NCBI GenBank assembly: GCA_963753345.1
Contig: CAVWBU010000046.1
Coordinates: 1-57,254, forward strand
Length of the DNA: 57,254 nt
Source: an uncultured Fibrobacterota bacterium
Lineage (GTDB): Bacteria > Fibrobacterota > Chitinivibrionia > Chitinivibrionales > FEN-1185
Direction of reading: 5' to 3'
The notes under the pieces are model-generated. The model had not been told where the DNA came from. It saw only the letters and a program-made list of their open reading frames with translations, and ran no database searches. The position numbers and the translations under genes are program-made. Shown here piece by piece: positions 1 to 57,254 of this stretch. Within the stretch, counting starts at the first letter, position 1. Each line of letters opens with the position of its first letter.

Positions 1-8
1 TTCTTCTG

Positions 9-174
9 CCGCGCGTTAGGTGGACTGGAGGGTGAGCCAGAGCGAATTACCGCCTGATCCCTAGCCGAAGGCGGTAGGAACAGGTGGTAACGAGGCGAAC
101 AGCCGAGCCCGGAAGGACGACGCCTCGAAGCACCCGAAGGGGTGGAACCGGCCCCGCGAAGCGGGGCAACGCCC
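9..174 (-). repeat. Structured repeat family A, copy 1 (Flavo-1-like candidate ncRNA)
   Basis: Minus strand reads GGGCGTT...CCTAACGCGCGG; highly similar to the copy at 37645-37812; multiple internal hairpins; an extra head fragment lies at 197-210. Confidence 0.85.
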
Positions 175-322
175 AAGTCTTTTCATTCCTGCGACGGCGA
201 GGGGAACGCCAATATCTTTTTATATAATTGGCCCCCCTTTCATAATAATTCGCTCTTTGGAAAGCGGCAAATTATATTCCTACCTGCTGATGCCAAAACC
301 ATAGGAAGCGGGTTGACTCACT

Positions 323-487
323 ATGAAGCTTGAAGAGCAGTTTGACCCGGACGAAATCCTGCGAGATGTGGGAGACGACGCCGCGGATGCCGAAGCTCCC
401 GAACACGTGAGGGAGCTTAATTTCGGCACGCTCCACGACCATAATGCCAATTTTCGGGAAATGGCAGGCGATCTGAATAACGAATAG
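323..487 (+). CDS. Small acidic hypothetical protein (54 aa)
   Basis: ATG323-TAG487, MKLEEQFDPDEILRDVGDD...; below the ORF-track cutoff; AGGAAG upstream. Confidence 0.45.
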   Translation: MKLEEQFDPDEILRDVGDDAADAEAPEHVRELNFGTLHDHNANFREMAGDLNNE

Positions 488-680
488 GGAACCTTCCCGG
501 GTTCCTTTCTCCCGCGCTCATGTATCCTCAAACGCAGTGACGCTCCACCGCCGCAATCCCACCGTCGGTCGTAGATACCATCAAATTTGCGTTTCCTCTC
601 AGGGATACGTAATTTCTCTTGCGTGGTGGAGTGTGCAGACCAAAGGCCGTTGGAACAACGCGCTCGGTTCAATCGTCTAA

Positions 681-888
681 TTGAATAGCACAGCCCGCGC
701 ATTCCCCGCGAGTTCGCTTGCGCGGCCACTCCTGTAGCTTGTAAGCAGGCGTAGTCGTGGTGGCGCGGGGTTAGCGGGCGAATATTTATTATTCTATTTC
801 CTTAGCTATGGAAGACCACGCAGTAGAGGCCGCAGACGTGCTTCGACCGCATGGCCAATCCCCGGCACTTGGGGCGGGGTTCTTCAAT
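681..888 (+). mobile_element. Miniature IS200/IS605-like non-autonomous element (family C), copy 1
   Basis: TTGAAT-AGCACAGCCCGCGCATTCCCCGC...GCGGGGTTAGCGGGCG...ATGGAAGA...GGGGCGGGGTTCTTCAAT; two subterminal hairpins; no ORF. Confidence 0.7.
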
Positions 889-1094
889 GTTCAAAGCGTT
901 GTTTGATGAAAAATCGGCGATTGGGCCTGAAGGTCTCCCGGTGTTGCATTGAAGAATAGATAAGTTGGTTAATGTTGTATTCCTCCAACACCTGCCTCTG
1001 TCAAGGCTGGGGAAGGTCGGCAATATCAAAGAATGTTTCCCCTTAAGCCAATTAAAAGACAGTTTGCCAAAACCACTCCATGGAGGTCCGTTCA

Positions 1095-1961
1095 ATGATC
1101 ACCAATCCACCACCCACCGCTTCTATGACAGGTAAACGAATAATCGTCACAGGCCCAACCTCGGGCTTCGGCAGAGAGATCGCCATGCAGCTTGCCCTGC
1201 TCGGCGCGGAGGTCGTGCTTGCCTGCCGGGACCCTGAATGCGGGGAGCGGGTGGCCGAAGAGATCGCGGCCCGAACCGGAAGGAAGGACTGCGCGGTTGT
1301 GCGCATCGACACCTCCAGCCAAAAGTCCATCCGCGAATTTGCACAACAGTTTTCCAAGAAATATTCCCGCCTCGACGTGCTTGTCAACAATGCCGGCATC
1401 AACCGGTCCAAGCGGCAGACGAGCGTTGACGGAATAGAACTCACCTTCGCCACCAACGTGCTCGGGTACTGGCTGCTCACGCAAGAGCTGCTCGACCTGC
1501 TGAAGGCGAGCGCGCCGGCGCGCATCGTGAACGTGGCGTCCACATACGCGGGCGACCTTGATCTTGCCGACCTCCAGTTCGAGCGCCGGGGCTACGACGC
1601 ACAAAAGGCGTACAAGCAGTCCAAGGCCTGCAACCGGATGCTCACCTGGGCGTTTGCGCGCCGGCTTGACAAAAGCGGCGTAAGCGCCAATGCCATGGCG
1701 CCCGGCCTGGTGGTGAAGACCGGCCTCTATCGCGACATGCGTCCTGCGGTGCGGGTCATCATGCGCGTGCTGGGCCTCTTGTTCGGCCGCAGCGTGGCTC
1801 AAGGGGCCGACACTGCCATCTGGCTGGCGAGCAGCCCGGAAGTGGAGGGCATGAGCGGGAAGTTTTTCGACCAGCGGAAGGAAGAGCCGTGCAGTTTCAG
1901 AAACCGGGACGCCGAAGAGACCCTGTGGCGCATTTGTGAAGGGTTGACAAAATCAAGCTGA
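1095..1961 (+). CDS. SDR family oxidoreductase (retinol dehydrogenase-like)
   Basis: TGPTSGFG, LVNNAG and YKQSK motifs; GGAGGT RBS before ATG1095. Confidence 0.92.
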   Translation: MITNPPPTASMTGKRIIVTGPTSGFGREIAMQLALLGAEVVLACRDPECGERVAEEIAARTGRKDCAVVRIDTSSQKSIREFAQQFSKKYSRLDVLVNNAGINRSKRQTSVDGIELTFATNVLGYWLLTQELLDLLKASAPARIVNVASTYAGDLDLADLQFERRGYDAQKAYKQSKACNRMLTWAFARRLDKSGVSANAMAPGLVVKTGLYRDMRPAVRVIMRVLGLLFGRSVAQGADTAIWLASSPEVEGMSGKFFDQRKEEPCSFRNRDAEETLWRICEGLTKSS

Positions 1962-2013
1962 GAGAAAAAGGGACGGCGGGCGCTGTGCGCGCCATGAGGG
2001 AATTGAGGACATT

Positions 2014-2763
2014 ATGATCGGCTTTAAAAGCGCAACTGCCGTTCTGTTGCTGCTTGTGATAGACATCGGCTGCGCCAGCATGCATAATGTCGGCATTCTC
2101 AAAACCGGCGTGGAGCATTGGAATAAATGGAGGGAAGAGAACAAAACGGCCAGGCCGGACCTCAGGAGGGCCCGTCTGAAGGGAGCCAACCTCGAGGGCG
2201 CCTTTCTTGAGGATGCCAATCTTTTAGGAGCCGATCTCGAAGGCGCCAACCTTGAGAAAGCCGACCTCCAGCGGGCGATTCTCAAATTTGCCAACCTGGA
2301 GAAGGCAGACCTTCGCGGGGCCAACCTCCGGCAGGCCTTTGCCCGGAATGCCAGGTTCCGGAAAGCAGACCTTAGGGGAACCAATCTTGAGGGGACCGAC
2401 CTTCGGCAGGATTCTCTTCAGGGAGACTCGCTGCAGGGAGACAACCTTCATGGAGCGGACCTCCGGGAAGCGGAGCTTCACGGAGCCGATCTCGCTGGAA
2501 CCGACCTTCGCGAAGCAGACCTCCGGGACGTGGACCTTGACGAAACAGACCTCAAAAACGTCAAATCGTTTTACAAGACGAAACTTGACCCGGAAGACCT
2601 CGCCATTATTAAGGGCAAATGGCCTGAAAAACTTGCAACGGTCCGGGACAGTGCGGACAAGAACTGGGTTGTCGACGATACACTGCTGAGGCAGATAAAA
2701 AAACCCGACTGGCAGGGGTGGCAGGAGGAGCAAGAACAGAAAAATGACAATGTCACCTACTAA
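2014..2763 (+). CDS. Pentapeptide repeat protein with N-terminal signal/lipoprotein-like leader
   Basis: A(D/N)LxG/x repeats; GVEHWNKWR N-cap; hydrophobic leader ending IGC. Confidence 0.88.
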   Translation: MIGFKSATAVLLLLVIDIGCASMHNVGILKTGVEHWNKWREENKTARPDLRRARLKGANLEGAFLEDANLLGADLEGANLEKADLQRAILKFANLEKADLRGANLRQAFARNARFRKADLRGTNLEGTDLRQDSLQGDSLQGDNLHGADLREAELHGADLAGTDLREADLRDVDLDETDLKNVKSFYKTKLDPEDLAIIKGKWPEKLATVRDSADKNWVVDDTLLRQIKKPDWQGWQEEQEQKNDNVTY

Positions 2764-2797
2764 ACAATCAGGGGATATTCCCGGGGAGGTTCCGATC

Positions 2798-3106
2798 ATG
2801 AAGTGGTATAACTTGGTGGCGTGCTTTTTTGCCGGTTTTTTTCTCGCAAATGTGGTTCCTCATTTCATTCACGGCATTTCGGGCGCGGCTTTCCCAACAC
2901 CCTTTGCAAATCCTCCGGGCAAGGGCCTGTCTTCTCCCACGGTCAATGTTCTATGGGGCCTGGCCAATCTTGTGGTGGGGTATCTTTTGTTCAGAGCCGG
3001 GAAAATATCACCCGACAGAAAATGGAACCTTCTTGTGTTCTTCGCCGGGATCCTGGTGGTAAGCGTGATGTTGAGTTTCGCGTTTGCAAACGTTGCTCAC
3101 TTGTGA
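2798..3106 (+). CDS. Small membrane protein
   Basis: Three hydrophobic segments; FPTPFANPPGKGLSSP motif; GGAGGT RBS before ATG2798. Confidence 0.8.
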   Translation: MKWYNLVACFFAGFFLANVVPHFIHGISGAAFPTPFANPPGKGLSSPTVNVLWGLANLVVGYLLFRAGKISPDRKWNLLVFFAGILVVSVMLSFAFANVAHL

Positions 3107-3141
3107 CACGTTGAGAAAACGTCCTATCCGGGAGAAGCCAT

Positions 3142-3579
3142 ATGTCCTCACGAGCAATGATTGATGAGTTCATGGCCCAGAAAAGGCTTGCTTTGGTTCG
3201 GGCATCGCGAAAGACACCCGTCTCCGGATTCAACATTGACAAGGAGCTTGGAGCCAAGGGATACGCCGTTTCCGTGGTATATCTTGATGAAGACGGCCCC
3301 GGCTCAAAGCCGAGTGACTTGAAAGATTGGGTGGGCGGGGTGACACTTGCAGTACCGGCCGACCAGGCGGAAAAGGCGGTCCGACGGGTGATTGAAGCCG
3401 GGATCCCGCGGGTCTGGATGCAGCGCGGCTCCGAGTCCGAAGCGGCCATTCTGTTATGTGAAGAGAAGCATATCCGGGCGATTCATGGCGAATGCGTTAT
3501 GATGTTCGCCGAACCCGTCAAGTCGTTTCACGCGTTCCACAGATTGATCCGGAGGCTGCGCGGAAAACTGCCGACGTAG
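3142..3579 (+). CDS. CoA-binding protein (YccU-like)
   Basis: AGIPRVWMQRGSES and GECVMMF motifs. Confidence 0.85.
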   Translation: MSSRAMIDEFMAQKRLALVRASRKTPVSGFNIDKELGAKGYAVSVVYLDEDGPGSKPSDLKDWVGGVTLAVPADQAEKAVRRVIEAGIPRVWMQRGSESEAAILLCEEKHIRAIHGECVMMFAEPVKSFHAFHRLIRRLRGKLPT

Positions 3580-3628
3580 CACAGGACCATCGCGCTTTGA
3601 TCTCGACGCAAAGGCTTGTGTTATCACC

Positions 3629-3794
3629 CTGAATAGCACAGCCCGCGCATTCCCCGCGAGTTCGCTTGCGCGGCTACTCCTGTAGTATGTATGCAGGCGT
3701 AGTCGTGGTGGCGCGGGGTTAGCGGGCGAATATTTATTATTCTATTTCCTTAGCTATGGAAGATTCCCCGCCACTTGGGGCGGGGTTCTTCAAT
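3629..3794 (+). mobile_element. Family C miniature element, copy 2
   Basis: Near-identical to copy 1 over about 133 nt; CTGAAT left end, GGTTCTTCAAT right end. Confidence 0.72.
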
Positions 3795-3840
3795 GATTTC
3801 TCTTGAAATAGAACAGCAACCAATGCCGGAGGCACGGTTC

Positions 3841-4485
3841 ATGAAAATCATGGTCATCAACGGCAGCCCTCGAAAATCCTGGAACACCGCGACGTTGTTG
3901 AACAAGGCGATTGAAGGCGCGGCTTCACAAGGCGCGAAAACGGAACTTGTCCACCTTTACAACCTCGATTACAAGGGCTGCAAGAGTTGTTTTTCCTGCA
4001 AACTCAAGGGCGGCAAAAGTTACGGCAGGTGCGCTGTGCGCGATGACCTGGCGCCCATTCTTGCCCGGATCGCGGATGCCGGAGCATTGATCCTGGGTTC
4101 GCCCATCTACCTCGGCGTCGCGACCGGCGAGATGAGGTCGTTTCTGGAGCGGCTCACGTTTCCGTTTCTGGTGTACGACCGTCAGCGCTCATCCCTCTTT
4201 ACAAAGAAGATGCCGGTCGGGCTCATCTATACCATGGGCGCGCCGGAAAGCAGGGTGAGGGATTTGGGATACGAACAGCAATTCAAATTGATGGAATCTA
4301 TCATGACCAGGATTTTTAAGGGACCGTCCGAGTCGCTCGTGGTCACCGACACGTATCAATTCGACGATTATGCGAAATATGTTGCCACGGGAATGGATGC
4401 CGATGCCAAGGCAAAACGGCGGCGGGAAGTGTTTCCGGAGGACTGCCGGAAAGCTTACGACATGGGCGCCCGGCTTGCCCGGTAG
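3841..4485 (+). CDS. Iron-sulfur flavoprotein / flavodoxin family protein
   Basis: INGSPRKSWNT, CKSCFSC...C and GSPIY motifs; GGAGG RBS before ATG3841. Confidence 0.92.
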   Translation: MKIMVINGSPRKSWNTATLLNKAIEGAASQGAKTELVHLYNLDYKGCKSCFSCKLKGGKSYGRCAVRDDLAPILARIADAGALILGSPIYLGVATGEMRSFLERLTFPFLVYDRQRSSLFTKKMPVGLIYTMGAPESRVRDLGYEQQFKLMESIMTRIFKGPSESLVVTDTYQFDDYAKYVATGMDADAKAKRRREVFPEDCRKAYDMGARLAR

Positions 4486-4509
4486 TTGACAAGTGGGATA
4501 CTGATATCT

Positions 4510-5580
4510 CTACAGCACATACTTCGAAACATCCGCGAACTGTATCACGGTCGGCTGCCGCCCCTGCTGGATGACGGTATAGGTCCCGCCCGTCGGTTTG
4601 CCGCCGCTGACGGCGATATTGTAGACAACCGCGCCCGGGTAAATACCCGTCACAAAAACCGTGTCCGTAACCGTGCCGGTCTGGGAAAGTATGTTGGTGA
4701 TCACCGTATATTGCGTGCCGGCAAGCGTCAGGTAAAAATCCCGGTAGTCAATATAGACAATGGAAACAGTGACCAGCAAACCGCTCAGGACCGCATTGTA
4801 GGTAAGGGTGCCGGTGGTGTCGCCCTGCACCTGTTCGGAACCGAGCGAGCCGAGCTTGGTGAGCTTGGCCTGGGAATGCTTGACCGTTGCGTTCATTGCG
4901 ATGAAAAACTCCGTGTCCGTAACCGCCCTGTACCCGTTCGCAAAGAAATATTCGGTGGTTCCCAGGGAATCATGCACAACCGCGAGCCTGTAAAGATGCG
5001 GTCCGGGCGCAACAGGCGAATCGGAACACATGGTATCCGCGGTCGTTGTGCAGATGGCTGCCCACAATGCGCCGGTGGAATCGGACTTGGAAGCAATGAC
5101 GCGGATGCCGGAAAGCGGCTTTCTCCAGGAAAGCAAGACCCTGTCTGCAAAAGAACCGTGCGAGGCGGTGAAAGCGGGGATATATGTTGTGGAACTCAGA
5201 AGCGCCATGCCCATGTCCGGATCGCTCGGCATGCTTGTATCTCCAACACCCAATACCGTTCGGACCCGATAGAAGTAGGTGGTCTCCGGAACCACGGAGG
5301 AATCGTAATATTCCAGCCCGGATACCTCGGAGGAAATGAGAAAAAAGGAATCGGCTGAACCTTTTGCGCGGTACACGAGATAGCCTTTTGCGCCGGAAAC
5401 GCTGTCCCAGGTGATTTCAACCGTGCCGTTCCTGAGCGTATCGGTAACAATGACGTTTGCGGGTATGTCCTGGGAACGGTACTTGCCTTCTGTCGGTTTC
5501 ACCGATGAGCCTGAACATCCGAAGATCAACCACGCAAGCACGCCGCAGAGGCCGGCACTTTCAACGACTGTTCTTCTCAT
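4510..5580 (-). CDS. Lipoprotein with fibronectin type III-like domains
   Basis: Lipobox IFGC; ITWDSVSGAKGYLVYR and TYFYRV FN3-like motifs. Confidence 0.8.
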   Translation of the reverse strand: MRRTVVESAGLCGVLAWLIFGCSGSSVKPTEGKYRSQDIPANVIVTDTLRNGTVEITWDSVSGAKGYLVYRAKGSADSFFLISSEVSGLEYYDSSVVPETTYFYRVRTVLGVGDTSMPSDPDMGMALLSSTTYIPAFTASHGSFADRVLLSWRKPLSGIRVIASKSDSTGALWAAICTTTADTMCSDSPVAPGPHLYRLAVVHDSLGTTEYFFANGYRAVTDTEFFIAMNATVKHSQAKLTKLGSLGSEQVQGDTTGTLTYNAVLSGLLVTVSIVYIDYRDFYLTLAGTQYTVITNILSQTGTVTDTVFVTGIYPGAVVYNIAVSGGKPTGGTYTVIQQGRQPTVIQFADVSKYVL

Positions 5581-5785
5581 GAAGACAATCCTTCAAAAGG
5601 ATGATAATGATCAGGCAAATGTTTTCAGGGCAATGAAAAATCTAAAATACCATTATGAAAGTACTTTGTTCCTGGGCCGCGGGTAATTTTATTGGAAAAG
5701 AATCCTTGAAAATAGCAAGATATCTTGGTATTTTAATGGCCTGCGGTAATCAACCTTTTCCCACTTACTTCCAAAAGGAGTCAGC

Positions 5786-6301
5786 ATGAAGCGCAAAAAT
5801 GTTCTTGCTCTTGTTGCCGTTGTTGCTGGTGTCATGATGTGGGGATGCTCCAACTCCTCGACCGGTCCCTCAGCGCCTTCGACCGCGGACTTGATCGGAA
5901 AGTGGATATTTTCATCCGTGATCATGAAAGGGACCACAACGATCCATCTCGGCATAACCGGCGTACCGGACAGCACCTACCAGACCGACACCACGATAAC
6001 ATTTTCCGGCACCGCCAACTACGCCCAATTGAATGCCGACATGACCTATGCGACTCAAATGCCCGGAATGGCCTCAACGGGAGCGCCGGTTTCGGACACA
6101 GGCACATGGTCGCTTTCCGGCAGCAGCCTCAGATTGATCAGCGTTTCGAACGACACGACAAATCTTAATGTGAGCGTGAGCGGGAAGAACGGCACGTTTG
6201 TAAACGTAACGTCTCAACGGCTGAACAATCCTACGGGTATTCTGCCGGGCTCGTATTATCAGATCGCAATGACCACCACAATGAGCGCCATAAAGCAGTA
6301 A
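5786..6301 (+). CDS. Lipoprotein, lipocalin-like domain
   Basis: Lipobox MWGC; LIGKW and GTWSLSG motifs; AGGAG RBS. Confidence 0.82.
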   Translation: MKRKNVLALVAVVAGVMMWGCSNSSTGPSAPSTADLIGKWIFSSVIMKGTTTIHLGITGVPDSTYQTDTTITFSGTANYAQLNADMTYATQMPGMASTGAPVSDTGTWSLSGSSLRLISVSNDTTNLNVSVSGKNGTFVNVTSQRLNNPTGILPGSYYQIAMTTTMSAIKQ

Positions 6302-6327
6302 TAGCGAGTCGCGTATGTTGATGCCGA

Positions 6328-6364
6328 CGTGCGGAACAGTTTTCTGTTCCGCACGATTTTTTTT
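6328..6364 (+). terminator. Rho-independent terminator
   Basis: CGTGCGGAACAG-TTTT-CTGTTCCGCACG perfect stem followed by a T run. Confidence 0.85.
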
Positions 6365-6432
6365 GCGGCGCAAAATGACTTGTTTTCACGTTCACGGATT
6401 GGAGCTGAAGAGGAAGTAGATTCCCGTTCTCT

Positions 6433-7122
6433 CTAAAAACAGTACGCCACGCCCCCCTTGACTCCGCCATTCCTTGTGGTTCCCAGAGAGAAGTGCAATG
6501 TCGGAATATTCCGGCATTCTGCTCTCCGGCCATCACGTGCCTGTGACTTTGAGACCAGAGCATCGGTGGACAACAGGACGCAAGAAGTGGTGGAAAGGAT
6601 GCCTTCGGAGAGGAGTACGGCCGGAGGCGGCGCTCCGCCGCCGCCGGCGGCGATGCCAAGGATGATCGCAAGGAAGGCATTCGACAGACCAAAAGAGATC
6701 CAACCGGGGATGCGAAGCCCGAGGAGCCCGTGAGCGCCGGTATGGCGTGAAGACGATCCGCCCGCCGCAACAACAGGAACGGCTATGTCACAGAGCAACT
6801 GCGACGTGATTCCGAGTGGAGCGGATGGCACCGCATCATCTGATTGTGACCGGGCGATTGTTGAGCCGATGCTCAATCCCAGGATCACGGGCGAGAATAC
6901 AAAACCTGCGACGCCTGCGCCGTTGCCCCATCCGGTCCATTGAGAACCTTCGACGTTTGCCCCGGATGTTGTCAAAGATCCGCCGGTCTGAGACGATGGT
7001 TCAACGCATTCGCCATTCACGCAGACCCGGTTGCCCTTGCAATCGGTATCTTTGGTGCATTGACCGAAAGTTTCCATCGAGGCCAGCATAACCATTAACA
7101 AAACAGGAATTATTCGATACAT
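6433..7122 (-). CDS. Membrane protein with N-terminal Cys-rich motif
   Basis: Signal peptide, CTKDTDCKGNRVCVNGEC, several hydrophobic segments; AGGAGG upstream. Confidence 0.75.
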   Translation of the reverse strand: MYRIIPVLLMVMLASMETFGQCTKDTDCKGNRVCVNGECVEPSSQTGGSLTTSGANVEGSQWTGWGNGAGVAGFVFSPVILGLSIGSTIARSQSDDAVPSAPLGITSQLLCDIAVPVVAAGGSSSRHTGAHGLLGLRIPGWISFGLSNAFLAIILGIAAGGGGAPPPAVLLSEGILSTTSCVLLSTDALVSKSQARDGRRAECRNIPTLHFSLGTTRNGGVKGGVAYCF

Positions 7123-7497
7123 ACATGACCTCCTTTCTCAATAGAGAAAATACGGTTTGTCGAGGTTCCTGTCAATCCAGGCAACGGAAACTTCTTGTGT
7201 CGCTTCCTTGCTTTTTGGCCATGCCTTCAATACTGTATCATATCCTGCCTGTGTTGGCCGGTATTAAACCAAACATGAACATAAAGGTTGAACATCACTG
7301 CCCGCCTTTCCCGAAAATGCGAACCCATTTCCCAAATTCGCGAACAGTATACAGTACCAACAAACAGGAATATTGTTGAAATGACAAATTGCCTTCTTGC
7401 CTGAGAATCGTTGATGATCTGGCCTAATACTTGCAGATTATCACGATTGACAATCATAGACGCCGGAAAACTCTTCAAGAAAGAAAGGGGATTTACC

Positions 7498-7671
7498 ATG
7501 GCCAGGAAATTGAAAAAAGCGGTTCACAAGAAGGCGAAGAATGCGGTGACCAAAGGTTCCAAGCTTACGTGCAAGGAATGCGGTCTGGAGCTGGTGGTCG
7601 TTGATGACTGCGGTTGCGCGGACCCGTGCGACGTGATGTGCTGCGGGGAGCAGATGGTGGTGTCGTGCTGA
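7498..7671 (+). CDS. Small Cys-rich desulforedoxin-like metal-binding protein (57 aa)
   Basis: CKECG...DDCGCADPCDVMCCGEQM; basic N-terminus; AAAGGGG RBS; terminator downstream. Confidence 0.75.
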   Translation: MARKLKKAVHKKAKNAVTKGSKLTCKECGLELVVVDDCGCADPCDVMCCGEQMVVSC

Positions 7672-7705
7672 AATTTGTTCTTAGTGTATTCGCTGTTTGA
7701 TTTTG

Positions 7706-7736
7706 AAAATGCTCGCACCTTGCGGGCATTTTTTTT
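7706..7736 (+). terminator. Rho-independent terminator
   Basis: AAAATGCTCGCA-CCT-TGCGGGCATTTT plus T run. Confidence 0.75.
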
Positions 7737-7821
7737 ACCAGCTAAATTATTGAGAAGCTAGGGGTCTCTTTGCTCTGCCCGCACAGCGCCTAACATGGAA
7801 CGTGGCAATGGCTGATGCCCA

Positions 7822-7972
7822 GCGTTAGGAACGACTGGAGGTCGCGCTGGAGCGCGATGCCGCCTGACCACGGCCCGCAAGGCCTTCGTGGCAGGCGGCC
7901 CGAGGCCGGAGGCCGAGACCGGAAGGAGGGCCGACCCGAGCCTGAGTCTTGACGAAGGCGAGGGGAACGCCC
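7822..7972 (-). repeat. Family A structured repeat, copy 2
   Basis: Minus strand GGGCGTTCCCCTCG...CCTCCAGTC...CCTAACGC. Confidence 0.82.
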
Positions 7973-8013
7973 AAGTCTTTCTTCAATCTATCTGGTACCT
8001 GCTCTTGATTCTC

Positions 8014-8958
8014 CTACGCCTTCTTCACCTGCCCCTCCACCTTCGATTTCTGTATCGTGTTCATGGCAGTCGAAACCAGCGCCGCGACATCGGCGAGGTT
8101 GGACGGCAGGATCATGGTGGTGCTCTGTTTTGCGATATTCCCGAACTGCGTAATGAACTGTTCCGCAACCCTGAGCTGCACGGCCTCGAACCCGCCCGCT
8201 TCGTTGATGGATTGCGCGACCTTGCGGATTCCCTCGGCCGTGGCCGCCGCGACTGCCAAAATGGCCGCGGCTTGGCCTTCGGCCTCGTTGATGCGCTGCT
8301 GCTTGGTTGCCTCGGACGCCTTGATCACCTTCTGCTTTTCGCCCTCGGCGTTGTTGATCGCCGCATCGCGCGTTCCCTCGGACTGCAGGATAACCGCGCG
8401 TTTTTCCCGTTCGGCCCGCATCTGTTTTTCCATGGCCGCCAGAACGTCCTGCGGCGGGGTGATGTTCTTGATTTCGTAGCGGAACACCTTGACGCCCCAC
8501 GACTCGCTCGCCTTGTCGAGCTCCGTGACCACGAGCATGTTGATTTGTGAGCGCATCTCGAAGGTGCGGTCAAGCTCGATCTTTCCGATTTCGGAGCGCA
8601 GCGTGGTTTGCGCAAGCTGTGTGATGGCGAACAGCAGGTTCGCAACACCGTAGGATGCACGCTGGGGGTCGACGATCTTGTAGTACAGCACGCCGTCGAC
8701 AGCGACCTGCACGTTGTCCCTGGTGATGCACACCTGTTCGGCGATTTCAAGCGCGGTCTCCTTGAGGCTGTGGCGGTAATGCACCGAGTCGAAGAACGGC
8801 CACAAGAAGTGAAAGCCCGCGTTCTTGACTTCGTGGAAGCGGCCGAGCCGTTCCACCACGTACGCGCTCTGCTGCGGGATGACGATGACGCATCGGGAAA
8901 GCACGATAAGCACGAGCACAACCGCAACGATTGCAACGACGATAATTCCTCCGGACAT
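8014..8958 (-). CDS. SPFH/band 7 (paraslipin, QmcA-like) protein
   Basis: VVERLGRF, ITRDNVQVAVDG, AMEKQMRAEREKRA. Confidence 0.95.
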   Translation of the reverse strand: MSGGIIVVAIVAVVLVLIVLSRCVIVIPQQSAYVVERLGRFHEVKNAGFHFLWPFFDSVHYRHSLKETALEIAEQVCITRDNVQVAVDGVLYYKIVDPQRASYGVANLLFAITQLAQTTLRSEIGKIELDRTFEMRSQINMLVVTELDKASESWGVKVFRYEIKNITPPQDVLAAMEKQMRAEREKRAVILQSEGTRDAAINNAEGEKQKVIKASEATKQQRINEAEGQAAAILAVAAATAEGIRKVAQSINEAGGFEAVQLRVAEQFITQFGNIAKQSTTMILPSNLADVAALVSTAMNTIQKSKVEGQVKKA

Positions 8959-8980
8959 GGATTCCTCCCGGGAAAAATGG

Positions 8981-9418
8981 TTACTTTGGTTTTACGATGA
9001 ACTTGAGTCCGTCGCGCGCCGCAACAATACACGCGGCGTTCGTCTCGAGCGGAGCCGTCCCGTCGTTGCGCGCCTGCCAGGTGCTTCCGCGGAGTTCCAC
9101 CTTGCCGGTGGCGCCGGGAGCAATGGTCTCCAGCGCGCGTCCGGTCTCGCCCACGAACTCCTGCACGTCGGCCTTGGGCGTGGAACGGGCGACTTTTCTG
9201 GCAAGCGGCCTGCGGAAAACGGCGATGGAAAATATTGACAAGAAGGCAAACAGCAGCATCTCGATCCACGCGGTGTGAATCACCGGGGCAAGCGCGCCGG
9301 TGACAATGGCAGCCGCGCCCACGAACATGAGGTAGAACCCGCCCGGCGTCAGCGTCTCGGCGGAAAGCGTGATGATCCCGAACACCAGCCACACCCACCA
9401 TGCGACTTGCATATGCAC
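8981..9418 (-). CDS. NfeD family protein
   Basis: Hydrophobic N-half, GKVELRGSTWQA OB-fold motif; adjacent to the SPFH gene. Confidence 0.92.
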   Translation of the reverse strand: MHMQVAWWVWLVFGIITLSAETLTPGGFYLMFVGAAAIVTGALAPVIHTAWIEMLLFAFLSIFSIAVFRRPLARKVARSTPKADVQEFVGETGRALETIAPGATGKVELRGSTWQARNDGTAPLETNAACIVAARDGLKFIVKPK

Positions 9419-9603
9419 TCCAGCGGTTATGTGTCTCGCACAACAACGTATATCTTGCTCTATCGAAAATAGATGGTTGTAGGGGGAAAAGGAATATCAT
9501 CAATCGATAATAAAAACTTGCTGGTGGGAGCATCTGGAAATCAAGAGCAAGTGTTGGGCGTTCCCCCTTCTGCAGAGGCGCATGGTAAAACAGAAGAAGT
9601 CTT

Positions 9604-9743
9604 GGGCGCCCCGCTGCTTCGCAGCGGCGGCCCTCCTTCCAGGCTCGGCCTTCGGCCTCGTTGCCGCTTGTCCCAACCGCCTTCGGCTAGGGATCAAGCG
9701 GCAATGCGCTCCAGCGCACCTTCCAGTCCTGCCTGGCGCGCGG
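9604..9743 (+). repeat. Family A structured repeat, copy 3 (GCGCC/GGCGC variant)
   Basis: GGGCGCCCC...CCTGGCGCGCGG; extra head GGGCGTTCCCC at 9556. Confidence 0.82.
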
Positions 9744-9826
9744 CAGATGAAATCTATTCGGCCAAGTACATCTTTGCGCCAGGCGGAATCCTTGGAAGGA
9801 ACGTGGGTTCTCTCTCACAAGTCCCG

Positions 9827-9854
9827 CTGTCAACTGCCAACTGTCAACTTTTAA
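9827..9854 (+). repeat. Heptamer tandem run (CTGTCAA)n
   Basis: CTGTCAA CTGCCAA CTGTCAA CTTTTAA. Confidence 0.85.
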
Positions 9855-9948
9855 CTCTCTTTCTCGGTGCCCCGCAGGAAGGAAAGTGACAAAGGCAAAC
9901 GACATAATGGAAGGTGCGCGGCACCACTACCAAACCCTTAAGGAACGT

Positions 9949-10020
9949 AGTGACAAAGTTACAAAGTAATTCTTTGTTTCCCACGTTTCAACGCTTCAAC
10001 TTTTCAACGTTTCAACGCTT
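9949..10020 (+). repeat. Octamer tandem runs (GTxACAAA)n and (ACGTTTCA)n
   Basis: GTGACAAA GTTACAAA GTAA; ACGTTTCA ACGCTTCA ACTTTTCA ACGTTTCA. Confidence 0.82.
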
Positions 10021-10034
10021 TGTCTTCTCAACCG

Positions 10035-10189
10035 CTCTCCTTGGGTGCCCCCGTACGGGTGCTTGATTTCTGCCACTGCATCCACTTGGGGTGCACCCAG
10101 GAAGGGGGAGCGCAGGACCGGCGCGTGATATACAGTTACCAAGACAAGGGCGCACCGGGCCGTAGCGAGGGGGAACCTTCCCCCACCAA
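10035..10189 (+). repeat. Structured repeat family B, copy 1
   Basis: CTCTCCTTGGGTGCCCCC...TTGATTTCTGC...CTTGGGGTGC...GGGGGAACCTTCCCCCACCAA. Confidence 0.8.
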
Positions 10190-10357
10190 GCTACTTGAAC
10201 GGCCCAAAACGAACCCCCAATTATCTTTCTTAAATATTAGGAATGGGTTTTCTGGCAGAAAACACTTTCTTTGGCCAGGCATTGACGGATCACGGAATGC
10301 AGTGTATGTTTATGATGATGGCACACTGTTCCGGACACTGGCCACAAGGAGGACCAC

Positions 10358-11969
10358 ATGCGTCTGATTAAAACAGCACTGGGTATGCTGGTTGCAGGTG
10401 TTGTGTTCGTATCGTATTCGACCGAGTGGGTCAAGCAGAACCCGCTTCCGCTCCAGTATTCGCTCACGCCGTATCATTTTCTGAATTACTACGGCATATC
10501 GGCGGCGGATTCGCTTCGCGCATACGGGTTTGGCTCGCAGTACGGCGATAGTGCATTGCTCTACTCCGAAGACGGCGGGAAAACCTGGGCAGCGCGGGTC
10601 ATACCCGGCCTGTGGTACAGTTTCTGCGGAGCAAGAGTCTTTTCCTGCAGCACCGTGGTCGTTGCCGGACACACGCTGTGGCAAAATACGGACATCGGCG
10701 CGATTTTCAGGACAAATGACGCCGGAAGAGATTGGAAGATCATCCCCCTGCCGGTCAAGGATGAGAATCCTTCCTTTGCCAGCACGATCACCAACGCCTC
10801 GTTTGCCGACAGCCTGAATTACTTCTTTGTCACTGGCCGCTATATTGACGCATCCTGGGACTACCAGCATTTTCTTACGGCAACGCATGACGGAGGCGTG
10901 TCGTGGTCGGAAACCCTTCTGCCTGCAGACCTCCAACAGTATGGGATATCGGTATCCGACATTTGTTTTGTTGATTCGTGCACCGGTTGGTTTCTCACCC
11001 AAAACACGCTCTGGAGCACAGGCGATTGCGGAACAACCTGGCAGCAGCGGCTTTTTACAGGGTACGGTCCAACAAGAATCCGTTTTCTGGATCGTCAGAA
11101 CGGGTGGCTTATCGGTCAGGCCGTTTTGCACACCGCCGACGGCGGCAAGACCTGGACCCAGCAGGTGCCCGGCGTTCCCTCTCAAAACGCCATCAAGTTT
11201 GCAGATCCGCTTAACGGATGGATTTTCTTGAGCGACAACCGGATCCTTCACTCGCGCGACGGAGGAAAAACGTGGCCGTTCCAATACAAGATCACCGGAT
11301 ACGACGGGCAGATCAACGACGTTGCATTTGTGAACCCGGCTTGCGGATGGGCAATCGGCAACGGCGGGATAATCCTTCACACAACGGAATTGCCCGTGCC
11401 GGTGATCGACAGCCAGTTTGCGTACCAGAACATCTTTAATGTGCCTTTTGTGTTTCACTATCCGGGATACCTGGACTCCCTTTCCTACGATTACACCATT
11501 CACTATGGCCCCCAGGGCATGACGATCAGCAAGGGCGGAACCATTTCGTGGTCGCCGGGCACCGATTCCTCGTTTCTCCAGCTGGTCGAGCTTGTCGTGC
11601 AGGGCGCGTCCGGCCAGAAGGATTCGGTTTCGTTTGTCGTGGCGGTGAATCAGGACAAGAAGCCGTTTACCGGGGTCAAGGACAACGTGAAGACACTTTC
11701 GTACGGCAAAAGCGGGATTGCCGCGGTCCACAATGTAAACGGCGGCATAAAATTCTATGTGGCCAAGAATGCGACATCGGCCGCGATCTTCGACCTTCGC
11801 GGGGCGCGAATTGGCAACGCTTGCCGCGTCACGATCAGCGCAGACCGGGTCTGAGTTTTCCTGGGACTTGCGGGAAAATTCACGGGGAAAAGCGGCGATG
11901 GGGACGTACATCATCCGGGTGTTGTCAAACGGCTCGGCGCTTGCGGAAAAGTTCACCATTGCGCCATAA
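10358..11969 (+). CDS. Secreted YCF48/BNR-repeat beta-propeller protein with FlgD/T9SS-like tail; frameshift at 11801-11804
   Basis: Repeated (S/T)xDGGxTW; main ORF stops at 11854, but removing one G from GGGG gives IFDLRGRELATL...GTYIIRV...KFTIAP ending at 11969. Confidence 0.8.
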
Positions 11970-12037
11970 GAACCTCCTGCAGACAAAGCTCTTGGTGGGG
12001 GCACCGCTTCGTGGTTTCCCGAGATAGTAGAAGAGTT

Positions 12038-12206
12038 GGGCGTTTCCCTCCCCCTCACTTCGCTCGGGGTCGGGTCGGTCAGGGTTAGGTCTCCCTCCGG
12101 GCTCGGCTGTTCGCCTCGTTGCCGGACCGCCCCTAGTCGCCTCCGGCGGGGGTTCGGCCGGCAATCCCGCTATGGGCGGGACCACTTCGGTCCACCTAAC
12201 GCGCGG
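12038..12206 (+). repeat. Family A structured repeat, copy 4
   Basis: GGGCGTTTCCC...GGTCCACCTAACGCGCGG. Confidence 0.82.
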
Positions 12207-12286
12207 CAGAGGAAATTTTTTCAGTCAATGTTAATTTTCACGCCAATTGGATTTTTCAGCTAAACCGTCAATGTCTGTCTTTCCAG

Positions 12287-12380
12287 CTGTCAACTGTCAA
12301 CCGCCAACTGTCAACTTTCAACTTCCTTCTCGGTGCCCCCGCAGCCGATAGTAACAAAGTGAGAAAGTCACAAAGTAGAA
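12287..12380 (+). repeat. Heptamer run plus GTxACAAA octamer run
   Basis: CTGTCAA CTGTCAA CCGCCAA CTGTCAA CTTTCAA; TTCTCGGTGCCCCCGCAG; GTAACAAA GTGAGAAA GTCACAAA. Confidence 0.82.
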
Positions 12381-12400
12381 GTAAGCGCATGGTACTACTG

Positions 12401-12518
12401 CTCTCCTTGGGTGCCCCCACACGGGTGTTGATTTCTGCAACTGCATCCACTTGGGGTGCGCCCGGAGGGGGTGACGGAGGACCCAGGGCCGCAGGCAGGG
12501 GGACACTTCCCCCGACAA
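12401..12518 (+). repeat. Family B structured repeat, copy 2
   Basis: CTCTCCTTGGGTGCCCCCACACGGGTGTTGATTTCTGCAACTGCATCCACTTGGGGTGC...GGGGGACACTTCCCCC. Confidence 0.8.
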
Positions 12519-12540
12519 ATAATTCTTCGCTTCGGCTCGT

Positions 12541-13110
12541 TCAAGGATTAAAAAGCATAACTCTGCCAAAAAGCCTGTTCACTGGAATAAAGTAGATGTG
12601 CTCGCCGCTGGTCGAGTCCTTCCAGTCGCGCGAGTCTTCGGACTCGTCGCGGTTGTCGCCCATCACAAAAACCATGCCCTCCGGGACCGCAAGGGGCCCC
12701 AGATTGTCTCCCACGAGAATCACGGTGTCGCGCGAATGATAGGCATACCGGTCGGCAGTCTTTCTTCCGTTGATGTAAACGTCCTTCTTTTTTATTTCAA
12801 GCGTGTCGCCCTCAACGGCGATCACCCTTTTCACCAGGTTGTGGCCTGCCAGAACAGGCGAGGGGAAAGCCACCACGTCGCCTGCGCGGGGTTTCCTGAC
12901 GCGAAAGGTGATTTTGTCAAGAACATAGCGGCACCCCACGTTTATCGTGGGCGCCATCGAGGAGGAGGTCACCTGGATCACGTCGAGGACGAAATGCTGC
13001 AGCAGCAGCGCCGCGCTAACCGCCACCAAAACGAGGAACAGAAAGCGGGTAAACGGGCGGCGAGGCCGGTTTTTCTGGGGACGGAAATGAGGGATTGTCC
13101 GCTTGACCAT
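12541..13110 (-). CDS. lepB: Signal peptidase I
   Basis: SSSMAPT (Ser), LVKRVIA (Lys), MGDNRDESEDSR. Confidence 0.93.
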   Translation of the reverse strand: MVKRTIPHFRPQKNRPRRPFTRFLFLVLVAVSAALLLQHFVLDVIQVTSSSMAPTINVGCRYVLDKITFRVRKPRAGDVVAFPSPVLAGHNLVKRVIAVEGDTLEIKKKDVYINGRKTADRYAYHSRDTVILVGDNLGPLAVPEGMVFVMGDNRDESEDSRDWKDSTSGEHIYFIPVNRLFGRVMLFNP

Positions 13111-13173
13111 GGTATGTCTTTTGCTTCGATTTTCCACTGTACGATCCTGCCGCCAACTGCAAACTGTCAACAG

Positions 13174-13542
13174 TCAACTTGCTTTTATGAAATCCGTCCC
13201 AATATGTCCCGCAGACATTGAAATCGGCGTTACATACGCTATTCCCATCCCAGGAACGTCAAGCCGCGCGGCGCGCACCACCATGTCGAAAATGGCCTGC
13301 GTGGCGGTCTTTTGCGAGACGATAAACACCACTTCCTTCTCCGGCACAATGGCAAGGCCCAGAAGGCCCAGTTTTTCCCTCAGGCCCATGCCCCGCGCAA
13401 AGAAGATCGTGGCGCCGCCTGCGCCGGCCTCAAGCGCGGCCTTTGCCACCTTGTCGGCCTTGCCCCGTTGTACCACGCAGGTGATGAGCTCCAGCGCTTC
13501 CTGTTCCTGCGCGGGCCGGTTGTTCGCATTTGTCACTGTCAT
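13174..13542 (-). CDS. P-II family regulator
   Basis: AGAGGATIFFARGMG, PEKEVV and PGMGIAYVTP motifs. Confidence 0.9.
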   Translation of the reverse strand: MTVTNANNRPAQEQEALELITCVVQRGKADKVAKAALEAGAGGATIFFARGMGLREKLGLLGLAIVPEKEVVFIVSQKTATQAIFDMVVRAARLDVPGMGIAYVTPISMSAGHIGTDFIKAS

Positions 13543-15200
13543 CAGCGCGCTCCCTCCGTTATGGCGGCCATTGCCGGTTCCGGTTTCGTTTCATATCGTC
13601 GCACGTAGAGTCCAAGGATCAGAATGTTAAGGACGGGATACGCGGAGGCGAGCGCCAGGATCCCGAACCCTTCGGCAAAACCCGTGGCGCGGCTCAGCGC
13701 GATACCAATGGCGATCTTGAGCGGCACCGTGACCGGTCCGGTGGTAACGGCGCCGCCGTCCCAGGCGATGTTGACGTATTTCTCGTCGCTCGCCATGGTG
13801 AGGAAAAAAAGGAGAACATAGGGCGGTATCAACAGATAGAGCAGATTGACTTTGCAGATAATCGAAACGATCCCCAGGCCCGCGCCCACGCCCACGCCGA
13901 TCGCGACCGCCTGGCTAAACAGCCATTTCTTGAACGCGCCCTGCGTCACGTCCTCCACCTGCCGGCCGAGGATGTTGAACGCCGGTTCCGCGAGCGTGGC
14001 GCCGTAGCCGAGGACCGCGCCGAAAGCGACTGCCAGCGCTTTGCCGACCGCGTCCGGGTACAGGGCCTGGGCCGGTGGACAAAAGGAGAACGGCAGGCGG
14101 TTGCCCACCTGGGTGCCGAGCTCGGAGAGGCCCACGGTAAGTCCGAAGTTGAAAAGTAACAATCCCGCCACGGCGAAACCCGCGCCCAAAACAAGCTGCG
14201 GAAACGGAGCTGCCTGCTCCTTGAGCACCAGCCGGAGAAAAAGCCATAGAAAGATGAAAATGGGCGCAACTGCCCGCAGCGCCAGCACCAGGGAGCTTCC
14301 CGAAGCCTGCCATGCGCCTGCGCTCGCGGTGGCAGGGTTTCGCACCGTGTCAATGTGCTGCACGCCGCAGCCCGCGAGCTGCAGGAGGATGGCGAGCAGG
14401 ATGACCGCGGTGACCGGCACCACGGAGATGAGGCCCGCCATGCCGAACCCTGCCAGTCCGGTGTCGGTTTTGCCCGTTGCCCGGCACACGCCGAGCCCGA
14501 GCGACAGCACGAGCGGGCAGAGCACCGGCCCCACGATGACCGCGCCGGTGTCCCACGCCAGTCCCACTGCGCTGCTCAGGATGTGATCGGACGACGCGAG
14601 CAGTGTGAGGATCATGGCGACGCCAATAAGCGGAAGAATGAGCGTCTTGAGGCTCCATCCATAGACAAACCGCAGGGTGCCGAGAAGGACCGCGACGCCG
14701 CTTCCCAGCGAGACGGTGAGGCTCAACAGGAGCGGGTTCTTGACAAGCAGGTAATACAGGAGCGGCGCCTTGGAAGGACTCACGCCGGAACCAGCAATCT
14801 GAAGGCTTGCGAGCACGGGCTCGCCGAACGCGGCAAGGTTCCCCAGAAGAAAGGCGAACACGAGGAGTACGGTCATGCTGCTTTTGTTCGGAAGCGTGTC
14901 GCCCACCGTCTCGCCAAGGGGCTCAAGGCCTATGCGCACGCCTTCGAGGAAGAAGACAAGCCCGACAATCACCAGCGCCACGCCGCCGGTGACCCATCCG
15001 ATCTTCGACAGCCCGTACCGCAGAAAAAGGATTTGAAACAGGGCCAGGTACAGGCAGACCGGCGCGACCGTGATCAGCTGATCTCGTACTCGATGCCACG
15101 AATAGGGCAGAAGAATATGCATTGCTTGACGGAATGAGACCTTGATGTGCGCCGGATGTGAAGGGCCGTTGGAAGGGATTTGTCCGTCGTTACGTTCCAC
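13542..15200 (-). CDS. DUF1538 family membrane protein (two fused domains)
   Basis: Two homologous halves (FGEP/LAEP; GLAWDTGAVIVGP / IAWDGGAVTTGPVTVP); coupled to the P-II gene. Confidence 0.88.
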   Translation of the reverse strand: MERNDGQIPSNGPSHPAHIKVSFRQAMHILLPYSWHRVRDQLITVAPVCLYLALFQILFLRYGLSKIGWVTGGVALVIVGLVFFLEGVRIGLEPLGETVGDTLPNKSSMTVLLVFAFLLGNLAAFGEPVLASLQIAGSGVSPSKAPLLYYLLVKNPLLLSLTVSLGSGVAVLLGTLRFVYGWSLKTLILPLIGVAMILTLLASSDHILSSAVGLAWDTGAVIVGPVLCPLVLSLGLGVCRATGKTDTGLAGFGMAGLISVVPVTAVILLAILLQLAGCGVQHIDTVRNPATASAGAWQASGSSLVLALRAVAPIFIFLWLFLRLVLKEQAAPFPQLVLGAGFAVAGLLLFNFGLTVGLSELGTQVGNRLPFSFCPPAQALYPDAVGKALAVAFGAVLGYGATLAEPAFNILGRQVEDVTQGAFKKWLFSQAVAIGVGVGAGLGIVSIICKVNLLYLLIPPYVLLFFLTMASDEKYVNIAWDGGAVTTGPVTVPLKIAIGIALSRATGFAEGFGILALASAYPVLNILILGLYVRRYETKPEPAMAAITEGAR

Positions 15201-15394
15201 GAGTGTCTCTTGATATTTGCGATTGAGGGCGAATTGGATCGTATCAGGTTATTGTATCATGATGCGGAAGGAAAATCAAATATCGCCCCATAATTCTGCG
15301 GGCGCCGCCGCTCCTTTTTGGGGAAAAGCCGTGTCTGTTGCCAACGTGCGCACGAAGTGGTATATTCGTGCATGATCCCGCAGAAGACCGTGGT

Positions 15395-15513
15395 ATTGAA
15401 GAACCCGCAGCAAGCTGCGGGGAATCTTCCATCCCTATGGAAAGAAAACATACTTATAGTCGCGCGCATTCCCCGGAGCAAGCTCGGGGGAATGCGCTCG
15501 CTGTGGGATTCAG
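15395..15513 (-). mobile_element. Family C miniature element, copy 3
   Basis: Minus strand CTGAATCCCACAGCGAGCGCATTCCCC...GGGGAATGCGCGCGACTAT...GATGGAAGATTCCCCGCAGCTTGCTGCGGGTTCTTCAAT. Confidence 0.72.
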
Positions 15514-15523
15514 GGAGGACTGT

Positions 15524-17365
15524 ATGAACCGCATCGTCCTGTTCGCGACGGCCGCAATCATCCTCGCATCAACCGCCGATATTTCAGCAATAGTCAACCA
15601 GCCGGTTCTTAAATGGGCCCGCGCCGGGTGTTATTCAAGTTGGTGCGAGACCGGATGGTATTCGTCACCCGCGGTCGCGGACCTGAACGGCGACGGCATT
15701 CCCGAAATCGTCGCCGGGGCCTACACCATCAACATCCTGAAGGGTATCGATGGCAGTGAGACGGCCTCGTTCAACAAGAATGGCAGCCGCGTCTGGTCGG
15801 GGATCATCGTCGCGGATATCAACAATGACGGCAGACCGGAGATCGTCGCGGCCTCGGGCGGCCAGATTATCGTGCGCGATTACAAGGGGGACACCCTGTG
15901 GACAAAGCAGATCATTACAAACGAATTGCGCGGCGCGGCCGCGGCGGACCTTGACGGAAGCGGAAAGCTGCGGCTTGTCGCCACCGCCGCTCAAAGCGAT
16001 TCGATTAACACGTGGGTTTATTCGTACGACGGAACAATAATGCCCGGATGGCCGCAGAGATCCAAAACAAAAGGATACAGCGCCGGCGTCTACAACGACA
16101 ATGCCGCGATCGGAAATCTGACCGGCGGTCCGACGCCCGACATCGTGGTGCCGTCGGACGTGCATTACATATGCGCTTATGCCGCAAACGGCACGGCGTT
16201 GCCTGCCGCCGCGGAATTCGGGAGCAAGACCTGGGGCGAGGTGGGCGTATGGGTCGACACTGCGCCGGAGTTGAGGGGATGGGGCGCCTGCGACGGAACG
16301 CCCGTGGAGAGCTTTCGCACGAATTTTGCCGAGGGAGCGGCGGTAATCGTGGATGTAAACAACGACGGCGTTCCGGAGGTCGTGGTCACCGGCAACGTGT
16401 ACGACTGCCATGCCGGGTATCCGCCGAGCAAGTACACCGGGGTTTACATTTTCAACCCGGACCGGTCGCGTTTCAAGAGCGGCCCGTACGACTGGACAAT
16501 CCCGCCTTCCGGTTTCGGCGCGCCCATCTGCGAAGACTACAACATCATCGAATCCTGCATTCCCGACCCCGTGGTGGCCGACATCGACGGCGACGGGATG
16601 AAAGAAATACTCTTCTCGTCGTACGACGGCAAGGTGCACGCAATGCATCTGGACAAAACAGAACACGGCAACTGGCCGTTTTCGGTGTATAAGAGCGGCG
16701 ATCCATTCTTCCGCTTCGCTTCGCCGCCGGTGGTTGCGGACCTGGACAACAGCGGCAAGGCCGAGGTGCTGTTCACCACCTGGACGCAGAAAGGTTCCAA
16801 CGCAACCGGCGACTTGTTCGTGCTCGACTACCTGGGTAATCTCCTGTACAAAGTTGCGCTTCCCCCGCCGTTCGGCGGCGCGACCTGGAACGGCGGGCTT
16901 GCGTCACCGACAATTGACAAAATAGATACGTCTGGAGATCTGAGTATTGTGATCAATACGGCAGCGAGCGGCATTGTCGCTTACGACCTTCCGGGGACCA
17001 AGAATGCCAGGGTGCTGTGGGGAACGGGACGGGGAAATTACAGGAGGGACGGGAATATCTTCAATGCGAATTCATCGGTCAATCCACGATTCAATGGTTT
17101 GCGTGCGGGAGAAGGGAAAATTGGCGGACGGATCCGCTGCGACTTTGCAGGACGGACAAGGATGTTGGCTGTGCCGTTTGGGGTTGACAAGGGGTTTGGG
17201 GCGGAGGTGTTTGATGTTGCAGGAAGGAAAATTTCAAGCTATGTTGCAGGATCGGTCCTGCATATTCAATCAGGCAGATCCGGATTGTATATTGTCAAGA
17301 TAGCCGACGAGAGCCAAAGGGGAAGCGCCGTTGTCAAATATGTTAAAATGCGCTTCGAGGAATGA
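15524..17365 (+). CDS. Secreted FG-GAP/VCBS repeat protein with T9SS-like C-terminal domain
   Basis: Signal peptide; repeated ADLNGDGxxEIV; tail VFDVAGRKI...SGLYIVKI; GGAGG RBS. Confidence 0.88.
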   Translation: MNRIVLFATAAIILASTADISAIVNQPVLKWARAGCYSSWCETGWYSSPAVADLNGDGIPEIVAGAYTINILKGIDGSETASFNKNGSRVWSGIIVADINNDGRPEIVAASGGQIIVRDYKGDTLWTKQIITNELRGAAAADLDGSGKLRLVATAAQSDSINTWVYSYDGTIMPGWPQRSKTKGYSAGVYNDNAAIGNLTGGPTPDIVVPSDVHYICAYAANGTALPAAAEFGSKTWGEVGVWVDTAPELRGWGACDGTPVESFRTNFAEGAAVIVDVNNDGVPEVVVTGNVYDCHAGYPPSKYTGVYIFNPDRSRFKSGPYDWTIPPSGFGAPICEDYNIIESCIPDPVVADIDGDGMKEILFSSYDGKVHAMHLDKTEHGNWPFSVYKSGDPFFRFASPPVVADLDNSGKAEVLFTTWTQKGSNATGDLFVLDYLGNLLYKVALPPPFGGATWNGGLASPTIDKIDTSGDLSIVINTAASGIVAYDLPGTKNARVLWGTGRGNYRRDGNIFNANSSVNPRFNGLRAGEGKIGGRIRCDFAGRTRMLAVPFGVDKGFGAEVFDVAGRKISSYVAGSVLHIQSGRSGLYIVKIADESQRGSAVVKYVKMRFEE

Positions 17366-17392
17366 CAATTTATTCACTGTAGCCTGCGGTTC

Positions 17393-17737
17393 TCACACTG
17401 CCAGCACCAACCTGATCCCCTCCTCAACCTCACTGATGATTTCTTCCGGGAGTTTTGCCGTCCGATGGGAAAGGCAGCTTTTGTCAATAGTCACCAGCTG
17501 CGAAACATTGATGACCGAGTCTTTTGGAAGGCGGCTTGCGCGTTTGGGGAGCAGAACGTTTCCCGGCGCCTGCGAAAGGTGGAGGTTGGACGTAATCACA
17601 GCGGCAATCACGGTGCTGATCACGCTTTGGTTGAATTCGTTGGATTGGACAATGAGCACGGGATGACGGTACCCGGGCTCTGATGCCTCGGGAATGGGCA
17701 AATTGGCCCACCATACTTCGCCCCGGCGGATTACCAT
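17393..17737 (-). CDS. mazF: PemK/MazF family toxin
   Basis: RRGEVWWANL...SEPGYRHPVLIVQ...DSVINVSQLVTIDK. Confidence 0.92.
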   Translation of the reverse strand: MVIRRGEVWWANLPIPEASEPGYRHPVLIVQSNEFNQSVISTVIAAVITSNLHLSQAPGNVLLPKRASRLPKDSVINVSQLVTIDKSCLSHRTAKLPEEIISEVEEGIRLVLAV

Positions 17738-17976
17738 TCTTCCCGCTTGATGGCGGCCATTTGCAATTGCACGATGGATTTCGGAAGTCGCGATTCGTGG
17801 CCAGCGCTATCGCCGTACACTGCATTGAGCCGCTGCGTAATGTCGGTTCGGCCGACTTCCCGGATATAATGCGATGCAGCTGCGGCAAAAAAACGGCTTC
17901 GCGACATTCGCAGCCTGTTGGCCGCCCGTTCCGCCGACCTGAACAGGGGGTCTGGAAGGGAGATGGCTGTTTTCAT
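17731..17976 (-). CDS. RHH/CopG (ChpI-like) antitoxin
   Basis: MKTAISLPDPLF...MSRSRFF...ITQRLNAVYG; overlaps the toxin start. Confidence 0.88.
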   Translation of the reverse strand: MKTAISLPDPLFRSAERAANRLRMSRSRFFAAAASHYIREVGRTDITQRLNAVYGDSAGHESRLPKSIVQLQMAAIKREEW

Positions 17977-17982
17977 GACAAT

Positions 17983-18012
17983 AGTATAACTCAGGTTATA
18001 CCGGGCTGTCAA
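17983..18012 (-). promoter_or_regulatory. Sigma70-type promoter and palindromic operator of the TA operon
   Basis: Minus-strand TTGACA (18012-18007), 18 nt spacer, TATACT (17988-17983); palindrome GTATAAC-TCAG-GTTATAC at 17984-18001. Confidence 0.75.
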
Positions 18013-18066
18013 ATGATTTGGGAAGGTAAAAAGGTTAATGGAGCAAGGCCGCGCCAACTTCTTGCC

Positions 18067-18120
18067 TTTTCAACGTTTCAACGCTTCAACGTTTCAACTT
18101 CTTCTTTCAACTTCTCAACT
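18067..18120 (+). repeat. Octamer tandem run (TTCAACGT)n
   Basis: TTTTCAACGTTTCAACGCTTCAACGTTTCAAC...TTCAACTTCTCAAC immediately after the nadE stop. Confidence 0.82.
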
Positions 18121-18122
18121 CT

Positions 18123-19766
18123 CTAACACTCATACTTCGCTGCCAAAGGAAACCTTCTCCCCATCCCGAACGCCTTCGGCGTTACCTTGAGTCCCGGCGC
18201 CGCCTGCCGCCTCTTGTATTCGCTGTTCTTGACAGCCGCAACAACCCACGCCACGGTCTTTTCGTCAAACCCTTTCTTTACTATTTCTGCCGCGCACAGC
18301 CCGTCCTCAACGAAAAGTTCGATTATAGGATCAAGAATTTCATACGGCGGCAGGGTGTCCTGGTCTTTCTGGTTCGGCCGGAGCTCTGCCGAGGGGGCTT
18401 TTTTTATGGAATTCTCCGGTATAACTTTCTTGTCTCGGTTGATGTACTGCGCCATCTTGTACACCATGGTCTTGGGAAGGTCGGAGATCACGCCGAGACC
18501 GCCGTTCATGTCGCCGTAGAGCGTGCAGTAGCCCACGGCGATCTCGCTCTTGTTGCCGGTTGACAGAAGGATATGGCCGAACTTGTTCGACAGGGCCATG
18601 AGGATGGTGCCGCGCACGCGCGCCTGAATGTTTTCCTCGGCAAGGTCCGGCTTCTTCCCGGCGAAAACGGGTTCGAGCTCCTTTGTAAACGCGGAAAACG
18701 CGCCTTCGATGGAAATAGCGGAGAATTTCACGCCGAGGTTTTCCGCTAGGCTGCGTGAATCCGCCACGCTGCCTTCGGAGGAATAGCGCGAGGGCATGGT
18801 GACGCCCCATACATTCTTTGCACCGAGCGCGTCCACGGCGAGCGCGCAGGTGACCGCGGAGTCGATGCCGCCCGACAGGCCGACAAGGGCCTTTGAAAAT
18901 CCGCATTTGTGAATGTAGTCGGAAAGCCCGCATACGATCGCGTCGTGCGCGCTTGCAATGGTGTCGAGCTGCGGCGCGGGGAGCACGGGCCCGAACGCCG
19001 CGGTGTTGACCACCTGCACGCATTCTTTGAATGCCGGGAGCATCGCCCGCAGGCCGCCTGCGGCGTCCACCGCCATGCTGTTGCCGTCGAAGATGAGCTC
19101 GTCGTTGCCGCCGGTCTGGTTCACAAATATAAACGGCAGCGAATGCCGCGCCGCATGCGCTTTGACAAGGGAGAACCGTATCTTTTCTTTTCCCATGTAA
19201 AACGGCGACGCGGAAAGGTTGACGAGGATTGTTGCGCCTTTCCCGGCGAGGTCGGCCACGGGGTCGAAATCGTAGAGCTGCCGCCGCCACATGGCGGGAT
19301 CGTTCCAGGCGTCTTCACATACAGTAATGCCGAGCCGCTCGCCCTTGAACGCGCACACGCTGCGGCCGGGGGCGGCATCGAAATACCGCGATTCGTCGAA
19401 CACGTCATAGGTGGGAAGGAGCGATTTGGCATGTTCGAAGACGATGTCGCCGTTGCAAACGAGAAGGGCAGAATTGGACAGCCGTTTGCCGTTGGGACGG
19501 CTGTTCGGCATGGCAAAGCCGAAAAGTATTCCTACGGCAGGAAGCGTCTTTGAATGCCGGCGGATATCGTCGAGCGCGGCCATGCCGCGATCCAGAAACC
19601 ATTGCTGTTCCAGAAGGTCACGAGGCGGATATCCCTGGACAAACAGCTCGGGAAACACGAACAGATCAACCCCCGCGGGCGCGGAAGAGATCGTTGCGAT
19701 GAGCTTTGCCGTATTGCCGGCAATGTCGCCGGTAACGGGATTGAGCTGGCACAGCGCGATTTTCAA
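18123..19766 (-). CDS. nadE: Glutamine-dependent NAD+ synthetase
   Basis: N-terminal nitrilase domain (FPEL, KSLLPTYDVFDE, VCED); GLSGGIDS, ENIQARVRG, TGNKSE, PSAELRP; TTG start after AAGGGAG. Confidence 0.96.
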   Translation of the reverse strand: MKIALCQLNPVTGDIAGNTAKLIATISSAPAGVDLFVFPELFVQGYPPRDLLEQQWFLDRGMAALDDIRRHSKTLPAVGILFGFAMPNSRPNGKRLSNSALLVCNGDIVFEHAKSLLPTYDVFDESRYFDAAPGRSVCAFKGERLGITVCEDAWNDPAMWRRQLYDFDPVADLAGKGATILVNLSASPFYMGKEKIRFSLVKAHAARHSLPFIFVNQTGGNDELIFDGNSMAVDAAGGLRAMLPAFKECVQVVNTAAFGPVLPAPQLDTIASAHDAIVCGLSDYIHKCGFSKALVGLSGGIDSAVTCALAVDALGAKNVWGVTMPSRYSSEGSVADSRSLAENLGVKFSAISIEGAFSAFTKELEPVFAGKKPDLAEENIQARVRGTILMALSNKFGHILLSTGNKSEIAVGYCTLYGDMNGGLGVISDLPKTMVYKMAQYINRDKKVIPENSIKKAPSAELRPNQKDQDTLPPYEILDPIIELFVEDGLCAAEIVKKGFDEKTVAWVVAAVKNSEYKRRQAAPGLKVTPKAFGMGRRFPLAAKYEC

Positions 19767-19801
19767 GCCCGCTCCCTTGGTTGAACGGACGCAAAAAACT
19801 T

Positions 19802-19892
19802 CACCACAGAGACACAGAGAGCACAGAGAAAAGATATATCTTGCCGTCAACTATCAACTATCAACTATCAACTGTCAACCGTCAACTGTCAA
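19802..19892 (+). repeat. CACAGAGA-type run plus seven heptamers (CT/CRTCAA)
   Basis: CACCACAGAGACACAGAGAGCACAGAG; CCGTCAA (CTATCAA)3 CTGTCAA CCGTCAA CTGTCAA; the last unit contains the gpmI stop. Confidence 0.88.
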
Positions 19893-21400
19893 CTTATAAT
19901 TAGCGACTCGCCCGTCATTTCTGCCGGCTTGGCAATGCCCAGCAGCTCGAGCATAGTGGGCGCGAGGTCGCAGAGCCTGCCATTGTCGTGAAGTCGCACC
20001 TTGCCGGCGCCGATGAGCATGAGCGGCACCGGGTTTACCGAATGCGCCGTCATGGGCGAGCCGTCGGCGAGCTTCATCTGCTCGGCGTTGCCGTGGTCGG
20101 CCGCAACAATGCAGGCGCCGCCTTTGGCGAGCGCCGCCTCCACCACATCGTGCACGCACGTGTCGACGGTCTGGACGGCCTTGACGGTCGCATCAAACAC
20201 GCCTGTGTGGCCCACCATGTCGCAGTTGGCGAAGTTGGTGATAACCACGTCGTACTTGTCGGATGCGATCGCCGCCGCCAGCTTGTCGCGCACCTCGAAG
20301 GCGCTCATTTCCGGCTTGAGGTCGTAGGTGGCCACCTTGGGGCTGTTGATAAGAATCCTGTCTTCGCCCGGGAACGGATCGTTTCTCTGGCCGTTAAAAA
20401 AGAATGTGACATGCGCGTATTTTTCGGTCTCGGCGCAACGGAGCTGTTTGAGACCGTTATTGGCAAGCACTTCCCCCAGGATGTTGGTGGAGGGGATTTC
20501 GGGATATGCCTCGGTGAAGTTGCCCTTGTCGTAGTAGTGGGTCATTGCCACAAAATGGATCGAGTGCTTGACCACAGGGAATTCCGAAAACGCGGACTCC
20601 ACGATCGCCATGGTGAGTTGGCGCGTGCGGTCGAACCGGAAATTAAAGAAGATGACAACGTCGTTTGCGCCGATGCCGGTAAAATTGATGAGCCGCGGCT
20701 TGACGAACTCGTCGTTTTCGCCTGCGGCGTACGCGTCGTCGATCGCCGCCTGCCAGCTGTCTACCGCCTTCCCCTTGCCCTGCATGAGCGCGCGGTAGGC
20801 GAGCTCCGTGCGGTCCCAGCGCTTGTCGCGGTCCATGGCGTAGTATCTGCCGATCACCGTGGCCACTCTACCGATTCCTGTTTTATCAATCCCGCTCTGC
20901 AGAAGCGCCAGGTGCTCGCGCGCCGATTTCGGAGGCGTGTCGCGGCCGTCGGTGATGGCGTGCACGAGCACGTTGGAAAAGCCCCGCCGTTTGCACAGGT
21001 CAAGCAGGGCGATGCAGTGGCGCGTTACCGCGTGCACGCCCTCCTCCTGGATGAGGCCGATGAGGTGGAGCGTGCTTTTGCGCTTCTTCGCCTCGTCGAT
21101 GGCGCCGCAGAATGCCTTGTTCGAAAAGAAGTCGCCCTCGGACACCGACTTGTCGATGCGCGTGAGGCTCTGGTACATGATGCGGCCCGAGCCTATGTTG
21201 AGGTGTCCCACCTCGCTGTTGCCCTGGTATCCCTCGGGCAGCCCCACGCTGAGCCCGGACGTCTGAATGAGCGTGTGCGGGTTCGCGGCCAGGTATGCGT
21301 CTGTAAAGGGCGTGGCGGCGACGTGGATCGCGTTGGTGTCGTCGCTCTTGCCCTGTCCCCAGCCGTCGCGGATGATAAGGCACACGGGTCTTTTCTTCAT
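19889..21400 (-). CDS. gpmI: 2,3-bisphosphoglycerate-independent phosphoglycerate mutase
   Basis: DGWG, GNSEVGHLNIG, DGRDT, GRYYAMDRD, AETEKYAHVTFF, DMVGHTG, ADHGNAE. Confidence 0.97.
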   Translation of the reverse strand: MKKRPVCLIIRDGWGQGKSDDTNAIHVAATPFTDAYLAANPHTLIQTSGLSVGLPEGYQGNSEVGHLNIGSGRIMYQSLTRIDKSVSEGDFFSNKAFCGAIDEAKKRKSTLHLIGLIQEEGVHAVTRHCIALLDLCKRRGFSNVLVHAITDGRDTPPKSAREHLALLQSGIDKTGIGRVATVIGRYYAMDRDKRWDRTELAYRALMQGKGKAVDSWQAAIDDAYAAGENDEFVKPRLINFTGIGANDVVIFFNFRFDRTRQLTMAIVESAFSEFPVVKHSIHFVAMTHYYDKGNFTEAYPEIPSTNILGEVLANNGLKQLRCAETEKYAHVTFFFNGQRNDPFPGEDRILINSPKVATYDLKPEMSAFEVRDKLAAAIASDKYDVVITNFANCDMVGHTGVFDATVKAVQTVDTCVHDVVEAALAKGGACIVAADHGNAEQMKLADGSPMTAHSVNPVPLMLIGAGKVRLHDNGRLCDLAPTMLELLGIAKPAEMTGESLIIS

Positions 21401-21633
21401 GACGAAGCGCTCCTTAAGGGGTGAAAGGTCGATCGATGGTGTTGCGTCACGCCGCGTCGGCCATCATCCTGCGATGGGAAAATGCGGGAGACAAATATCG
21501 GACACGAAGCTGATGCGCGTAGATTTTAGTGCCTATAAATATAGCAAATATCATATATTACAGAGCAACATATATTGGGCAAAACAGTGGTTCTTGATTA
21601 GCGGCTATCACCACACTTCACTTCTTTGCGATT

Positions 21634-21658
21634 CAATCCGAAATCCGCAATCCGCAAT
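21634..21658 (+). repeat. Heptamer run (CAATCCG)n
   Basis: CAATCCG AAATCCG CAATCCG CAAT just before the sheath-like gene. Confidence 0.75.
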
Positions 21659-21669
21659 GGTAAACACCA

Positions 21670-23313
21670 GTGAAACCACCTAAAAAGTCTCCCATAAAAT
21701 CGTTTAACGTGACGCTCGGCACTGCCGCGCCCGGGATGTCCCCGGCCGCCCAGCCAGGCCGCTGGAACATCCTCGTCTGCTCCGACCTGGGGTTCACATC
21801 CAAGAATCCGCAGCAGGTGCGGATCGCGGAATGGAACGAGTTCGTGTCTTGCCGGGGCGTTGTGTTGTCGGGAACTGTGCCGGATATTTTGACGGGCGGA
21901 GACAAGCCCTTGTATGTGGAACTGGCGGTGCGCTCGATGAAGGATTTTTCTTCCGACGCCCTTGCTCAGAACGTGCCTCTGTGCGCGGCCTTTTCAACCG
22001 CACTTTCGGCGCTGCGCGGCCTGCTCGGCGGAAAAATCGGCAGCGCGGATGCGGACGCGGTCATTGCAAAAGCGGGACTGCCGCAATCGGAAAAACAGCG
22101 CCTCACGGCTATGCTCGGACCTGCAAAGGGGACCGAACAGCCGAAACAGACGGCCACCGCTGCAAAATCGCCGGTGGACAGAATTCTTTCCATGGTGGAT
22201 GCGAACCCTGCGCCTGCGCAAACGAAAAATGCCGGGAAGCGCGGCTTTGCTGAAGCGCTGGCCGAATCGGTTTCCGGTCCGCGGGAGGATTTCAACAGGG
22301 ACGAACTTTCCGGCTATATTGACGAATGCGAACAACGGATCCGGGCACAGGTGGCCGCAATCGAAAACCTGCCGTTTTTCGCTCTTCGAAAGGCGTCGTG
22401 GACTTGGCTGATGACGCTTGCCAAGGCGGTGGGCAGGAAGCCGGAGGCGCAGGTGACCGTTTACTCGGCCGAAAGCAACGACATGCCGGACACCTTCGGC
22501 CGGGTGCTCGGCGCCTGCGTTGAACAGGGATTTCCGCCGGACATTGTGGTATGGGACTTCGACGTCTCCTTTACAAATGCTCATGTCAAGGGCATGACCT
22601 CGGTCGCCGAGACTGCCGACCTACACAAATGCATGGTTATCGCCCCGCTTGCCGCCGATGAACCCTTGCTGTCCGGCATTTCCGGCCGTCAAACCATTGC
22701 ATATCTTTTCGAGGATACCCGGTTCCTTCCCTATAAAAAACTGCGCAGCAGCCCGCACGCAAGGTGCCTGTGCCTGTGCGCGCCGCCGCTTGCCGGCGGT
22801 AGGGCGGCGTGGTTCGCGGCGCTCCGGTGGGCCGAAATGTTGCTGCAGGAGAACAACCCTGTTGCGGCGCGCGGGCAGGCCGCGCGCGGAGAAAGTATTT
22901 TTTCAAGCGGGCCGGTGTTTGCCTGCCGCATTGCGCCGGGAGTCGCGACGGAGGCCGCGGCCATGGGGCTCACGTTCTTTGAGGAACCACCAACAGGGCT
23001 TTTCAAAGCGGCCACCGTGGTGTCGGCCGAGGCCGCCGACGCGGGCTTTACGAGCCTCTGCTTTAACCTTTTTGTCAATCGCGTGATCCGCAGGTGCGGC
23101 GCATGTCTGCTTTCTGCCGGGTCCGGCGCGAAACGGGACGAGATCGCCGCGGTCCTGCAGGAACAGGTGCAGCGCGAATGCGCCGCGTGCGGCATTGCCT
23201 CGGGCGGCGACACCGTGGGCGTTCGCGAATCCGAAGGCCGCGCCATCGAGGTTTCCGTCGATTCCGAAACTGAAATTGCCGGGCATCCTGTCCGGTTTTC
23301 GTTTTCAATGTAA
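21670..23313 (+). CDS. Divergent T6SS contractile sheath-like protein, TssB(VipA)-TssC(VipB) fusion
   Basis: N-terminal VPDILTGGDKPLYVELAVRSMKDFSSDALAQNVP resembles TssB; IRAQVAAIENLPFF...KASW...YKKLRSSPHARCLCL resembles the TssC core; recognised by eye. Confidence 0.68.
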   Translation: MKPPKKSPIKSFNVTLGTAAPGMSPAAQPGRWNILVCSDLGFTSKNPQQVRIAEWNEFVSCRGVVLSGTVPDILTGGDKPLYVELAVRSMKDFSSDALAQNVPLCAAFSTALSALRGLLGGKIGSADADAVIAKAGLPQSEKQRLTAMLGPAKGTEQPKQTATAAKSPVDRILSMVDANPAPAQTKNAGKRGFAEALAESVSGPREDFNRDELSGYIDECEQRIRAQVAAIENLPFFALRKASWTWLMTLAKAVGRKPEAQVTVYSAESNDMPDTFGRVLGACVEQGFPPDIVVWDFDVSFTNAHVKGMTSVAETADLHKCMVIAPLAADEPLLSGISGRQTIAYLFEDTRFLPYKKLRSSPHARCLCLCAPPLAGGRAAWFAALRWAEMLLQENNPVAARGQAARGESIFSSGPVFACRIAPGVATEAAAMGLTFFEEPPTGLFKAATVVSAEAADAGFTSLCFNLFVNRVIRRCGACLLSAGSGAKRDEIAAVLQEQVQRECAACGIASGGDTVGVRESEGRAIEVSVDSETEIAGHPVRFSFSM

Positions 23314-23328
23314 CGCGGGAGAAGGAGC

Positions 23329-24318
23329 ATGAAAAAGACCCTTTTGTCAATTGCCACCGTTGTGTGCGCCGCAGCGCTGTGCGCGTCGGCCGGACCGCGG
23401 GCCGCCGCGACCGAACAATTCGTGAAGCACGCTGTGCGTGCGGGCGAGAGCGTGAGCCTCATCTGCATCGATCATTTCGGCTACTGGAGCGCGGACATGG
23501 GCAAGACGATTGCCAAGGACAATCCGTCGCTCAAGGACATCAACGTCATCGCCATCGGGCAGGTGCTTGTGCTGCGCAACCCGAATTACAAAGGAGAAAA
23601 GCCGGCCCAGGCCGCCGCTCCTTCCGCGGCCGAGCAGAAAGTGGCAGCGTCGCAGGGCGTGGTCACGTGCGTGGAAGGCGACGCGCTGGTGATCCCGAAG
23701 GCCGGCGCAAAGCGGAAGCTTTGCGTCAACGCCATCGTGTATCCGGGCGACGTGATCGTGACGCAGGCCAACGGTAGGGTGGAGATCATTGTCAACAGGG
23801 AAACCGTGGTGAGGCTCAAGGAGAACACGCGGCTCACGGTGGAGGCCTTCCGCGACGCGCAGGCCGGCGCGGGAAAGACAAAGATGGGATTCACCCTGGG
23901 GTCGGTGTGGGCCAAGATAAAGCGGTTCCAGGACAAGGTGAGCCGCTTCGATCTCGAGCTGCCCACGGCAATCGCGGGCGTCCACGGCACGGTGTACGAG
24001 GCGTCCGTGGAAAAGGACAGTTCCTCCGAAGTCAAGGTGTACACCGGCGAGGTCGCGGTGAAGAACAATCCGGCGGTGCATGCCCCCACGGGGGGCGAGG
24101 TGGGCGAGGTGAGCGGCCCCGGCGAAGTGGCGGGCCCGAGCGAGGTGAGCATGGACCAGTGGGTGACCATCGTGCGCGACATGCAGAAGATCCGCATTGA
24201 TAAAAAAGGAAAGCCGAAGCCGGTCGAGGATTTCAAGCGGGACGAGGCCGACTCGTGGGAAAAATGGAACACCGAGCGCGACAGGCGCATCGGCGAACTT
24301 TTCGAGGAGAGTGAGTGA
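23329..24318 (+). CDS. Secreted LysM + FecR domain protein
   Basis: Signal peptide; HAVRAGESV...IAKDNPSLKDINVIAIGQVL (LysM); GDVIVT...RLKENT...PTAIAGVHGT...VYTGEV (FecR). Confidence 0.85.
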   Translation: MKKTLLSIATVVCAAALCASAGPRAAATEQFVKHAVRAGESVSLICIDHFGYWSADMGKTIAKDNPSLKDINVIAIGQVLVLRNPNYKGEKPAQAAAPSAAEQKVAASQGVVTCVEGDALVIPKAGAKRKLCVNAIVYPGDVIVTQANGRVEIIVNRETVVRLKENTRLTVEAFRDAQAGAGKTKMGFTLGSVWAKIKRFQDKVSRFDLELPTAIAGVHGTVYEASVEKDSSSEVKVYTGEVAVKNNPAVHAPTGGEVGEVSGPGEVAGPSEVSMDQWVTIVRDMQKIRIDKKGKPKPVEDFKRDEADSWEKWNTERDRRIGELFEESE

Positions 24319-26717
24319 TGACGTTCAAAAAGGCCGCAGTGCTCGGCGGCGGCACCGTGCTGCTCACGGCGGTGATGTTCTTCAAGCCGCTCAAGTTTGT
24401 GGAAAACGTCTTCTACGACCTGAATTTCGCCTTCACAAAAGCGACCGCGGTGTGCGATTCGGTGGTGGTGGTGGGCCTCGACGCGGAGAGCATCAGCGGC
24501 GTGGGCACCTGGCCGTGGCCGCGCGCGGTGATCGCGCAGCTCATAAACAGCCTGCAGGCGTGCTCGCCGCGCGTGGTGGCGCTCGACATCCTGTTCCCGC
24601 CCAAGCGCGAGGACCCGGCGGGCAACGACAGCCTCGCGCGGGCATTCGCAAAAGTGAACAAACTCATCCTGCCGTTCCGCGCAACCTTCCGCGCGGGCGG
24701 CGCGGACTCGGCCGAGGTCCCGGTCCCGCCGGCGGTGTTCAAACAGCGGTTCCTTTTGGTGAAGCAGAAGGCCGGACTCGACAACGTCACGTTTTTTTCG
24801 GCAAACAGGATCGACGCCTCCGACTCATTGTTCACCGCCTCCGCGACGCAGAGCGGCGTCATCAACGTCACCACCAACAAGGTTGACCAGAAACTGCGCG
24901 AGATCGTGCACGTCATCAAGGCGGGCGACGAGTACTATCCGTCGTTCGGGTTGTGCGCCGCCGCCGCCTTTCTCGGCGTCAAGCCCGACGAATTCGTGCT
25001 CGACGGCAAACCCCAGGTTAAGCTCGGCGACCGCGGCGTACCCATTTCCCGCTATGCGGGCAGCACGCTTATCCACTATCGGGGACGGAGCGGCACGGTG
25101 CGCACCCTGCCCGCGGTGAAGGTGCTCACCGGCGCAATCGACCCCGCGCTCCTGCGCGACAAACTGGTCTTTGTGGGCGTCACCGATGCGGGCGCGGGCG
25201 CCGATTTCTTCACCACGCCCGTGGGCTCCCAGTTCCCCGGCGTGGAGCTGTGGGCCACCGCGGCGATGGATGTGCTCCAGGGATCGTGGGTGAGGGACCT
25301 TTCGGGCATAGGAGCATTTGTCAATATCCTTTTCGTGTTTCTCGTATTTCCGGGGCTCGCGCTCGTGATCCCGCCCAGGAAGAAGGCGCTGTATATCGCG
25401 GCCGCGTTTGTCCTGGTGGCGGCGAGCATCGCGCTGGGCTGCTACCTGTTCAGCCACGCTCAAGTGTTCTGGAACCCCGGCGATCATGTCTACGCCCTGG
25501 TCTTCTCCATTGTCTATGTGGCCGCGCTGGCCGGCGCGCCCGCGCTCGTGGAGCGCGCGGCCATCGATTTTGAGGTCCCGGCCGCATCGGACCGCGATTC
25601 CCTTCCGCCGCCGCGCGAGGAGGACTTCATCCGCGCGCTGCCGCATGCCGAGTCCGCCGCGCATGTCGCGAACAGGCTGGGGCGGGCGCGGGGAGGGGCC
25701 GCGCAGGCGCCAGGAGAAACGTTTTCCGGCACCGCGGCCGAGGAGCATCTGTATGCAAAGGAAGGGCCGGCGGTAAGGCCCGGCGGCGACACAAAGGCCG
25801 ATGTGCGTCTGACGCCGGAGCAGGCGGCGAGTTTTCAGAACCTGGCGGGCGGCAGGATCGTTAAATTTCTGGGCAGCGGCGGCATGGCCGACGTGTACCT
25901 TGTGTGGAACCCCCGCCTCGAGGTCTATCGCGCCGTCAAGGTGATAAAGCCCAGCCAGCCGGAAAATCTGCTCGCGCGGTTTGAAACCGAAATACGCATT
26001 CTGTCAAAGCTCCAGCATCCCAACATCGTGCAATTTTACAATGTGGGAGAGTGGCATTCGCTTCCGTATATCGAGATGGAATACGTGCCAGGGGCGGCGT
26101 TCGACGACGTCCAGAATAAGTGCCCCATCTTGAGCCCACAGGAAACCGCGGCCGTCGGAATCCTTGTATGCCGCGCGCTCGAGTACGCGCACCGCAAGTC
26201 CGCCACCATCTACGGCACCACCTACAAGGGCGTGATCCACCGCGACCTCAAGCCCGCGAACATCATGCTGTCGAAGAGCGGCCGCGTCAAGCTCACCGAC
26301 TTCGGCATCGCGCGGCCGCAGGAAGTGAGCATCCACACGCTCGACACGGGCGCCGTGGTCGGGACGCTGCCGTACCTTGCGCCCGAGCAGTTGACCGGCG
26401 GGACCACCACCGCGCGCGTGGACATCTACGCGCTCGGTCTCACGCTGTACGAGTTTCTCACGGGCGAGCGCGCCTTTCCGCAGACCATGCTCCCCGAGCT
26501 TCTTTCCGCAAAGTCAAGCGGACAGTTTAAGCCGCTTCCGGCGGCGGTTCCCGCGGCGCTTTCCGCCGCGGTGGTGAAGGCGATGTCGGTGCAGTCGGCC
26601 GACCGGTACGAATCGGCCGCGGCCATGGAGCACGACCTCGAAAAGCTGCTGCGGATGCCGGGCGCGGCCTCCGGGTACGGCATTCTCGAAAACCTTGTCA
26701 AGCGTTACTATTCATAA
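24318..26717 (+). CDS. CHASE2-domain membrane Ser/Thr protein kinase
   Basis: WPWPRAVIA, VVALDILF, FPGVE (CHASE2); TM helices; GSGGMADVY, AVK, HRDLKPANIM, DFG, YLAPEQ; TGATG coupling to the upstream gene. Confidence 0.92.
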   Translation: MTFKKAAVLGGGTVLLTAVMFFKPLKFVENVFYDLNFAFTKATAVCDSVVVVGLDAESISGVGTWPWPRAVIAQLINSLQACSPRVVALDILFPPKREDPAGNDSLARAFAKVNKLILPFRATFRAGGADSAEVPVPPAVFKQRFLLVKQKAGLDNVTFFSANRIDASDSLFTASATQSGVINVTTNKVDQKLREIVHVIKAGDEYYPSFGLCAAAAFLGVKPDEFVLDGKPQVKLGDRGVPISRYAGSTLIHYRGRSGTVRTLPAVKVLTGAIDPALLRDKLVFVGVTDAGAGADFFTTPVGSQFPGVELWATAAMDVLQGSWVRDLSGIGAFVNILFVFLVFPGLALVIPPRKKALYIAAAFVLVAASIALGCYLFSHAQVFWNPGDHVYALVFSIVYVAALAGAPALVERAAIDFEVPAASDRDSLPPPREEDFIRALPHAESAAHVANRLGRARGGAAQAPGETFSGTAAEEHLYAKEGPAVRPGGDTKADVRLTPEQAASFQNLAGGRIVKFLGSGGMADVYLVWNPRLEVYRAVKVIKPSQPENLLARFETEIRILSKLQHPNIVQFYNVGEWHSLPYIEMEYVPGAAFDDVQNKCPILSPQETAAVGILVCRALEYAHRKSATIYGTTYKGVIHRDLKPANIMLSKSGRVKLTDFGIARPQEVSIHTLDTGAVVGTLPYLAPEQLTGGTTTARVDIYALGLTLYEFLTGERAFPQTMLPELLSAKSSGQFKPLPAAVPAALSAAVVKAMSVQSADRYESAAAMEHDLEKLLRMPGAASGYGILENLVKRYYS

Positions 26718-26736
26718 CTGTCCGGGCGCGGGCAAC

Positions 26737-28401
26737 ATGAGCTATTACTATCTGGAAGTGCTCCGGGGTTCCGAAGTCGGCCGGCGCTATTTGCTTGCCG
26801 ACGGCGCCACGAGCGTGGGCAGGAGTTCCCAGAACACCCTCGCGCTCCATTCGGCGGAGAAGAGCGTGTCGGGGCACCATGCCATCATCTACAAGAGCGG
26901 CGACCGGATAAGCCTGCAGGACCTGGAAAGCACCAACGGCACGTTCGTGAATGAGGAGCGCGCAAGCGAGCGCGAGCTTGCCGCGGGCGACGTCGTGGGG
27001 TTCGGCAAGGCCGGCCCGCGGCTCAGGCTCATCGCATCCGACAAGGAGCTTCCCCTCGAACCAGGGAAGGCGCAGATGGCGTCGGCCGAATCGACGAGCA
27101 TCCGCACCGTGGAAGACGAGCTGCAGGCGTTCGGGAACAGGGAGGCGCCCGAGGGCACGGGCAAGGAGGATCTGGAGCTCATCACCAAGGTGCGTCTCAG
27201 GATGCCGAAAGAGGGAGCCGGGTTTTCTGGCCCTTCCGCGACCATGGACATGGAAAAGAAGATCCTCGAAAACAAGCTCGGCGAAAGCGACATGCGCCAC
27301 CTGATGCGCGACGGTAAACGGCTTGACAGGATCATCGACCGCGGCAACATCGGCACCGCGCAGGCGTCGATGCTCCGCACTGCGCACGGCGCGCACGCGC
27401 AGTCGAACAAACGGTGGCTATTAATTCTGGGGTGCGTAGTGGCGGTGTCGGCCGTGGCGGTTTCCTTTTTCGCTATTCGGGCGTACCAGTACAAGGCGCT
27501 TTTGTCAAGGGGCATGTCGCTCCGAGCCACGCTGGATTCGTACGAGACGCAGATCGCCCAGGCGAACAAAGACCCGGACGCCAACAAGCGCAGGCTCGAC
27601 TCGCTCATCGGCGAGCTCGACAAGGCAAAGAAACAGCTCGCGGCCGTCAAGCAGGACGTGCGCCAGAACGACTACGGCAGGTTTTATTCCGACCCGCTCG
27701 AAAAGACGATCGACCAGGTGCTCATGCGCTTCGGCGAGACCGACTACCACATCCCGCAGGAGATGGTCTCGCGCGTCAAGTACCACGTCTCGGTGTACTC
27801 GGGCGTTCTGCACCAGACCATCGCCAAGTACGTGGGCCGCAAGGAGCGGTATTTCCCCATGATCCGGCGCGTGTTCCGCGACAACAAGCTGCCCGAAGAC
27901 CTTGCCTACGTGTCGATGCTCGAAAGCGGGTTCAACCCGCGCGCGCTGTCACCGGTCGGGGCGCGGGGCATGTGGCAGTTTATGCCCGAAACCGGAAGAC
28001 GCTACGGCCTGCGGGTCGACGCGTCGGTCGACGAGCGGTGCGATCCGGAAAAGGCCACGCTGGCCGCCGCAAAGTACTTCAAGGAGCTCATCGCCATTTT
28101 CGGCGGCCAGAGCTCGGTGATGCTCGCCATGGCGGCCTACAACGCGGGTGAAGGCAGGGTCGTGGGCGCGCTCCGGAAAATCGACAACCCCATGCGCAAC
28201 CGCGATTTCTGGTACATTTACAGAATGGGATACCTTGCCGAGGAAACCAACGAATACATACCGCGCGTGATGGCCCTGCTCATCATCTCCGAACATCCGG
28301 ACCAGTACGGATTTTCGCAGGTTCCCGCAGCTCCCGCAGGACAGGCTGACGCGGAGAATGATTTTATTCCGCTGGATAATATAAAAAATACGGGCAAGTA
28401 G
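26737..28401 (+). CDS. FHA domain - TM - coiled coil - lytic transglycosylase (MltD-like SLT) protein
   Basis: VGRS...SVSGHHA...LQDLESTNGTFVN (FHA); TM WLLILGCVVAV; LESGFNP, GMWQFMP, AAYNAGEG (SLT). Confidence 0.92.
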   Translation: MSYYYLEVLRGSEVGRRYLLADGATSVGRSSQNTLALHSAEKSVSGHHAIIYKSGDRISLQDLESTNGTFVNEERASERELAAGDVVGFGKAGPRLRLIASDKELPLEPGKAQMASAESTSIRTVEDELQAFGNREAPEGTGKEDLELITKVRLRMPKEGAGFSGPSATMDMEKKILENKLGESDMRHLMRDGKRLDRIIDRGNIGTAQASMLRTAHGAHAQSNKRWLLILGCVVAVSAVAVSFFAIRAYQYKALLSRGMSLRATLDSYETQIAQANKDPDANKRRLDSLIGELDKAKKQLAAVKQDVRQNDYGRFYSDPLEKTIDQVLMRFGETDYHIPQEMVSRVKYHVSVYSGVLHQTIAKYVGRKERYFPMIRRVFRDNKLPEDLAYVSMLESGFNPRALSPVGARGMWQFMPETGRRYGLRVDASVDERCDPEKATLAAAKYFKELIAIFGGQSSVMLAMAAYNAGEGRVVGALRKIDNPMRNRDFWYIYRMGYLAEETNEYIPRVMALLIISEHPDQYGFSQVPAAPAGQADAENDFIPLDNIKNTGK

Positions 28402-28426
28402 ACGAATTCTCAAGATATAAATATTT

Positions 28427-28587
28427 TTGGTGGGGGAAGGCTCCCCCTCGCTTCGGCCCGGCCGCGCTACTTCGCAAACCAACACCTCTGAGACGCGCGT
28501 CCGGTCCAGCGCTACCCCCTCGCGGGTGCACCCCTTGATGGTGTAGTTGCAAGAATCAAACACCTGTGTGGGGGCACCCAAGGAGAG
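28427..28587 (-). repeat. Family B structured repeat, copy 3
   Basis: Reverse complement of the copy 1 architecture: TTGGTGGGGGAAGG...GGGGCACCCAAGGAGAG. Confidence 0.8.
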
Positions 28588-28601
28588 CAGTTTAAAAGAA
28601 A

Positions 28602-28736
28602 AAGTGTTGAAGCGTTGAAAAGTTGGAAACAAAGAATTACTTTGTCACTAAAAGAGAGTTGAACGTTGACGGTTGGCAGTTGACAGCGGGATAAAGAGCA
28701 TAAGATGTCATTGCGAGCGCAGCGAGGGTAACGCCC
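28602..28736 (-). repeat. Octamer and heptamer runs plus family A head fragment
   Basis: GTTGAAGCGTTGAAAAGTTGG; TTACTTTGTCAC; GTTGACGGTTGGCAGTTGACAG; GAGGGTAACGCCC. Confidence 0.75.
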
Positions 28737-28769
28737 AAATTCTTCGTGTTTATTTTTTATTGAGGAAAG

Positions 28770-29627
28770 TTATACCGAAACCGCCTGCGGTTCCTGCTTC
28801 CTGAAAAACCTTATCCCCTGCTCCACCAGATGCATGTCGACGCAGGTGTTGAAGCACGGGCCGTTGGGCCTGTCGTTGATGACGCCGTACACCGGAATAG
28901 GATGCACGTCCTGGATGCCGAAGGTGAGGTCGCGCTCGCAGGCAACGGCAACGATGCCGTCGGGACGGAACGAGGCCACCTTCCGGCGCGCGAGCGTGCC
29001 GCCGTTCACCACTTCCACGTTAAGTCCGAACCGCTCTCCCATGTCAACGAGGCTTCCCACCGGGCAACGCCCGCACCGGGCGCAGTTGCTCACGCTCGAG
29101 GTGAGCTTCCTGTTGCAGATGTCGATCTGCAGGCAGTGGGGGAGCAAAATGAGGATGCGGTCGCCGCGGATGCGCTTGCGCTGCGCCTTGGTGAGCGCGT
29201 TGTTCACCTTGATGAACGAGGCGCGCAGCTTTGCGCGGTCCACGCGCAACAGCTGGCTCAGCGTGGCAGCGATGGGGAAGAGGAATTTTACGGTCACCGA
29301 CTGCTTGCCGTGGGGGTAGAGAAGGTCCCATCCGGTGAGGGCGGTGACCGTGATGAGCGTGAGGCCAGCCGCCACCACGAGAACAACCGTGAGCAAGAGA
29401 ACAATGGCGGCACGGTCGGCCCATAGGCCGATCACCGCGAGCCGCGGATGCACCAGATAGTATAAGAGGAAGGCGCCGCCCACGAAAATGAAGAGGCTGG
29501 CCCAGCAGAACGCAAGGAATGTCGCTTTTGTCCATGCGCTGCGCCACGCAGACTGCACCTTCGCGCCCGCGCCGACGGCCGCGTTCCGCAGAATTCCCGC
29601 TGCCGGTCGTGAATCCATAGGCAACAA
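28770..29627 (-). CDS. DUF116 family membrane protein
   Basis: LLPHCLQ, CARCGRC, GGTLAR, VAVACERDL, GPCFNT. Confidence 0.88.
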   Translation of the reverse strand: MLPMDSRPAAGILRNAAVGAGAKVQSAWRSAWTKATFLAFCWASLFIFVGGAFLLYYLVHPRLAVIGLWADRAAIVLLLTVVLVVAAGLTLITVTALTGWDLLYPHGKQSVTVKFLFPIAATLSQLLRVDRAKLRASFIKVNNALTKAQRKRIRGDRILILLPHCLQIDICNRKLTSSVSNCARCGRCPVGSLVDMGERFGLNVEVVNGGTLARRKVASFRPDGIVAVACERDLTFGIQDVHPIPVYGVINDRPNGPCFNTCVDMHLVEQGIRFFRKQEPQAVSV

Positions 29628-29648
29628 CGTGTGGAGGTTCGAGAAACG

Positions 29649-29876
29649 CTAACCGACGTTTTCCACGGTTTTCACTTCAGGAACGTTCGCCCTGAGCATG
29701 CGCTCCACGCCCATTTTGAGCGTCATCGCAGCGCCGGGACAGCCGTGGCATGCGCCATGGAGCTTCACCTTGACGACCCCGTCTTCGCCCACATCGACGA
29801 GCTCGATGTCACCGCCGTCGGCCTGAAGGTTGGGACGGATCTGGTCGATAACCTTCTGGACTTTTTCCTTTATCAT
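29649..29876 (-). CDS. NifU-like (Nfu) Fe-S scaffold protein
   Basis: IRPNLQADGGDIELV...GACHGCP...TLKMGVE. Confidence 0.95.
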   Translation of the reverse strand: MIKEKVQKVIDQIRPNLQADGGDIELVDVGEDGVVKVKLHGACHGCPGAAMTLKMGVERMLRANVPEVKTVENVG

Positions 29877-30025
29877 CGCCGCTCCTTGTGAATATTCCTG
29901 GACTAAAGTTGTTAGTAAGTATTAACGTTTACTTCGGGTGGAAATTTTGGGTGATTACGGATTTTTACGACCCTAATATACTTGATATCGTGGGTATGGC
30001 TAATACCAGTCAATTAGAAAGAGTA

Positions 30026-30199
30026 GGGCGTTCCCCTCGCTGCGCTCGGGTCGGCCGTCCTTCCGGTCCACCCCTTCGGGTGCTTCCAAGGGTCGTCGGC
30101 CTTTGGCCTCGGGCTGCCCGTCCCTACCGCCTTCGGCGAGGGATCGGGCAGCATCCCGCCCTAAGCGGGACCATTTTTCCAGTCCTGCCTAACGCGCGG
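30026..30199 (+). repeat. Family A structured repeat, copy 5
   Basis: GGGCGTTCCCCTCG...CCACCCCTTCGGGTG...CCAGTCCTGCCTAACGCGCGG. Confidence 0.85.
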
Positions 30200-30344
30200 C
30201 AGTGAGATAGATGCCGCTCTTGAAATGATCCTGTGAAATTTAAGGCTCCCTTGATCTGGTTTTTTTCATCGCCGCGAAGCGGCATACCTATGCGGTTGCG
30301 TTGCGAAGGGGCGACGGCTCGCGAGCGTCAAGCGAGCGACCTTG

Positions 30345-30446
30345 CCGCGCCCCTTTGCTGGAGGGGGTGTGCCCCGAGACCCCGCAGTCCCGCGGGACGA
30401 GGAGGCTTGGGGCCGGGGGGAAACGCGAAGCGGTGCCCCCACCAGC
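30345..30446 (+). repeat. Family B-related hairpin module
   Basis: Ends GGGAAACGCGAAGCGGTGCCCCCACCA, close to the reverse complement of 11991-12020. Confidence 0.55.
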
Positions 30447-30607
30447 ATTCTCTATGTAATTCTTTATGGAAAATCAAAATCACCATCGTATACTTAAGAC
30501 AATAAGGCATATGAATCGATTGACTATCATTCATATTTGTCTTATTTTGTTCTTCAATTTTAACGCAGAAAAGCCCTTCGTTTAACCATGGAAGGAACTG
30601 TTTCGCC

Positions 30608-31909
30608 GTGCAAATGGACAGCCAGGCCCAAGAACTCGATGAGGTGATATCCGCGGCAAATCCGCACGTGTTCGGCATGCTGTCCGAAAGGGGAAAGCGC
30701 ATTTTCTTCCCCAAGCGCGGGATACTCGCGCAGACTGCGGAGGCGTCGGGCAGGGCCATCAACGCCACCATCGGCACGGCGCTCGAGGACAACGGCAACC
30801 CCATGTGCCTCGAGTCCCTGTGGAAGCAGCTCAACCTTCAGAAGAAGAACATCTTCTCTTATGCGCCGAGCTTCGGCAGGCCCGAAATCCGAGCGGCGTG
30901 GAAGGACATGATGTTCAAGAAGAACCCGTCGCTTTCAGGCGTGGCAATAAGCCTTCCCATAGTCACGAGTGCGCTTACCCACGGACTCTCCATGGCAGGG
31001 TATCTGTTTGTAAACGAGGACGACGCCCTTGTCCTGCCCGACCTGTACTGGGAAAATTACGATCTGATCTTCACGCATGCGTACGGCGCCTCGATTGCGG
31101 CCTATCCCACGTTCTCGGGCAACGGCTACAACGTGGACGGGATGGCCAACCGGATTTCGGGCCTGCCCCGTGGAAAGAAGATCGTGCTGCTCAATTTTCC
31201 CAACAATCCCACGGGCTACACGGTCACCCGTGCAGAAGCGGTTGCGATCCGCGACACGCTCGTTGCCGCCGCAAACGCGGGCGACGACATCGTCGTCTTC
31301 ATCGACGACGCGTATTTCGGCCTCGTGTTCGAAGACGGCATTCTCACCGAGTCGCTTTTCGGCCTGCTCGCGTCCGCGCATGAACGGATCCTGTGCGTCA
31401 AGTTCGACGGCCCCACCAAGGAGGACTACGTGTGGGGCTTTCGGGTCGGCTTCGTGACGTTCGGGGTCAAAAACGGCAGCCCGCAATTGTACGCTGCGCT
31501 CGAGGCAAAGCTAGCGGGCGCCATTCGCGGAAGCATTTCCAATGCGTCGAACATCAGTCAGTCGCTGCTGCTCAACGCCTATGCGGCGGGCTCCTACGAC
31601 GCGGAGAAGCGCGAAAAGTACGAGGTGCTCAAGCGGAGGTACGCAAGAATCCGAACGATCTTCGCGGCGCACCCGGAATACGCCGGCGTTTTTACGCCGC
31701 TTCCCTTCAACTCCGGGTACTTTATGTGCGTCAGAATGGTTTCGGGCGACGCCGAACCGGTGCGCCAGAAGCTTCTTTCCGGATTCGACTCCGGCATCAT
31801 CGCGTTCGGCGACGTCATCCGCGTCGCATTTTCCTCCACGCCGTACGATTCGCTGGAAAAACTTTTTGACAATATCTACCGCGCCGGCCTTGCCGCGCGC
31901 AAGGGATAG
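30608..31909 (+). CDS. PLP-dependent aminotransferase class I/II
   Basis: NFPNNPTGY, DDAYFG, DGPTKEDYVWGFRVG. Confidence 0.93.
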   Translation: MQMDSQAQELDEVISAANPHVFGMLSERGKRIFFPKRGILAQTAEASGRAINATIGTALEDNGNPMCLESLWKQLNLQKKNIFSYAPSFGRPEIRAAWKDMMFKKNPSLSGVAISLPIVTSALTHGLSMAGYLFVNEDDALVLPDLYWENYDLIFTHAYGASIAAYPTFSGNGYNVDGMANRISGLPRGKKIVLLNFPNNPTGYTVTRAEAVAIRDTLVAAANAGDDIVVFIDDAYFGLVFEDGILTESLFGLLASAHERILCVKFDGPTKEDYVWGFRVGFVTFGVKNGSPQLYAALEAKLAGAIRGSISNASNISQSLLLNAYAAGSYDAEKREKYEVLKRRYARIRTIFAAHPEYAGVFTPLPFNSGYFMCVRMVSGDAEPVRQKLLSGFDSGIIAFGDVIRVAFSSTPYDSLEKLFDNIYRAGLAARKG

Positions 31910-31920
31910 CGCCCTTTCCC

Positions 31921-32604
31921 ATGACCACCATGTCCTCATCGCCGGTCCGCGGCATCATCTTCGACCTCGACGGCACGCTCTACGCGCTCCGGTGGAACCT
32001 CAAGCCGCTTCTCTTTGCAAAGCTCCTGCCCAAGGGCATGCGTCTGCTGCGCTTCCTTGAGACCCGCGGGACCTGCGCAGGCGCCGATTTCGGGTCGCGT
32101 GAGCGGCTGCTCGGCGCCGTATGCGCGGCGTATGCCGGACGGTATAAAACCGCCGCGGACGAGACCCGGCGCTGGATCGACACGCGGTTTTATCCCTCGT
32201 TCGTCTGGGTCATGCGGTTTTTCCGGCATTCTCGGCCCGGGATTGAAAAGCTGCTTTCCTCGCTGCGCCTGCGCGGCGTGCGCCTCGCCGTGCTGTCCGA
32301 CTATGCAAAGGTGGCCGAGCGCCTGGAACGGCTCCGTATTCCGGCCTCGCTGTTCGATGTCCTTGCTTCGTGCGAAGATGCGGGCGCGCTCAAACCCCAT
32401 ACGCGGCCCTTCCTGGAGGTTGCGCGGAAATTGGGAATACCGCCCAACGAAATGCTGGTGGTGGGCGACCGTGTCGAGACCGACGGGCTCGGCGCCAACG
32501 CCGCTGGCATGCGCTTCCTGCATGTGACCGACGGCTGGGCGAGGCAGGAGGGCGCGGTAAGGTGGGAGGAAGCGAAGAAGGTGATTGGAGCGCTGGAAGG
32601 GTGA
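31921..32604 (+). CDS. HAD family hydrolase
   Basis: FDLDGTL, KP and VGDRVETDG motifs. Confidence 0.9.
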   Translation: MTTMSSSPVRGIIFDLDGTLYALRWNLKPLLFAKLLPKGMRLLRFLETRGTCAGADFGSRERLLGAVCAAYAGRYKTAADETRRWIDTRFYPSFVWVMRFFRHSRPGIEKLLSSLRLRGVRLAVLSDYAKVAERLERLRIPASLFDVLASCEDAGALKPHTRPFLEVARKLGIPPNEMLVVGDRVETDGLGANAAGMRFLHVTDGWARQEGAVRWEEAKKVIGALEG

Positions 32605-32673
32605 GGGGTTAAAATTAGAAAAGCGCATTTTTTGGGGGAAGAACAGCCTGTCTCAAAACTCAAGAGAAGATTT

Positions 32674-32809
32674 GGGCGCCCCGCCGAAGACGGCGGCGGC
32701 CGTCCTTCCGGTCTCGGCCTACGGCCTCGGGCTGCCTGCCACGAGGGCCCTGCGGGCCGTGGTCAGGCAGCACCGCGCTCCAGCGCGGCCTCCAGTCCTG
32801 CCTGGCGCG
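32674..32809 (+). repeat. Family A structured repeat, copy 6 (GCGCC/GGCGC variant)
   Basis: GGGCGCCCC...CCTCCAGTCCTGCCTGGCGCG; an opposite-strand tail fragment lies at 32842-32861. Confidence 0.82.
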
Positions 32810-32867
32810 AAGAGAAATAATTGACTGAATAGAAAACCTCTGCGCGCGTTAGGTGGACCGGCGAGAA

Positions 32868-34037
32868 TCACTTTTCAAGTGCGATTTTTCTGAGCGCCCC
32901 GAGCACCCTGGCCCGGATAATTGTTGCAGCAAACTCGGCGGTCGCGGCGGCGCAGCACGAATTCCTCATAGCTTCGTAATTGTCAACAACTTCGAGGAAC
33001 CCGCGGAAGAGGTCGTCCGCGTCTTCGCTTTCCACAATCACGCCGGCGCGGTACTTCTTGAGAAAATCGCCCACGGTCGAATCGCGCGGGCCGTGGTAGA
33101 CAAACGGCAGTCCGAACCCAGCGTAGGTGATGATCTTGGTCGGGAGCGACGACGCCGCGAATTTCCTGCCCAGCGGCGTGAGGGGGTCGCAGGCGTAGCC
33201 GATGTGCATGCCGGCAAGGAATTCCTCGAATTCCCGGTCCGGCAGCAGGGCGTGAACCTTGACAAACGGCTCGGCTGCGGAAACCGCCGGGTCGAAACAG
33301 TGGAACTCAACCGGCCGGCCGGTGGCTTTCCGCAGGGCAAACAGGGCGCGCACAAGGTTGCGCGGCCAGGGAGGCGCGCAGTTGCTCGCCAGCCCGCCCA
33401 GGACCACGTTTATGCCTTTGTCAAGTGCGCGGCCGCCGGGGCGGGGAAGGCGGCGGACGCCGCGGGTCACCACCAAGGCGCTCACGCCGTACCGCTTTTC
33501 GTAGGTTGCGCGCATGCGCTCCGAGATGCAGTCGCGCGAAAGCGCGCGCTTGTAGCAGAACGCGAACGCGCTCCGCACGAGCCGGGCCGGAAGGGGATAA
33601 CTGCAGAGCTCCGTGGCGAGCACGGGGTCGTCGTGCACCGACACGTGGACCGGCACTGCGATGCGCTTCATGACCCGGCGGAAAACGAGCACGCTGTTGA
33701 AATCGAGCACCACCCAGCATACCTGCGGAGAAAATGCCGCGATGTCACGCATCACCGCATCCGCGGCGCGGCGTGATTCGGCAACGGTCAGGATGGCCCT
33801 TCGTGTCCTGGCAAATGGCTCTACAAGCGCGCGAATCGCCGCAGGGGGACGGTTGTTCTTTCCGTCAGGAGGCGGCGCTGCGGAGGGCTCCTTGCGCAGT
33901 GAAATCCACAGCAGTTTGTCTTCAGGGTAGCATTCAAGGATGCTCCGGAGTATAACGCCGCCGCCGAAACCGCCCGTTTTGGGGAACCCGGTGACCACGC
34001 ACAGCCGCGGATACGGGCCTGCGTCAGGAGAGTCCAC
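32868..34037 (-). CDS. Putative GT-B glycosyltransferase
   Basis: [29 protein letters not shown]; coupled to the epimerase gene. Confidence 0.72.
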
Positions 34038-35076
34038 GTTGCTTCCAGCCGCGCACGATGTCTTGGAAAATGGCGCTCAGGGACATGGTGATGCCCCACG
34101 ATGGATAGTGGGATTTCATCTTGGACAAATCGGAATAGTAGCAGATATGATCGCCGGCGCGGCTGGTCTCCACGTACTCGCTGCGCATCGGCTTTCCCGT
34201 GATGGCCGAGACAGTGGAAAACGCCTCGAGGATCGAGCACGAATTTGCCTTGCCGCCGCCGAGGTTGTACACTTCGCCGCACCGGGGGCTTTCGGCGAAC
34301 GCGGCAATGAACAGCGCGACGTCGAGTGCATGGATGTTGTCGCGTACCTGTTTCCCCTTGTAACCGAATATCTTGTACACCTTGTTTTCGAGGTTGACTT
34401 TTACGAGATAGCTCAGGAATCCATGCAATTCCACGCCGCTGTGGTTGGGGCCCGTAAGGCAGCCGCCGCGGAGGCAGCAGGTTTTCATGCCGAAATACCT
34501 GCCGTATTCCTGGACCATTACGTCGGCCGCGACCTTTGACGCGCCGAACACCGAGTGCTTCGACTGGTCTATGGAAAACGATTCCGGAATGCCTTCGGCA
34601 AAGGCAGGGTCGGCGTAGTCCCAGCGTGTTTCCAGTTCTTTCATGGGAATGTTGTTGGGCGCGTCGCCGTAGACTTTGTTCGTGGACATATGGACAAACG
34701 ACGCATCGGGTGCAAACCGTCTCGTTGCCTCCAGCATGTTGAGCGTGCCGGCCGCGTTCACGTCGAAATCGTCGAAGGGCCGGGATGCGGCGAGATCGTG
34801 GCTCGGCTGGGCAGCGGCGTGCACCACGAGGCAGGGCAGGACCTCCTTCATCGCGTCGAGAACTGCCTGCCTGTTGCGGATGTCAACGTTGAGGTGCCGG
34901 TAGTTGGGGAACTGGGAGATAAGGCGGTCACGGTTCCAGGTCGTGTCTCCGGCAGGGCCGAAGAAATCGGCCCGCATGTTGTTGTCGATGCCGCACACGC
35001 TGTCGCCGCGACGGGCGAAAAACGCCACAACCTCGCTGCCGATGAGCCCGCCCGAGCCGGTGACAAGGATTTTCAT
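34024..35076 (-). CDS. NAD-dependent epimerase (CDP-paratose 2-epimerase-like)
   Basis: [37 protein letters not shown]. Confidence 0.92.
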
Positions 35077-35158
35077 GGTTGCGTCCCTTGGGAATGAAAA
35101 TAGTTCATTTCGTATTTGAAGGATAAGACGTTCACTAATAAGAATGAAATATGAATAT

Positions 35159-35326
35159 GGGCGTTCCCCTCGCTCCGCTCGGGTCGGTCCACCCCTTCGG
35201 GTGCTTCCAAGGGTCGTCCTTCCGGCTCGGCTTTCGGCCTCGGGCCGCCACGGCCCTATGCCCCACAGGGCCGGGTCCGGGCGGCATCCCGCTTTGGCGG
35301 GACCTCCAGTCCGGCCTAACGCGCGG
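35159..35326 (+). repeat. Family A structured repeat, copy 7
   Basis: GGGCGTTCCCCTCGCTCCGCTCGGGTCGG...CCTCCAGTCCGGCCTAACGCGCGG. Confidence 0.85.
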
Positions 35327-35401
35327 CAGGAGCAATTCATTCAGTCGATTTGTATTTCTTGCGCCTGCCTTTATCTCTTAATTGTCAACTTGCAACTCTC
35401 T

Positions 35402-35576
35402 TTCTCGGTGCCCCCGCACCAGAAGTTTCTTTCTTGCAAATCAACTTCCTTGGGGGCTACCCACGAGGCGGTGTGGGTCCAGACAACCGGCGCGAAAACA
35501 AAAACAGGGGCACTTCATGATGTGCCCCTACGTTGCGCCGGTTGGCTGGACCCCAGGGGGAAACTTCCCCCGCCAA
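35402..35576 (+). repeat. Family B structured repeat, copy 4 (subtype 2)
   Basis: TTCTCGGTGCCCCCGC...TTCTTGCAAATCAACTT...GGGGGAAACTTCCCCCGCCAA; heptamer remnant upstream. Confidence 0.75.
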
Positions 35577-35656
35577 TTAATTCATTCCTCCTGCCTTTAT
35601 ATTTATCATATACACAGTGTATTTTTCCTCCTCCTCTTTCACCGAACGGAACACAC

Positions 35657-36574
35657 ATGTCTGCTGCAATCATTGCCAGTGACCTCACCAAGAAATTCGG
35701 CGGACTCACGGCCGTGAACGGCATTTCGTTTGAGATCGGCGAGGGCGAATGTTTCGCGTTTCTGGGGCCCAACGGCGCGGGAAAAACCACCACGGTGCAG
35801 ATGATCCATTGCGTTTCGCCGGTCACGGCCGGCTCGGTGACCGTGTTCGGCGAGGCCGCGGGACTTGACAACAGGAAAATCAAGGCGTTCACCGGCGTCA
35901 TTCCGCAGGAGATCACGCTCGACTCCGGCCTCACGGTGCACGAAAACCTTTTGGTGTTCGCCCGGTTCTTCGACATCGGGACGCGCGAGGCGACGAAGCG
36001 CGTGGACGAACTGCTGGAGTTCGTGGAGCTTTCGGCAAAGAAGAAGAGCAGGATCGACGAGCTTTCCACGGGCATGAAGCGGAGGCTGCTTGTCGCGCGC
36101 GCATTGCTCAACAGGCCCAGGCTCATCATCGCCGACGAACCCACCACCGGTCTGGACCCGCAGGCGAGGCACCTTATCTGGCAGCGGCTGCGCCTGCTCA
36201 AGAGCAAAGGCACCACGCTCATTCTCACCACCCAGTACATGGAGGAGGCCGAACAGCTCTGCGACCGGCTCGTGGTGATGAACGAGGGCCGCATTCTCAA
36301 GGAAGGCTCGCCGCGCCGGCTGGTTGAGGACGAGATCGGCAGGGAAGTCGTGGAGATACGGGTCGCCAAAGAGGAAGACGGGCGGCTTGTCGCGCTTGCG
36401 GCCGGCTTCAGCCGCGGCCACGAGCGCGCGGGCGATACGCTGTACTTTCACTGCGACAGCGGCCACGAGCTTGTCAAAAGGATAGTGGACCTCGGCCTGC
36501 CCGACGTGCGCAACAGGCCCGCGACGCTCGAAGACGTGTTTCTCAAACTCACCGGCAGGAGCCTTGCGGAATAG
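35657..36574 (+). CDS. ABC transporter ATP-binding protein (NodI-like)
   Basis: GPNGAGKTT, LSTGMKRR, DEPTTGLDPQAR. Confidence 0.93.
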   Translation: MSAAIIASDLTKKFGGLTAVNGISFEIGEGECFAFLGPNGAGKTTTVQMIHCVSPVTAGSVTVFGEAAGLDNRKIKAFTGVIPQEITLDSGLTVHENLLVFARFFDIGTREATKRVDELLEFVELSAKKKSRIDELSTGMKRRLLVARALLNRPRLIIADEPTTGLDPQARHLIWQRLRLLKSKGTTLILTTQYMEEAEQLCDRLVVMNEGRILKEGSPRRLVEDEIGREVVEIRVAKEEDGRLVALAAGFSRGHERAGDTLYFHCDSGHELVKRIVDLGLPDVRNRPATLEDVFLKLTGRSLAE

Positions 36575-36602
36575 GGGACCGTCCCGTGGAAAAGAGCATT
36601 GT

Positions 36603-37370
36603 GTGAACCTTTCGTACAGAATATATTACGTTCTTCTCCGGAACATCATTTCGTACAAGCGGTTCGTGCTCCCCACGTTTCTGGTGAGCCTGGGACAGCC
36701 GCTGTTCTATCTCATCACGTTTGGCGTGGGCATGGGTGCGTACATGGGATACATCGGCGGCAAGCCGTACCTGCAGTTTTTGGTCCCCGGCGTGCTCATC
36801 TCGTCGGTGATGCTGTCGTCGACCTTCGAATGCCTGTACGACACCTTTGTCAAGATGGTGCACGAGCGGCTGTACGATTCCCTCATCGCAACCCCGGTCT
36901 CGGCCGAAGATGTGGTCGCCGGCGATATCGCCTGGGGCGCGCTGCGCGGTCTTCTCTCCGGCGTGCTTATGCTGGTGGTGGCGATGTTCATGGGTGTGCA
37001 CCCGGCCTCGCTCGCGGGCGCGCTCGTGCTCGTGGTCGTGATGGCCTTTGTGGGCGTGCTGTTCAGCTCGCTCGCCATGATCGTGACCTCGTTCGCGCCG
37101 AACTTCGATTTCTTCAACTACTACACCGAGCTTGTCATCACGCCCATGCTGTTCTTTTCCGGCGTGTTTTTCCCGCTCGACAAGTTCCCGCAGTGGCTCA
37201 AGGTTTTCTCCCTCTTCATGCCGCTCACGCACGCGGTCAACATCTCCCGGTCTGCGTTTTCCGGCGAGCCCGTGCCCGGCGCGTGGTGGAGCCTCCTCGT
37301 TTTGCTTGGGCTTGAGATAATTGCTTTTGTCGTGGGTGTCAAGCTGATGAAGAGGCGAGTAGTTTCTTAG
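36603..37370 (+). CDS. ABC-2 permease (NodJ-like)
   Basis: YLQFLVPG, PMLFFSGVFFP, PLTHAV. Confidence 0.92.
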   Translation: MNLSYRIYYVLLRNIISYKRFVLPTFLVSLGQPLFYLITFGVGMGAYMGYIGGKPYLQFLVPGVLISSVMLSSTFECLYDTFVKMVHERLYDSLIATPVSAEDVVAGDIAWGALRGLLSGVLMLVVAMFMGVHPASLAGALVLVVVMAFVGVLFSSLAMIVTSFAPNFDFFNYYTELVITPMLFFSGVFFPLDKFPQWLKVFSLFMPLTHAVNISRSAFSGEPVPGAWWSLLVLLGLEIIAFVVGVKLMKRRVVS

Positions 37371-37393
37371 AGCAAGAATCATAATGGATTTAA

Positions 37394-37523
37394 GGGGGGG
37401 GGTATCCCCCTCGCTCCGGCCTCCTCGGCCTTTGGCCTGCGGTGTCCTTCGCTACCCCCTCGTGGGTGGCCCCCAAGAAAGTTGATTTGCAAGAAAGAAA
37501 CTTCTGTCGCGGGGGCACCAAGA
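37394..37523 (-). repeat. Family B structured repeat, copy 5 (subtype 2)
   Basis: AAGTTGATTTGCAAGAAAGAAACTTCTG...GGGGGCACC, reverse complement of the copy 4 core; heptamers at 37530-37559. Confidence 0.75.
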
Positions 37524-37644
37524 AAAATGGTTGAAAAGTTGACAGTTGGCGGTTGACAGCATGAAGCACATGAAAATGTCCCAATTATCACATGAAAATG
37601 TCACGTGGCGCAAGCATCACAATTTACGGAATGGATTTCCGTTG

Positions 37645-37812
37645 CCGCGCGTTAGGTGGACCGGAGGGTGCGCCAGAGCGCATTGCCGCCTGATCCCTAG
37701 CCGAAGGCGGTTGGGACAGGCGGTAACAAGGCGAACAGCCGAGCCCGGAAGGACGACCCTTGGAAGCACCCGAAGGGGTGGACCGACCCGAGCGAACGCG
37801 AGGGGAACGCCC
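37645..37812 (-). repeat. Family A structured repeat, copy 8
   Basis: Highly similar to 9-174. Confidence 0.85.
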
Positions 37813-37862
37813 AGAATCTCCTGCAATTCGCGAAGTGGTGTCCCCACCAAGAATTTATTATC

Positions 37863-38096
37863 CTATCTTCCCTGCTGCAGAATCCAGTTGAGCACCATAA
37901 ACAGCCGGTAAAAGAGCGCGAGGAGCGCGAGGATGGCGGCGTACAGCGCGGAAAGGAAAACGGTTTGCCGGGTGAAGAAGGCCGAGAGCTTCTTGCGGTT
38001 GCGGAAGAGGAGGAATCCGCCGGCGAGAAAGCCGAGGATCTTGACAAGTCGGATGACGATGGCAAAAATGGAGCGAAAGAACAGTGATTTATTCAT
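37863..38096 (-). CDS. Small membrane protein
   Basis: 77 aa with two hydrophobic helices. Confidence 0.6.
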   Translation of the reverse strand: MNKSLFFRSIFAIVIRLVKILGFLAGGFLLFRNRKKLSAFFTRQTVFLSALYAAILALLALFYRLFMVLNWILQQGR

Positions 38097-38155
38097 AAGA
38101 GTATCTTGGATCTCCGAAATGTTCTCGTCCCGCCGGGAAAAGAACTCAACCGGCC

Positions 38156-38476
38156 TCAGCGGGAGGGAATAAGTGTTCTTCTTACTCTTGGAATCTTCCT
38201 CATGAGATGAATCAGCCTTCGTGCAGGTCCGATAGGTCGTGAGCGTCCCAGTTCCCAGCCTTGAACGGTGCGAACGCTCACGCCAATGCTTTCGGCCAGC
38301 ACTCGTTGCGACACGTTAAGCTCCTTTTCCCGGATGCGTTTGATGTCGTGAACACTTATCTCGGTATCCTGAGAAGGAAGTTTGTATCGCCTGAAGGTGA
38401 TCTTTCCTGCATGGAAAAGACGGAGATCCTTCAGATTTCTTTTGGATTGTTGTGAAAGCGATGGCATTTTAAGCAT
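38156..38476 (-). CDS. XRE/HigA-type HTH antitoxin
   Basis: SQRVLAESIGVSVRTVQGWELGRSRP. Confidence 0.88.
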   Translation of the reverse strand: MLKMPSLSQQSKRNLKDLRLFHAGKITFRRYKLPSQDTEISVHDIKRIREKELNVSQRVLAESIGVSVRTVQGWELGRSRPIGPARRLIHLMRKIPRVRRTLIPSR

Positions 38477-38798
38477 CTTCGATCTCCTTTATTTCAAGGA
38501 CGACTCGGCCGAGGTCACTTTTTTCTTCCGGCGAGAGATCGCCCTTCGATTTTTTGCTGTAGAGGTTGAGCAGCCAAATTCTGTTCCTGGTATCATGGAA
38601 GTAGTAGATAATCCGAAATCCGCCTCTCTTGCCCTTGCCCTCACCACCGGCCCTGACTTTTCGCGCTCCGTGCGTGCCCTGAATCAAGTCTCCCTTGTGA
38701 GGGTTGATGATAAGCTCTTCCTCAATCTTGACCAATTTTTCCATGCCCAGAAAACGGGTTGCCAGTTTCGTAAAGATCGGCATTTCTATAAATTCCAT
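38469..38798 (-). CDS. RelE/HigB-type toxin
   Basis: MEFIEMPIF...GDLIQGTHGARKVR...GKRGGFRIIYY...YSK; toxin-first order. Confidence 0.88.
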   Translation of the reverse strand: MEFIEMPIFTKLATRFLGMEKLVKIEEELIINPHKGDLIQGTHGARKVRAGGEGKGKRGGFRIIYYFHDTRNRIWLLNLYSKKSKGDLSPEEKSDLGRVVLEIKEIEDA

Positions 38799-38892
38799 AC
38801 TATACGTAATATAAGTATACTTTATTACGCGGGCAATAGAAAAATGCGGCATCTGAAGGCGGGAAGGTTGGTTTTGAGGGCAGGTTCAGCCG

Positions 38893-39210
38893 CTAGAACT
38901 TGAACTTATACCACAGCACCACTAACGCCACGATCACCACAAGGCTCAGGATATTTGCCGCTATCTTGACATTCACCAGCCGCTCGAAAAGCGCCCTGTT
39001 CTTGTAATAGGACAGATTGGTGATTGCGTCGGTTACGATGCTCAGGGCGATAACAACGAGCGCGACGGAACGGATCGCCGAAGCCTCCGCAAAGTTCATC
39101 ACCGCGAACACGATAATGCCGCAGGACAGCGCGAGCCAGAAATACTGCACCCGCGGCTGCTGCGGTTTCTTTTCGAGAAGGTAGTTTCTGTACTCCTGAA
39201 GAAAGTTCAC
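38893..39210 (-). CDS. Small membrane protein
   Basis: Three hydrophobic helices; GTG start overlapping the radical SAM gene stop (GTGA). Confidence 0.65.
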   Translation of the reverse strand: MNFLQEYRNYLLEKKPQQPRVQYFWLALSCGIIVFAVMNFAEASAIRSVALVVIALSIVTDAITNLSYYKNRALFERLVNVKIAANILSLVVIVALVVLWYKFKF

Positions 39211-40601
39211 GGCAGCAAACTCCCTATCCGTCTTGATTTCCTTTGCAGATAACGAAGCGCTTTTCCCGGCGTGTTCACCCTCGCCAGGAAATCGGGCCAC
39301 CGGTGCCTTGCCTCTTTTGCTTTGAGAAGAGCCTTGATCCGGTCAAGGTGTTTCTGGAGCGTCTGCCTGTCCACGCAGTCCGCCATGATCGGAACAGCCG
39401 GATCGAGAAGGTCGTCGGACTCGAGCTTGGCCCAGTCGTCCATGTGATCGGAAACCAGACCGCGGGCCTTGGCCTCCTCCCACAGCACGGTTCCTGGAAG
39501 CGGTTTGAGCGGGGCGACCGTTCCGTTCGCAAGGGGAAGGCTCTCCAGAAACCGATAGGTGCTTTCCAGGTCTGCCTCTGTTTCACCCGGCGATCCGACA
39601 ATCGCCGATGAGTACACAAGGAGTCCGTTCTTGTGGGCAAGCTCGATCGCCCTCCTGTTGTCCGCCGGATCGTTCCATGTTCCCTTGAGGTATTCATATA
39701 TTCTGGGAACGCCGCTTTCAACGGCGATGTTGACGCCGAAGAAATTCATCTCCTTGAGGATGTCGACAACATCCCGGTTGAAAATGTTGGCGGCGATCCA
39801 GGAGCAAAACGATGTTCTGCGATTGAGTTTTTTCGCGACGACAAGGTCCCGGATTGCGGTGAGGTGCCTTCGGTTGGCCACAAAAAGGTCATCGTAGAGG
39901 AAAATGACCTCGGGATCGAATCTCCTTTCGATGTACTCGATGTGGGCGGCGACGCCGGCGGGTGAATGAAGCCGCACCGTGCCCCAAAACGGCGAGGACG
40001 AGCAGAATCGGCACTTGTGCGGGCATCCGCGGGAGGCAATCACGTGGAATGTCGTGCGTCGTGCGGTCTTGAAGGAACAGATGTCGTAATTGTCAACAAC
40101 AGGGATTTCCTCGGGACTCAGGAAGGAGGCATCCCTCGGGTTCACCTGTAGCGCGCCGCCCGTCCGGAAGACTATCCCCGGCATGCGCGCGAGTGCGGCC
40201 GGATCGAGCCGGCCGTGCCTTTTAAATTCCCTGCACAGATTAAGGAACGTCCGCTCTCCTTCACCCAATACCCCGAGCGTCGCGGCCTCGGGAAGGTTGC
40301 CCGGCAGATAGGTTATGTGGTGGCCGCCGAAGACAATGGGCAGGTCGGGGTGATTGTGCCGCAGGGCGGCGGCAATGGAGCAGCCGAGGGAGAAGAAGCC
40401 GGAAAGCAGCGAAAGCCCGACAATGTCCGGCGCGTAGGCCGCGATGTCGTTATTGTCAATCTCGCCGACGATGATCCTGGTCTCAATGCCGGGTTCGTTC
40501 ACGCTCAGGAATTTTGCCAGTGACATGAGGCCCAGCGGGTAGCAGTTTGCGGAATATTTGTCGATGTGGGGCGAGGTGACCTGGGCAAGGAGAATTTTCA
40601 T
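39207..40601 (-). CDS. Cobalamin-binding radical SAM protein
   Basis: PLGLMSLA, GGHHIT, GEGE, SRGCPHKCRFC. Confidence 0.92.
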   Translation of the reverse strand: MKILLAQVTSPHIDKYSANCYPLGLMSLAKFLSVNEPGIETRIIVGEIDNNDIAAYAPDIVGLSLLSGFFSLGCSIAAALRHNHPDLPIVFGGHHITYLPGNLPEAATLGVLGEGERTFLNLCREFKRHGRLDPAALARMPGIVFRTGGALQVNPRDASFLSPEEIPVVDNYDICSFKTARRTTFHVIASRGCPHKCRFCSSSPFWGTVRLHSPAGVAAHIEYIERRFDPEVIFLYDDLFVANRRHLTAIRDLVVAKKLNRRTSFCSWIAANIFNRDVVDILKEMNFFGVNIAVESGVPRIYEYLKGTWNDPADNRRAIELAHKNGLLVYSSAIVGSPGETEADLESTYRFLESLPLANGTVAPLKPLPGTVLWEEAKARGLVSDHMDDWAKLESDDLLDPAVPIMADCVDRQTLQKHLDRIKALLKAKEARHRWPDFLARVNTPGKALRYLQRKSRRIGSLLP

Positions 40602-40690
40602 AGCGTTCCTGAACTCCGGGCCGCATCCCGGCAGGGTATCAGACTATGCGTTGGTAGTACCATGGACTCCGCAGCTTTCCGCACCGAAGG

Positions 40691-42172
40691 CTACCCGAGG
40701 AGCATCCTGAAACCGGAAAGCCCCCGTTTTCGAACCAGAGCCGCCACTTCTCTCACCAGCGGATCCTTCACCGCGTACAGGATTCCAAAGTACACCAGGA
40801 TCCCGCTTACGCACGAGATGGCCATCGACGCCGCCGGGTTGGACAGCAGCCGCGTCACAAAGAACAGCGCCACGCCCATGATGGCGCTCGCACATGCGTA
40901 GGTGGCGGTGCGGCGGTCCACGAACCGGAACTTCCGCAATTCCTTCTTTGTAAATACAACATACAGAACGAGCGTTACAACCTCGGCGCCCAGCGACGCC
41001 GCCGCGGTACCCCGGAACCCGAACCGCGGTATGAGGGCAAGGTTGAGCACCACGTCGACGGCGGCGGCGCCGAGCGCCGCAAGGAGCATGCTTTTCTCCT
41101 GGCCGTTGGGATACAGGATCTGCAGCGAAAAGAAATTGGAAACGCCGATGATCACGATCAGCGGCGCGGTGATATGGATCGCGGCAACAGCGTCTTTAAA
41201 CCGCGCGCCGGCGAAGACGGCCACGATGTCCGGCGCCAGAAAATACAGACCGACCGAGAGCGGCAGCGCCACCAGGAGGATGACATAGGTTGATTTCTGG
41301 GAGATATTCCTGTACTCGTCCATCAGGCCGTTCTTGACATAGAAGGATATTCTCGGCACCAGGACCATGCTGAGTGAAGTGACCACGACAACCGCGGTCC
41401 TGGTTATCTTGGACGCCGCGGTGTACAGCCCCACCGCCTTGTCGCCGGCGAGAAACCCGAGCATGACGCTGTCGAGGTACATGTAGACGCACGTGGTGAG
41501 CACCGCGCCGAACAGGACAAACACGGGACCAAGGTGCGGGCGCAGCGAAAGGCCCGAGAACCGGAGCCCCGCGTGCTTCCTTCTCAGGAGAAACCCCGCG
41601 ATGTTCGAGCCGCCGGTCGTGATGACGCCGACGGCCGCGTACCAAAGGTAATCGGATTCGCGGCGCACGAAGAGAAACAGGATGACAAGCCCGGCGGTCT
41701 TGAAGCACAGCGACCGCAGGGTTACGTTGCGGTAGTTTTCCAGGCCCTGAAAGAGCCAGTCGACCGAAAAGAGGTTCGCGAGGATCATGCTGCCCGTGAC
41801 CAGGAAAAGCACGGTCTCCTGCTGCAGCTTGTGTACCACAACGAGCGGGATCGCGAACAGGACGAGCGCCGCGGCGGTGGAGAAGAGGTTGAGGAAGAAG
41901 AGTTCGGAGAACAGCCGCGACAGTTCCTCCCGGCCACCGCTTCGCGCGCGGGCGATCTCCCGGCTGCCGTACACGGGGATCCCCAGGCTCGCGAGCAGCA
42001 GGAAGTAGCCGGTAAACGAGGTGGCGAAAGCCACCTTGCCGAACGTGGCGGGGCCCAGCATCCGCGAAACATAGGTGAAGGTGACAAGAGGAAAAACAAT
42101 GTTGCTCAGGTTGAGCAGCGTGTTGTAAAAATAGTTCTTCTTGACAGAAGCAACAATGGGGTGGGGCGTCAT
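40691..42172 (-). CDS. Wzx-type polysaccharide flippase
   Basis: NIVFPLVTFTYVSRMLG, GIPVYGSREIA, DWLFQGLE; many TM helices. Confidence 0.92.
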   Translation of the reverse strand: MTPHPIVASVKKNYFYNTLLNLSNIVFPLVTFTYVSRMLGPATFGKVAFATSFTGYFLLLASLGIPVYGSREIARARSGGREELSRLFSELFFLNLFSTAAALVLFAIPLVVVHKLQQETVLFLVTGSMILANLFSVDWLFQGLENYRNVTLRSLCFKTAGLVILFLFVRRESDYLWYAAVGVITTGGSNIAGFLLRRKHAGLRFSGLSLRPHLGPVFVLFGAVLTTCVYMYLDSVMLGFLAGDKAVGLYTAASKITRTAVVVVTSLSMVLVPRISFYVKNGLMDEYRNISQKSTYVILLVALPLSVGLYFLAPDIVAVFAGARFKDAVAAIHITAPLIVIIGVSNFFSLQILYPNGQEKSMLLAALGAAAVDVVLNLALIPRFGFRGTAAASLGAEVVTLVLYVVFTKKELRKFRFVDRRTATYACASAIMGVALFFVTRLLSNPAASMAISCVSGILVYFGILYAVKDPLVREVAALVRKRGLSGFRMLLG

Positions 42173-42376
42173 GGAAACGCTTTCCGGTTCGGCCCGGCAT
42201 CGGCGCCGGAAGACCGTAAGGGCCGCGCGGGCCGGAGGTTTACATATTGGCATTGCTCGGCGGAGTGAGAAAAATATAAATGATCGCGCAGGCTGCGGGC
42301 GCGAAATCCGGGCCGCCCAGGTTTCTATTATTTTACGGTAGAAAGTCACCGGACACCCCCGCGAGGACGCGCTCGC

Positions 42377-43504
42377 ATGAACATCGGCGTTGACATCAAG
42401 GCGCTTTTCGCCGGAAAGGCCGGCATAGCGGCCTATATCAGGAACACGCTCGACAGGCTCCAGGAAGCGGACGCCGTCAACCGGTATTTCCTGTTTGAAA
42501 AGATGCCGTCGGCGTATCGGGTGACCAACCCGCTGTGGCGGAAGGTGCTGGTGCCGTCGCGGCTCCCCGGCACGGTCTGGCTCATGCTTGCGGTCCCGCC
42601 GCGCCTTGCACGCCATGCAATAGACGTGTTCTGGGGGCCGGAGCAGATTGTCCCGTGCGTGCTGCCGGCGGGGGCGGTGATGGTTTCCACGGTGCTCGAC
42701 GTTGCCGTGAAGCGCTGCCCGCGCACCATGCAGACCACAAACTACTTTGTCAACAGGCTGTTTCTCAAGAGGAGCATCGGCCGTTCGCGCACGGTGCTCA
42801 CCATTTCCCGTTGCATCAGGGACGACATCTGCCGTTATTTCCCCCGCCAGGCGCCGCTTTCAAAAGTGGAAGTCACCTATCCCGGCCGGCCGCGGATGCT
42901 GGCGCTTTCCGAAAAGTCAATCGGCCGCGGCGACCACCTTCTGTTCGCGGGCAGTTTCGAGCCGAGAAAGAACCTTCTCTCACTTCTTAGGGCGCTGTCG
43001 TTCTTGAAAAAAGAGAAAAACCTAACGGTGCCGCTTGCCATTGCCGGTCCGGACGGATGGAAGAACAACGCGGTTCGCATGTACATCGAAGCAAACGGAC
43101 TTGCGGAGCAGGTGAGGTTCCTGGGGTACCTGAGCGATGCCGACCTCGCGCGCGAGTACCAGAGGTGCAAGGCGTTCGTTTATCCTTCGCTGTACGAAGG
43201 CTTCGGCCTGCCCGTGCTTGAAGCGCTCACCGCAGACGCGCCGGTGCTGTCGTCGCGCGGCACCGCCATGGAGGAGATCGCGGGCGAATGCATCGTGCTG
43301 TTTGACCCGGCCGACCCGCGCGACATCGCAAACAAGGTCGCGGCGTTGTATGCCGGCGCCATCGACACGCAGGCCCTTCTTGCGCACCGCGAGGCCGTGC
43401 TGTCGAGGTTTTCGTGGGAGAACACCGCAGGAAAGACGCTTGAGGCATTGACAAGGGCATACACAAGCGGGAATGATCTGGCCGGGCATTCCGCGCGGCG
43501 TTGA
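42377..43504 (+). CDS. GT4 glycosyltransferase
   Basis: EPRKN, YPSLYEGFGLPVLEA. Confidence 0.93.
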   Translation: MNIGVDIKALFAGKAGIAAYIRNTLDRLQEADAVNRYFLFEKMPSAYRVTNPLWRKVLVPSRLPGTVWLMLAVPPRLARHAIDVFWGPEQIVPCVLPAGAVMVSTVLDVAVKRCPRTMQTTNYFVNRLFLKRSIGRSRTVLTISRCIRDDICRYFPRQAPLSKVEVTYPGRPRMLALSEKSIGRGDHLLFAGSFEPRKNLLSLLRALSFLKKEKNLTVPLAIAGPDGWKNNAVRMYIEANGLAEQVRFLGYLSDADLAREYQRCKAFVYPSLYEGFGLPVLEALTADAPVLSSRGTAMEEIAGECIVLFDPADPRDIANKVAALYAGAIDTQALLAHREAVLSRFSWENTAGKTLEALTRAYTSGNDLAGHSARR

Positions 43505-43597
43505 CAGGAGGCGAGGGCGAACCGGGGCGCGCATCTATCAAGCTTGGAACTTGGATGGCATAACGTTTCTTGCGCAATTATCAGCGCATTCACCGCA

Positions 43598-43683
43598 CTG
43601 AATCCCACAGCGAGCGACTATAACTATGTTTTCTTTCCATAGGGATGGAAGATTCCTCGCAGCTTGCTGCGAGGTTCTTCAAT
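43598..43683 (+). mobile_element. Family C miniature element, copy 4 (left hairpin deleted)
   Basis: CTGAATCCCACAGCGAGCG joined directly to ACTATAA...GATTCCTCGCAGCTTGCTGCGAGGTTCTTCAAT. Confidence 0.7.
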
Positions 43684-43780
43684 GCAGTCAATAATGTGAA
43701 GGAAAATGCTGTTCCGTGAAAGCCGTTGCAGAGAGCCCACGGCAATAGTATCATTACGCTAGACATGGGCGACGCAGTTC

Positions 43781-43811
43781 GCCGCGCCTGTGCGGGCGCG
43801 TGGATTGTCAC
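43781..43811 (+). repeat. Solitary type I-C CRISPR-like repeat unit (not an array)
   Basis: GCCGCGCCTGTGCGGGCGCGTGGATTGTCAC resembles the I-C pattern GTCGCGCC...GGGCGCGTGGATTGAAAC; only one copy seen. Confidence 0.5.
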
Positions 43812-43847
43812 AAAAGATACGGTCAGCGAAACAGGAGATACCTGATT

Positions 43848-44132
43848 ATGAAATCAAAAACCTTTGTAGACTGGTTTTATCAGAACTGCAATCACGGGGA
43901 AGATATGGCATTTGCCCGCAAAGTGTGGGATGCATGTCACGATTCTGCCGAAGAGGAAAACAAGGAGACTGCCGAAATTTTACTGAAAGCCTGCGAGGCC
44001 GCCCGGGCTTATCTTGAACAGCGGGGCGTGAGAACCCGCGGAACCGTTGGAAGAACCATTGTTCTGCCCCTGCTTGACGAAGCAATAAAAAGAGCCGGTT
44101 CTTCAACTGAGGCCGGGACTGTAATAGTATAA
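43848..44132 (+). CDS. Hypothetical protein (94 aa)
   Basis: AGGAGA RBS, ATG43848; helical, no recognised motif. Confidence 0.7.
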   Translation: MKSKTFVDWFYQNCNHGEDMAFARKVWDACHDSAEEENKETAEILLKACEAARAYLEQRGVRTRGTVGRTIVLPLLDEAIKRAGSSTEAGTVIV

Positions 44133-44238
44133 CATACGGCCGCAGTAGGACTCGATCCTGCAGATAATCCATGGTGCAATCATCAGCAAGAGGAAAAGGG
44201 TTTTAATGCGGCAACGGCCGCTAACCAACCGGAGAAAC

Positions 44239-44270
44239 AAAAAACCCGCGCACGTGCGCGGGTTTTTTTT
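44239..44270. terminator. Bidirectional Rho-independent terminator
   Basis: AAAAAACCCGCGCACGTGCGCGGGTTTTTTTT between convergent genes. Confidence 0.88.
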
Positions 44271-44316
44271 ATGATCTCTGCAGGCACGTAACGGGGTGCC
44301 TGTATGCCGGTCCTTA

Positions 44317-45858
44317 TTATTGCGGCAATGTCCAATACAGGTCGTCGACAATAATATATTGTCCGGCGACATAGGGATCAAAAGTGGCCCCCATGAAATA
44401 ATCCACATTGGACAAATCACAGGTCGCAGACCATGCAGAGAGAGGAATCATTATCTCATGCCATTGTTCATCATTCACATAGCCGTAGGTTGAGGTAGGA
44501 AGGAAGGTCTGGCCGGTGTGATTCAAATTTTCCACGAGGATCTTAATGCCGCTCGCATTGCCTTTCAGCCTGACGTGGAGGCTGCACGCAGCATAGGTGG
44601 TCATGTTCAATGAAGCCAGCGCGCCTCCGGCGTCAACCTGAGCCCAGCCGAATCCGGCCCAGCCCACATTGCCGGCGGTTATTCTTACCGCATTTCCCGT
44701 TCCCGCAAAATTCGGCGCTGAATCTACTGTGCAGGTTCCGGACCAGGTGAACAAATTAGTTAGCAAGCCGGGAGCCACGGTCGCTCCGGGTGTGGCGGCG
44801 GTGCTGAAGATACCGAGCGCGGGTATCAACGTCGAATACCAGTTCGCGGTCTTGGTGATAACAGCCGCCGGCTCGGCATCGGCGTAGGACACCTTCACCA
44901 TGTCGCTGTCCTGCACGGCGATTGCCTTGCCCGCCGTGGATGATCCAATGCTGAATCCGAGTTTACCGGAGTATGTTCCTGCGGAACCGACAAGCATGAG
45001 GGTGATCCCGGAGGAATCCTTCATGCTCGTCACCTTTACATTAACCGTGTCCGCAACCAGGTCGCTGTCGACAAGCGTGACCATGGCTTTGGCGGTCATG
45101 CCATGATAAACGGTGGAATCCAAGGCAAGAACGCCTGCAACACCGTGCCATGTGGCGGTTGCCGATGAAATAACGCCTGGAGGAACATCATCAGTATAGG
45201 TTACCGTCACCACATCGCCGTCCTTGACGCGAATGGTGTCGTTGCCGGCAGTGAGCCCGGGGGTAAAATATACTTTTCCGGAATATACGCCGTAGCTTCC
45301 AGCAACCGGTTTCAGGACGACGGTGGTTTGTTGCGAGTTGTAGGTGGTCGTCACGATATCAACATCAAGCGAAGGTGCACTCATGTCAAGGTCGGTGACA
45401 GTTATGGTCATGGGGGCCCTGATGCTGGTATACATCGCCGCATCAAGAGCGACCTTGCCCTTTGCACCGTTCCAGGTAATTTGAACGGTCCTGCTTCCGG
45501 CCGGGAAAGCGTCCGCATAGGTAATGGTCACAAGGTCGCCGTCTATCACCCTGATGGTGTCGTTGTCGGCGACGGTTGTCGAAAAGTAAAGAGGGCCGGT
45601 AAATGTTCCGTTTTTCCCGGTGAGCCTCAGGTTTATTCCCTTGGGATAAGCACTGCTTGTCACTTTCACCATAACGGAAGTATCCGTAATGTCCGGGTCA
45701 ATGAGCGTTACCATGTCCGGAACATTGCTTCCGGTGACCGTGGCAGCACTGACCGCGATTTTCCCTTGAAACCCTACCGGCGCCGTTCCACAGCCCACCA
45801 TACACAATGCGACAAGCAGCGTACTTGCGCCAAGAATTGTTAATAGAACTTTTTTCAT
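44317..45858 (-). CDS. Lipoprotein with three internal beta-rich repeats and a CBM-like C-terminal domain
   Basis: Lipobox MVGC; three copies of D.D...V.V....G...G...F....I.V.D.D.V...Y.D; tail GWAGFG...WHEIMIPLS...VDDLYW. Confidence 0.8.
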   Translation of the reverse strand: MKKVLLTILGASTLLVALCMVGCGTAPVGFQGKIAVSAATVTGSNVPDMVTLIDPDITDTSVMVKVTSSAYPKGINLRLTGKNGTFTGPLYFSTTVADNDTIRVIDGDLVTITYADAFPAGSRTVQITWNGAKGKVALDAAMYTSIRAPMTITVTDLDMSAPSLDVDIVTTTYNSQQTTVVLKPVAGSYGVYSGKVYFTPGLTAGNDTIRVKDGDVVTVTYTDDVPPGVISSATATWHGVAGVLALDSTVYHGMTAKAMVTLVDSDLVADTVNVKVTSMKDSSGITLMLVGSAGTYSGKLGFSIGSSTAGKAIAVQDSDMVKVSYADAEPAAVITKTANWYSTLIPALGIFSTAATPGATVAPGLLTNLFTWSGTCTVDSAPNFAGTGNAVRITAGNVGWAGFGWAQVDAGGALASLNMTTYAACSLHVRLKGNASGIKILVENLNHTGQTFLPTSTYGYVNDEQWHEIMIPLSAWSATCDLSNVDYFMGATFDPYVAGQYIIVDDLYWTLPQ

Positions 45859-46431
45859 CCGGTCCCCCTTGAAAAAAGAGTGATTGTTTATAAAAAAATA
45901 AAAAAGAATCCAGCTTCCTGATTCCTGCCGAAACGTTCATTGTCACATGAAAAAATCAAAGCAGTTTTGGGGTGATTGACATTTACTTGGACGTTGTTAA
46001 AATAGGTAGGTTAAATTGGTTTAAGCAAGAAAAAAGTTGTTGGTTCCCATCCTGGTGATCGGCATGCCTCCTCAGGTCCTTCAGAAATGAGACTCTGAAG
46101 ATCTAAAATCCATGGAAAACGGTTGTCTTCCGTTGGGCTTCACGGGACGGCAGCTTAAGCAGTGGCAGGGCACAGGAATTGGCCGGTGATCACTCAGGGG
46201 AGCTTCGATGCAGGCCGCACGAGATTGATGGAAACATTTCGGCAGCGCAGCATCACCTTGAAAACGAACTGAATATCTTCTGAGGAAATGGGCCGAAGTT
46301 GAGAGTTGGAAGATTTTCTTGGAACGATTACAGAATGCTACCGAGTATTCATCAGCCGGCTGCAGAAGCTCGCGGCGAAGATCGGATAAATTCGGTTTTG
46401 CCGCTTGGCTTAAGCTTGCCTCTTGTCAAGG

Positions 46432-47034
46432 TCACCTGTCTTGACCTTTTTCCGCCGGCCACCCAGGCCAACCAGGGTTCTTTATCTGCTCAAGAAGAGC
46501 TTCGTCGAGAACCCAATTCTTCGAAGCGGCATCCCACACCGTTGCAAGTTTTTCGGGCCAATTGGCCCGTATGTGACGCAAAATCTCTGCGTCAAGTTTC
46601 GCCTTGTGAAATGATTTGACCTCATCGAGATTGGCCCCCCGAAGATTGGCTCCCCCGAGGTTGGCTTCCGGAAGGTTGGCCTTCCACAGGTTTGCTCCCT
46701 GAAGATTGGCTCCTCCAAGATCCGCTCCTCCAAGGTTGGTTCCGCTAAGGTTGGCTCCCTCAAGGTTGACCATCCGAAGGTCGGCTACGCGCAGGTCTGC
46801 TCCTCCAAGGTTGGCTTCCTCAAGGTTGGCTCCCTGAAGGAAAGCTCCTCCAAGATTGGCTCCTCCAAGATTGGCTCCCACAAGGTTGGCTTTGACAAGA
46901 TTGACTTCCCGAAGGTTGACTTCCCACAGGTGGGCGTTTTCGAGATCGGCTTGAGCGGCTTTGTTTTCTTCTCTCCATTTATTCCATTTGCGTACGCCGG
47001 ATTTTAGTATGGCGATATGATCTTGAGAAGCCAT
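46432..47034 (-). CDS. Pentapeptide repeat protein
   Basis: ANLxG repeats with 15-nt DNA periodicity; paralog of 2014-2763. Confidence 0.9.
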
Positions 47035-47341
47035 TATCGAGTTCCTCTTATTTTCGTTCTTCCGGAAACAACAACACCGTGAGGTATCCGCAATATTGAA
47101 AGGTGATAAGCACCACCTATGCAGAGAACCTCCAAAAAGCGTGCCATTGCGGGTTGATGGCAGTTTTAGCTTTTTAAGGGCAAGGTACTGTGTCCTCTTC
47201 CCTGGTTTGTTGCTGGGACGATGTCGAACGGATTGATTATTTATGCAAGATGCATTGCATTATGCATTTTCGCTGGGTCTCTAAAAAAGGCGGAATACAT
47301 TTTGTAATCCGGAAGTGGTGTAAAGCATAGGAGGATGATAC

Positions 47342-48193
47342 ATGGGAACATCAGTAATCGATTCCATCAAACAGCGCTGTTCCGTTCGGTCCTATGATAC
47401 CAGACCGATCGAATCTTTGGTGCGTGATCAAATAACCGGATTCCTTCGCACAAATACTTCGGGGCCGCTTGGCAGCAAGGTGCGATTTGAGCTTGTCGAA
47501 GTTCCCCTAGACAATCCGGAACAGCTCAAAGAATTCGGTACCTATGGCATGATTAGGGGCGCGCACGTCTTTATCTCAGGCGCGGTCGTTCGAAATTCGC
47601 AGGCCATGGAAGATTTCGGGTACTGCATGGAGCAGAATATTCTTATGGTAACCAGTCTGGGGCTCGGCACCTGCTGGCTTGGCGGCACACTCAAACGCAG
47701 CACCTTTGCTGACAGGATGAATCTTGCCGCCGATGAACTGATCCCGGCAGTCACACCGCTCGGCTATGCTCTTGACAAAAGACCACTTCGTGATTCTATT
47801 ATTCGTTTCGCAGTCGGAGCAAGGAGCCGTAAACCCTTCTCGCAACTTTTTTTTGATACCGCAATTGACCGCCCGCTTTCGGGAAGCCCGGAAGACCCCA
47901 TTGTTTTCGCGCTCGAATGCGTTCGTCGCGGACCATCGGCCTCAAACAAACAACCCTGGCGAATTGTCAGGGGTGCCGATAAGCGCTCGTTTCACTTTTA
48001 CATCAAGCCTGATCCGCTCTATGAAGCACGTTTTGGGGAGATCAGAATTCAACACGTCGACATGGGCATCTCGATGTGCCATTTTGAGGCGGCTCTCAAA
48101 GATCAGGGCATCGCCGGAAAATGGGATAATAGCGAGATGCCGATCGTGATGGACGATTTAGAGTACGTAACAAGCTTTTCACTTGAGAAATAG
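47342..48193 (+). CDS. Nitroreductase family protein
   Basis: RCSVRSY, GLGTCWLGGT, PSASNKQPW; AGGAGG RBS. Confidence 0.92.
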   Translation: MGTSVIDSIKQRCSVRSYDTRPIESLVRDQITGFLRTNTSGPLGSKVRFELVEVPLDNPEQLKEFGTYGMIRGAHVFISGAVVRNSQAMEDFGYCMEQNILMVTSLGLGTCWLGGTLKRSTFADRMNLAADELIPAVTPLGYALDKRPLRDSIIRFAVGARSRKPFSQLFFDTAIDRPLSGSPEDPIVFALECVRRGPSASNKQPWRIVRGADKRSFHFYIKPDPLYEARFGEIRIQHVDMGISMCHFEAALKDQGIAGKWDNSEMPIVMDDLEYVTSFSLEK

Positions 48194-48568
48194 GTGGCCG
48201 ATAGAACGCGGATAAAACAAATTGAAACGCAATAAGGACCTCCAGCGACATCCGCCTTTGTCATACTACCGGTTTCCACTCAGACCTGCGGATCGGGATC
48301 CGATTCGCAATTCTGATTGCAGGCAGGATGGGGCGGATGCTCTCCTTACCCTGTAACGCAGCAAAGGAACCGTTGTTGTTCATTGTCCGCCACGGTGTCA
48401 CCTTGGATTTCTTAGCGAGAAACAAGAGATTGCATGGAATCAGTCCGAGTTTCAATGTGTAGCTGCAACCAAGGGACAAATCTTTTCTGGTTTCCACTTT
48501 GCTCACCTTCAACCAAAAGGCTCAAGACTGGTAAATTCAGATTTGACAACAAAAGGCGGAAAACGTAC

Positions 48569-48741
48569 CTATAGTCGCTCGCTAGTCCCGGAGCACCACG
48601 ACTACGACCGGATACAAGGCTGCAGGAGTAGCCGCGCAAGCGAACCTCCGGGGAAAAGGCAAACCGACATAGTAACACGCGCGAAGCGCAACTAACATAC
48701 CTTAGGAAACGAAGTGACAATGCGCTCGCTGTGGGATTCAA
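48569..48741 (-). mobile_element. Family C miniature element, copy 5 (left half, with insertions)
   Basis: Minus strand TTGAATCCCACAGCGAGCGCATT...GTTCGCTTGCGCGGCTACTCCTG...CGTAGTCGTGGTG...TAGCGAGCGACTATAG. Confidence 0.65.
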
Positions 48742-48959
48742 AGTCCATTGTGCCTGCAAACCTATACTTGTCATTACGATTTTCAACCGCTTGGCACCCA
48801 AACCGCATCATTTCTCAGTTTTATTCGCACTTCGATGTTTTTCCAGCGATCGTAGAACCTTTGGAAACGCTTAAATTCGCGATCCCAATGGTACGAATTT
48901 TGCGGTTTTGACAAGCTCTTTGAAGAGAACGCATTCACCACAACCACCGGAGGCCTTGT

Positions 48960-49310
48960 ATGGCAAGCAAATCCATGAAAGCAGTGGTTGCGCACGACTA
49001 CGGCGATGTGATAGACACCGTTGGCGGCGACCTTGTTGAACGGTCGCTTAAGGTTGTACGAAAGGGCGGCGTCATCACCACCAGCGCCGGCATGCCTCCG
49101 CCGGACCTTGGCAAAGCCATGGGAATCCCGGTTGCAAGCGCAAACCGTGCCTCAACTGGTTTCCTCGGCCAGATTAGCGGACTTCTCGCGGACAAAACCA
49201 TAGGCCCGTGGGCGGGCAAGGCATTCGGGCTCGCGGACGTGCGGCGGGTGCACGAACTTTGTCAGACCGGTCACGGACGCGGCCACATCGTGCTGCACGT
49301 GCCGGACTAG
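48960..49310 (+). pseudogene. Internally deleted MDR/quinone oxidoreductase-like gene
   Basis: MKAVVAHDYG fused directly to DVIDTVGG...GHGRGHIVL; 116 aa versus about 300 typical. Confidence 0.75.
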
Positions 49311-49323
49311 AAAGGTTTGCTTT

Positions 49324-50247
49324 ATGGAAAAGAAAGTTGTAACGCTTGTCGGGGCAACCGGAACTCTGGGCTTCAGGATTGCAAAGGCACTTAGGGACCA
49401 GAATGCGGATGTGCGGGCAATGGTGAGGGCCTCAAGCAATCGAGAGAAACTTGAGCAAATCGGAATAACCGACTTTGTCGTTGCGGACATGATGAACCCT
49501 GCCTCGCTGCAGAAGGCGTTCTCTGCCATCCCGAAATCCGATGCCGTTGTCGCCAGCGCCGCTGGATATACCCGGCATGCCAAGGGCGATACCTCGCATA
49601 CCGACACCCAAGGATATCGCAACCTGGTGGACGCAACAAAGGCGGCGGGCATTTCCCGTTTTGTCTTGATCTCAATCCTTGAATGCGGCAAGGCCTTCGC
49701 AGTGCCGCATTTTTATCACAAATATCTAGTGGAACAATACCTTCGGGAAAAAGGGCAACCATTTGTCGCGCTTCGCGCAGGCGCTTTTCTGGACCAGGCC
49801 AGGGATTTCGTGCTGCCGAGAGTCAAGGAAGGGATCTTTCCGACTCTTGTCCCCGGCGTTTCGTATGGAATGATCTACACGCCAGATTTGGCGCGTTACG
49901 CCGCACTGGCCGCAACATCGCTTCCGGCGCGCGAACTAAACAGTTTTGTTGACGTCGGTTGGGACAAGCCAGCAACAGGAGCGGATATCGCAGCGGCTTT
50001 CTCAAAGGTCCTTGGAAAGAAAGTTGTGGCAAGACCCGCGTTCCCGCCATTCATTGTCAATGTGGTCCTGCCTCTCGTTGGTCTTTTTGTACCGGGTGTG
50101 AGGGACATGCGTGCGATGGTGGCGTGGATAAGAAAAGGGGGATACACGAGCAAGAACCCTGGGAGACAAAAAGAGCTATTCGGTGATTTGCCGACCATAG
50201 AGGAGCCGGTGAGGAGGTATTGCAAAGACCGAGGGCTCATTACGTGA
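49324..50247 (+). CDS. NmrA-like NAD(P)-binding protein
   Basis: VGATGTLG, NLVDATKAAGISRFVLIS. Confidence 0.9.
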   Translation: MEKKVVTLVGATGTLGFRIAKALRDQNADVRAMVRASSNREKLEQIGITDFVVADMMNPASLQKAFSAIPKSDAVVASAAGYTRHAKGDTSHTDTQGYRNLVDATKAAGISRFVLISILECGKAFAVPHFYHKYLVEQYLREKGQPFVALRAGAFLDQARDFVLPRVKEGIFPTLVPGVSYGMIYTPDLARYAALAATSLPARELNSFVDVGWDKPATGADIAAAFSKVLGKKVVARPAFPPFIVNVVLPLVGLFVPGVRDMRAMVAWIRKGGYTSKNPGRQKELFGDLPTIEEPVRRYCKDRGLIT

Positions 50248-50413
50248 CAAAGGCAGGTTCCAACCGTGGATGGCAACAATAGGCGCATGTCGTCAGACGC
50301 CGCCTGCGGCGGTGGTCGTTCAGCCGGAGAATCGTTATCCAGTGGCACTTTCTCAGCGCACGTGGTAGTAATTGAAAGTAGATTGGAATGAAGACAAAAT
50401 AAAGGGACACTCC

Positions 50414-51007
50414 ATGACAAATCGTGTAAAAAATCCCAGGGTGGATGCATTTTTTGATAAAACCGAAAAGTGGCGGAAAGAATTCGAGAAATTGAGAATG
50501 ATTATTCTCGATTGCGGGCTTACCGAAGAGTTAAAGTGGGGTGTTCCTTGTTACACGTTTCAGGATAGTAACGTGGTCCTGATCCATGGATTCAAAGAGT
50601 ATTGCGCAATTCTGTTCATCAAGGGTGCCTTGCTTAAAGATACCAAGGATATCTTAATCCGCCAAACGGAAAACGTGCAGGCGGGCCGCCAGGTTCGTTT
50701 CACCGCAGTCCGGGAAATCGTGGAGATGGAATCCACCTTGAAAGCCTACATTAATGAAGCCATAGAAGTGGAAAAAGCAGGTTTGAAAGTGGATCTCAAG
50801 AAGACATCCGAATATAAGATTCCCGAAGAATTGCAAAAGAAATTGGACGAAATTACCGGCCTGAAATCCGCCTTTGAAGCTTTGACGCCGGGAAGGCAAA
50901 GAGCTTACCTCTTTTATTTTTCTCAACCCAAGCAATCCCAAACCAGGGAGGCCAGGGTTGAAAAAAGCATTCCGCAAATTCTCAAGGGGAAGGGATTGAA
51001 TGACTAA
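50414..51007 (+). CDS. YdeI/OmpD-associated family protein
   Basis: EELKWGVPCY, FEALTPGRQRAY, TREARVEK. Confidence 0.92.
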   Translation: MTNRVKNPRVDAFFDKTEKWRKEFEKLRMIILDCGLTEELKWGVPCYTFQDSNVVLIHGFKEYCAILFIKGALLKDTKDILIRQTENVQAGRQVRFTAVREIVEMESTLKAYINEAIEVEKAGLKVDLKKTSEYKIPEELQKKLDEITGLKSAFEALTPGRQRAYLFYFSQPKQSQTREARVEKSIPQILKGKGLND

Positions 51008-51099
51008 TGCATTCAATGCTGTACCTCGGTAATCAAGCTTTTCGAGTACACATTTGAAGAAGATCTCCTGGTGCAAACCTTAACTCTCGGGGAATTATT

Positions 51100-51474
51100 A
51101 TGAATCCAGTACAGTTGCCTTTTCTGGTAGAAGGAATTCTGGTTCTTGTTGCCATGACTTTTGGCATTCTTCTCAGCCGGAAAGGAAAACCTTACGGCAA
51201 GGTGAAACTTGTAGCCCACCTGTTTTTCTTTGTGTGGTTCGCCACGGGTTTTGGTTTTATCCTCCACGGACTTTCCAAAGGTTCTGCAATGAACGTAACC
51301 TGGCTCCCGGTTTCCGTGATGGGTTTGACGATTCTGACTCAATTTGTATCCGGCTTGGTGATGCTTGCTGCCAGGAATGCAGGAAAAGTACTGCCAAAGA
51401 TTCACCTGGCATCGGCGCTATTGCTGCTTGCATCGGATATCTGCGCTTTCTTCATTACAGGGTTTCGCCCCTGA
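51100..51474 (+). CDS. Four-TM membrane protein
   Basis: GKPYG motif with His residues; four hydrophobic helices. Confidence 0.72.
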   Translation: MNPVQLPFLVEGILVLVAMTFGILLSRKGKPYGKVKLVAHLFFFVWFATGFGFILHGLSKGSAMNVTWLPVSVMGLTILTQFVSGLVMLAARNAGKVLPKIHLASALLLLASDICAFFITGFRP

Positions 51475-51618
51475 TTTTACAGATTTCATTTCCAGGGCGG
51501 CATGGGGCCGCAGAACGGATGCTTATGTCTAGTTTTTTTTCTCCGGAGTTTTTTGTAATACTTCTTTCTCGATACACAAACAACGGTAAATCTTCAAAGC
51601 TGGAAAGGGGTTAACATT

Positions 51619-52035
51619 ATGGCACAGCTTCATCCGTATTTGACGTTCAGTGGGAACTGCCGCGAGGCGATGTCATTTTATAAGGAGTGTTTGGGAGGAA
51701 AATTAAAAATGCAGACTGCCGGAGAATCTCCCGCCGCATCTCAGATGCCGAAGGAATATCACAACAACATTCTCCACGCCGTCCTGGAAACGGAAGGTTT
51801 CACCCTGATGGCATCCGACATGATGGCTCAGGGAAATCTGGTCAATGGAAATACAGTGACCCTCTCTCTGGTATGCACAACCAAAGAAGAACTTGAAACC
51901 TGTTTTACAAAACTCTCGGCCGGCGGAAAAATCGGGCATCCGTTGACAAAACAATTCTTCGGAACTATTGGAGACCTTACCGATAAATTCGGCTTTCGAT
52001 GGATGTGCGTATTGAACACCGAGATGCCAAAGTAA
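51619..52035 (+). CDS. VOC (PhnB-like) family protein
   Basis: PYLTFSGNCREAMSFY, LMASD, DKFGFRWM. Confidence 0.92.
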   Translation: MAQLHPYLTFSGNCREAMSFYKECLGGKLKMQTAGESPAASQMPKEYHNNILHAVLETEGFTLMASDMMAQGNLVNGNTVTLSLVCTTKEELETCFTKLSAGGKIGHPLTKQFFGTIGDLTDKFGFRWMCVLNTEMPK

Positions 52036-52082
52036 GCCCGACCCAAAATAGAGATGGCATAAATTTCCTAAGGAGATTGTAA

Positions 52083-52624
52083 ATGGCAAGAGTTTGCACT
52101 TACTTGAATAGCACAGCCCGCGCATTCCCCGCGACCTGGCGCGGGGTTAGCGGGCGATCTATTTTCTTAGCTATGGAAGAATCCCCGCCACTTGGGGCGG
52201 GGTTCTTCAATTTTGCCCGCAATACCGAAGAGGCTTTTACATTCTACAAATCGGTCTTTGGCGGAGATTTTATCGGTGACGGAATCAGTCGGTTGGGCGA
52301 CATACCCCGTACCGAGGGCATGCCTCCATTGGCGGAAGAGGATAAAAATCTCATAATGCACATTGAACTTCCCATTCTCGGCGGACATGTTTTAATGGGA
52401 ACAGACGCGCCGGAATCAATGGAATTCACCTTGCACGCTGGAAACAGTATCCATTTATTCTGCTTGAACCTGATTCCAAATCTGAAACTCAAAGACTGTT
52501 TGATGCTCTATCCGGTAGTGGAAAAATAACAATGCCTCTGCAAACAATGTTCTGGGGAGCTTATTATGGCAGTTGCACCGATAAATTCGGGGTGCAATGG
52601 ATGTTCAATTATACTGAAAACTAA
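52083..52624 (+). pseudogene. VOC (PhnB-like) gene with in-frame element insertion and frameshift
   Basis: MARVCTYLN-[34 aa insert]-FARNTEEAF; C-terminus LEPDSK...MFWGAYYGSCTDKFGVQWMFN lies in another frame after about 52455. Confidence 0.85.
52109..52210 (+). mobile_element. Family C miniature element, copy 6 (102 nt, intragenic)
   Basis: Removal restores TAC TTG AAT TTT GCC (YLNFA); same ends as the other copies. Confidence 0.85.
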
Positions 52625-52637
52625 AGGATAAATAATC

Positions 52638-53084
52638 ATGCCTACAAACACCGTCAGACTTCACCGTGTGCTTCGTGCGAAACCAGAAAGAGTGTATCGG
52701 GCATTCCTCGATCCGGATGCAATGGCAAAATGGCTTCCTCCGTATGGCTTCACCGGTAGGGTTCACCATGTGGAGGCAAAAGTCGGCGGCACCTACAAGA
52801 TGTCGTTTGCTAATTTTTCAACCGGTCACAGTCATTCTTTTGGCGGAGAATATCTTGAACTTTCGCCTGATAATCGCATTTGTCATACCAACAGGTTCGA
52901 TGATCCAAACATGCCCGGCGAAATGAAGACGACAATCTCCTTGAAGCAGGTTTCATGCGGAACCGAGTTGAACATCGTGCAAGAAGGCATTCCCGAAGCC
53001 ATTCCTCCGGAGAACTGCTATCTTGGATGGCAAGAATCGCTTTCACTTCTTGCGAAGCTTGTCGAGGCGGAAATTCCCGGGTAA
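52638..53084 (+). CDS. SRPBCC/AHSA1 family protein
   Basis: LHRVLRAKPERVYRAF, KWLPPYGF, CYLGWQESL. Confidence 0.93.
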   Translation: MPTNTVRLHRVLRAKPERVYRAFLDPDAMAKWLPPYGFTGRVHHVEAKVGGTYKMSFANFSTGHSHSFGGEYLELSPDNRICHTNRFDDPNMPGEMKTTISLKQVSCGTELNIVQEGIPEAIPPENCYLGWQESLSLLAKLVEAEIPG

Positions 53085-53306
53085 CAAGGAGAGACCATGT
53101 CCGCAAACAGATTGGCTCTCAACAAAAAGGAAGGATCGAAATGCGAAAATTATCCTTTTTTAAATTTGGGAACCTCTAAGGCGCAGCGGAACATCGGCAT
53201 CGGCAGGCGAAAGGGCGATGTGGCACGGCTCCTTAAAGAGCTCAGTCCATGACATTTTGGCGGTCCACTATTTCAACGAACAGACAAATCCAGGAAAGGG
53301 TCACAC

Positions 53307-54458
53307 ATGAGCAGGGTAGTTCTTGTACGATGCGATTCATACGATTGTGCCAAAGTAAAAGAAGCTGTCAAAAAAGGCGTTGACCTTCTCGGCGGCGTTG
53401 AGAAATTTGCAAAAAGGGGCGAAAAGATATTGCTCAAGGTCAACCTTCTCGTGGGCGATTCTCCTGACAAATGCGTTAACACGCACCCTTCGGTGTTTCG
53501 GGCCGTAGGCGAACTATTCAAGGCGGCTGGCGCGCAGGTTTGGTACGGCGATTCACCCGGATTCGGCAGCACGCTCGGGGCGGCGAAGAAAGCGGAACTG
53601 ACCGGGCCGGCGCAGGAGGCGGGCCTGGAGCTGAAGGAATTTCAGCAGGGCAAAGAAGTTTTTTTCGCAGAAGGAAAGCAGAACAAGAAATTCATCATTG
53701 CAAAGGCGGTACTCGACAGCGACGGCGTTGTAAGCCTGCCCAAACTGAAAACCCACGGCTTTGAGAAATTCACCGGTTGCATCAAGAACCAGTTCGGCTG
53801 CATCCCCGGCCTGCTCAAAGGAGAATTCCATGTGAAAGTTCCGGACGCGAACGATTTCGCCCGAATGCTTGTCGACCTCGACTCCTTTGTCCGACCCCGG
53901 CTGTACATCATGGACGGCATAACGGCCATGGAAGGAAACGGCCCGCGCGGCGGCAGCCCGAAGCAGATGAACGTTCTCCTGTTTTCCAAGGACCCCGTCG
54001 CGCTCGATGCCACCGTATGCAGAATGATCAACCTCGACCCAAACCTTGTTCCGACCGTGAAGTACGGCACGGAATCCGGCCGTGGCGTGTCTGCTCAGGG
54101 AGCAATTGAATTGGCAGGTGACGCGTTCGACCAGTTCCATTCCGACTCGTTCGATATCGACCGCTCCCCGCTCAAGCCGTACAAGCCCAGGGGAGTCCTG
54201 AAATTCTTCAGCAACGCTCTTGTGGCCAAACCGGTCATCAACAAGCGGAAATGCACCAAATGCGGAACCTGCATAAAGGTGTGCCCGGCAAATCCCAAGG
54301 CGGTCGACTGGGTGAACAACGACAAATCCAGGCCACCCGAGCACCGGTACGCCATCTGCATCCGCTGCTATTGCTGCCAGGAGTTGTGCCCCGAAAAGGC
54401 GATTGATTTGAGAAAACCGCTTATGCGAAGGCTTTTGGGGAGGAAGAAACAACAATAG
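53307..54458 (+). CDS. DUF362 protein with C-terminal 2x[4Fe-4S] ferredoxin domain
   Basis: LPKLKTH, MEGNGP, DPVALD; CTKCGTC...CP and CIRCYCCQELCP. Confidence 0.92.
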   Translation: MSRVVLVRCDSYDCAKVKEAVKKGVDLLGGVEKFAKRGEKILLKVNLLVGDSPDKCVNTHPSVFRAVGELFKAAGAQVWYGDSPGFGSTLGAAKKAELTGPAQEAGLELKEFQQGKEVFFAEGKQNKKFIIAKAVLDSDGVVSLPKLKTHGFEKFTGCIKNQFGCIPGLLKGEFHVKVPDANDFARMLVDLDSFVRPRLYIMDGITAMEGNGPRGGSPKQMNVLLFSKDPVALDATVCRMINLDPNLVPTVKYGTESGRGVSAQGAIELAGDAFDQFHSDSFDIDRSPLKPYKPRGVLKFFSNALVAKPVINKRKCTKCGTCIKVCPANPKAVDWVNNDKSRPPEHRYAICIRCYCCQELCPEKAIDLRKPLMRRLLGRKKQQ

Positions 54459-54763
54459 AACCTGATTCCGTGCCTATCGCAAATTTTCTCGCTAGGCAAT
54501 TGCGCGGACCCTCCGGATACGAAATATATCGGACAGTGAGCCGCCATCTGCTATTGACGTAAAAACTCGATAGCGGTATGCGCTTGACCGTGTCCTGTGG
54601 AAAAATGCCATCCGTCTTGCAATACTTCTAAAGACAGGGAAGCCGTACCACCTTAAAGATGCCTGTCGTTTCTGGTTTCCACCATCATTAATTAAGGAAA
54701 GCGGCGTAACGGATGGTATTTTTTCATTGGAAAGCAGTAGAATATTCTGATCAGGAAGATCAA

Positions 54764-57205
54764 ATGGCCGCATCAAAACCAAAAAGGAACGAAAGAGAAA
54801 GCAAGAACAACCGTCCCCAAAATCAGCCCGGAAAACAGAAAAAACAATCCAAAACAATCAACGTGAAACGATATCTCCCGGCCGTCATTCTCCTGCTGGT
54901 CACCGCCGTGTTCTACTGGCCCGTTCTTGCCGGCAAAGGGTTCCTCTGGGGCGACTTTCTTGAGCAGAATTTTGTGTACCGGCTTTTTGCGGCCGTGTCC
55001 CTCAAGCAGGGCGTGTTTCCTTTCTGGAACCCGTACGTCTTTTCGGGCATGCCCTTTTTTGCTGACGTGCAGGCCGCCGTGCTTTACCCCCTTAACCTTG
55101 TGCTCACGCCTTTCGCAAGCAGAGAATGGCTGAGCCCGCTTCTGGTCGAATACCAGATAGTCGTGCATATCGCCATGGCAGGATGTTTTATGTACCTGCT
55201 GAGCCGTGAATTCGGAGCGAGCAGGTACGGCAGCTTGCTTTCGGGCATCACCTTCATGTTCTGCGGGTTCTTCACGACCCATATTTTTCACGAGAACCTC
55301 ATTCATGCCGCCGCATGGTTCCCGCTTGCGATTTTCCTGTTCAAACGCGCCATGGACAGGACCAGCCTCCTCTACGCGTCGCTCACTGCGCTTGTGCTGT
55401 GCACCATTTTCCTGTGCGGCTATCCGCAGCTCCTGGTGCACATGTATTACTGGCTGGCCGCGTATTACCTTTTCGGACTTGTCCTGCGGATCAGGGAAAC
55501 AACGAAAGTATTGCCTGAAGTAAAGCGAGCCGGCCTGTTTGCCTCGCTGGTCGTTCTGGGCATCGGCATGTCGTCGGTGCAGTTTCTCCCCACGCAGGAA
55601 CTGGCCAAGAATTCGGTGCGGCCCACGCTGCCATTTGCCGAGTCCTGCGAAGGGTCGCTAAGGCCTTACCGTTTTGTCACTCTGTTCGTGCCCAATTACT
55701 TCAGCCGGCCAAGGACCACATCACAGATAGGCACCTATTGGGGAATATCGAAGAATGACCAGAACGGCGGCATGCAAAATTACTGGGAGACGGCGATCTA
55801 CACAGGAACCGTGCCGCTTGCGCTTGCGGCAATCGCGCCCTTTTTCGTGCGCACGCCCCTAACCATTTTTCTCTCCGTTATGGCGGTCCTGAGTTTTCTG
55901 CTTGCCATGGGCAATTCGTTTTTTCTGTACGGGCTTGCCTTCAAGTTGCTTCCGGCGCTCAATGCGTTCCGCATCCCCGGCCGCTTCGCTTATCTTTTTT
56001 CGCTGTCGGTTTCCCTGCTTGCGGGTTTCGGCCTCACCTGGCTGCAGTCCGTCGGGCCGCGGGAAAACGAAAAGCCGCGGGTCTTGCTCGAAAGGGCCCT
56101 TTGTGCAGCAGCAGGAGTGTGCGTGGCATGGGGACTTCTCTGGCTGTTTGGGGTCTTTAAAAACGGCATCGTCGAATTCATGATGGCGTCCGGGGGGTTC
56201 GGGTCAAATGCGTCCCAGATATCGGCAAATGTTGACAAACAGATATACCCGTTCGTGCTCAAGGGCGTATGGCTGTTTGTTGTATTTGCTGTGTGCGCTT
56301 CGGCGATCTGTTTTGCCCGCCTGCGCGGGAAATTGTCGGCGAAATCTACCGCCATCCTTCTGCTTGCCGCAGCTGTGCTCGATTTCATGGCGTTCGGGTT
56401 CGGCTACGCCGCGGGCAGGAGAGATCCGCGCATCATGTACGCGAAGAGGACCGCGGTCGAGCAATTGCAGGAGATGGGGGAAACCGAGTATTTCAGGATC
56501 AATGCGCGCAACTCGAGCCCGGGGACCGACGACCTTGGCGGCCCGTACATGGCGTTCCACAAGAATCAGGGGAGCGTGCACCGCCTGTTCCTCATGGAAG
56601 GGTACAACCCGCTGCGCCTCAAGCGCCAGCTTGTCAACCGCAAAGAACGCACGCTGGACATCCTGAATGTCAAGTATACAATCAGCATGGACGAGCAGAG
56701 GAAGGAAATGGGGCTTTCCGAGCGTCCGGCCTATTTCCCGCGCTGCCGCATGGTCTACGGCTATACAATAGAGAAAACTGAGGACGCCATTCTTAAGTGT
56801 CTTTATGACCCGTCGTTTGATTACAAAAAGTCCGTTGTCCTCGAGGAACAGCCAGCCCTGGTCGTCGACACCAGCGCTGCCGACACCGCGTGGAGCGCCG
56901 CCATCACAAGCTATTCTCTTAACAAAATCGACATGGACGTGACAACAGCGGCAAACGGGCTGTTGGTATTGAGCGAAATCCATTACCCGTCGTGGAAGGC
57001 CACCATTGACGGAACCCCCGCCCCGCTCTACCGGGCCGACTATGCGTTACGGGCGATTCCGGTTGAGAAGGGGCACCATACGGTGTCGTGCTATTTTTCA
57101 GAAGAGGTATTTAAGAAGGGGGTGATATTATCGCTGCTGTCACTTGCAATTACTCTGGGAATGGGCGGGTGGGGGTTGTGGCGGGAAAGAGGAATAAAGA
57201 CTTGA
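54764..57205 (+). CDS. YfhO family (GT-C-like) membrane protein
   Basis: PFWNPYVFSGMPFFAD, FRIPGRF, LNVKY, LSEIHYPSWKA, RADYALRA. Confidence 0.9.
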   Translation: MAASKPKRNERESKNNRPQNQPGKQKKQSKTINVKRYLPAVILLLVTAVFYWPVLAGKGFLWGDFLEQNFVYRLFAAVSLKQGVFPFWNPYVFSGMPFFADVQAAVLYPLNLVLTPFASREWLSPLLVEYQIVVHIAMAGCFMYLLSREFGASRYGSLLSGITFMFCGFFTTHIFHENLIHAAAWFPLAIFLFKRAMDRTSLLYASLTALVLCTIFLCGYPQLLVHMYYWLAAYYLFGLVLRIRETTKVLPEVKRAGLFASLVVLGIGMSSVQFLPTQELAKNSVRPTLPFAESCEGSLRPYRFVTLFVPNYFSRPRTTSQIGTYWGISKNDQNGGMQNYWETAIYTGTVPLALAAIAPFFVRTPLTIFLSVMAVLSFLLAMGNSFFLYGLAFKLLPALNAFRIPGRFAYLFSLSVSLLAGFGLTWLQSVGPRENEKPRVLLERALCAAAGVCVAWGLLWLFGVFKNGIVEFMMASGGFGSNASQISANVDKQIYPFVLKGVWLFVVFAVCASAICFARLRGKLSAKSTAILLLAAAVLDFMAFGFGYAAGRRDPRIMYAKRTAVEQLQEMGETEYFRINARNSSPGTDDLGGPYMAFHKNQGSVHRLFLMEGYNPLRLKRQLVNRKERTLDILNVKYTISMDEQRKEMGLSERPAYFPRCRMVYGYTIEKTEDAILKCLYDPSFDYKKSVVLEEQPALVVDTSAADTAWSAAITSYSLNKIDMDVTTAANGLLVLSEIHYPSWKATIDGTPAPLYRADYALRAIPVEKGHHTVSCYFSEEVFKKGVILSLLSLAITLGMGGWGLWRERGIKT

Positions 57206-57254
57206 GGGGCCCGTGCTATGGAAAAATTGCATCCATGGTACTCAAATAGGGAAG

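Follow-up and report, generated by a model that had tools for sequence, protein, structure and literature searches.

Eight copies of an intergenic repeat, here called family A, in a 57,254-nt stretch of DNA (the window) are members of an abundant, previously uncatalogued repeat family of Fibrobacterota. The alignment of these copies with others supports a stronger constraint on secondary structure than on sequence. Our preferred explanation, to which we give about an even chance, is that family A forms the structured core of a mosaic intergenic repeat, non-coding and non-autonomous, that resembles REP, REPIN, BIME, and BOX elements.

Identification of the Repeat Family

A covariance model (R1) was run over all bases of the window with filters off. 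It found eight copies with E-values from 2e-12 to 1.5e-27, the same eight as the repeat finder and alignment A1, and no further match with E < 0.1 in the 57,254 bases. A sequence-only reading had reported eight full copies at these places and had proposed a covariance model as a check; the model returned exactly these eight. Coordinates and strands are given for the better-folding strand (R), which is the reverse complement of the strand first read.

Copy 1 (11..174, +; R1 E 4e-19) has lost its upstream link at the window start. Copy 2 (7820..7972, +; E 5e-18) has no upstream link or B block; it and a Band_7 gene (8014-8958, minus strand) face each other with their 3' ends. Copy 3 (9604..9741, -; E 3e-27) has a closing helix of the CC/GG type and is positioned upstream of NfeD-Band_7 genes. 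Copy 4 (12038..12204, -; E 2.5e-18) is flanked by convergent lepB and BNR-repeat genes. Copy 5 (30026..30197, -; E 6e-16) has an optional extra hairpin module and precedes a NifU-like gene (29649-29876, minus strand) by 150 nt. Copy 6 (32674..32810, -; E 2e-19) is of the CC/GG type and of minimal length. The optional module is also present in copy 7 (35159..35324, -; E 2.6e-15), about 60 nt upstream of the start of an epimerase gene, and in copy 8 (37647..37812, +; E 1e-21), the 3' part of a unit that occupies the entire spacer between two convergent genes. All eight copies are intergenic.

At least 44 further copies, among the matches listed, come from 42 loci in three Fibrobacterota MAGs. 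These loci were found through an exact 23-nt pattern, so the sample is biased to well-kept copies. A degenerate 23-nt pattern from the conserved end had six matches in the window versus 0.00 expected (100 shuffles), and none of its six matches in other phyla, among the matches listed, fitted the covariance model. Density is approximately one copy per 5-7 kb across the window and the MAG loci, and several MAG contigs end inside family A copies.

Fold and Covariation

The fold consists of a closing helix, a second helix, and five hairpins (eight modelled helices). Standard pairs occupy 87.4% of 2,032 helix cells, compared with 29-46% when the partners are slid. Changes on both sides occur in 23 of 41 pairs; cells of this kind number 262 versus 95.5 +/- 8 in shuffles, and the observed covariation score was reached by none of 500 shuffles. 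The copies range from 131 to 256 nt in length, and their median pairwise identity is only 59%, yet pairing is kept, in agreement with the earlier proposal that selection acts on structure rather than on sequence.

In the closing helix, GCGTT/AACGC is the form of six window copies and GCGCC/GGCGC that of copies 3 and 6, as first described. Counted across 50 copies, UA forms the inner pair 36 times and CG 13 times, with one other. The 3' arm, which lies outside the search pattern, fits the 5' arm in 49 of 50 copies. Further variants are CT/AG (L035) and TC/GG (L045), in one copy each.

In the model that we propose, the R strand folds into a closed multi-hairpin. Its two highly conserved ends are joined by a closing helix of 5 bp (GCGYY/RRCGC) and a second helix of 3 bp, and between them lie hairpins P1-P4, the optional hairpin, and a last hairpin, P5, that is hypervariable. 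Sequence would be constrained at the ends and in a few unpaired purine-rich stretches, while the interior would be constrained for folding only. A REP/BIME-like reading leaves unaccounted for the GGAGG-like stretches that are conserved but unpaired, and the sequence-conserved link; both were counted against it. According to R1, all eight window copies keep the fold and none is decayed, which suggests selection at each locus and not a purely selfish element.

Folding Strand and Selected Form

The R strand was chosen because tandem G.A pairs, C-GNA-G triloops, and more stable folding are found there. Tandem G.A/A.G pairs account for 171 cells, and in P3 they are invariant in 50 of 51 copies. C-GNA-G occurs 141 times on the R strand, versus 75 +/- 9 in shuffles and 15 on the other strand; tip motifs include C-GAA-G (57), C-GCA-G (15), C-GGA-G (12), and GCGAAGC (11, versus none on the other strand). 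Of 51 copies, 41 fold better as the R strand under RNA parameters and 47 under DNA parameters. The folding strand is therefore probably the reverse complement of the one first described, which is the less likely of the two.

The strongest competing explanation, less likely in our judgment, is that family A is a transcript-borne RNA element, placed in 5' leaders, intercistronic spacers, or 3' UTRs, that stabilises, processes, or insulates transcripts to the benefit of neighbouring genes. Tandem G.A pairs are common among RNA motifs too, and the retention of the fold in all eight window copies at about 60% identity is also consistent with this role. However, G.U pairs (28 cells) are not in excess over A.C (32 cells, or about 19 after discounting one shifted column), and absent G.U enrichment is unlike typical RNA. 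C-GNRA-G occurs 30 times where 44 +/- 7 are expected, the loops being GNA triloops instead of GNRA or UNCG tetraloops. Hairpins of the GCGNAGC and C-GNA-G types have been described as extraordinarily stable when made of DNA and considerably less so as RNA (PMC13037366; PMC3201870). We lean slightly toward single-stranded DNA rather than RNA as the selected form.

Gene Context

Orientation relative to neighbouring genes bears on a role in transcripts. In tandem-gene contexts with both flanks verified by Pfam, ten copies are co-oriented and four are anti-oriented, with the folding strand antisense (L009, L010, L027, L042b); a further four contexts are convergent. Codon scores give a ratio of about 14:7 toward the sense orientation. 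Both ratios favour an RNA element, but 10:4 is not significantly different from even, and the antisense copies argue against one. In the window the strands are, in order, + + - - - - - +. Orientation of family A relative to genes is not fixed.

Other features of position fit an RNA role. In at least six Pfam-verified loci (L047, L008, L023, L040, L046, L032), the 3' end of family A lies 10-55 nt before a co-oriented start codon, placing the folding strand in the mRNA leader there. At L013 and at copies 4 and 8, the unit starts 12-28 nt past the stop codon of the gene before it, which has the same orientation. On the other side, a terminator scan of positions 28400-38100 flagged no terminator-like site at the ends of family A. 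It found 15 sites, versus 12.5 +/- 3.9 in shuffles, and those near copies are one inside copy 5 (on the strand first read) and one at 37836-37849, in a trailing module. If family A is the core of a mosaic repeat, as we prefer, it would encode nothing and would be a passive passenger in the transcripts of neighbouring genes, in either orientation.

Mosaicism and Age

Internal hairpins are swapped freely between copies, as had been noticed in the window: among 51 copies, the types of closing helix, P1, P2, and optional module occur in 27 different combinations. None of 1,326 copy pairs is 95% or more identical, and only three are 90% or more. Judged by this divergence, the copies are old, with no sign of recent copying.

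One orthologous site is L013/L031, where identity is 80-90% for the genes and 66-88% for the upstream unit. The first 22 and last 14 nt of family A are identical, and the interior is 50-58% identical with different module types. This single orthologous pair shows that the interior has been replaced and the ends kept. In the mosaic-repeat model, copies would trade whole hairpin modules through recombination or gene conversion, anchored in the homology of their conserved ends. We infer that selection acts on a single-stranded form and that the ends are recognised by a trans-acting factor; any mode of copy spread would be of the same standing.

Alternatively, the ends could be sites for a single-stranded DNA-specific enzyme (HUH-type or attC-integrase-like) that binds to the strand in its folded form and swaps the interior hairpins as a cassette. 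We regard this as rather unlikely, although it would explain the identical frame and exchanged interior at L013 and L031 as well as the DNA-stable hairpin tips. If true, family A would be a chromosome-wide attC-like recombination substrate outside integrons.

The Longer Unit

The repeat of 135-175 nt was first taken as the whole element, and it is a sub-part of a longer composite unit. In 43 of 50 copies, conservation passes the original boundary on one side by about 45 nt, and a further stretch of about 300 nt is often conserved too. Family A is often part of a unit approximately 450-500 nt long.

An AT-rich link (9742..9781, -) is joined to the R-strand 5' end of copy 3, and equivalent links are found at copy 4 (12205-12247, -), copy 7 (35325-35366, -), and copy 8 (37606-37646, +). 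In the upstream consensus its columns are 70-99% conserved, and the motif is present in 43 of 50 copies; copies 2, 5, and 6 are without it. Beyond the link is block B. In the unit of copy 8 (37394..37560, +), block B contains a G5/C5 hairpin directly past the stop of an ABC-2 gene, GGGGGCACC-type motifs, and GTTGACA heptads. Repeat comparison found equivalent blocks at 9822-10121 (-), 12284-12514 (-), and 35368-35472 (-). At 28501..28739 (+) only block B and a 3' stub are present, and the link and about 115 nt of family A are absent. Trailing small hairpin modules (GGTG..CACC then AGAA) follow copy 8 (37830..37853, +) and copy 4 (11989-12011, -), and they are also found in L011, L024, and L039.

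Truncated copies accompany the units. A 3' stub, comprising the 3' arm of the last hairpin and the end motif, lies downstream of copy 1 and co-oriented with it (188..213, +); others are found after copy 3 (9554-9578, -) and after the block B mentioned above (28712-28739, +). A 5' stub with the 5' arm of the closing helix and a GGACCGG motif (32841..32861, +) is head-to-head with copy 6, 31 nt apart, and coincides with a weak R1 match (32844-32899, E 0.17). All four fragments first noted at 197, 9556, 28713, and 32842 are thus present. Similar 3' stubs occur in L011, L016 (two), L022, and L025. Head-to-head pairs are rare, with one among the 42 loci (L042:449-584 and 705-841) and the partial one formed by copy 6 and the 32841 stub.

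The link raises another explanation, which we consider improbable: each copy could be an independent small-RNA gene, with the link as promoter, family A (about 140-170 nt) as the RNA, and the closing helix together with the pyrimidine-rich tail as terminator. The link is sequence-conserved and unstructured, and it is held at fixed distance and orientation. In its consensus a TAGATT-like hexamer, which may represent a promoter element, precedes the conserved start of family A by about 9 nt, and the 3' flank is T/C-rich in most copies. However, no sigma-70-like site was found at the links of copies 7 and 8, three window copies lack the link altogether, and the T-run, itself weak, is separated from the helix by 4-5 nt. 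At one copy per 5-7 kb there would be hundreds of these genes, and genes 10-30 nt downstream would be severed from any promoter.

Mobility

Dispersed intergenic copies in both orientations, truncated stubs, and 5-bp complementary ends could also suggest a classical MITE or IS end moved by a DDE transposase through terminal inverted repeats. This origin is very unlikely. DDE-type MITEs have terminal inverted repeats of at least 10 bp and target-site duplications; family A has no long terminal inverted repeats, its ends are complementary over 5 bp only, and no target-site duplication is visible in the flanks of 50 copies. No transposase, RAYT, TnpB, or recombinase was found among the Pfam-scanned ORFs of the window (81 of 186 ORFs of at least 100 aa, with 13 ORFs without a match re-scanned), and no such mobility gene was found among 91 flank ORFs of the MAG loci. 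The copies are far too diverged for an active MITE family, and there is covariation in their interior helices, for which a DDE-type MITE has no need.

Significance

If this description holds, Chitinivibrionales-type Fibrobacterota carry this uncatalogued structured repeat once per 5-7 kb; it could make up several percent of the genome, and it breaks MAG assemblies. Family A is a clean natural case of conserved ends around a free but foldable interior, with many compensatory changes and an interior replacement at one orthologous site. This makes it a good subject for work on the maintenance of hairpin repeats and on whether the selected form is single-stranded DNA or RNA. Its entry in RNA and repeat libraries would prevent repeated rediscovery as a candidate riboswitch or small RNA.

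Comparison with Known Systems

The whole window was compared with the 4,227 families of Rfam 15 by cmscan, as had been suggested, including HEARO, group II intron, ROOL, and GOLLD. No family matched at gathering thresholds, and so no full-length match to a characterised Rfam family was found. A second pass over positions 1-38500 at a relaxed threshold (E<=5) gave only Trp_leader (7652-7735) and RUF6-5 (3640-3753), both weak, unrelated, and off the copies. Membership in the Flavo-1 RNA motif, which the ends had been thought to resemble, is extremely improbable and was rejected: its Rfam 15 model has no match at the copies by gathering score or at E<=5, and what is shared is a non-coding structured motif of unknown function in FCB-group bacteria, with no demonstrated similarity.

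REPINs have conserved ends and a variable spacer that forms a hairpin in single-stranded DNA or mRNA, and compensatory changes are common in them (PMC3116915). Family A resembles REPs and REPINs in its high-copy extragenic distribution, its conserved ends with a foldable variable interior, and its singlets, stubs, and inverted pairs (PMC3116915; PMC8266576). Hairpin-keeping compensatory changes are likewise found in family A (23 of 41 pairs). REPs are imperfect palindromes of about 20-40 nt occurring mainly as inverted doublets, whereas family A has a closing helix with five hairpins over 131-256 nt, and its copies are much more diverged (no pair at 95% identity or above). REPs and REPINs are mobilised by RAYT (TnpA-REP), a Y1/HUH transposase whose gene sits between such repeats in the same genome, but no RAYT is present among the window ORFs scanned or the 91 flank ORFs.

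Enterobacterial BIMEs and pneumococcal BOX elements are mosaic modular intergenic repeats with interchangeable hairpin modules that vary in number and combination, co-transcribed with genes. Family A also has interchangeable modules, intergenic location, and high copy number, a likeness of kind and not a demonstrated homology. BIMEs and BOX elements are linear strings of modules, whereas family A holds its modules within one closed fold with matched ends.

In integron attC sites, short conserved end boxes pair and close a variable structure, which is recognised as a folded single strand. Family A has similar paired end boxes around a variable interior. However, attC boxes read RYYYAAC (5' end) and GTTRRRY (3' end), and those of family A (GCGTT...AACGC on both strands) are opposite in direction, with GTT on the 5' arm and AAC on the 3' arm. 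attC sites form co-oriented cassette arrays adjacent to intI, whereas family A copies are of mixed orientation among housekeeping genes, with no integrase in the scanned ORFs.

Intrinsic terminators have a GC-rich stem followed directly by a T-run, an arrangement absent from the ends of family A. The loop and closing-pair motif that dominates the tips of family A is that of the DNA mini-hairpins GCGNAGC and C-GNA-G, described for single-stranded DNA phage origins, ssiA, and phage N4 promoters (PMC13037366). There, each hairpin functions singly at a site of priming or at a promoter, whereas the tips of family A belong to a larger repeated fold.

Copies and Relatives of Family A

Family A, a structured intergenic repeat, is best read as belonging with the REP/REPIN/BIME/BOX kind of bacterial repeat. 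BIME and BOX elements are repeats of a comparable kind. We favor this reading because family A has conserved ends, a folding interior free in sequence, mosaic modules, and stubs, and also because it occurs in both orientations and at very high copy number with no coding capacity.

Eight copies are present in the window (copies 1 to 8: 11-174, 7820-7972, 9604-9741, 12038-12204, 30026-30197, 32674-32810, 35159-35324, and 37647-37812), as located in the sequence-only reading; the repeat finder links them, and their shared ends can be read in the sequence. Mean column identity in an eight-way alignment is 68%, and indels take out whole hairpins. Six window copies match a degenerate 23-nt pattern taken from the conserved end (0.00 expected). 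The covariance model that had been suggested as a check (R1) was built from 25 core-length copies and a hand-derived structure, and with filters off it found exactly the eight window copies (E 2e-12 to 1.5e-27). All remaining R1 matches in the window had E >0.1. One of them is the fragment reported at 32842; the fragments at approximately 197, 9556, and 28713 were confirmed in the sequence.

A genome scan with the end pattern yielded at least 48 loci (L0xx); because they were retrieved through an exact pattern, the sample is biased to well-kept copies and copy numbers are lower bounds. Forty-two loci are in three Fibrobacterota MAGs (39 of these in one fragmentary Chitinivibrionales MAG), and six are in unrelated phyla. 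Among the matches listed, the 42 Fibrobacterota loci contain 44 R1 sites; the other six loci have none and are therefore considered chance pattern matches. Several contigs of the fragmentary MAG carry two to four copies in 6-20 kb, and density is equal in the window and in these contigs (about one copy per 5-7 kb). Sharing of the family suggests a related Fibrobacterota organism as the origin of the window.

Folding Strand

One strand of family A, designated R, folds better, and it is opposite to the strand used in the sequence-only reading. Tandem G.A/A.G pairs in Y-GA-R context fill 171 cells on R. They are invariant in hairpin P3 (50 of 51 copies) and are found again in P1 and P5, and on the other strand the same positions would be C.U/U.C clashes. 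R has 141 occurrences of C-GNA-G (75 ± 9 in shuffles, 15 on the opposite strand), and GCGAAGC occurs 11 times on R and 0 times on the opposite strand. With RNA parameters, R has the more stable fold in 41 of 51 copies, and with DNA parameters it does so in 47 of 51. The tandem G.A pairs, the C-GNA-G excess, and the greater fold stability favor R as the folding strand. Comparison of G.U with A.C cells was dropped as a strand test, as 28 against 32 gave no decision (13 of the A.C cells are in one shifted P1 column). CTNCGG occurs 107 times on the opposite strand, and a reading of these sites as c(UUCG)g tetraloops was rejected, since symmetric stems make them the mirror image of the GAA triloops.

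Published studies ascribe extraordinary stability in DNA, and considerably lower stability in RNA, to hairpins of the GCGNAGC and C-GNA-G types (PMC13037366; PMC3201870). These DNA-stable hairpin motifs, together with no G.U enrichment, tilt the evidence slightly toward single-stranded DNA as the selected form.

Fold and Covariation

On R, family A is closed by a 5-bp helix (GCGYY with RRCGC) and has a second helix of 3 bp (GGY with RCC). Hairpin P1 occurs in four sequence types, as does P2, a long bulged hairpin. P3 is the short hairpin with the invariant tandem G.A/A.G pairs, P4 is tiny and inside a purine-rich stretch, and an extra hairpin is optional. The hypervariable P5 comes last, abutting the 3' arm of the helix that closes the element.

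In a 52-sequence alignment, standard pairs occupy 87.4% of 2,032 cells (29-46% with partners slid by 1-3 columns), two-sided changes occur in 23 of 41 pairs, double-change cells number 262 (95.5 ± 8 in shuffles), and the observed covariation score was reached by 0 of 500 shuffles; these counts come from an alignment fitted to the model itself, and the copies form subfamilies, so cells are not independent events. Covariation in the closing helix had been noticed in the window copies, and it holds more widely: the arms match in 49 of 50 copies (UA in 36, CG in 13). The 3' arm is outside the search pattern. Rarer closing helices are CT/AG and a TC/GG wobble, each in one copy.

P5 has grown into long near-perfect palindromes at L005:705-960, L008:508-697, L013:556-719, L039:633-794, and L031:705-867. 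Their sequences are unrelated, and some are AT-rich. Such expansion could result from hairpin selection or hairpin-templated repair.

Divergence and Interior Replacement

Copies of family A are strongly diverged. Among 52 aligned copies, none of the 1,326 pairs is at least 95% identical, three pairs reach 90%, and median identity is 59%. The closest partner of window copy 3 is L010 (93%), which is in another genome; it follows that the module types predate these genomes and have not been homogenised within a genome. The proposed swapping of hairpins was borne out: among 51 copies, the closing helix, P1, P2, and the optional module show 27 combinations of types.

Loci L013 and L031 are in two different MAGs and have the same neighbors (M48 peptidase, the unit, and a convergent cytidine deaminase). 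Their genes are 80-90% identical, with 66-88% identity in the conserved segments upstream of A on R (block B and the link). Within A, the two copies agree fully over the first 22 and last 14 nt. Identity is only 50-58% in the interior, where P1 and P2 are of different types and the P5 tips differ on the same P5 base. Thus, at this orthologous site, a single pair, A has had its interior replaced within a retained frame.

Short 3' stubs, made up of the P5 3' arm and end motif, are located after the full copies in L011, L016, L022, and L025 and after window copies 1 and 3. Among the loci listed, one head-to-head pair was found (L042).

Gene Context

Every window copy is intergenic, among ordinary chromosomal genes. 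Neighbors include Band_7/NfeD, a BNR-repeat protein, LepB, NifU-like, aminotransferase, HAD hydrolase, epimerase, and ABC transporter genes. Flank genes were called by codon-usage score and checked with Pfam on 91 flank ORFs; calls by longest ORF were set aside, as antisense ORFs make them unreliable. With both flanks Pfam-verified, 10 loci are tandem and co-oriented with R, 4 are tandem and anti-oriented, and 4 are convergent. When one side was allowed by codon score, approximately 14 were co-oriented, 7 anti-oriented, 9 convergent, and 6 divergent. These counts indicate no orientation rule, and the lean to the sense strand is non-significant.

At least six verified loci have A ending, on its 3' side, 10-55 nt ahead of a co-oriented start codon. 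R is therefore within the mRNA leader there, and A is not an efficient terminator at these sites; the terminator scan flagged no A end. A role at the transcript level, as RNA, is the main rival to the REP-like reading, and it is favored by these leader positions and by the intactness of each window copy.

Extent of the Unit

The link is an AT-rich, sequence-conserved segment of approximately 45 nt, and it is present in 43 of the 50 copies with enough flank. Block B is a further 250-300 nt conserved in about half of the copies, and it contains a G5/C5 hairpin, GGGGGCACC-type motifs, and GTTGACA heptads. The whole unit (A, link, and block B) is present at window copies 3, 4, 7, and 8, and A is alone at copies 2, 5, and 6; copy 1 is truncated at the window edge. 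A block B at 28501-28739 is accompanied by just a 3' stub of A. Folds of the whole unit improve on shuffles only modestly (z -2.1 and -1.2), so a long-range GGGGGCACC/GGTGCCCCC helix is considered only a possibility.

Family A as a small-RNA gene family, with the link acting as promoter, is possible but less likely than an RNA role at the transcript level. For copies 7 and 8, the promoter scan reported nothing at the link. Judged by eye, the TTGACA heptads lack the spacing of a sigma-70 promoter, and neither block B nor the link has the spacing of a sigma-54 or Bacteroidetes-type promoter.

Arrays of 7-nt units (CAACTGT/GTTGACA and variants, three to seven units) are located at 9824-9872, 12284-12332, 13140-13202, 19848-19910, 28651-28691, 35368-35418, and 37530-37560, and they usually belong to block B. 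The arrays at 13140-13202 and 19848-19910 are without family A; the latter is between nadE and a phosphoglycerate mutase gene. A module of approximately 40 nt is found 3' of some copies with the variant CC/GG closing helix (window 32630-32673, L045, and L042). Orthology of L045 with window copy 6 was rejected because their common flank is another repeat module, which L042 also has.

Other Repeats and Genes in the Window

The repeat finder identified a second intergenic repeat of approximately 54 nt at 835-888, 3741-3794, 43630-43683, and 52158-52211, with an inverted copy at 15404-15467. Its end, a GC hairpin (CCCCGCC..GGGGCGGGG) and then TTCTTCAAT, resembles a terminator, and the repeat is found in the parts of the window without family A. 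It also identified a 134-nt direct repeat (682-815 and 3630-3763, 97% identical) directly upstream of two copies of the 54-nt family. This pair is far more alike than any two copies of family A. The weak Rfam match to RUF6-5 at the 134-nt repeat (E 3.3) is almost certainly chance.

Two pentapeptide-repeat protein genes (2014-2763, plus strand; 46432-47034, minus strand) are alike in DNA and appear in the repeat listing with 15-nt periodicity. A gene cluster at 21670-28401 includes an ORF whose N terminus weakly matches the type VI sheath small subunit (VipA/TssB), and the next genes encode FecR-domain, CHASE2-Ser/Thr kinase, and FHA-SLT transglycosylase proteins. On the minus strand at 38156-38852, a small HTH_3 gene adjoins an ORF with a weak RelE-like match, and the pair is possibly a toxin-antitoxin system. 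A 513-aa ORF (44317-45858, minus strand) has no Pfam match; its weak similarity to the Kustd1514 S-layer glycoprotein family scores far under the cut-off for that family.

Comparison with Known Elements

No transposase, integrase, or HUH enzyme was found in 81 of the 186 window ORFs of at least 100 aa, in 13 re-scanned ORFs, or in the 91 flank ORFs, and a classical MITE is unlikely. Membership in Flavo-1, an RNA motif suggested in the sequence-only reading from the ends of the repeat, is also unlikely and was left unsupported by cmscan against Rfam 15, which gave no match at gathering thresholds and none at any family A copy at E ≤5. Other Rfam families were ruled out as the identity of A on the same grounds. 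An integron attC site was rejected because the end boxes have the wrong direction and the context is unsuitable. The plasmid and phage collections searched had nothing similar to family A, and a limited literature look-up found no description of such repeats in Fibrobacteres.

The REP/REPIN/BIME/BOX kind therefore describes a likeness, and family A is not a member of these families by any testable defining feature. It differs from them in its far greater length, its closed multi-branch fold, and its occurrence mostly as singlets; its copies are very diverged, and no RAYT gene was seen in the ORFs scanned. REPINs are described as combining conserved ends, a hairpin-forming spacer, and compensatory changes (PMC3116915). 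Family A is like REPINs in having conserved ends, a folding interior, and compensatory changes.

Follow-up and report, generated by a model that had tools for sequence, protein, structure and literature searches.

The threonine-phosphorylation pathway of type VI secretion systems (T6SS) is described in PMC13584744 for the H1-T6SS of P. aeruginosa, with TagE/PpkA, TagH/Fha1, TagG/PppA, and the TagQRST input, and for an Agrobacterium variant with phospho-TssL and Fha. The same source gives two cases of peptidoglycan remodeling for T6SS: enteroaggregative E. coli uses MltE, and Acinetobacter uses the L,D-endopeptidase TagX (PMC13584744). A LysM-FecR protein is found with a CHASE2 sensor kinase in the Burkholderia "BiofilmReg" operon (PMC5192318) and a FecR protein with a CHASE2 adenylate cyclase in Campylobacterota (PMC9239204), which documents FecR and CHASE2 as the recurrent neighbors that an earlier sequence-only reading of the present DNA took them to be. 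PVC and AFP (eCIS) have several sheath proteins (PMC8894135).

Here, we analyze four genes of an uncultured Fibrobacterota bacterium, packed together on the + strand at 21670–28401 of the window (the whole stretch of 57,254 nucleotides) (Table 1). The cluster looks like an add-on, not described so far, for the control and assembly of the T6SS. It is rather probable that the four genes together make up a single operon-like module with accessory and regulatory roles in the dispersed T6SS of the genome. This module is best read as a variant pathway of T6SS threonine phosphorylation, with the FHA reader fused to a wall-cutting enzyme. There is direct support for the structure of the genes, their domains and motifs, the fold, and for co-occurrence with T6SS genes and physical linkage to them.

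Organization of the cluster

Table 1. Features of the cluster and its upstream flank (window coordinates)
Feature	Position	Strand	Remark
iPGM neighbor gene	19889-21400	-	
Divergent intergenic region, shared with iPGM	21401..21669	.	AT-rich stretch near 21521-21580
Gene 1 ORF	21670-23313	+	predicted fused TssB-TssC sheath paralog, 547 aa
Gene 1 N-terminal arm KSPIKSFNVTLG, residues 6-17	21685..21720	+	conserved; disordered in monomer model, pLDDT <50
Gene 1 linker motif VDRILSMVD, residues 169-177	22174..22200	+	within disordered 153-192 linker
Gene 2 ORF	23329-24318	+	secreted LysM-like/FecR-domain protein, 329 aa
Gene 3 ORF	24315/24318-26717	+	CHASE2 sensor/Hanks-type Ser/Thr kinase, 799 aa from ATG
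Gene 4 ORF	26695/26737-28401	+	FHA, linker, TM, coiled region, SLT lytic transglycosylase, 554 aa
Gene 4 FHA domain (cytoplasmic)	26809..27006	+	
Gene 4 Thr169, cytoplasmic linker S-x-T-x-[D/E]-x-E-x-K	27241..27243	+	candidate phospho-acceptor
Gene 4 single TM segment	27421..27477	+	hydropathy 2.68 over 19 residues, between FHA and SLT
Gene 4 SLT catalytic domain (periplasmic)	27883..28176	+	Pfam SLT
Gene 4 catalytic Glu396	27922-27924	+	candidate from SLT motif

In the ORF reading, the genes are separated by 15, -1, and 19 nt. The TAA of gene 1 (23311–23313) is followed by a GGAGAAGGAG motif and the ATG of gene 2 at 23329; the TGA of gene 2 (24316–24318) has one base in common with the ATG of gene 3 (24318), and 19 nt lie between the TAA of gene 3 (26715–26717) and the ATG of gene 4 (26737). 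These coordinates agree with the co-directional order and spacings of the sequence-only reading. An alternative gene-caller version of gene 1 begins 13 codons downstream. The divergent region 21401–21669 is presumably the promoter region. The cluster is flanked in the window by iPGM/NAD synthase and by DUF116, with no T6SS gene adjoining it there, and the iPGM neighbor is kept in relatives (loci L033, L036, and L028). No phosphatase gene was found in the cluster by Pfam and flank reading.

Since every gene 1 match across the genomes of the phylum is a stop-free open frame, and since the gene order recurs in relatives, the cluster is more than a chance assembly. The four-gene order is complete in nine of 20 related loci; three of the 20 have gene 1 with gene 4, and three have gene 1 with a kinase devoid of CHASE2. 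The conservation of neighborhood that had been proposed as a check is therefore partial: genes 2 and 3, present in the nine loci, are missing from the 11 others, so they are not core and cannot be essential to the module. In three genomes of these 11 lacking loci, no gene 2/3 ortholog was found elsewhere. Judging from gene order, genes 2 and 3 appear to be a facultative sensor insert. Within the phylum, a different order also has a diverged ORF resembling gene 1 upstream of FHA-SLT (hhalign 96%), and the pairing of gene 1 with FHA-SLT appears to be an older one.

Domains and conserved residues

Gene 4 would be the central part of the module, and it is the best supported. Its product, predicted to be an inner-membrane protein, has Pfam matches to FHA (2.8e-16) and SLT (1.3e-25) and a match to the MltD catalytic region (2.6e-30). 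In the alignment of 29 gene 4 sequences, the residues of the FHA phosphothreonine pocket (G28, R29, S45, H48, and N67) are invariant, and so are E396, S397, Y468, N469, and G471 of SLT. Thr169 is invariant in 29/29, distant sequences (36%–47% identity) included, and is likely the phospho-site of gene 4. According to precomputed domain labels, FHA and SLT occur together in 116 of the 120 gene 4 homologs listed; by Pfam, FHA was confirmed in the proteins of only seven relatives.

In gene 3, Pfam finds CHASE2 (9.4e-46) and Pkinase (3.3e-43), and hydropathy gives TM segments at 8–26, 334–352, 361–379, and 394–412 (P0003 numbering), in a 1+3 arrangement around CHASE2. The kinase motifs K541, E558, HRD (641–643), N648, DFG (661–663), and APE are present and invariant in 11 sequences. 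The kinase and SLT motifs called intact in the sequence-only reading are indeed so, as are those of FHA. Further kinases adjoin T6SS genes in the genomes G000 (tssK-L-M) and G137 (vgrG). Gene 2 has a hydrophobic, signal-like N-terminus (residues 4–22, by hydropathy) and a FecR domain at residues 141–242 (Pfam, 3.5e-11). In the window's gene 2 protein, there is no Pfam match to LysM even at E ≤ 1; LysM is matched in six of 10 aligned orthologs (best 2.4e-4), and the family profile reaches the LysM part of Kbp only with E 0.0036. Of the domains named earlier, FecR, CHASE2, Pkinase, FHA, and SLT are recovered by Pfam, and LysM is only weakly detectable.

According to its predicted structure, the gene 1 product fuses TssB and TssC in one protein and has the contractile-sheath fold in full. 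In Pfam, VipA is matched at 4.4e-6 (27 bits, cutoff 24), while VipB (1.3e-4, 21.6 bits) is under its cutoff of 27 and TIGR03358 is below the model cutoff. The family profile finds in the PDB TssC (5urw_1B, 1.5e-17, profile 155–378 to TssC 6–247) and TssB (5urw_1A, 1.7e-10). Compared to the canonical TssC of its order, hhalign gives 97.7%; the C-terminal 170 residues are unmatched by hhalign. The AlphaFold model (pLDDT 84, pTM 0.81) retrieves in fold search TssC1 (Z 25.2), IglB (Z 24.2), and, over residues 28–539, single-chain phage, pyocin, and eCIS sheaths (Z 15–22). Hydropathy indicates no TM segment.

In the N-terminal arm, S7, I9, S11, V14, and G17 are nearly invariant (40 sequences). Because the profile alignment begins at TssB residue 1, we infer that the arm is equivalent to the N-terminal linking strand of TssB. 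The top-conserved short motif of the family is VDRILSMVD (D170 and I172 invariant; L173, S174, and M175 nearly so). The motif lines up with "LLDEILS" at the N-terminus of Myxococcus TssC and is absent at the matching place in the window genome's own TssC. No conserved threonine is seen in the gene 1 alignment, and gene 1 is thus not an obvious FHA ligand. In the same loci, identity is 25%–60% for gene 1 versus 50%–84% for gene 4; gene 1 therefore appears to evolve much faster.

Association with the T6SS and proposed function

The window genome has a complete T6SS away from the cluster: it carries tssA-tssB-tssC-hcp, tssE/F/G, tssK-tssL-tssM, and a ClpV-like ATPase, with core genes spread over at least four other contigs. 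A canonical tssB/tssC pair is present, the tssB ORF called being cut at 105 aa (169–172 aa in relatives). No canonical TagH is found in this genome (TIGR03354, 0 matches above cutoff). Among 201 genomes of the phylum, the baseplate gene tssF occurs in 88, gene 4 in 81 (called at E ≤ 1e-40, with matches covering only the SLT part in some genomes), and gene 1 in 32. The distribution of gene 4 follows that of tssF nearly perfectly: both occur in 79 genomes, gene 4 only in two (G107, 97% completeness, and G123, 79%), tssF only in nine, and neither in 111; six genomes with tssF and without gene 4 belong to two other families (f17 and f18). Genomes of relatives are not independent samples, and Fisher values for gene 4 and tssF therefore overstate the case. 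Gene 4 accompanies gene 1 in 31 of 32 genomes. Gene 4 is also within 8 kb of tssF on the same contig in at least 13 genomes of seven genera. The genes of G119 run gene 1, gene 4, radical SAM, tssE, tssF, tssG, clpV. G137 has gene 4 flanked on one side by vgrG and on the other by hcp-tssA-B-C-E-F-G-clpV, and G151 has it in the same direction as ImpA_N-tssB-tssC-hcp-tssF-tssG. It is highly probable that gene 4 is dedicated to the T6SS. A kinase, an FHA protein, and a wall cutter had been proposed to serve a sheath-related machine; co-occurrence and linkage with tssF point to the genome's own T6SS as that machine. The stand-alone "new envelope system" of the sequence-only reading is not retained; the logic matches T6SS threonine phosphorylation and T6SS wall remodeling, as presented in PMC13584744.

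We infer all steps of binding, phosphorylation, and activation, as well as the role of gene 1. The periplasmic SLT domain of gene 4 would cut peptidoglycan to let the T6SS envelope complex be installed or fire, and its cytoplasmic FHA domain would read phosphothreonine; gene 4 would thereby unite roles split between TagH/Fha1 and MltE/TagX in Proteobacteria. The CHASE2-sensor Hanks kinase (gene 3) would act with the periplasmic LysM-like/FecR protein (gene 2), the two giving a phospho-signal on envelope or glycan status. As acceptor, Thr169 in the gene 4 linker would be likeliest, or else sites on the gene 3 kinase. Binding of FHA to phosphothreonine would then cluster or activate the cutter at the assembly site. 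The "closed loop" suggested earlier, from FecR to CHASE2 and from kinase to FHA, would be of this kind. On balance we lean toward phospho-control through FHA and Thr169, and it is fairly probable that genes 2 and 3 feed phospho-control. Gene 1, as a single-chain sheath paralog in which the entire sheath fold and the conserved arms at the termini are retained, might be a specialized member of the sheath lattice, the preferred role, or an assembly factor coupling sheath initiation to the assembly site; a structural place in the lattice is proposed tentatively.

Within the same T6SS module, gene 1 could be a regulator, either a sheath mimic capping or blocking TssBC polymerization, or a ClpV decoy or adaptor based on VDRILSMVD and released or engaged on phosphorylation. 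The conservation of this motif would fit, as would its alignment to the region of the N-terminal TssC helix, where ClpV docks in other systems (PMC5048182). The TssC-like half is also shorter and degenerate (see VipB and the unmatched C-terminal residues), and gene 1 diverges rapidly. However, gene 1 keeps the entire sheath fold, the C-terminal strands, and the conserved arm, which exceeds the needs of a docking peptide, and, with a TssC lacking such a motif in the window genome, recognition by ClpV through VDRILSMVD is only putative. We regard a regulator as unlikely.

The complete single-chain protomer, as in phage tails, pyocins, and eCIS, and the distance of the cluster from T6SS genes in the window could suggest an independent contractile or sheath-based envelope machine. 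Yet no tube, baseplate, spike, or terminator gene is present with the cluster in the window or in 20 related loci, gene 1 is confined to tssF-positive genomes (32/32), and the cluster of G119 runs into tssE-F-G-clpV; such a machine is very improbable. Kinase-FHA circuits control peptidoglycan hydrolases in Gram-positive bacteria. A Hanks kinase/FHA pair could similarly govern a hydrolase in growth, division, or wall repair, the T6SS link reflecting only the shared ancestry of the genomes. The flanks are housekeeping genes with a conserved iPGM neighbor, the LysM-like/FecR and CHASE2 parts point to sensing of the wall or of glycans, and such circuits must be common here, with 7–14 Hanks kinase matches per genome examined and nine FHA stretches in G000. 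A housekeeping enzyme should, however, persist without T6SS, whereas gene 4 is missing in 111 of 113 tssF-negative genomes and occurs in 0/78 of family f10. In several genera, gene 4 moreover lies within a T6SS operon or next to one, and its upstream partner is a sheath-fold protein. General envelope housekeeping is thus improbable, and the T6SS module is preferred.

Comparison with described systems

The cluster shares with the TagE/TagH pathway a membrane Hanks kinase bearing a periplasmic sensor region, a helper protein in the periplasm, an FHA reader in the cytoplasm, a genomic tie to T6SS, and a conserved threonine (Thr169) predicted as the likely acceptor. Unlike in TagE/PpkA, the layout of gene 3 is opposite, with an N-terminal CHASE2 sensor, a C-terminal kinase, and no vWA domain. 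In place of TagR, the helper role falls to a LysM-like/FecR protein. Gene 4 fails the TagH model (38–40 bits versus a cutoff of 120) and has TM and SLT in place of the C-terminal part of TagH. The cluster lacks a phosphatase gene, and the kinase pair is optional across relatives.

As in the LysM-FecR/CHASE2 operons, a secreted FecR-domain protein (mostly with LysM) is directly upstream of a CHASE2 membrane sensor. The output is, however, a Hanks Ser/Thr kinase and not a histidine kinase with a response regulator or a cyclase. A sheath paralog and an FHA-SLT gene enclose the pair, and the LysM signal is weak in the window's protein.

Gene 1 shares with TssB/TssC (VipA/VipB) the sheath fold over residues 28–539 and homology to both; like the PVC/AFP paralogs, it coexists with a main sheath. 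It is, however, one fused and shortened chain of 547 aa (TssC alone has 506 aa in the window genome), with VipB and TIGR03358 under cutoffs, and it is encoded with signaling and wall-cutting genes and not with tssA/hcp. A phrase search of the literature gave no description of a second sheath species for a T6SS, and no paper was found joining "FHA domain," "SLT domain," and "type VI secretion."

Like MltE and TagX, gene 4 would be a wall-cleaving enzyme dedicated to or recruited by the T6SS. Like TagX, it is predicted to be anchored in the inner membrane with a periplasmic catalytic domain, and several genomes encode it together with T6SS genes. Its catalytic type is an MltD-like family-1 SLT, not VanY as in TagX, and it is not an outer-membrane lipoprotein as is MltE. 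In contrast to both, it carries a cytoplasmic FHA domain in the same chain; this fusion, if read rightly, would place wall cutting directly under phospho-control.

Layout and conservation of the four-gene cluster

The four-gene cluster of the window is a real, conserved accessory module of the T6SS (type VI secretion system). The window (57,254 bases) is on contig C46 of a 55-contig, 4.5-Mb genome (G000, 94% complete), and the whole analysis is built on comparative genomics and predicted structure in uncultured bacteria. The sequence-only reading had assigned sheath-like (gene 1), FecR (gene 2), CHASE2 and kinase (gene 3), and FHA and SLT domains (gene 4) to the products, and Pfam recovers them, with VipB of gene 1 below its cut-off.

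Positions of the genes and of the other features discussed (L numbers are fetched loci)
Feature	Sequence	Position	Strand	Basis
Gene 1 ORF	window	21670-23313	+	ORF call
Gene 2 ORF	window	23329-24318	+	ORF call
Gene 3 ORF	window	24315/24318-26717	+	ORF call
Gene 4 ORF	window	26695/26737-28401	+	ORF call
AT-rich stretch and direct repeat between iPGM and gene 1	window	21521-21660		
Long ORF	window	8325-9533	-	
Long ORF	window	10310-12058	-	
Long ORF	window	32868-34037	-	
Long ORF	window	36549-37382	-	
Hanks kinase, G000 contig C27	L057	3928-5943	-	
PEGA protein, G000 contig C27	L057	6010-6708	-	
Stretch upstream of tssA, G000 contig C24	L043	9150-14710		
Radical-SAM protein	L028	7691-8677	-	
Radical-SAM protein	L033	9111-10067	+	
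Radical-SAM protein	L036	8291-9301	-	
Two-FHA protein, genome G109	L032	8595-9308	-	
Calcineurin-like phosphoesterase, genome G109	L032	7855-8589	-	
TssB-TssC fusion, genome G073	L042	9866-11620	-	

As read from the sequence, the TAA of gene 1 (23311-13) is followed by GGAGAAGGAG and the ATG of gene 2 (23329), with a gap of 15 nt; the TGA of gene 2 (24316-18) and the ATG of gene 3 (24318) share one base; and the TAA of gene 3 (26715-17) and the ATG of gene 4 (26737) are separated by 19 nt. The neighboring genes (upstream, iPGM and NAD synthase; downstream, DUF116) run on the opposite strand, which makes the four genes a bracketed unit. A scan of promoters and terminators stays at the shuffle level (3 vs. 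1.6±1.6 and 10 vs. 8.4±2.9 in shuffles). In the intergenic region that iPGM and gene 1 share as divergent genes, an AT-rich stretch occurs along with a short direct repeat (aatccgc aatccgc). A sigma-70 consensus scan has no match in this region, which may act as promoter or operator. The DNA of the window is present in 13 listed runs from 7 studies, all of them DNA (peat, freshwater-sediment, and soil metagenomes). The long ORFs of the table are without a Pfam match at E≤0.001.

Besides G000, 31 genomes are gene 1-positive, and loci were fetched from 20 of them. Those left out have gene 1 matches at contig ends or in fragments (G002, G121, G027, G115) or weaker matches (G077, G165, G117, G149, G143, G081, G067). 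The order of the cluster was read by tblastn with the four proteins, except that in the three kinase-only loci described below gene 1 is unreported by tblastn and its position comes from the search of 201 genomes. The sequence-only reading had taken the four genes as one system and proposed conservation of the neighborhood as its check; this holds in part. The full order, genes 1-2-3-4, occurs in nine of the 20 loci, whereas the pair of genes 2 and 3 is missing in the other 11. In three of these, gene 1 is followed directly by gene 4; in three, by an orthologous kinase without CHASE2 (44-49% identity to residues 363-799 of gene 3); and in five, gene 1 is without genes 2-4 nearby. Orthologues of genes 2 and 3 adjoin in all nine loci (of 20) that have either gene. 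Three genomes whose cluster lacks the pair were searched elsewhere for orthologues of the CHASE2 kinase and the FecR protein; only kinase-domain matches came up, so that the two sensor genes are a facultative insert.

Within the same loci, conservation is far higher for gene 4 (50-84% identity) than for gene 1 (25-60%). In f15, a family of another order, a 484-aa ORF directly upstream of the FHA-SLT gene is a diverged relative of gene 1 (hhalign 96%, E 4e-9) and includes a DRLLS motif; the pairing of genes 1 and 4 is thus old. A 561-aa ORF upstream of FHA-SLT in another genome, G151, was considered as a further relative and rejected (hhalign probability 0.05%).

Association with T6SS genes across the phylum

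G000 has an ordinary T6SS outside the cluster, with its core genes scattered over contigs: tssA, tssB, tssC (VipB at 7.5e-127, plus VipB_2), and hcp on C24; tssE (by tblastn), tssF, and tssG on C30; tssK, tssL, and tssM on C27; and a ClpV-like ATPase on C47. The TssL of C27 has a DotU match only and no peptidoglycan-binding domain. G000 lacks a canonical TagH: Of three matches to the TagH model TIGR03354, each over the FHA part alone, none reaches the cut-off, and one is gene 4. Also on C27, next to tssK-tssL-tssM and transcribed divergently from them, lie another Hanks kinase, of 671 aa, and a PEGA protein (about 29.9-32.7 kb). On C24, a sigma factor and tssA-B-C-hcp are preceded, at a distance of a few kb, by a stretch (about 271-277 kb) with genes for a histidine kinase, for a response-regulator/SpoIIE phosphatase, for an unassigned protein of 442 aa, and for a LysM protein of 385 aa.

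One sample of 201 genomes of the phylum was searched with gene 1 (E≤1e-5), the baseplate gene tssF as T6SS marker, and gene 4, with the threshold of the last (E≤1e-40) fixed in advance. Gene 1 matches 32 genomes, all in the order of the window (22 matches near full length and 10 partial, some of the latter being of a longer fused type); tssF matches 88 genomes and gene 4 matches 81. Gene 4 and tssF occur together in 79 genomes and are both absent from 111; gene 4 alone is found in two (G107 and the 79% complete G123) and tssF alone in nine. These nine are G002 (with gene 1 at a contig end), two weak tssF matches in family f10, and six in families f17/f18. In f15, gene 4 and tssF are found in the same 15 of 22 genomes, and in family f16 in the same 2 of 4. 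Each of the 32 genomes with gene 1 has tssF, and 31 of them have gene 4. Because related genomes are not independent, the association is exaggerated by the Fisher values (9e-43, and for gene 1 within the order 5e-5). The 79 include the unpublished G194, without which the outcome of the cross-table is unchanged.

Separately from these phyletic counts, gene 4 and tssF are ≤8 kb apart on one contig in at least 13 genomes of seven genera. In G119, gene 1, FHA-SLT, a radical-SAM protein, TssE (gp25), TssF, TssG, and a ClpV-like protein follow one another co-directionally. In G137, FHA-SLT is flanked by a kinase and VgrG on one side and by Hcp-TssA-TssB-TssC-TssE-TssF-TssG-ClpV on the other, and in G151 the order, in one direction, is FHA-SLT, ImpA_N, TssB, TssC, Hcp, TssF, TssG (all Pfam assignments).

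Downstream of gene 4 or the short kinase, three of the fetched loci encode a small radical-SAM protein of 318-336 aa (see table); in G119, the small radical-SAM protein lies between gene 4 and tssE, and the homologue in G000 (57% identity) is on contig C32 near 134.5 kb. Some relatives carry a second, divergent T6SS (TssF of 655-657 aa; G105:C42, G161:C127, G085:C193) that has a gene 4-like paralogue of its own (frames of 607-669 aa, 34-36% identity) 7-20 kb off on the same contig. In G109, a two-FHA protein and a calcineurin-like phosphoesterase are found near a lone gene 1 homologue, on the opposite strand, and may be another phospho-signaling neighbor.

The sheath-fold protein encoded by gene 1

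The product of gene 1 passes the cut-off of Pfam PF05591 (TssB/VipA; 27 bits, cut-off 24) and is below those of the NCBIfam equivalog TIGR03358 (TssB/VipA; 27.1 bits, cut-off 97.25) and, for the protein of the window, of PF05943 (TssC/VipB; 21.6 bits, cut-off 27); some orthologues do pass the latter. The protein is soluble by hydropathy. A search of 5.8 billion proteins gives 33 relatives at 37-100% identity, nearly all of 545-590 aa, and a fragment at 80% identity carries the label Chitinivibrionales. The profile of the family (A1, 40 members) aligns with solved TssB (5urw_1A, E 1.7e-10; profile 1-117 to TssB 1-126), with solved TssC (5urw_1B, E 1.5e-17; 155-378 to 6-247), and, with hhalign, to the canonical TssC of the order (97.7%; 163-379 to 21-270).

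The AlphaFold model (mean pLDDT 84, pTM 0.81) is confident except for residues 1-27 and the linker 153-192. Among 48,161 solved chains, its best fold match is TssC1 (5n8n_B, Z 25.2, 336 aligned, rmsd 5.4), followed by IglB (3j9o_B, Z 24.2, 305 aligned, rmsd 3.0), and unrelated folds begin at Z 7.9. Single-chain sheaths (cyanophage, R2 pyocin, AFP, AlgoCIS, and others) match at Z 15-22 over residues 28-539, so that the TssB-TssC fusion recreates the one-chain topology of phage-type sheaths. The C-terminal gpW/gp25-like domain, VipB_2, has no Pfam match at E≤0.01, and the hhalign alignment ends at residue 379; language-model features place residues 376-547 in VipB_2/VipB clusters (score 0.95, 27 of 30 hits), and the fold alignment reaches residue 538-539. 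As modeled, gene 1 is a real and complete sheath-fold protein with conserved domains 1 and 2 and terminal strands.

The best-conserved short motifs are in two disordered arms, KSxIxSFxVSLG at the N terminus and VDRILSMVD (residues 169-177) in the linker. The latter aligns to the N-terminal "LLDEILS" of Myxococcus TssC and, in other systems, ClpV docks on TssC's N-terminal helix (PMC5048182). A ClpV docking site at VDRILSMVD stays a lead, because the TssC of G000 itself has no similar motif at that position. No threonine is conserved in the 40-member alignment. Predicted as a complex, without controls, gene 1 and the cytoplasmic residues 1-228 of gene 4 score 0.02 (mark 0.32), which speaks neither for nor against binding.

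A profile search of 1.84 billion representatives with A1 gives 107 proteins at E≤1e-30, about 40 of them of the gene 1 type (520-570 aa). Many proteins of 580-670 aa (P0208-P0303) match over both halves (E 1e-27 to 1e-50), and all 10 sampled have Pfam VipA and VipB above cut-offs, one with VipB_2 as well. By this profile search and the Pfam content of the sampled longer fusions, gene 1 belongs to a larger, apparently undescribed family of single-chain TssB-TssC sheath proteins, in which it forms a shortened branch. Its gene 1 branch may be restricted to Fibrobacterota, as weakly suggested by one peptide-pattern scan beyond the phylum that returned six loci, all of Fibrobacterota MAGs. A lone full-length TssB-TssC fusion in G073 is flanked by an MFS transporter and a BNR protein.

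Sensor, kinase, and transglycosylase among known systems

Gene 2 has a FecR domain (Pfam) and a signal-like N terminus (hydropathy). The LysM domain assigned to it in the sequence-only reading has no Pfam match (E≤1) in the protein of the window and has one in six of 10 orthologues; the family profile matches the LysM part of Kbp at only E 0.0036, and the structure model (mean pLDDT 43), built on an alignment of only 10 rows, is of too low quality to bear on LysM. The CHASE2 domain of gene 3 is preceded by one TM segment and followed by three (hydropathy), with the Pkinase domain (3.3e-43) at the C terminus and no vWA match. The motifs K541, E558, HRD, N648, DFG, and APE, and the activation-loop Thr683, are invariant in 11 sequences, and gene 3 is predicted from these intact catalytic residues to be an active Hanks-type kinase.

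Gene 4 has an FHA domain (Pfam E 2.8e-16), one TM segment, and an SLT domain (PF01464, 89.7 bits, cut-off 21.3), with the FHA domain cytoplasmic and the SLT domain periplasmic by hydropathy. The SLT domain matches the catalytic region of MltD (2.6e-30), and the MltD equivalog model, covered in its catalytic part only, stays at 105 bits (cut-off 508); no C-terminal LysM is present (Pfam). In 29 sequences, down to 36% identity, the phosphothreonine pocket (G28, R29, S45, H48, N67), the catalytic Glu396-Ser397, and the AYNAG motif (Y468, N469, G471) are invariant. So is Thr169 in the otherwise variable cytoplasmic linker, within S-x-T-x-[D/E]-x-E-x-K, and it appears the obvious candidate phospho-acceptor because an invariant Thr there neighbors an FHA domain in a kinase-linked protein. 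Among the 120 best homologues listed, 116 have FHA and SLT, and those named are Chitinivibrionales, Chitinispirillaceae, or Fibrobacteres MAGs.

We propose that gene 4 would be a wall cutter dedicated to the T6SS; the protein would sit in the inner membrane, where FHA-phosphothreonine contacts would guide it from the cytoplasmic side. A reading of the SLT domain as a secreted T6SS effector was rejected because the protein is membrane-anchored behind a cytoplasmic FHA domain. Anti-phage defense was rejected for the locus as well, with matches to the MAD6/PglW kinases far under the cut-offs and limited to the kinase domain. For a steered wall cutter, the partner of the FHA domain could be Thr169 of gene 4 itself, in trans, the autophosphorylated kinase, or a phosphorylated T6SS component, for example TssL, as in Agrobacterium. 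Where present, the CHASE2 kinase and its LysM-like/FecR partner would supply an envelope or glycan signal, and other kinases adjoining T6SS genes may supply it too or instead.

For gene 1, our guess is that it may serve as a primer or a special layer within the sheath lattice, since it retains everything a sheath protomer needs; alternatively, it could be a cap or a ClpV-directed regulator. A reading that combines these steps, and that we hold to be rather improbable, has a wall- or chitin-glycan-sensing LysM-like/FecR-CHASE2 kinase license T6SS assembly from outside the cytoplasm: It would phosphorylate Thr169 of the FHA-gated transglycosylase, which would self-cluster via FHA-phosphothreonine contacts and open the wall at the build site, with gene 1 as the dedicated sheath layer or primer there. 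If true, this T6SS would be the first to have two sheath species, in the manner of PVC/AFP particles.

The passage of the T6SS through its own wall and its threonine-phosphorylation switch have been treated as separate questions, in a few Proteobacteria. By fusing a phospho-reader to a wall cutter, gene 4 predicts a direct mechanistic link between phosphorylation and wall passage. Gene 1 raises the question of specialized subunits in T6SS sheaths, as in extracellular injection systems, and with the sensor pair, the CHASE2/FecR module, which is poorly understood, gains a functional read-out. In Creative-Commons and bioRxiv full texts (without supplements), no paper was found on an FHA-SLT fusion in a T6SS context, CHASE2 kinases and T6SS meet in an unrelated context only, and neither a natural TssB-TssC fusion nor a second T6SS sheath species is described.

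The known frame consists of a threonine-phosphorylation pathway (TagE/PpkA, TagH/Fha1) and wall remodeling by MltE or TagX (PMC13584744), with LysM-FecR/CHASE2 pairs reported in Burkholderia (PMC5192318) and Campylobacterota (PMC9239204), and several sheath paralogues in one machine in PVC/AFP particles (PMC8894135). The genome paper of Chitinispirillum alkaliphilum mentions a T6SS in passing (PMC4814513).

Like TagH/Fha1, gene 4 has an N-terminal FHA domain with an intact pocket and a genomic association with T6SS; it differs in its C-terminal TM and SLT, which replace the C-terminal part of TagH, and TIGR03354 is matched over the FHA part only, at 38.2 bits (cut-off 120.25). PpkA consists of an N-terminal kinase, a TM segment, and a periplasmic vWA domain; gene 3 shares the Hanks-type kinase domain with TagE/PpkA but differs in architecture, with CHASE2 at the N terminus and no vWA. 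As in family-1 lytic transglycosylases, gene 4 has the SLT domain, Glu-Ser, and AYNAG, whereas it is below the MltD equivalog score and has no LysM repeats. Gene 1 shares the fold of canonical TssB/TssC and differs in being a single fused ORF, below the VipB and TIGR03358 cut-offs, and not encoded with tssA and hcp, which on the other contig adjoin canonical tssB and tssC. Genes 2 and 3 resemble the LysM-FecR/CHASE2 pair, with a secreted FecR-domain protein encoded beside a CHASE2 membrane sensor. By these scores and architectures, the parts stand outside TagH, PpkA, MltD, and canonical TssB/TssC and would act like known T6SS accessories.
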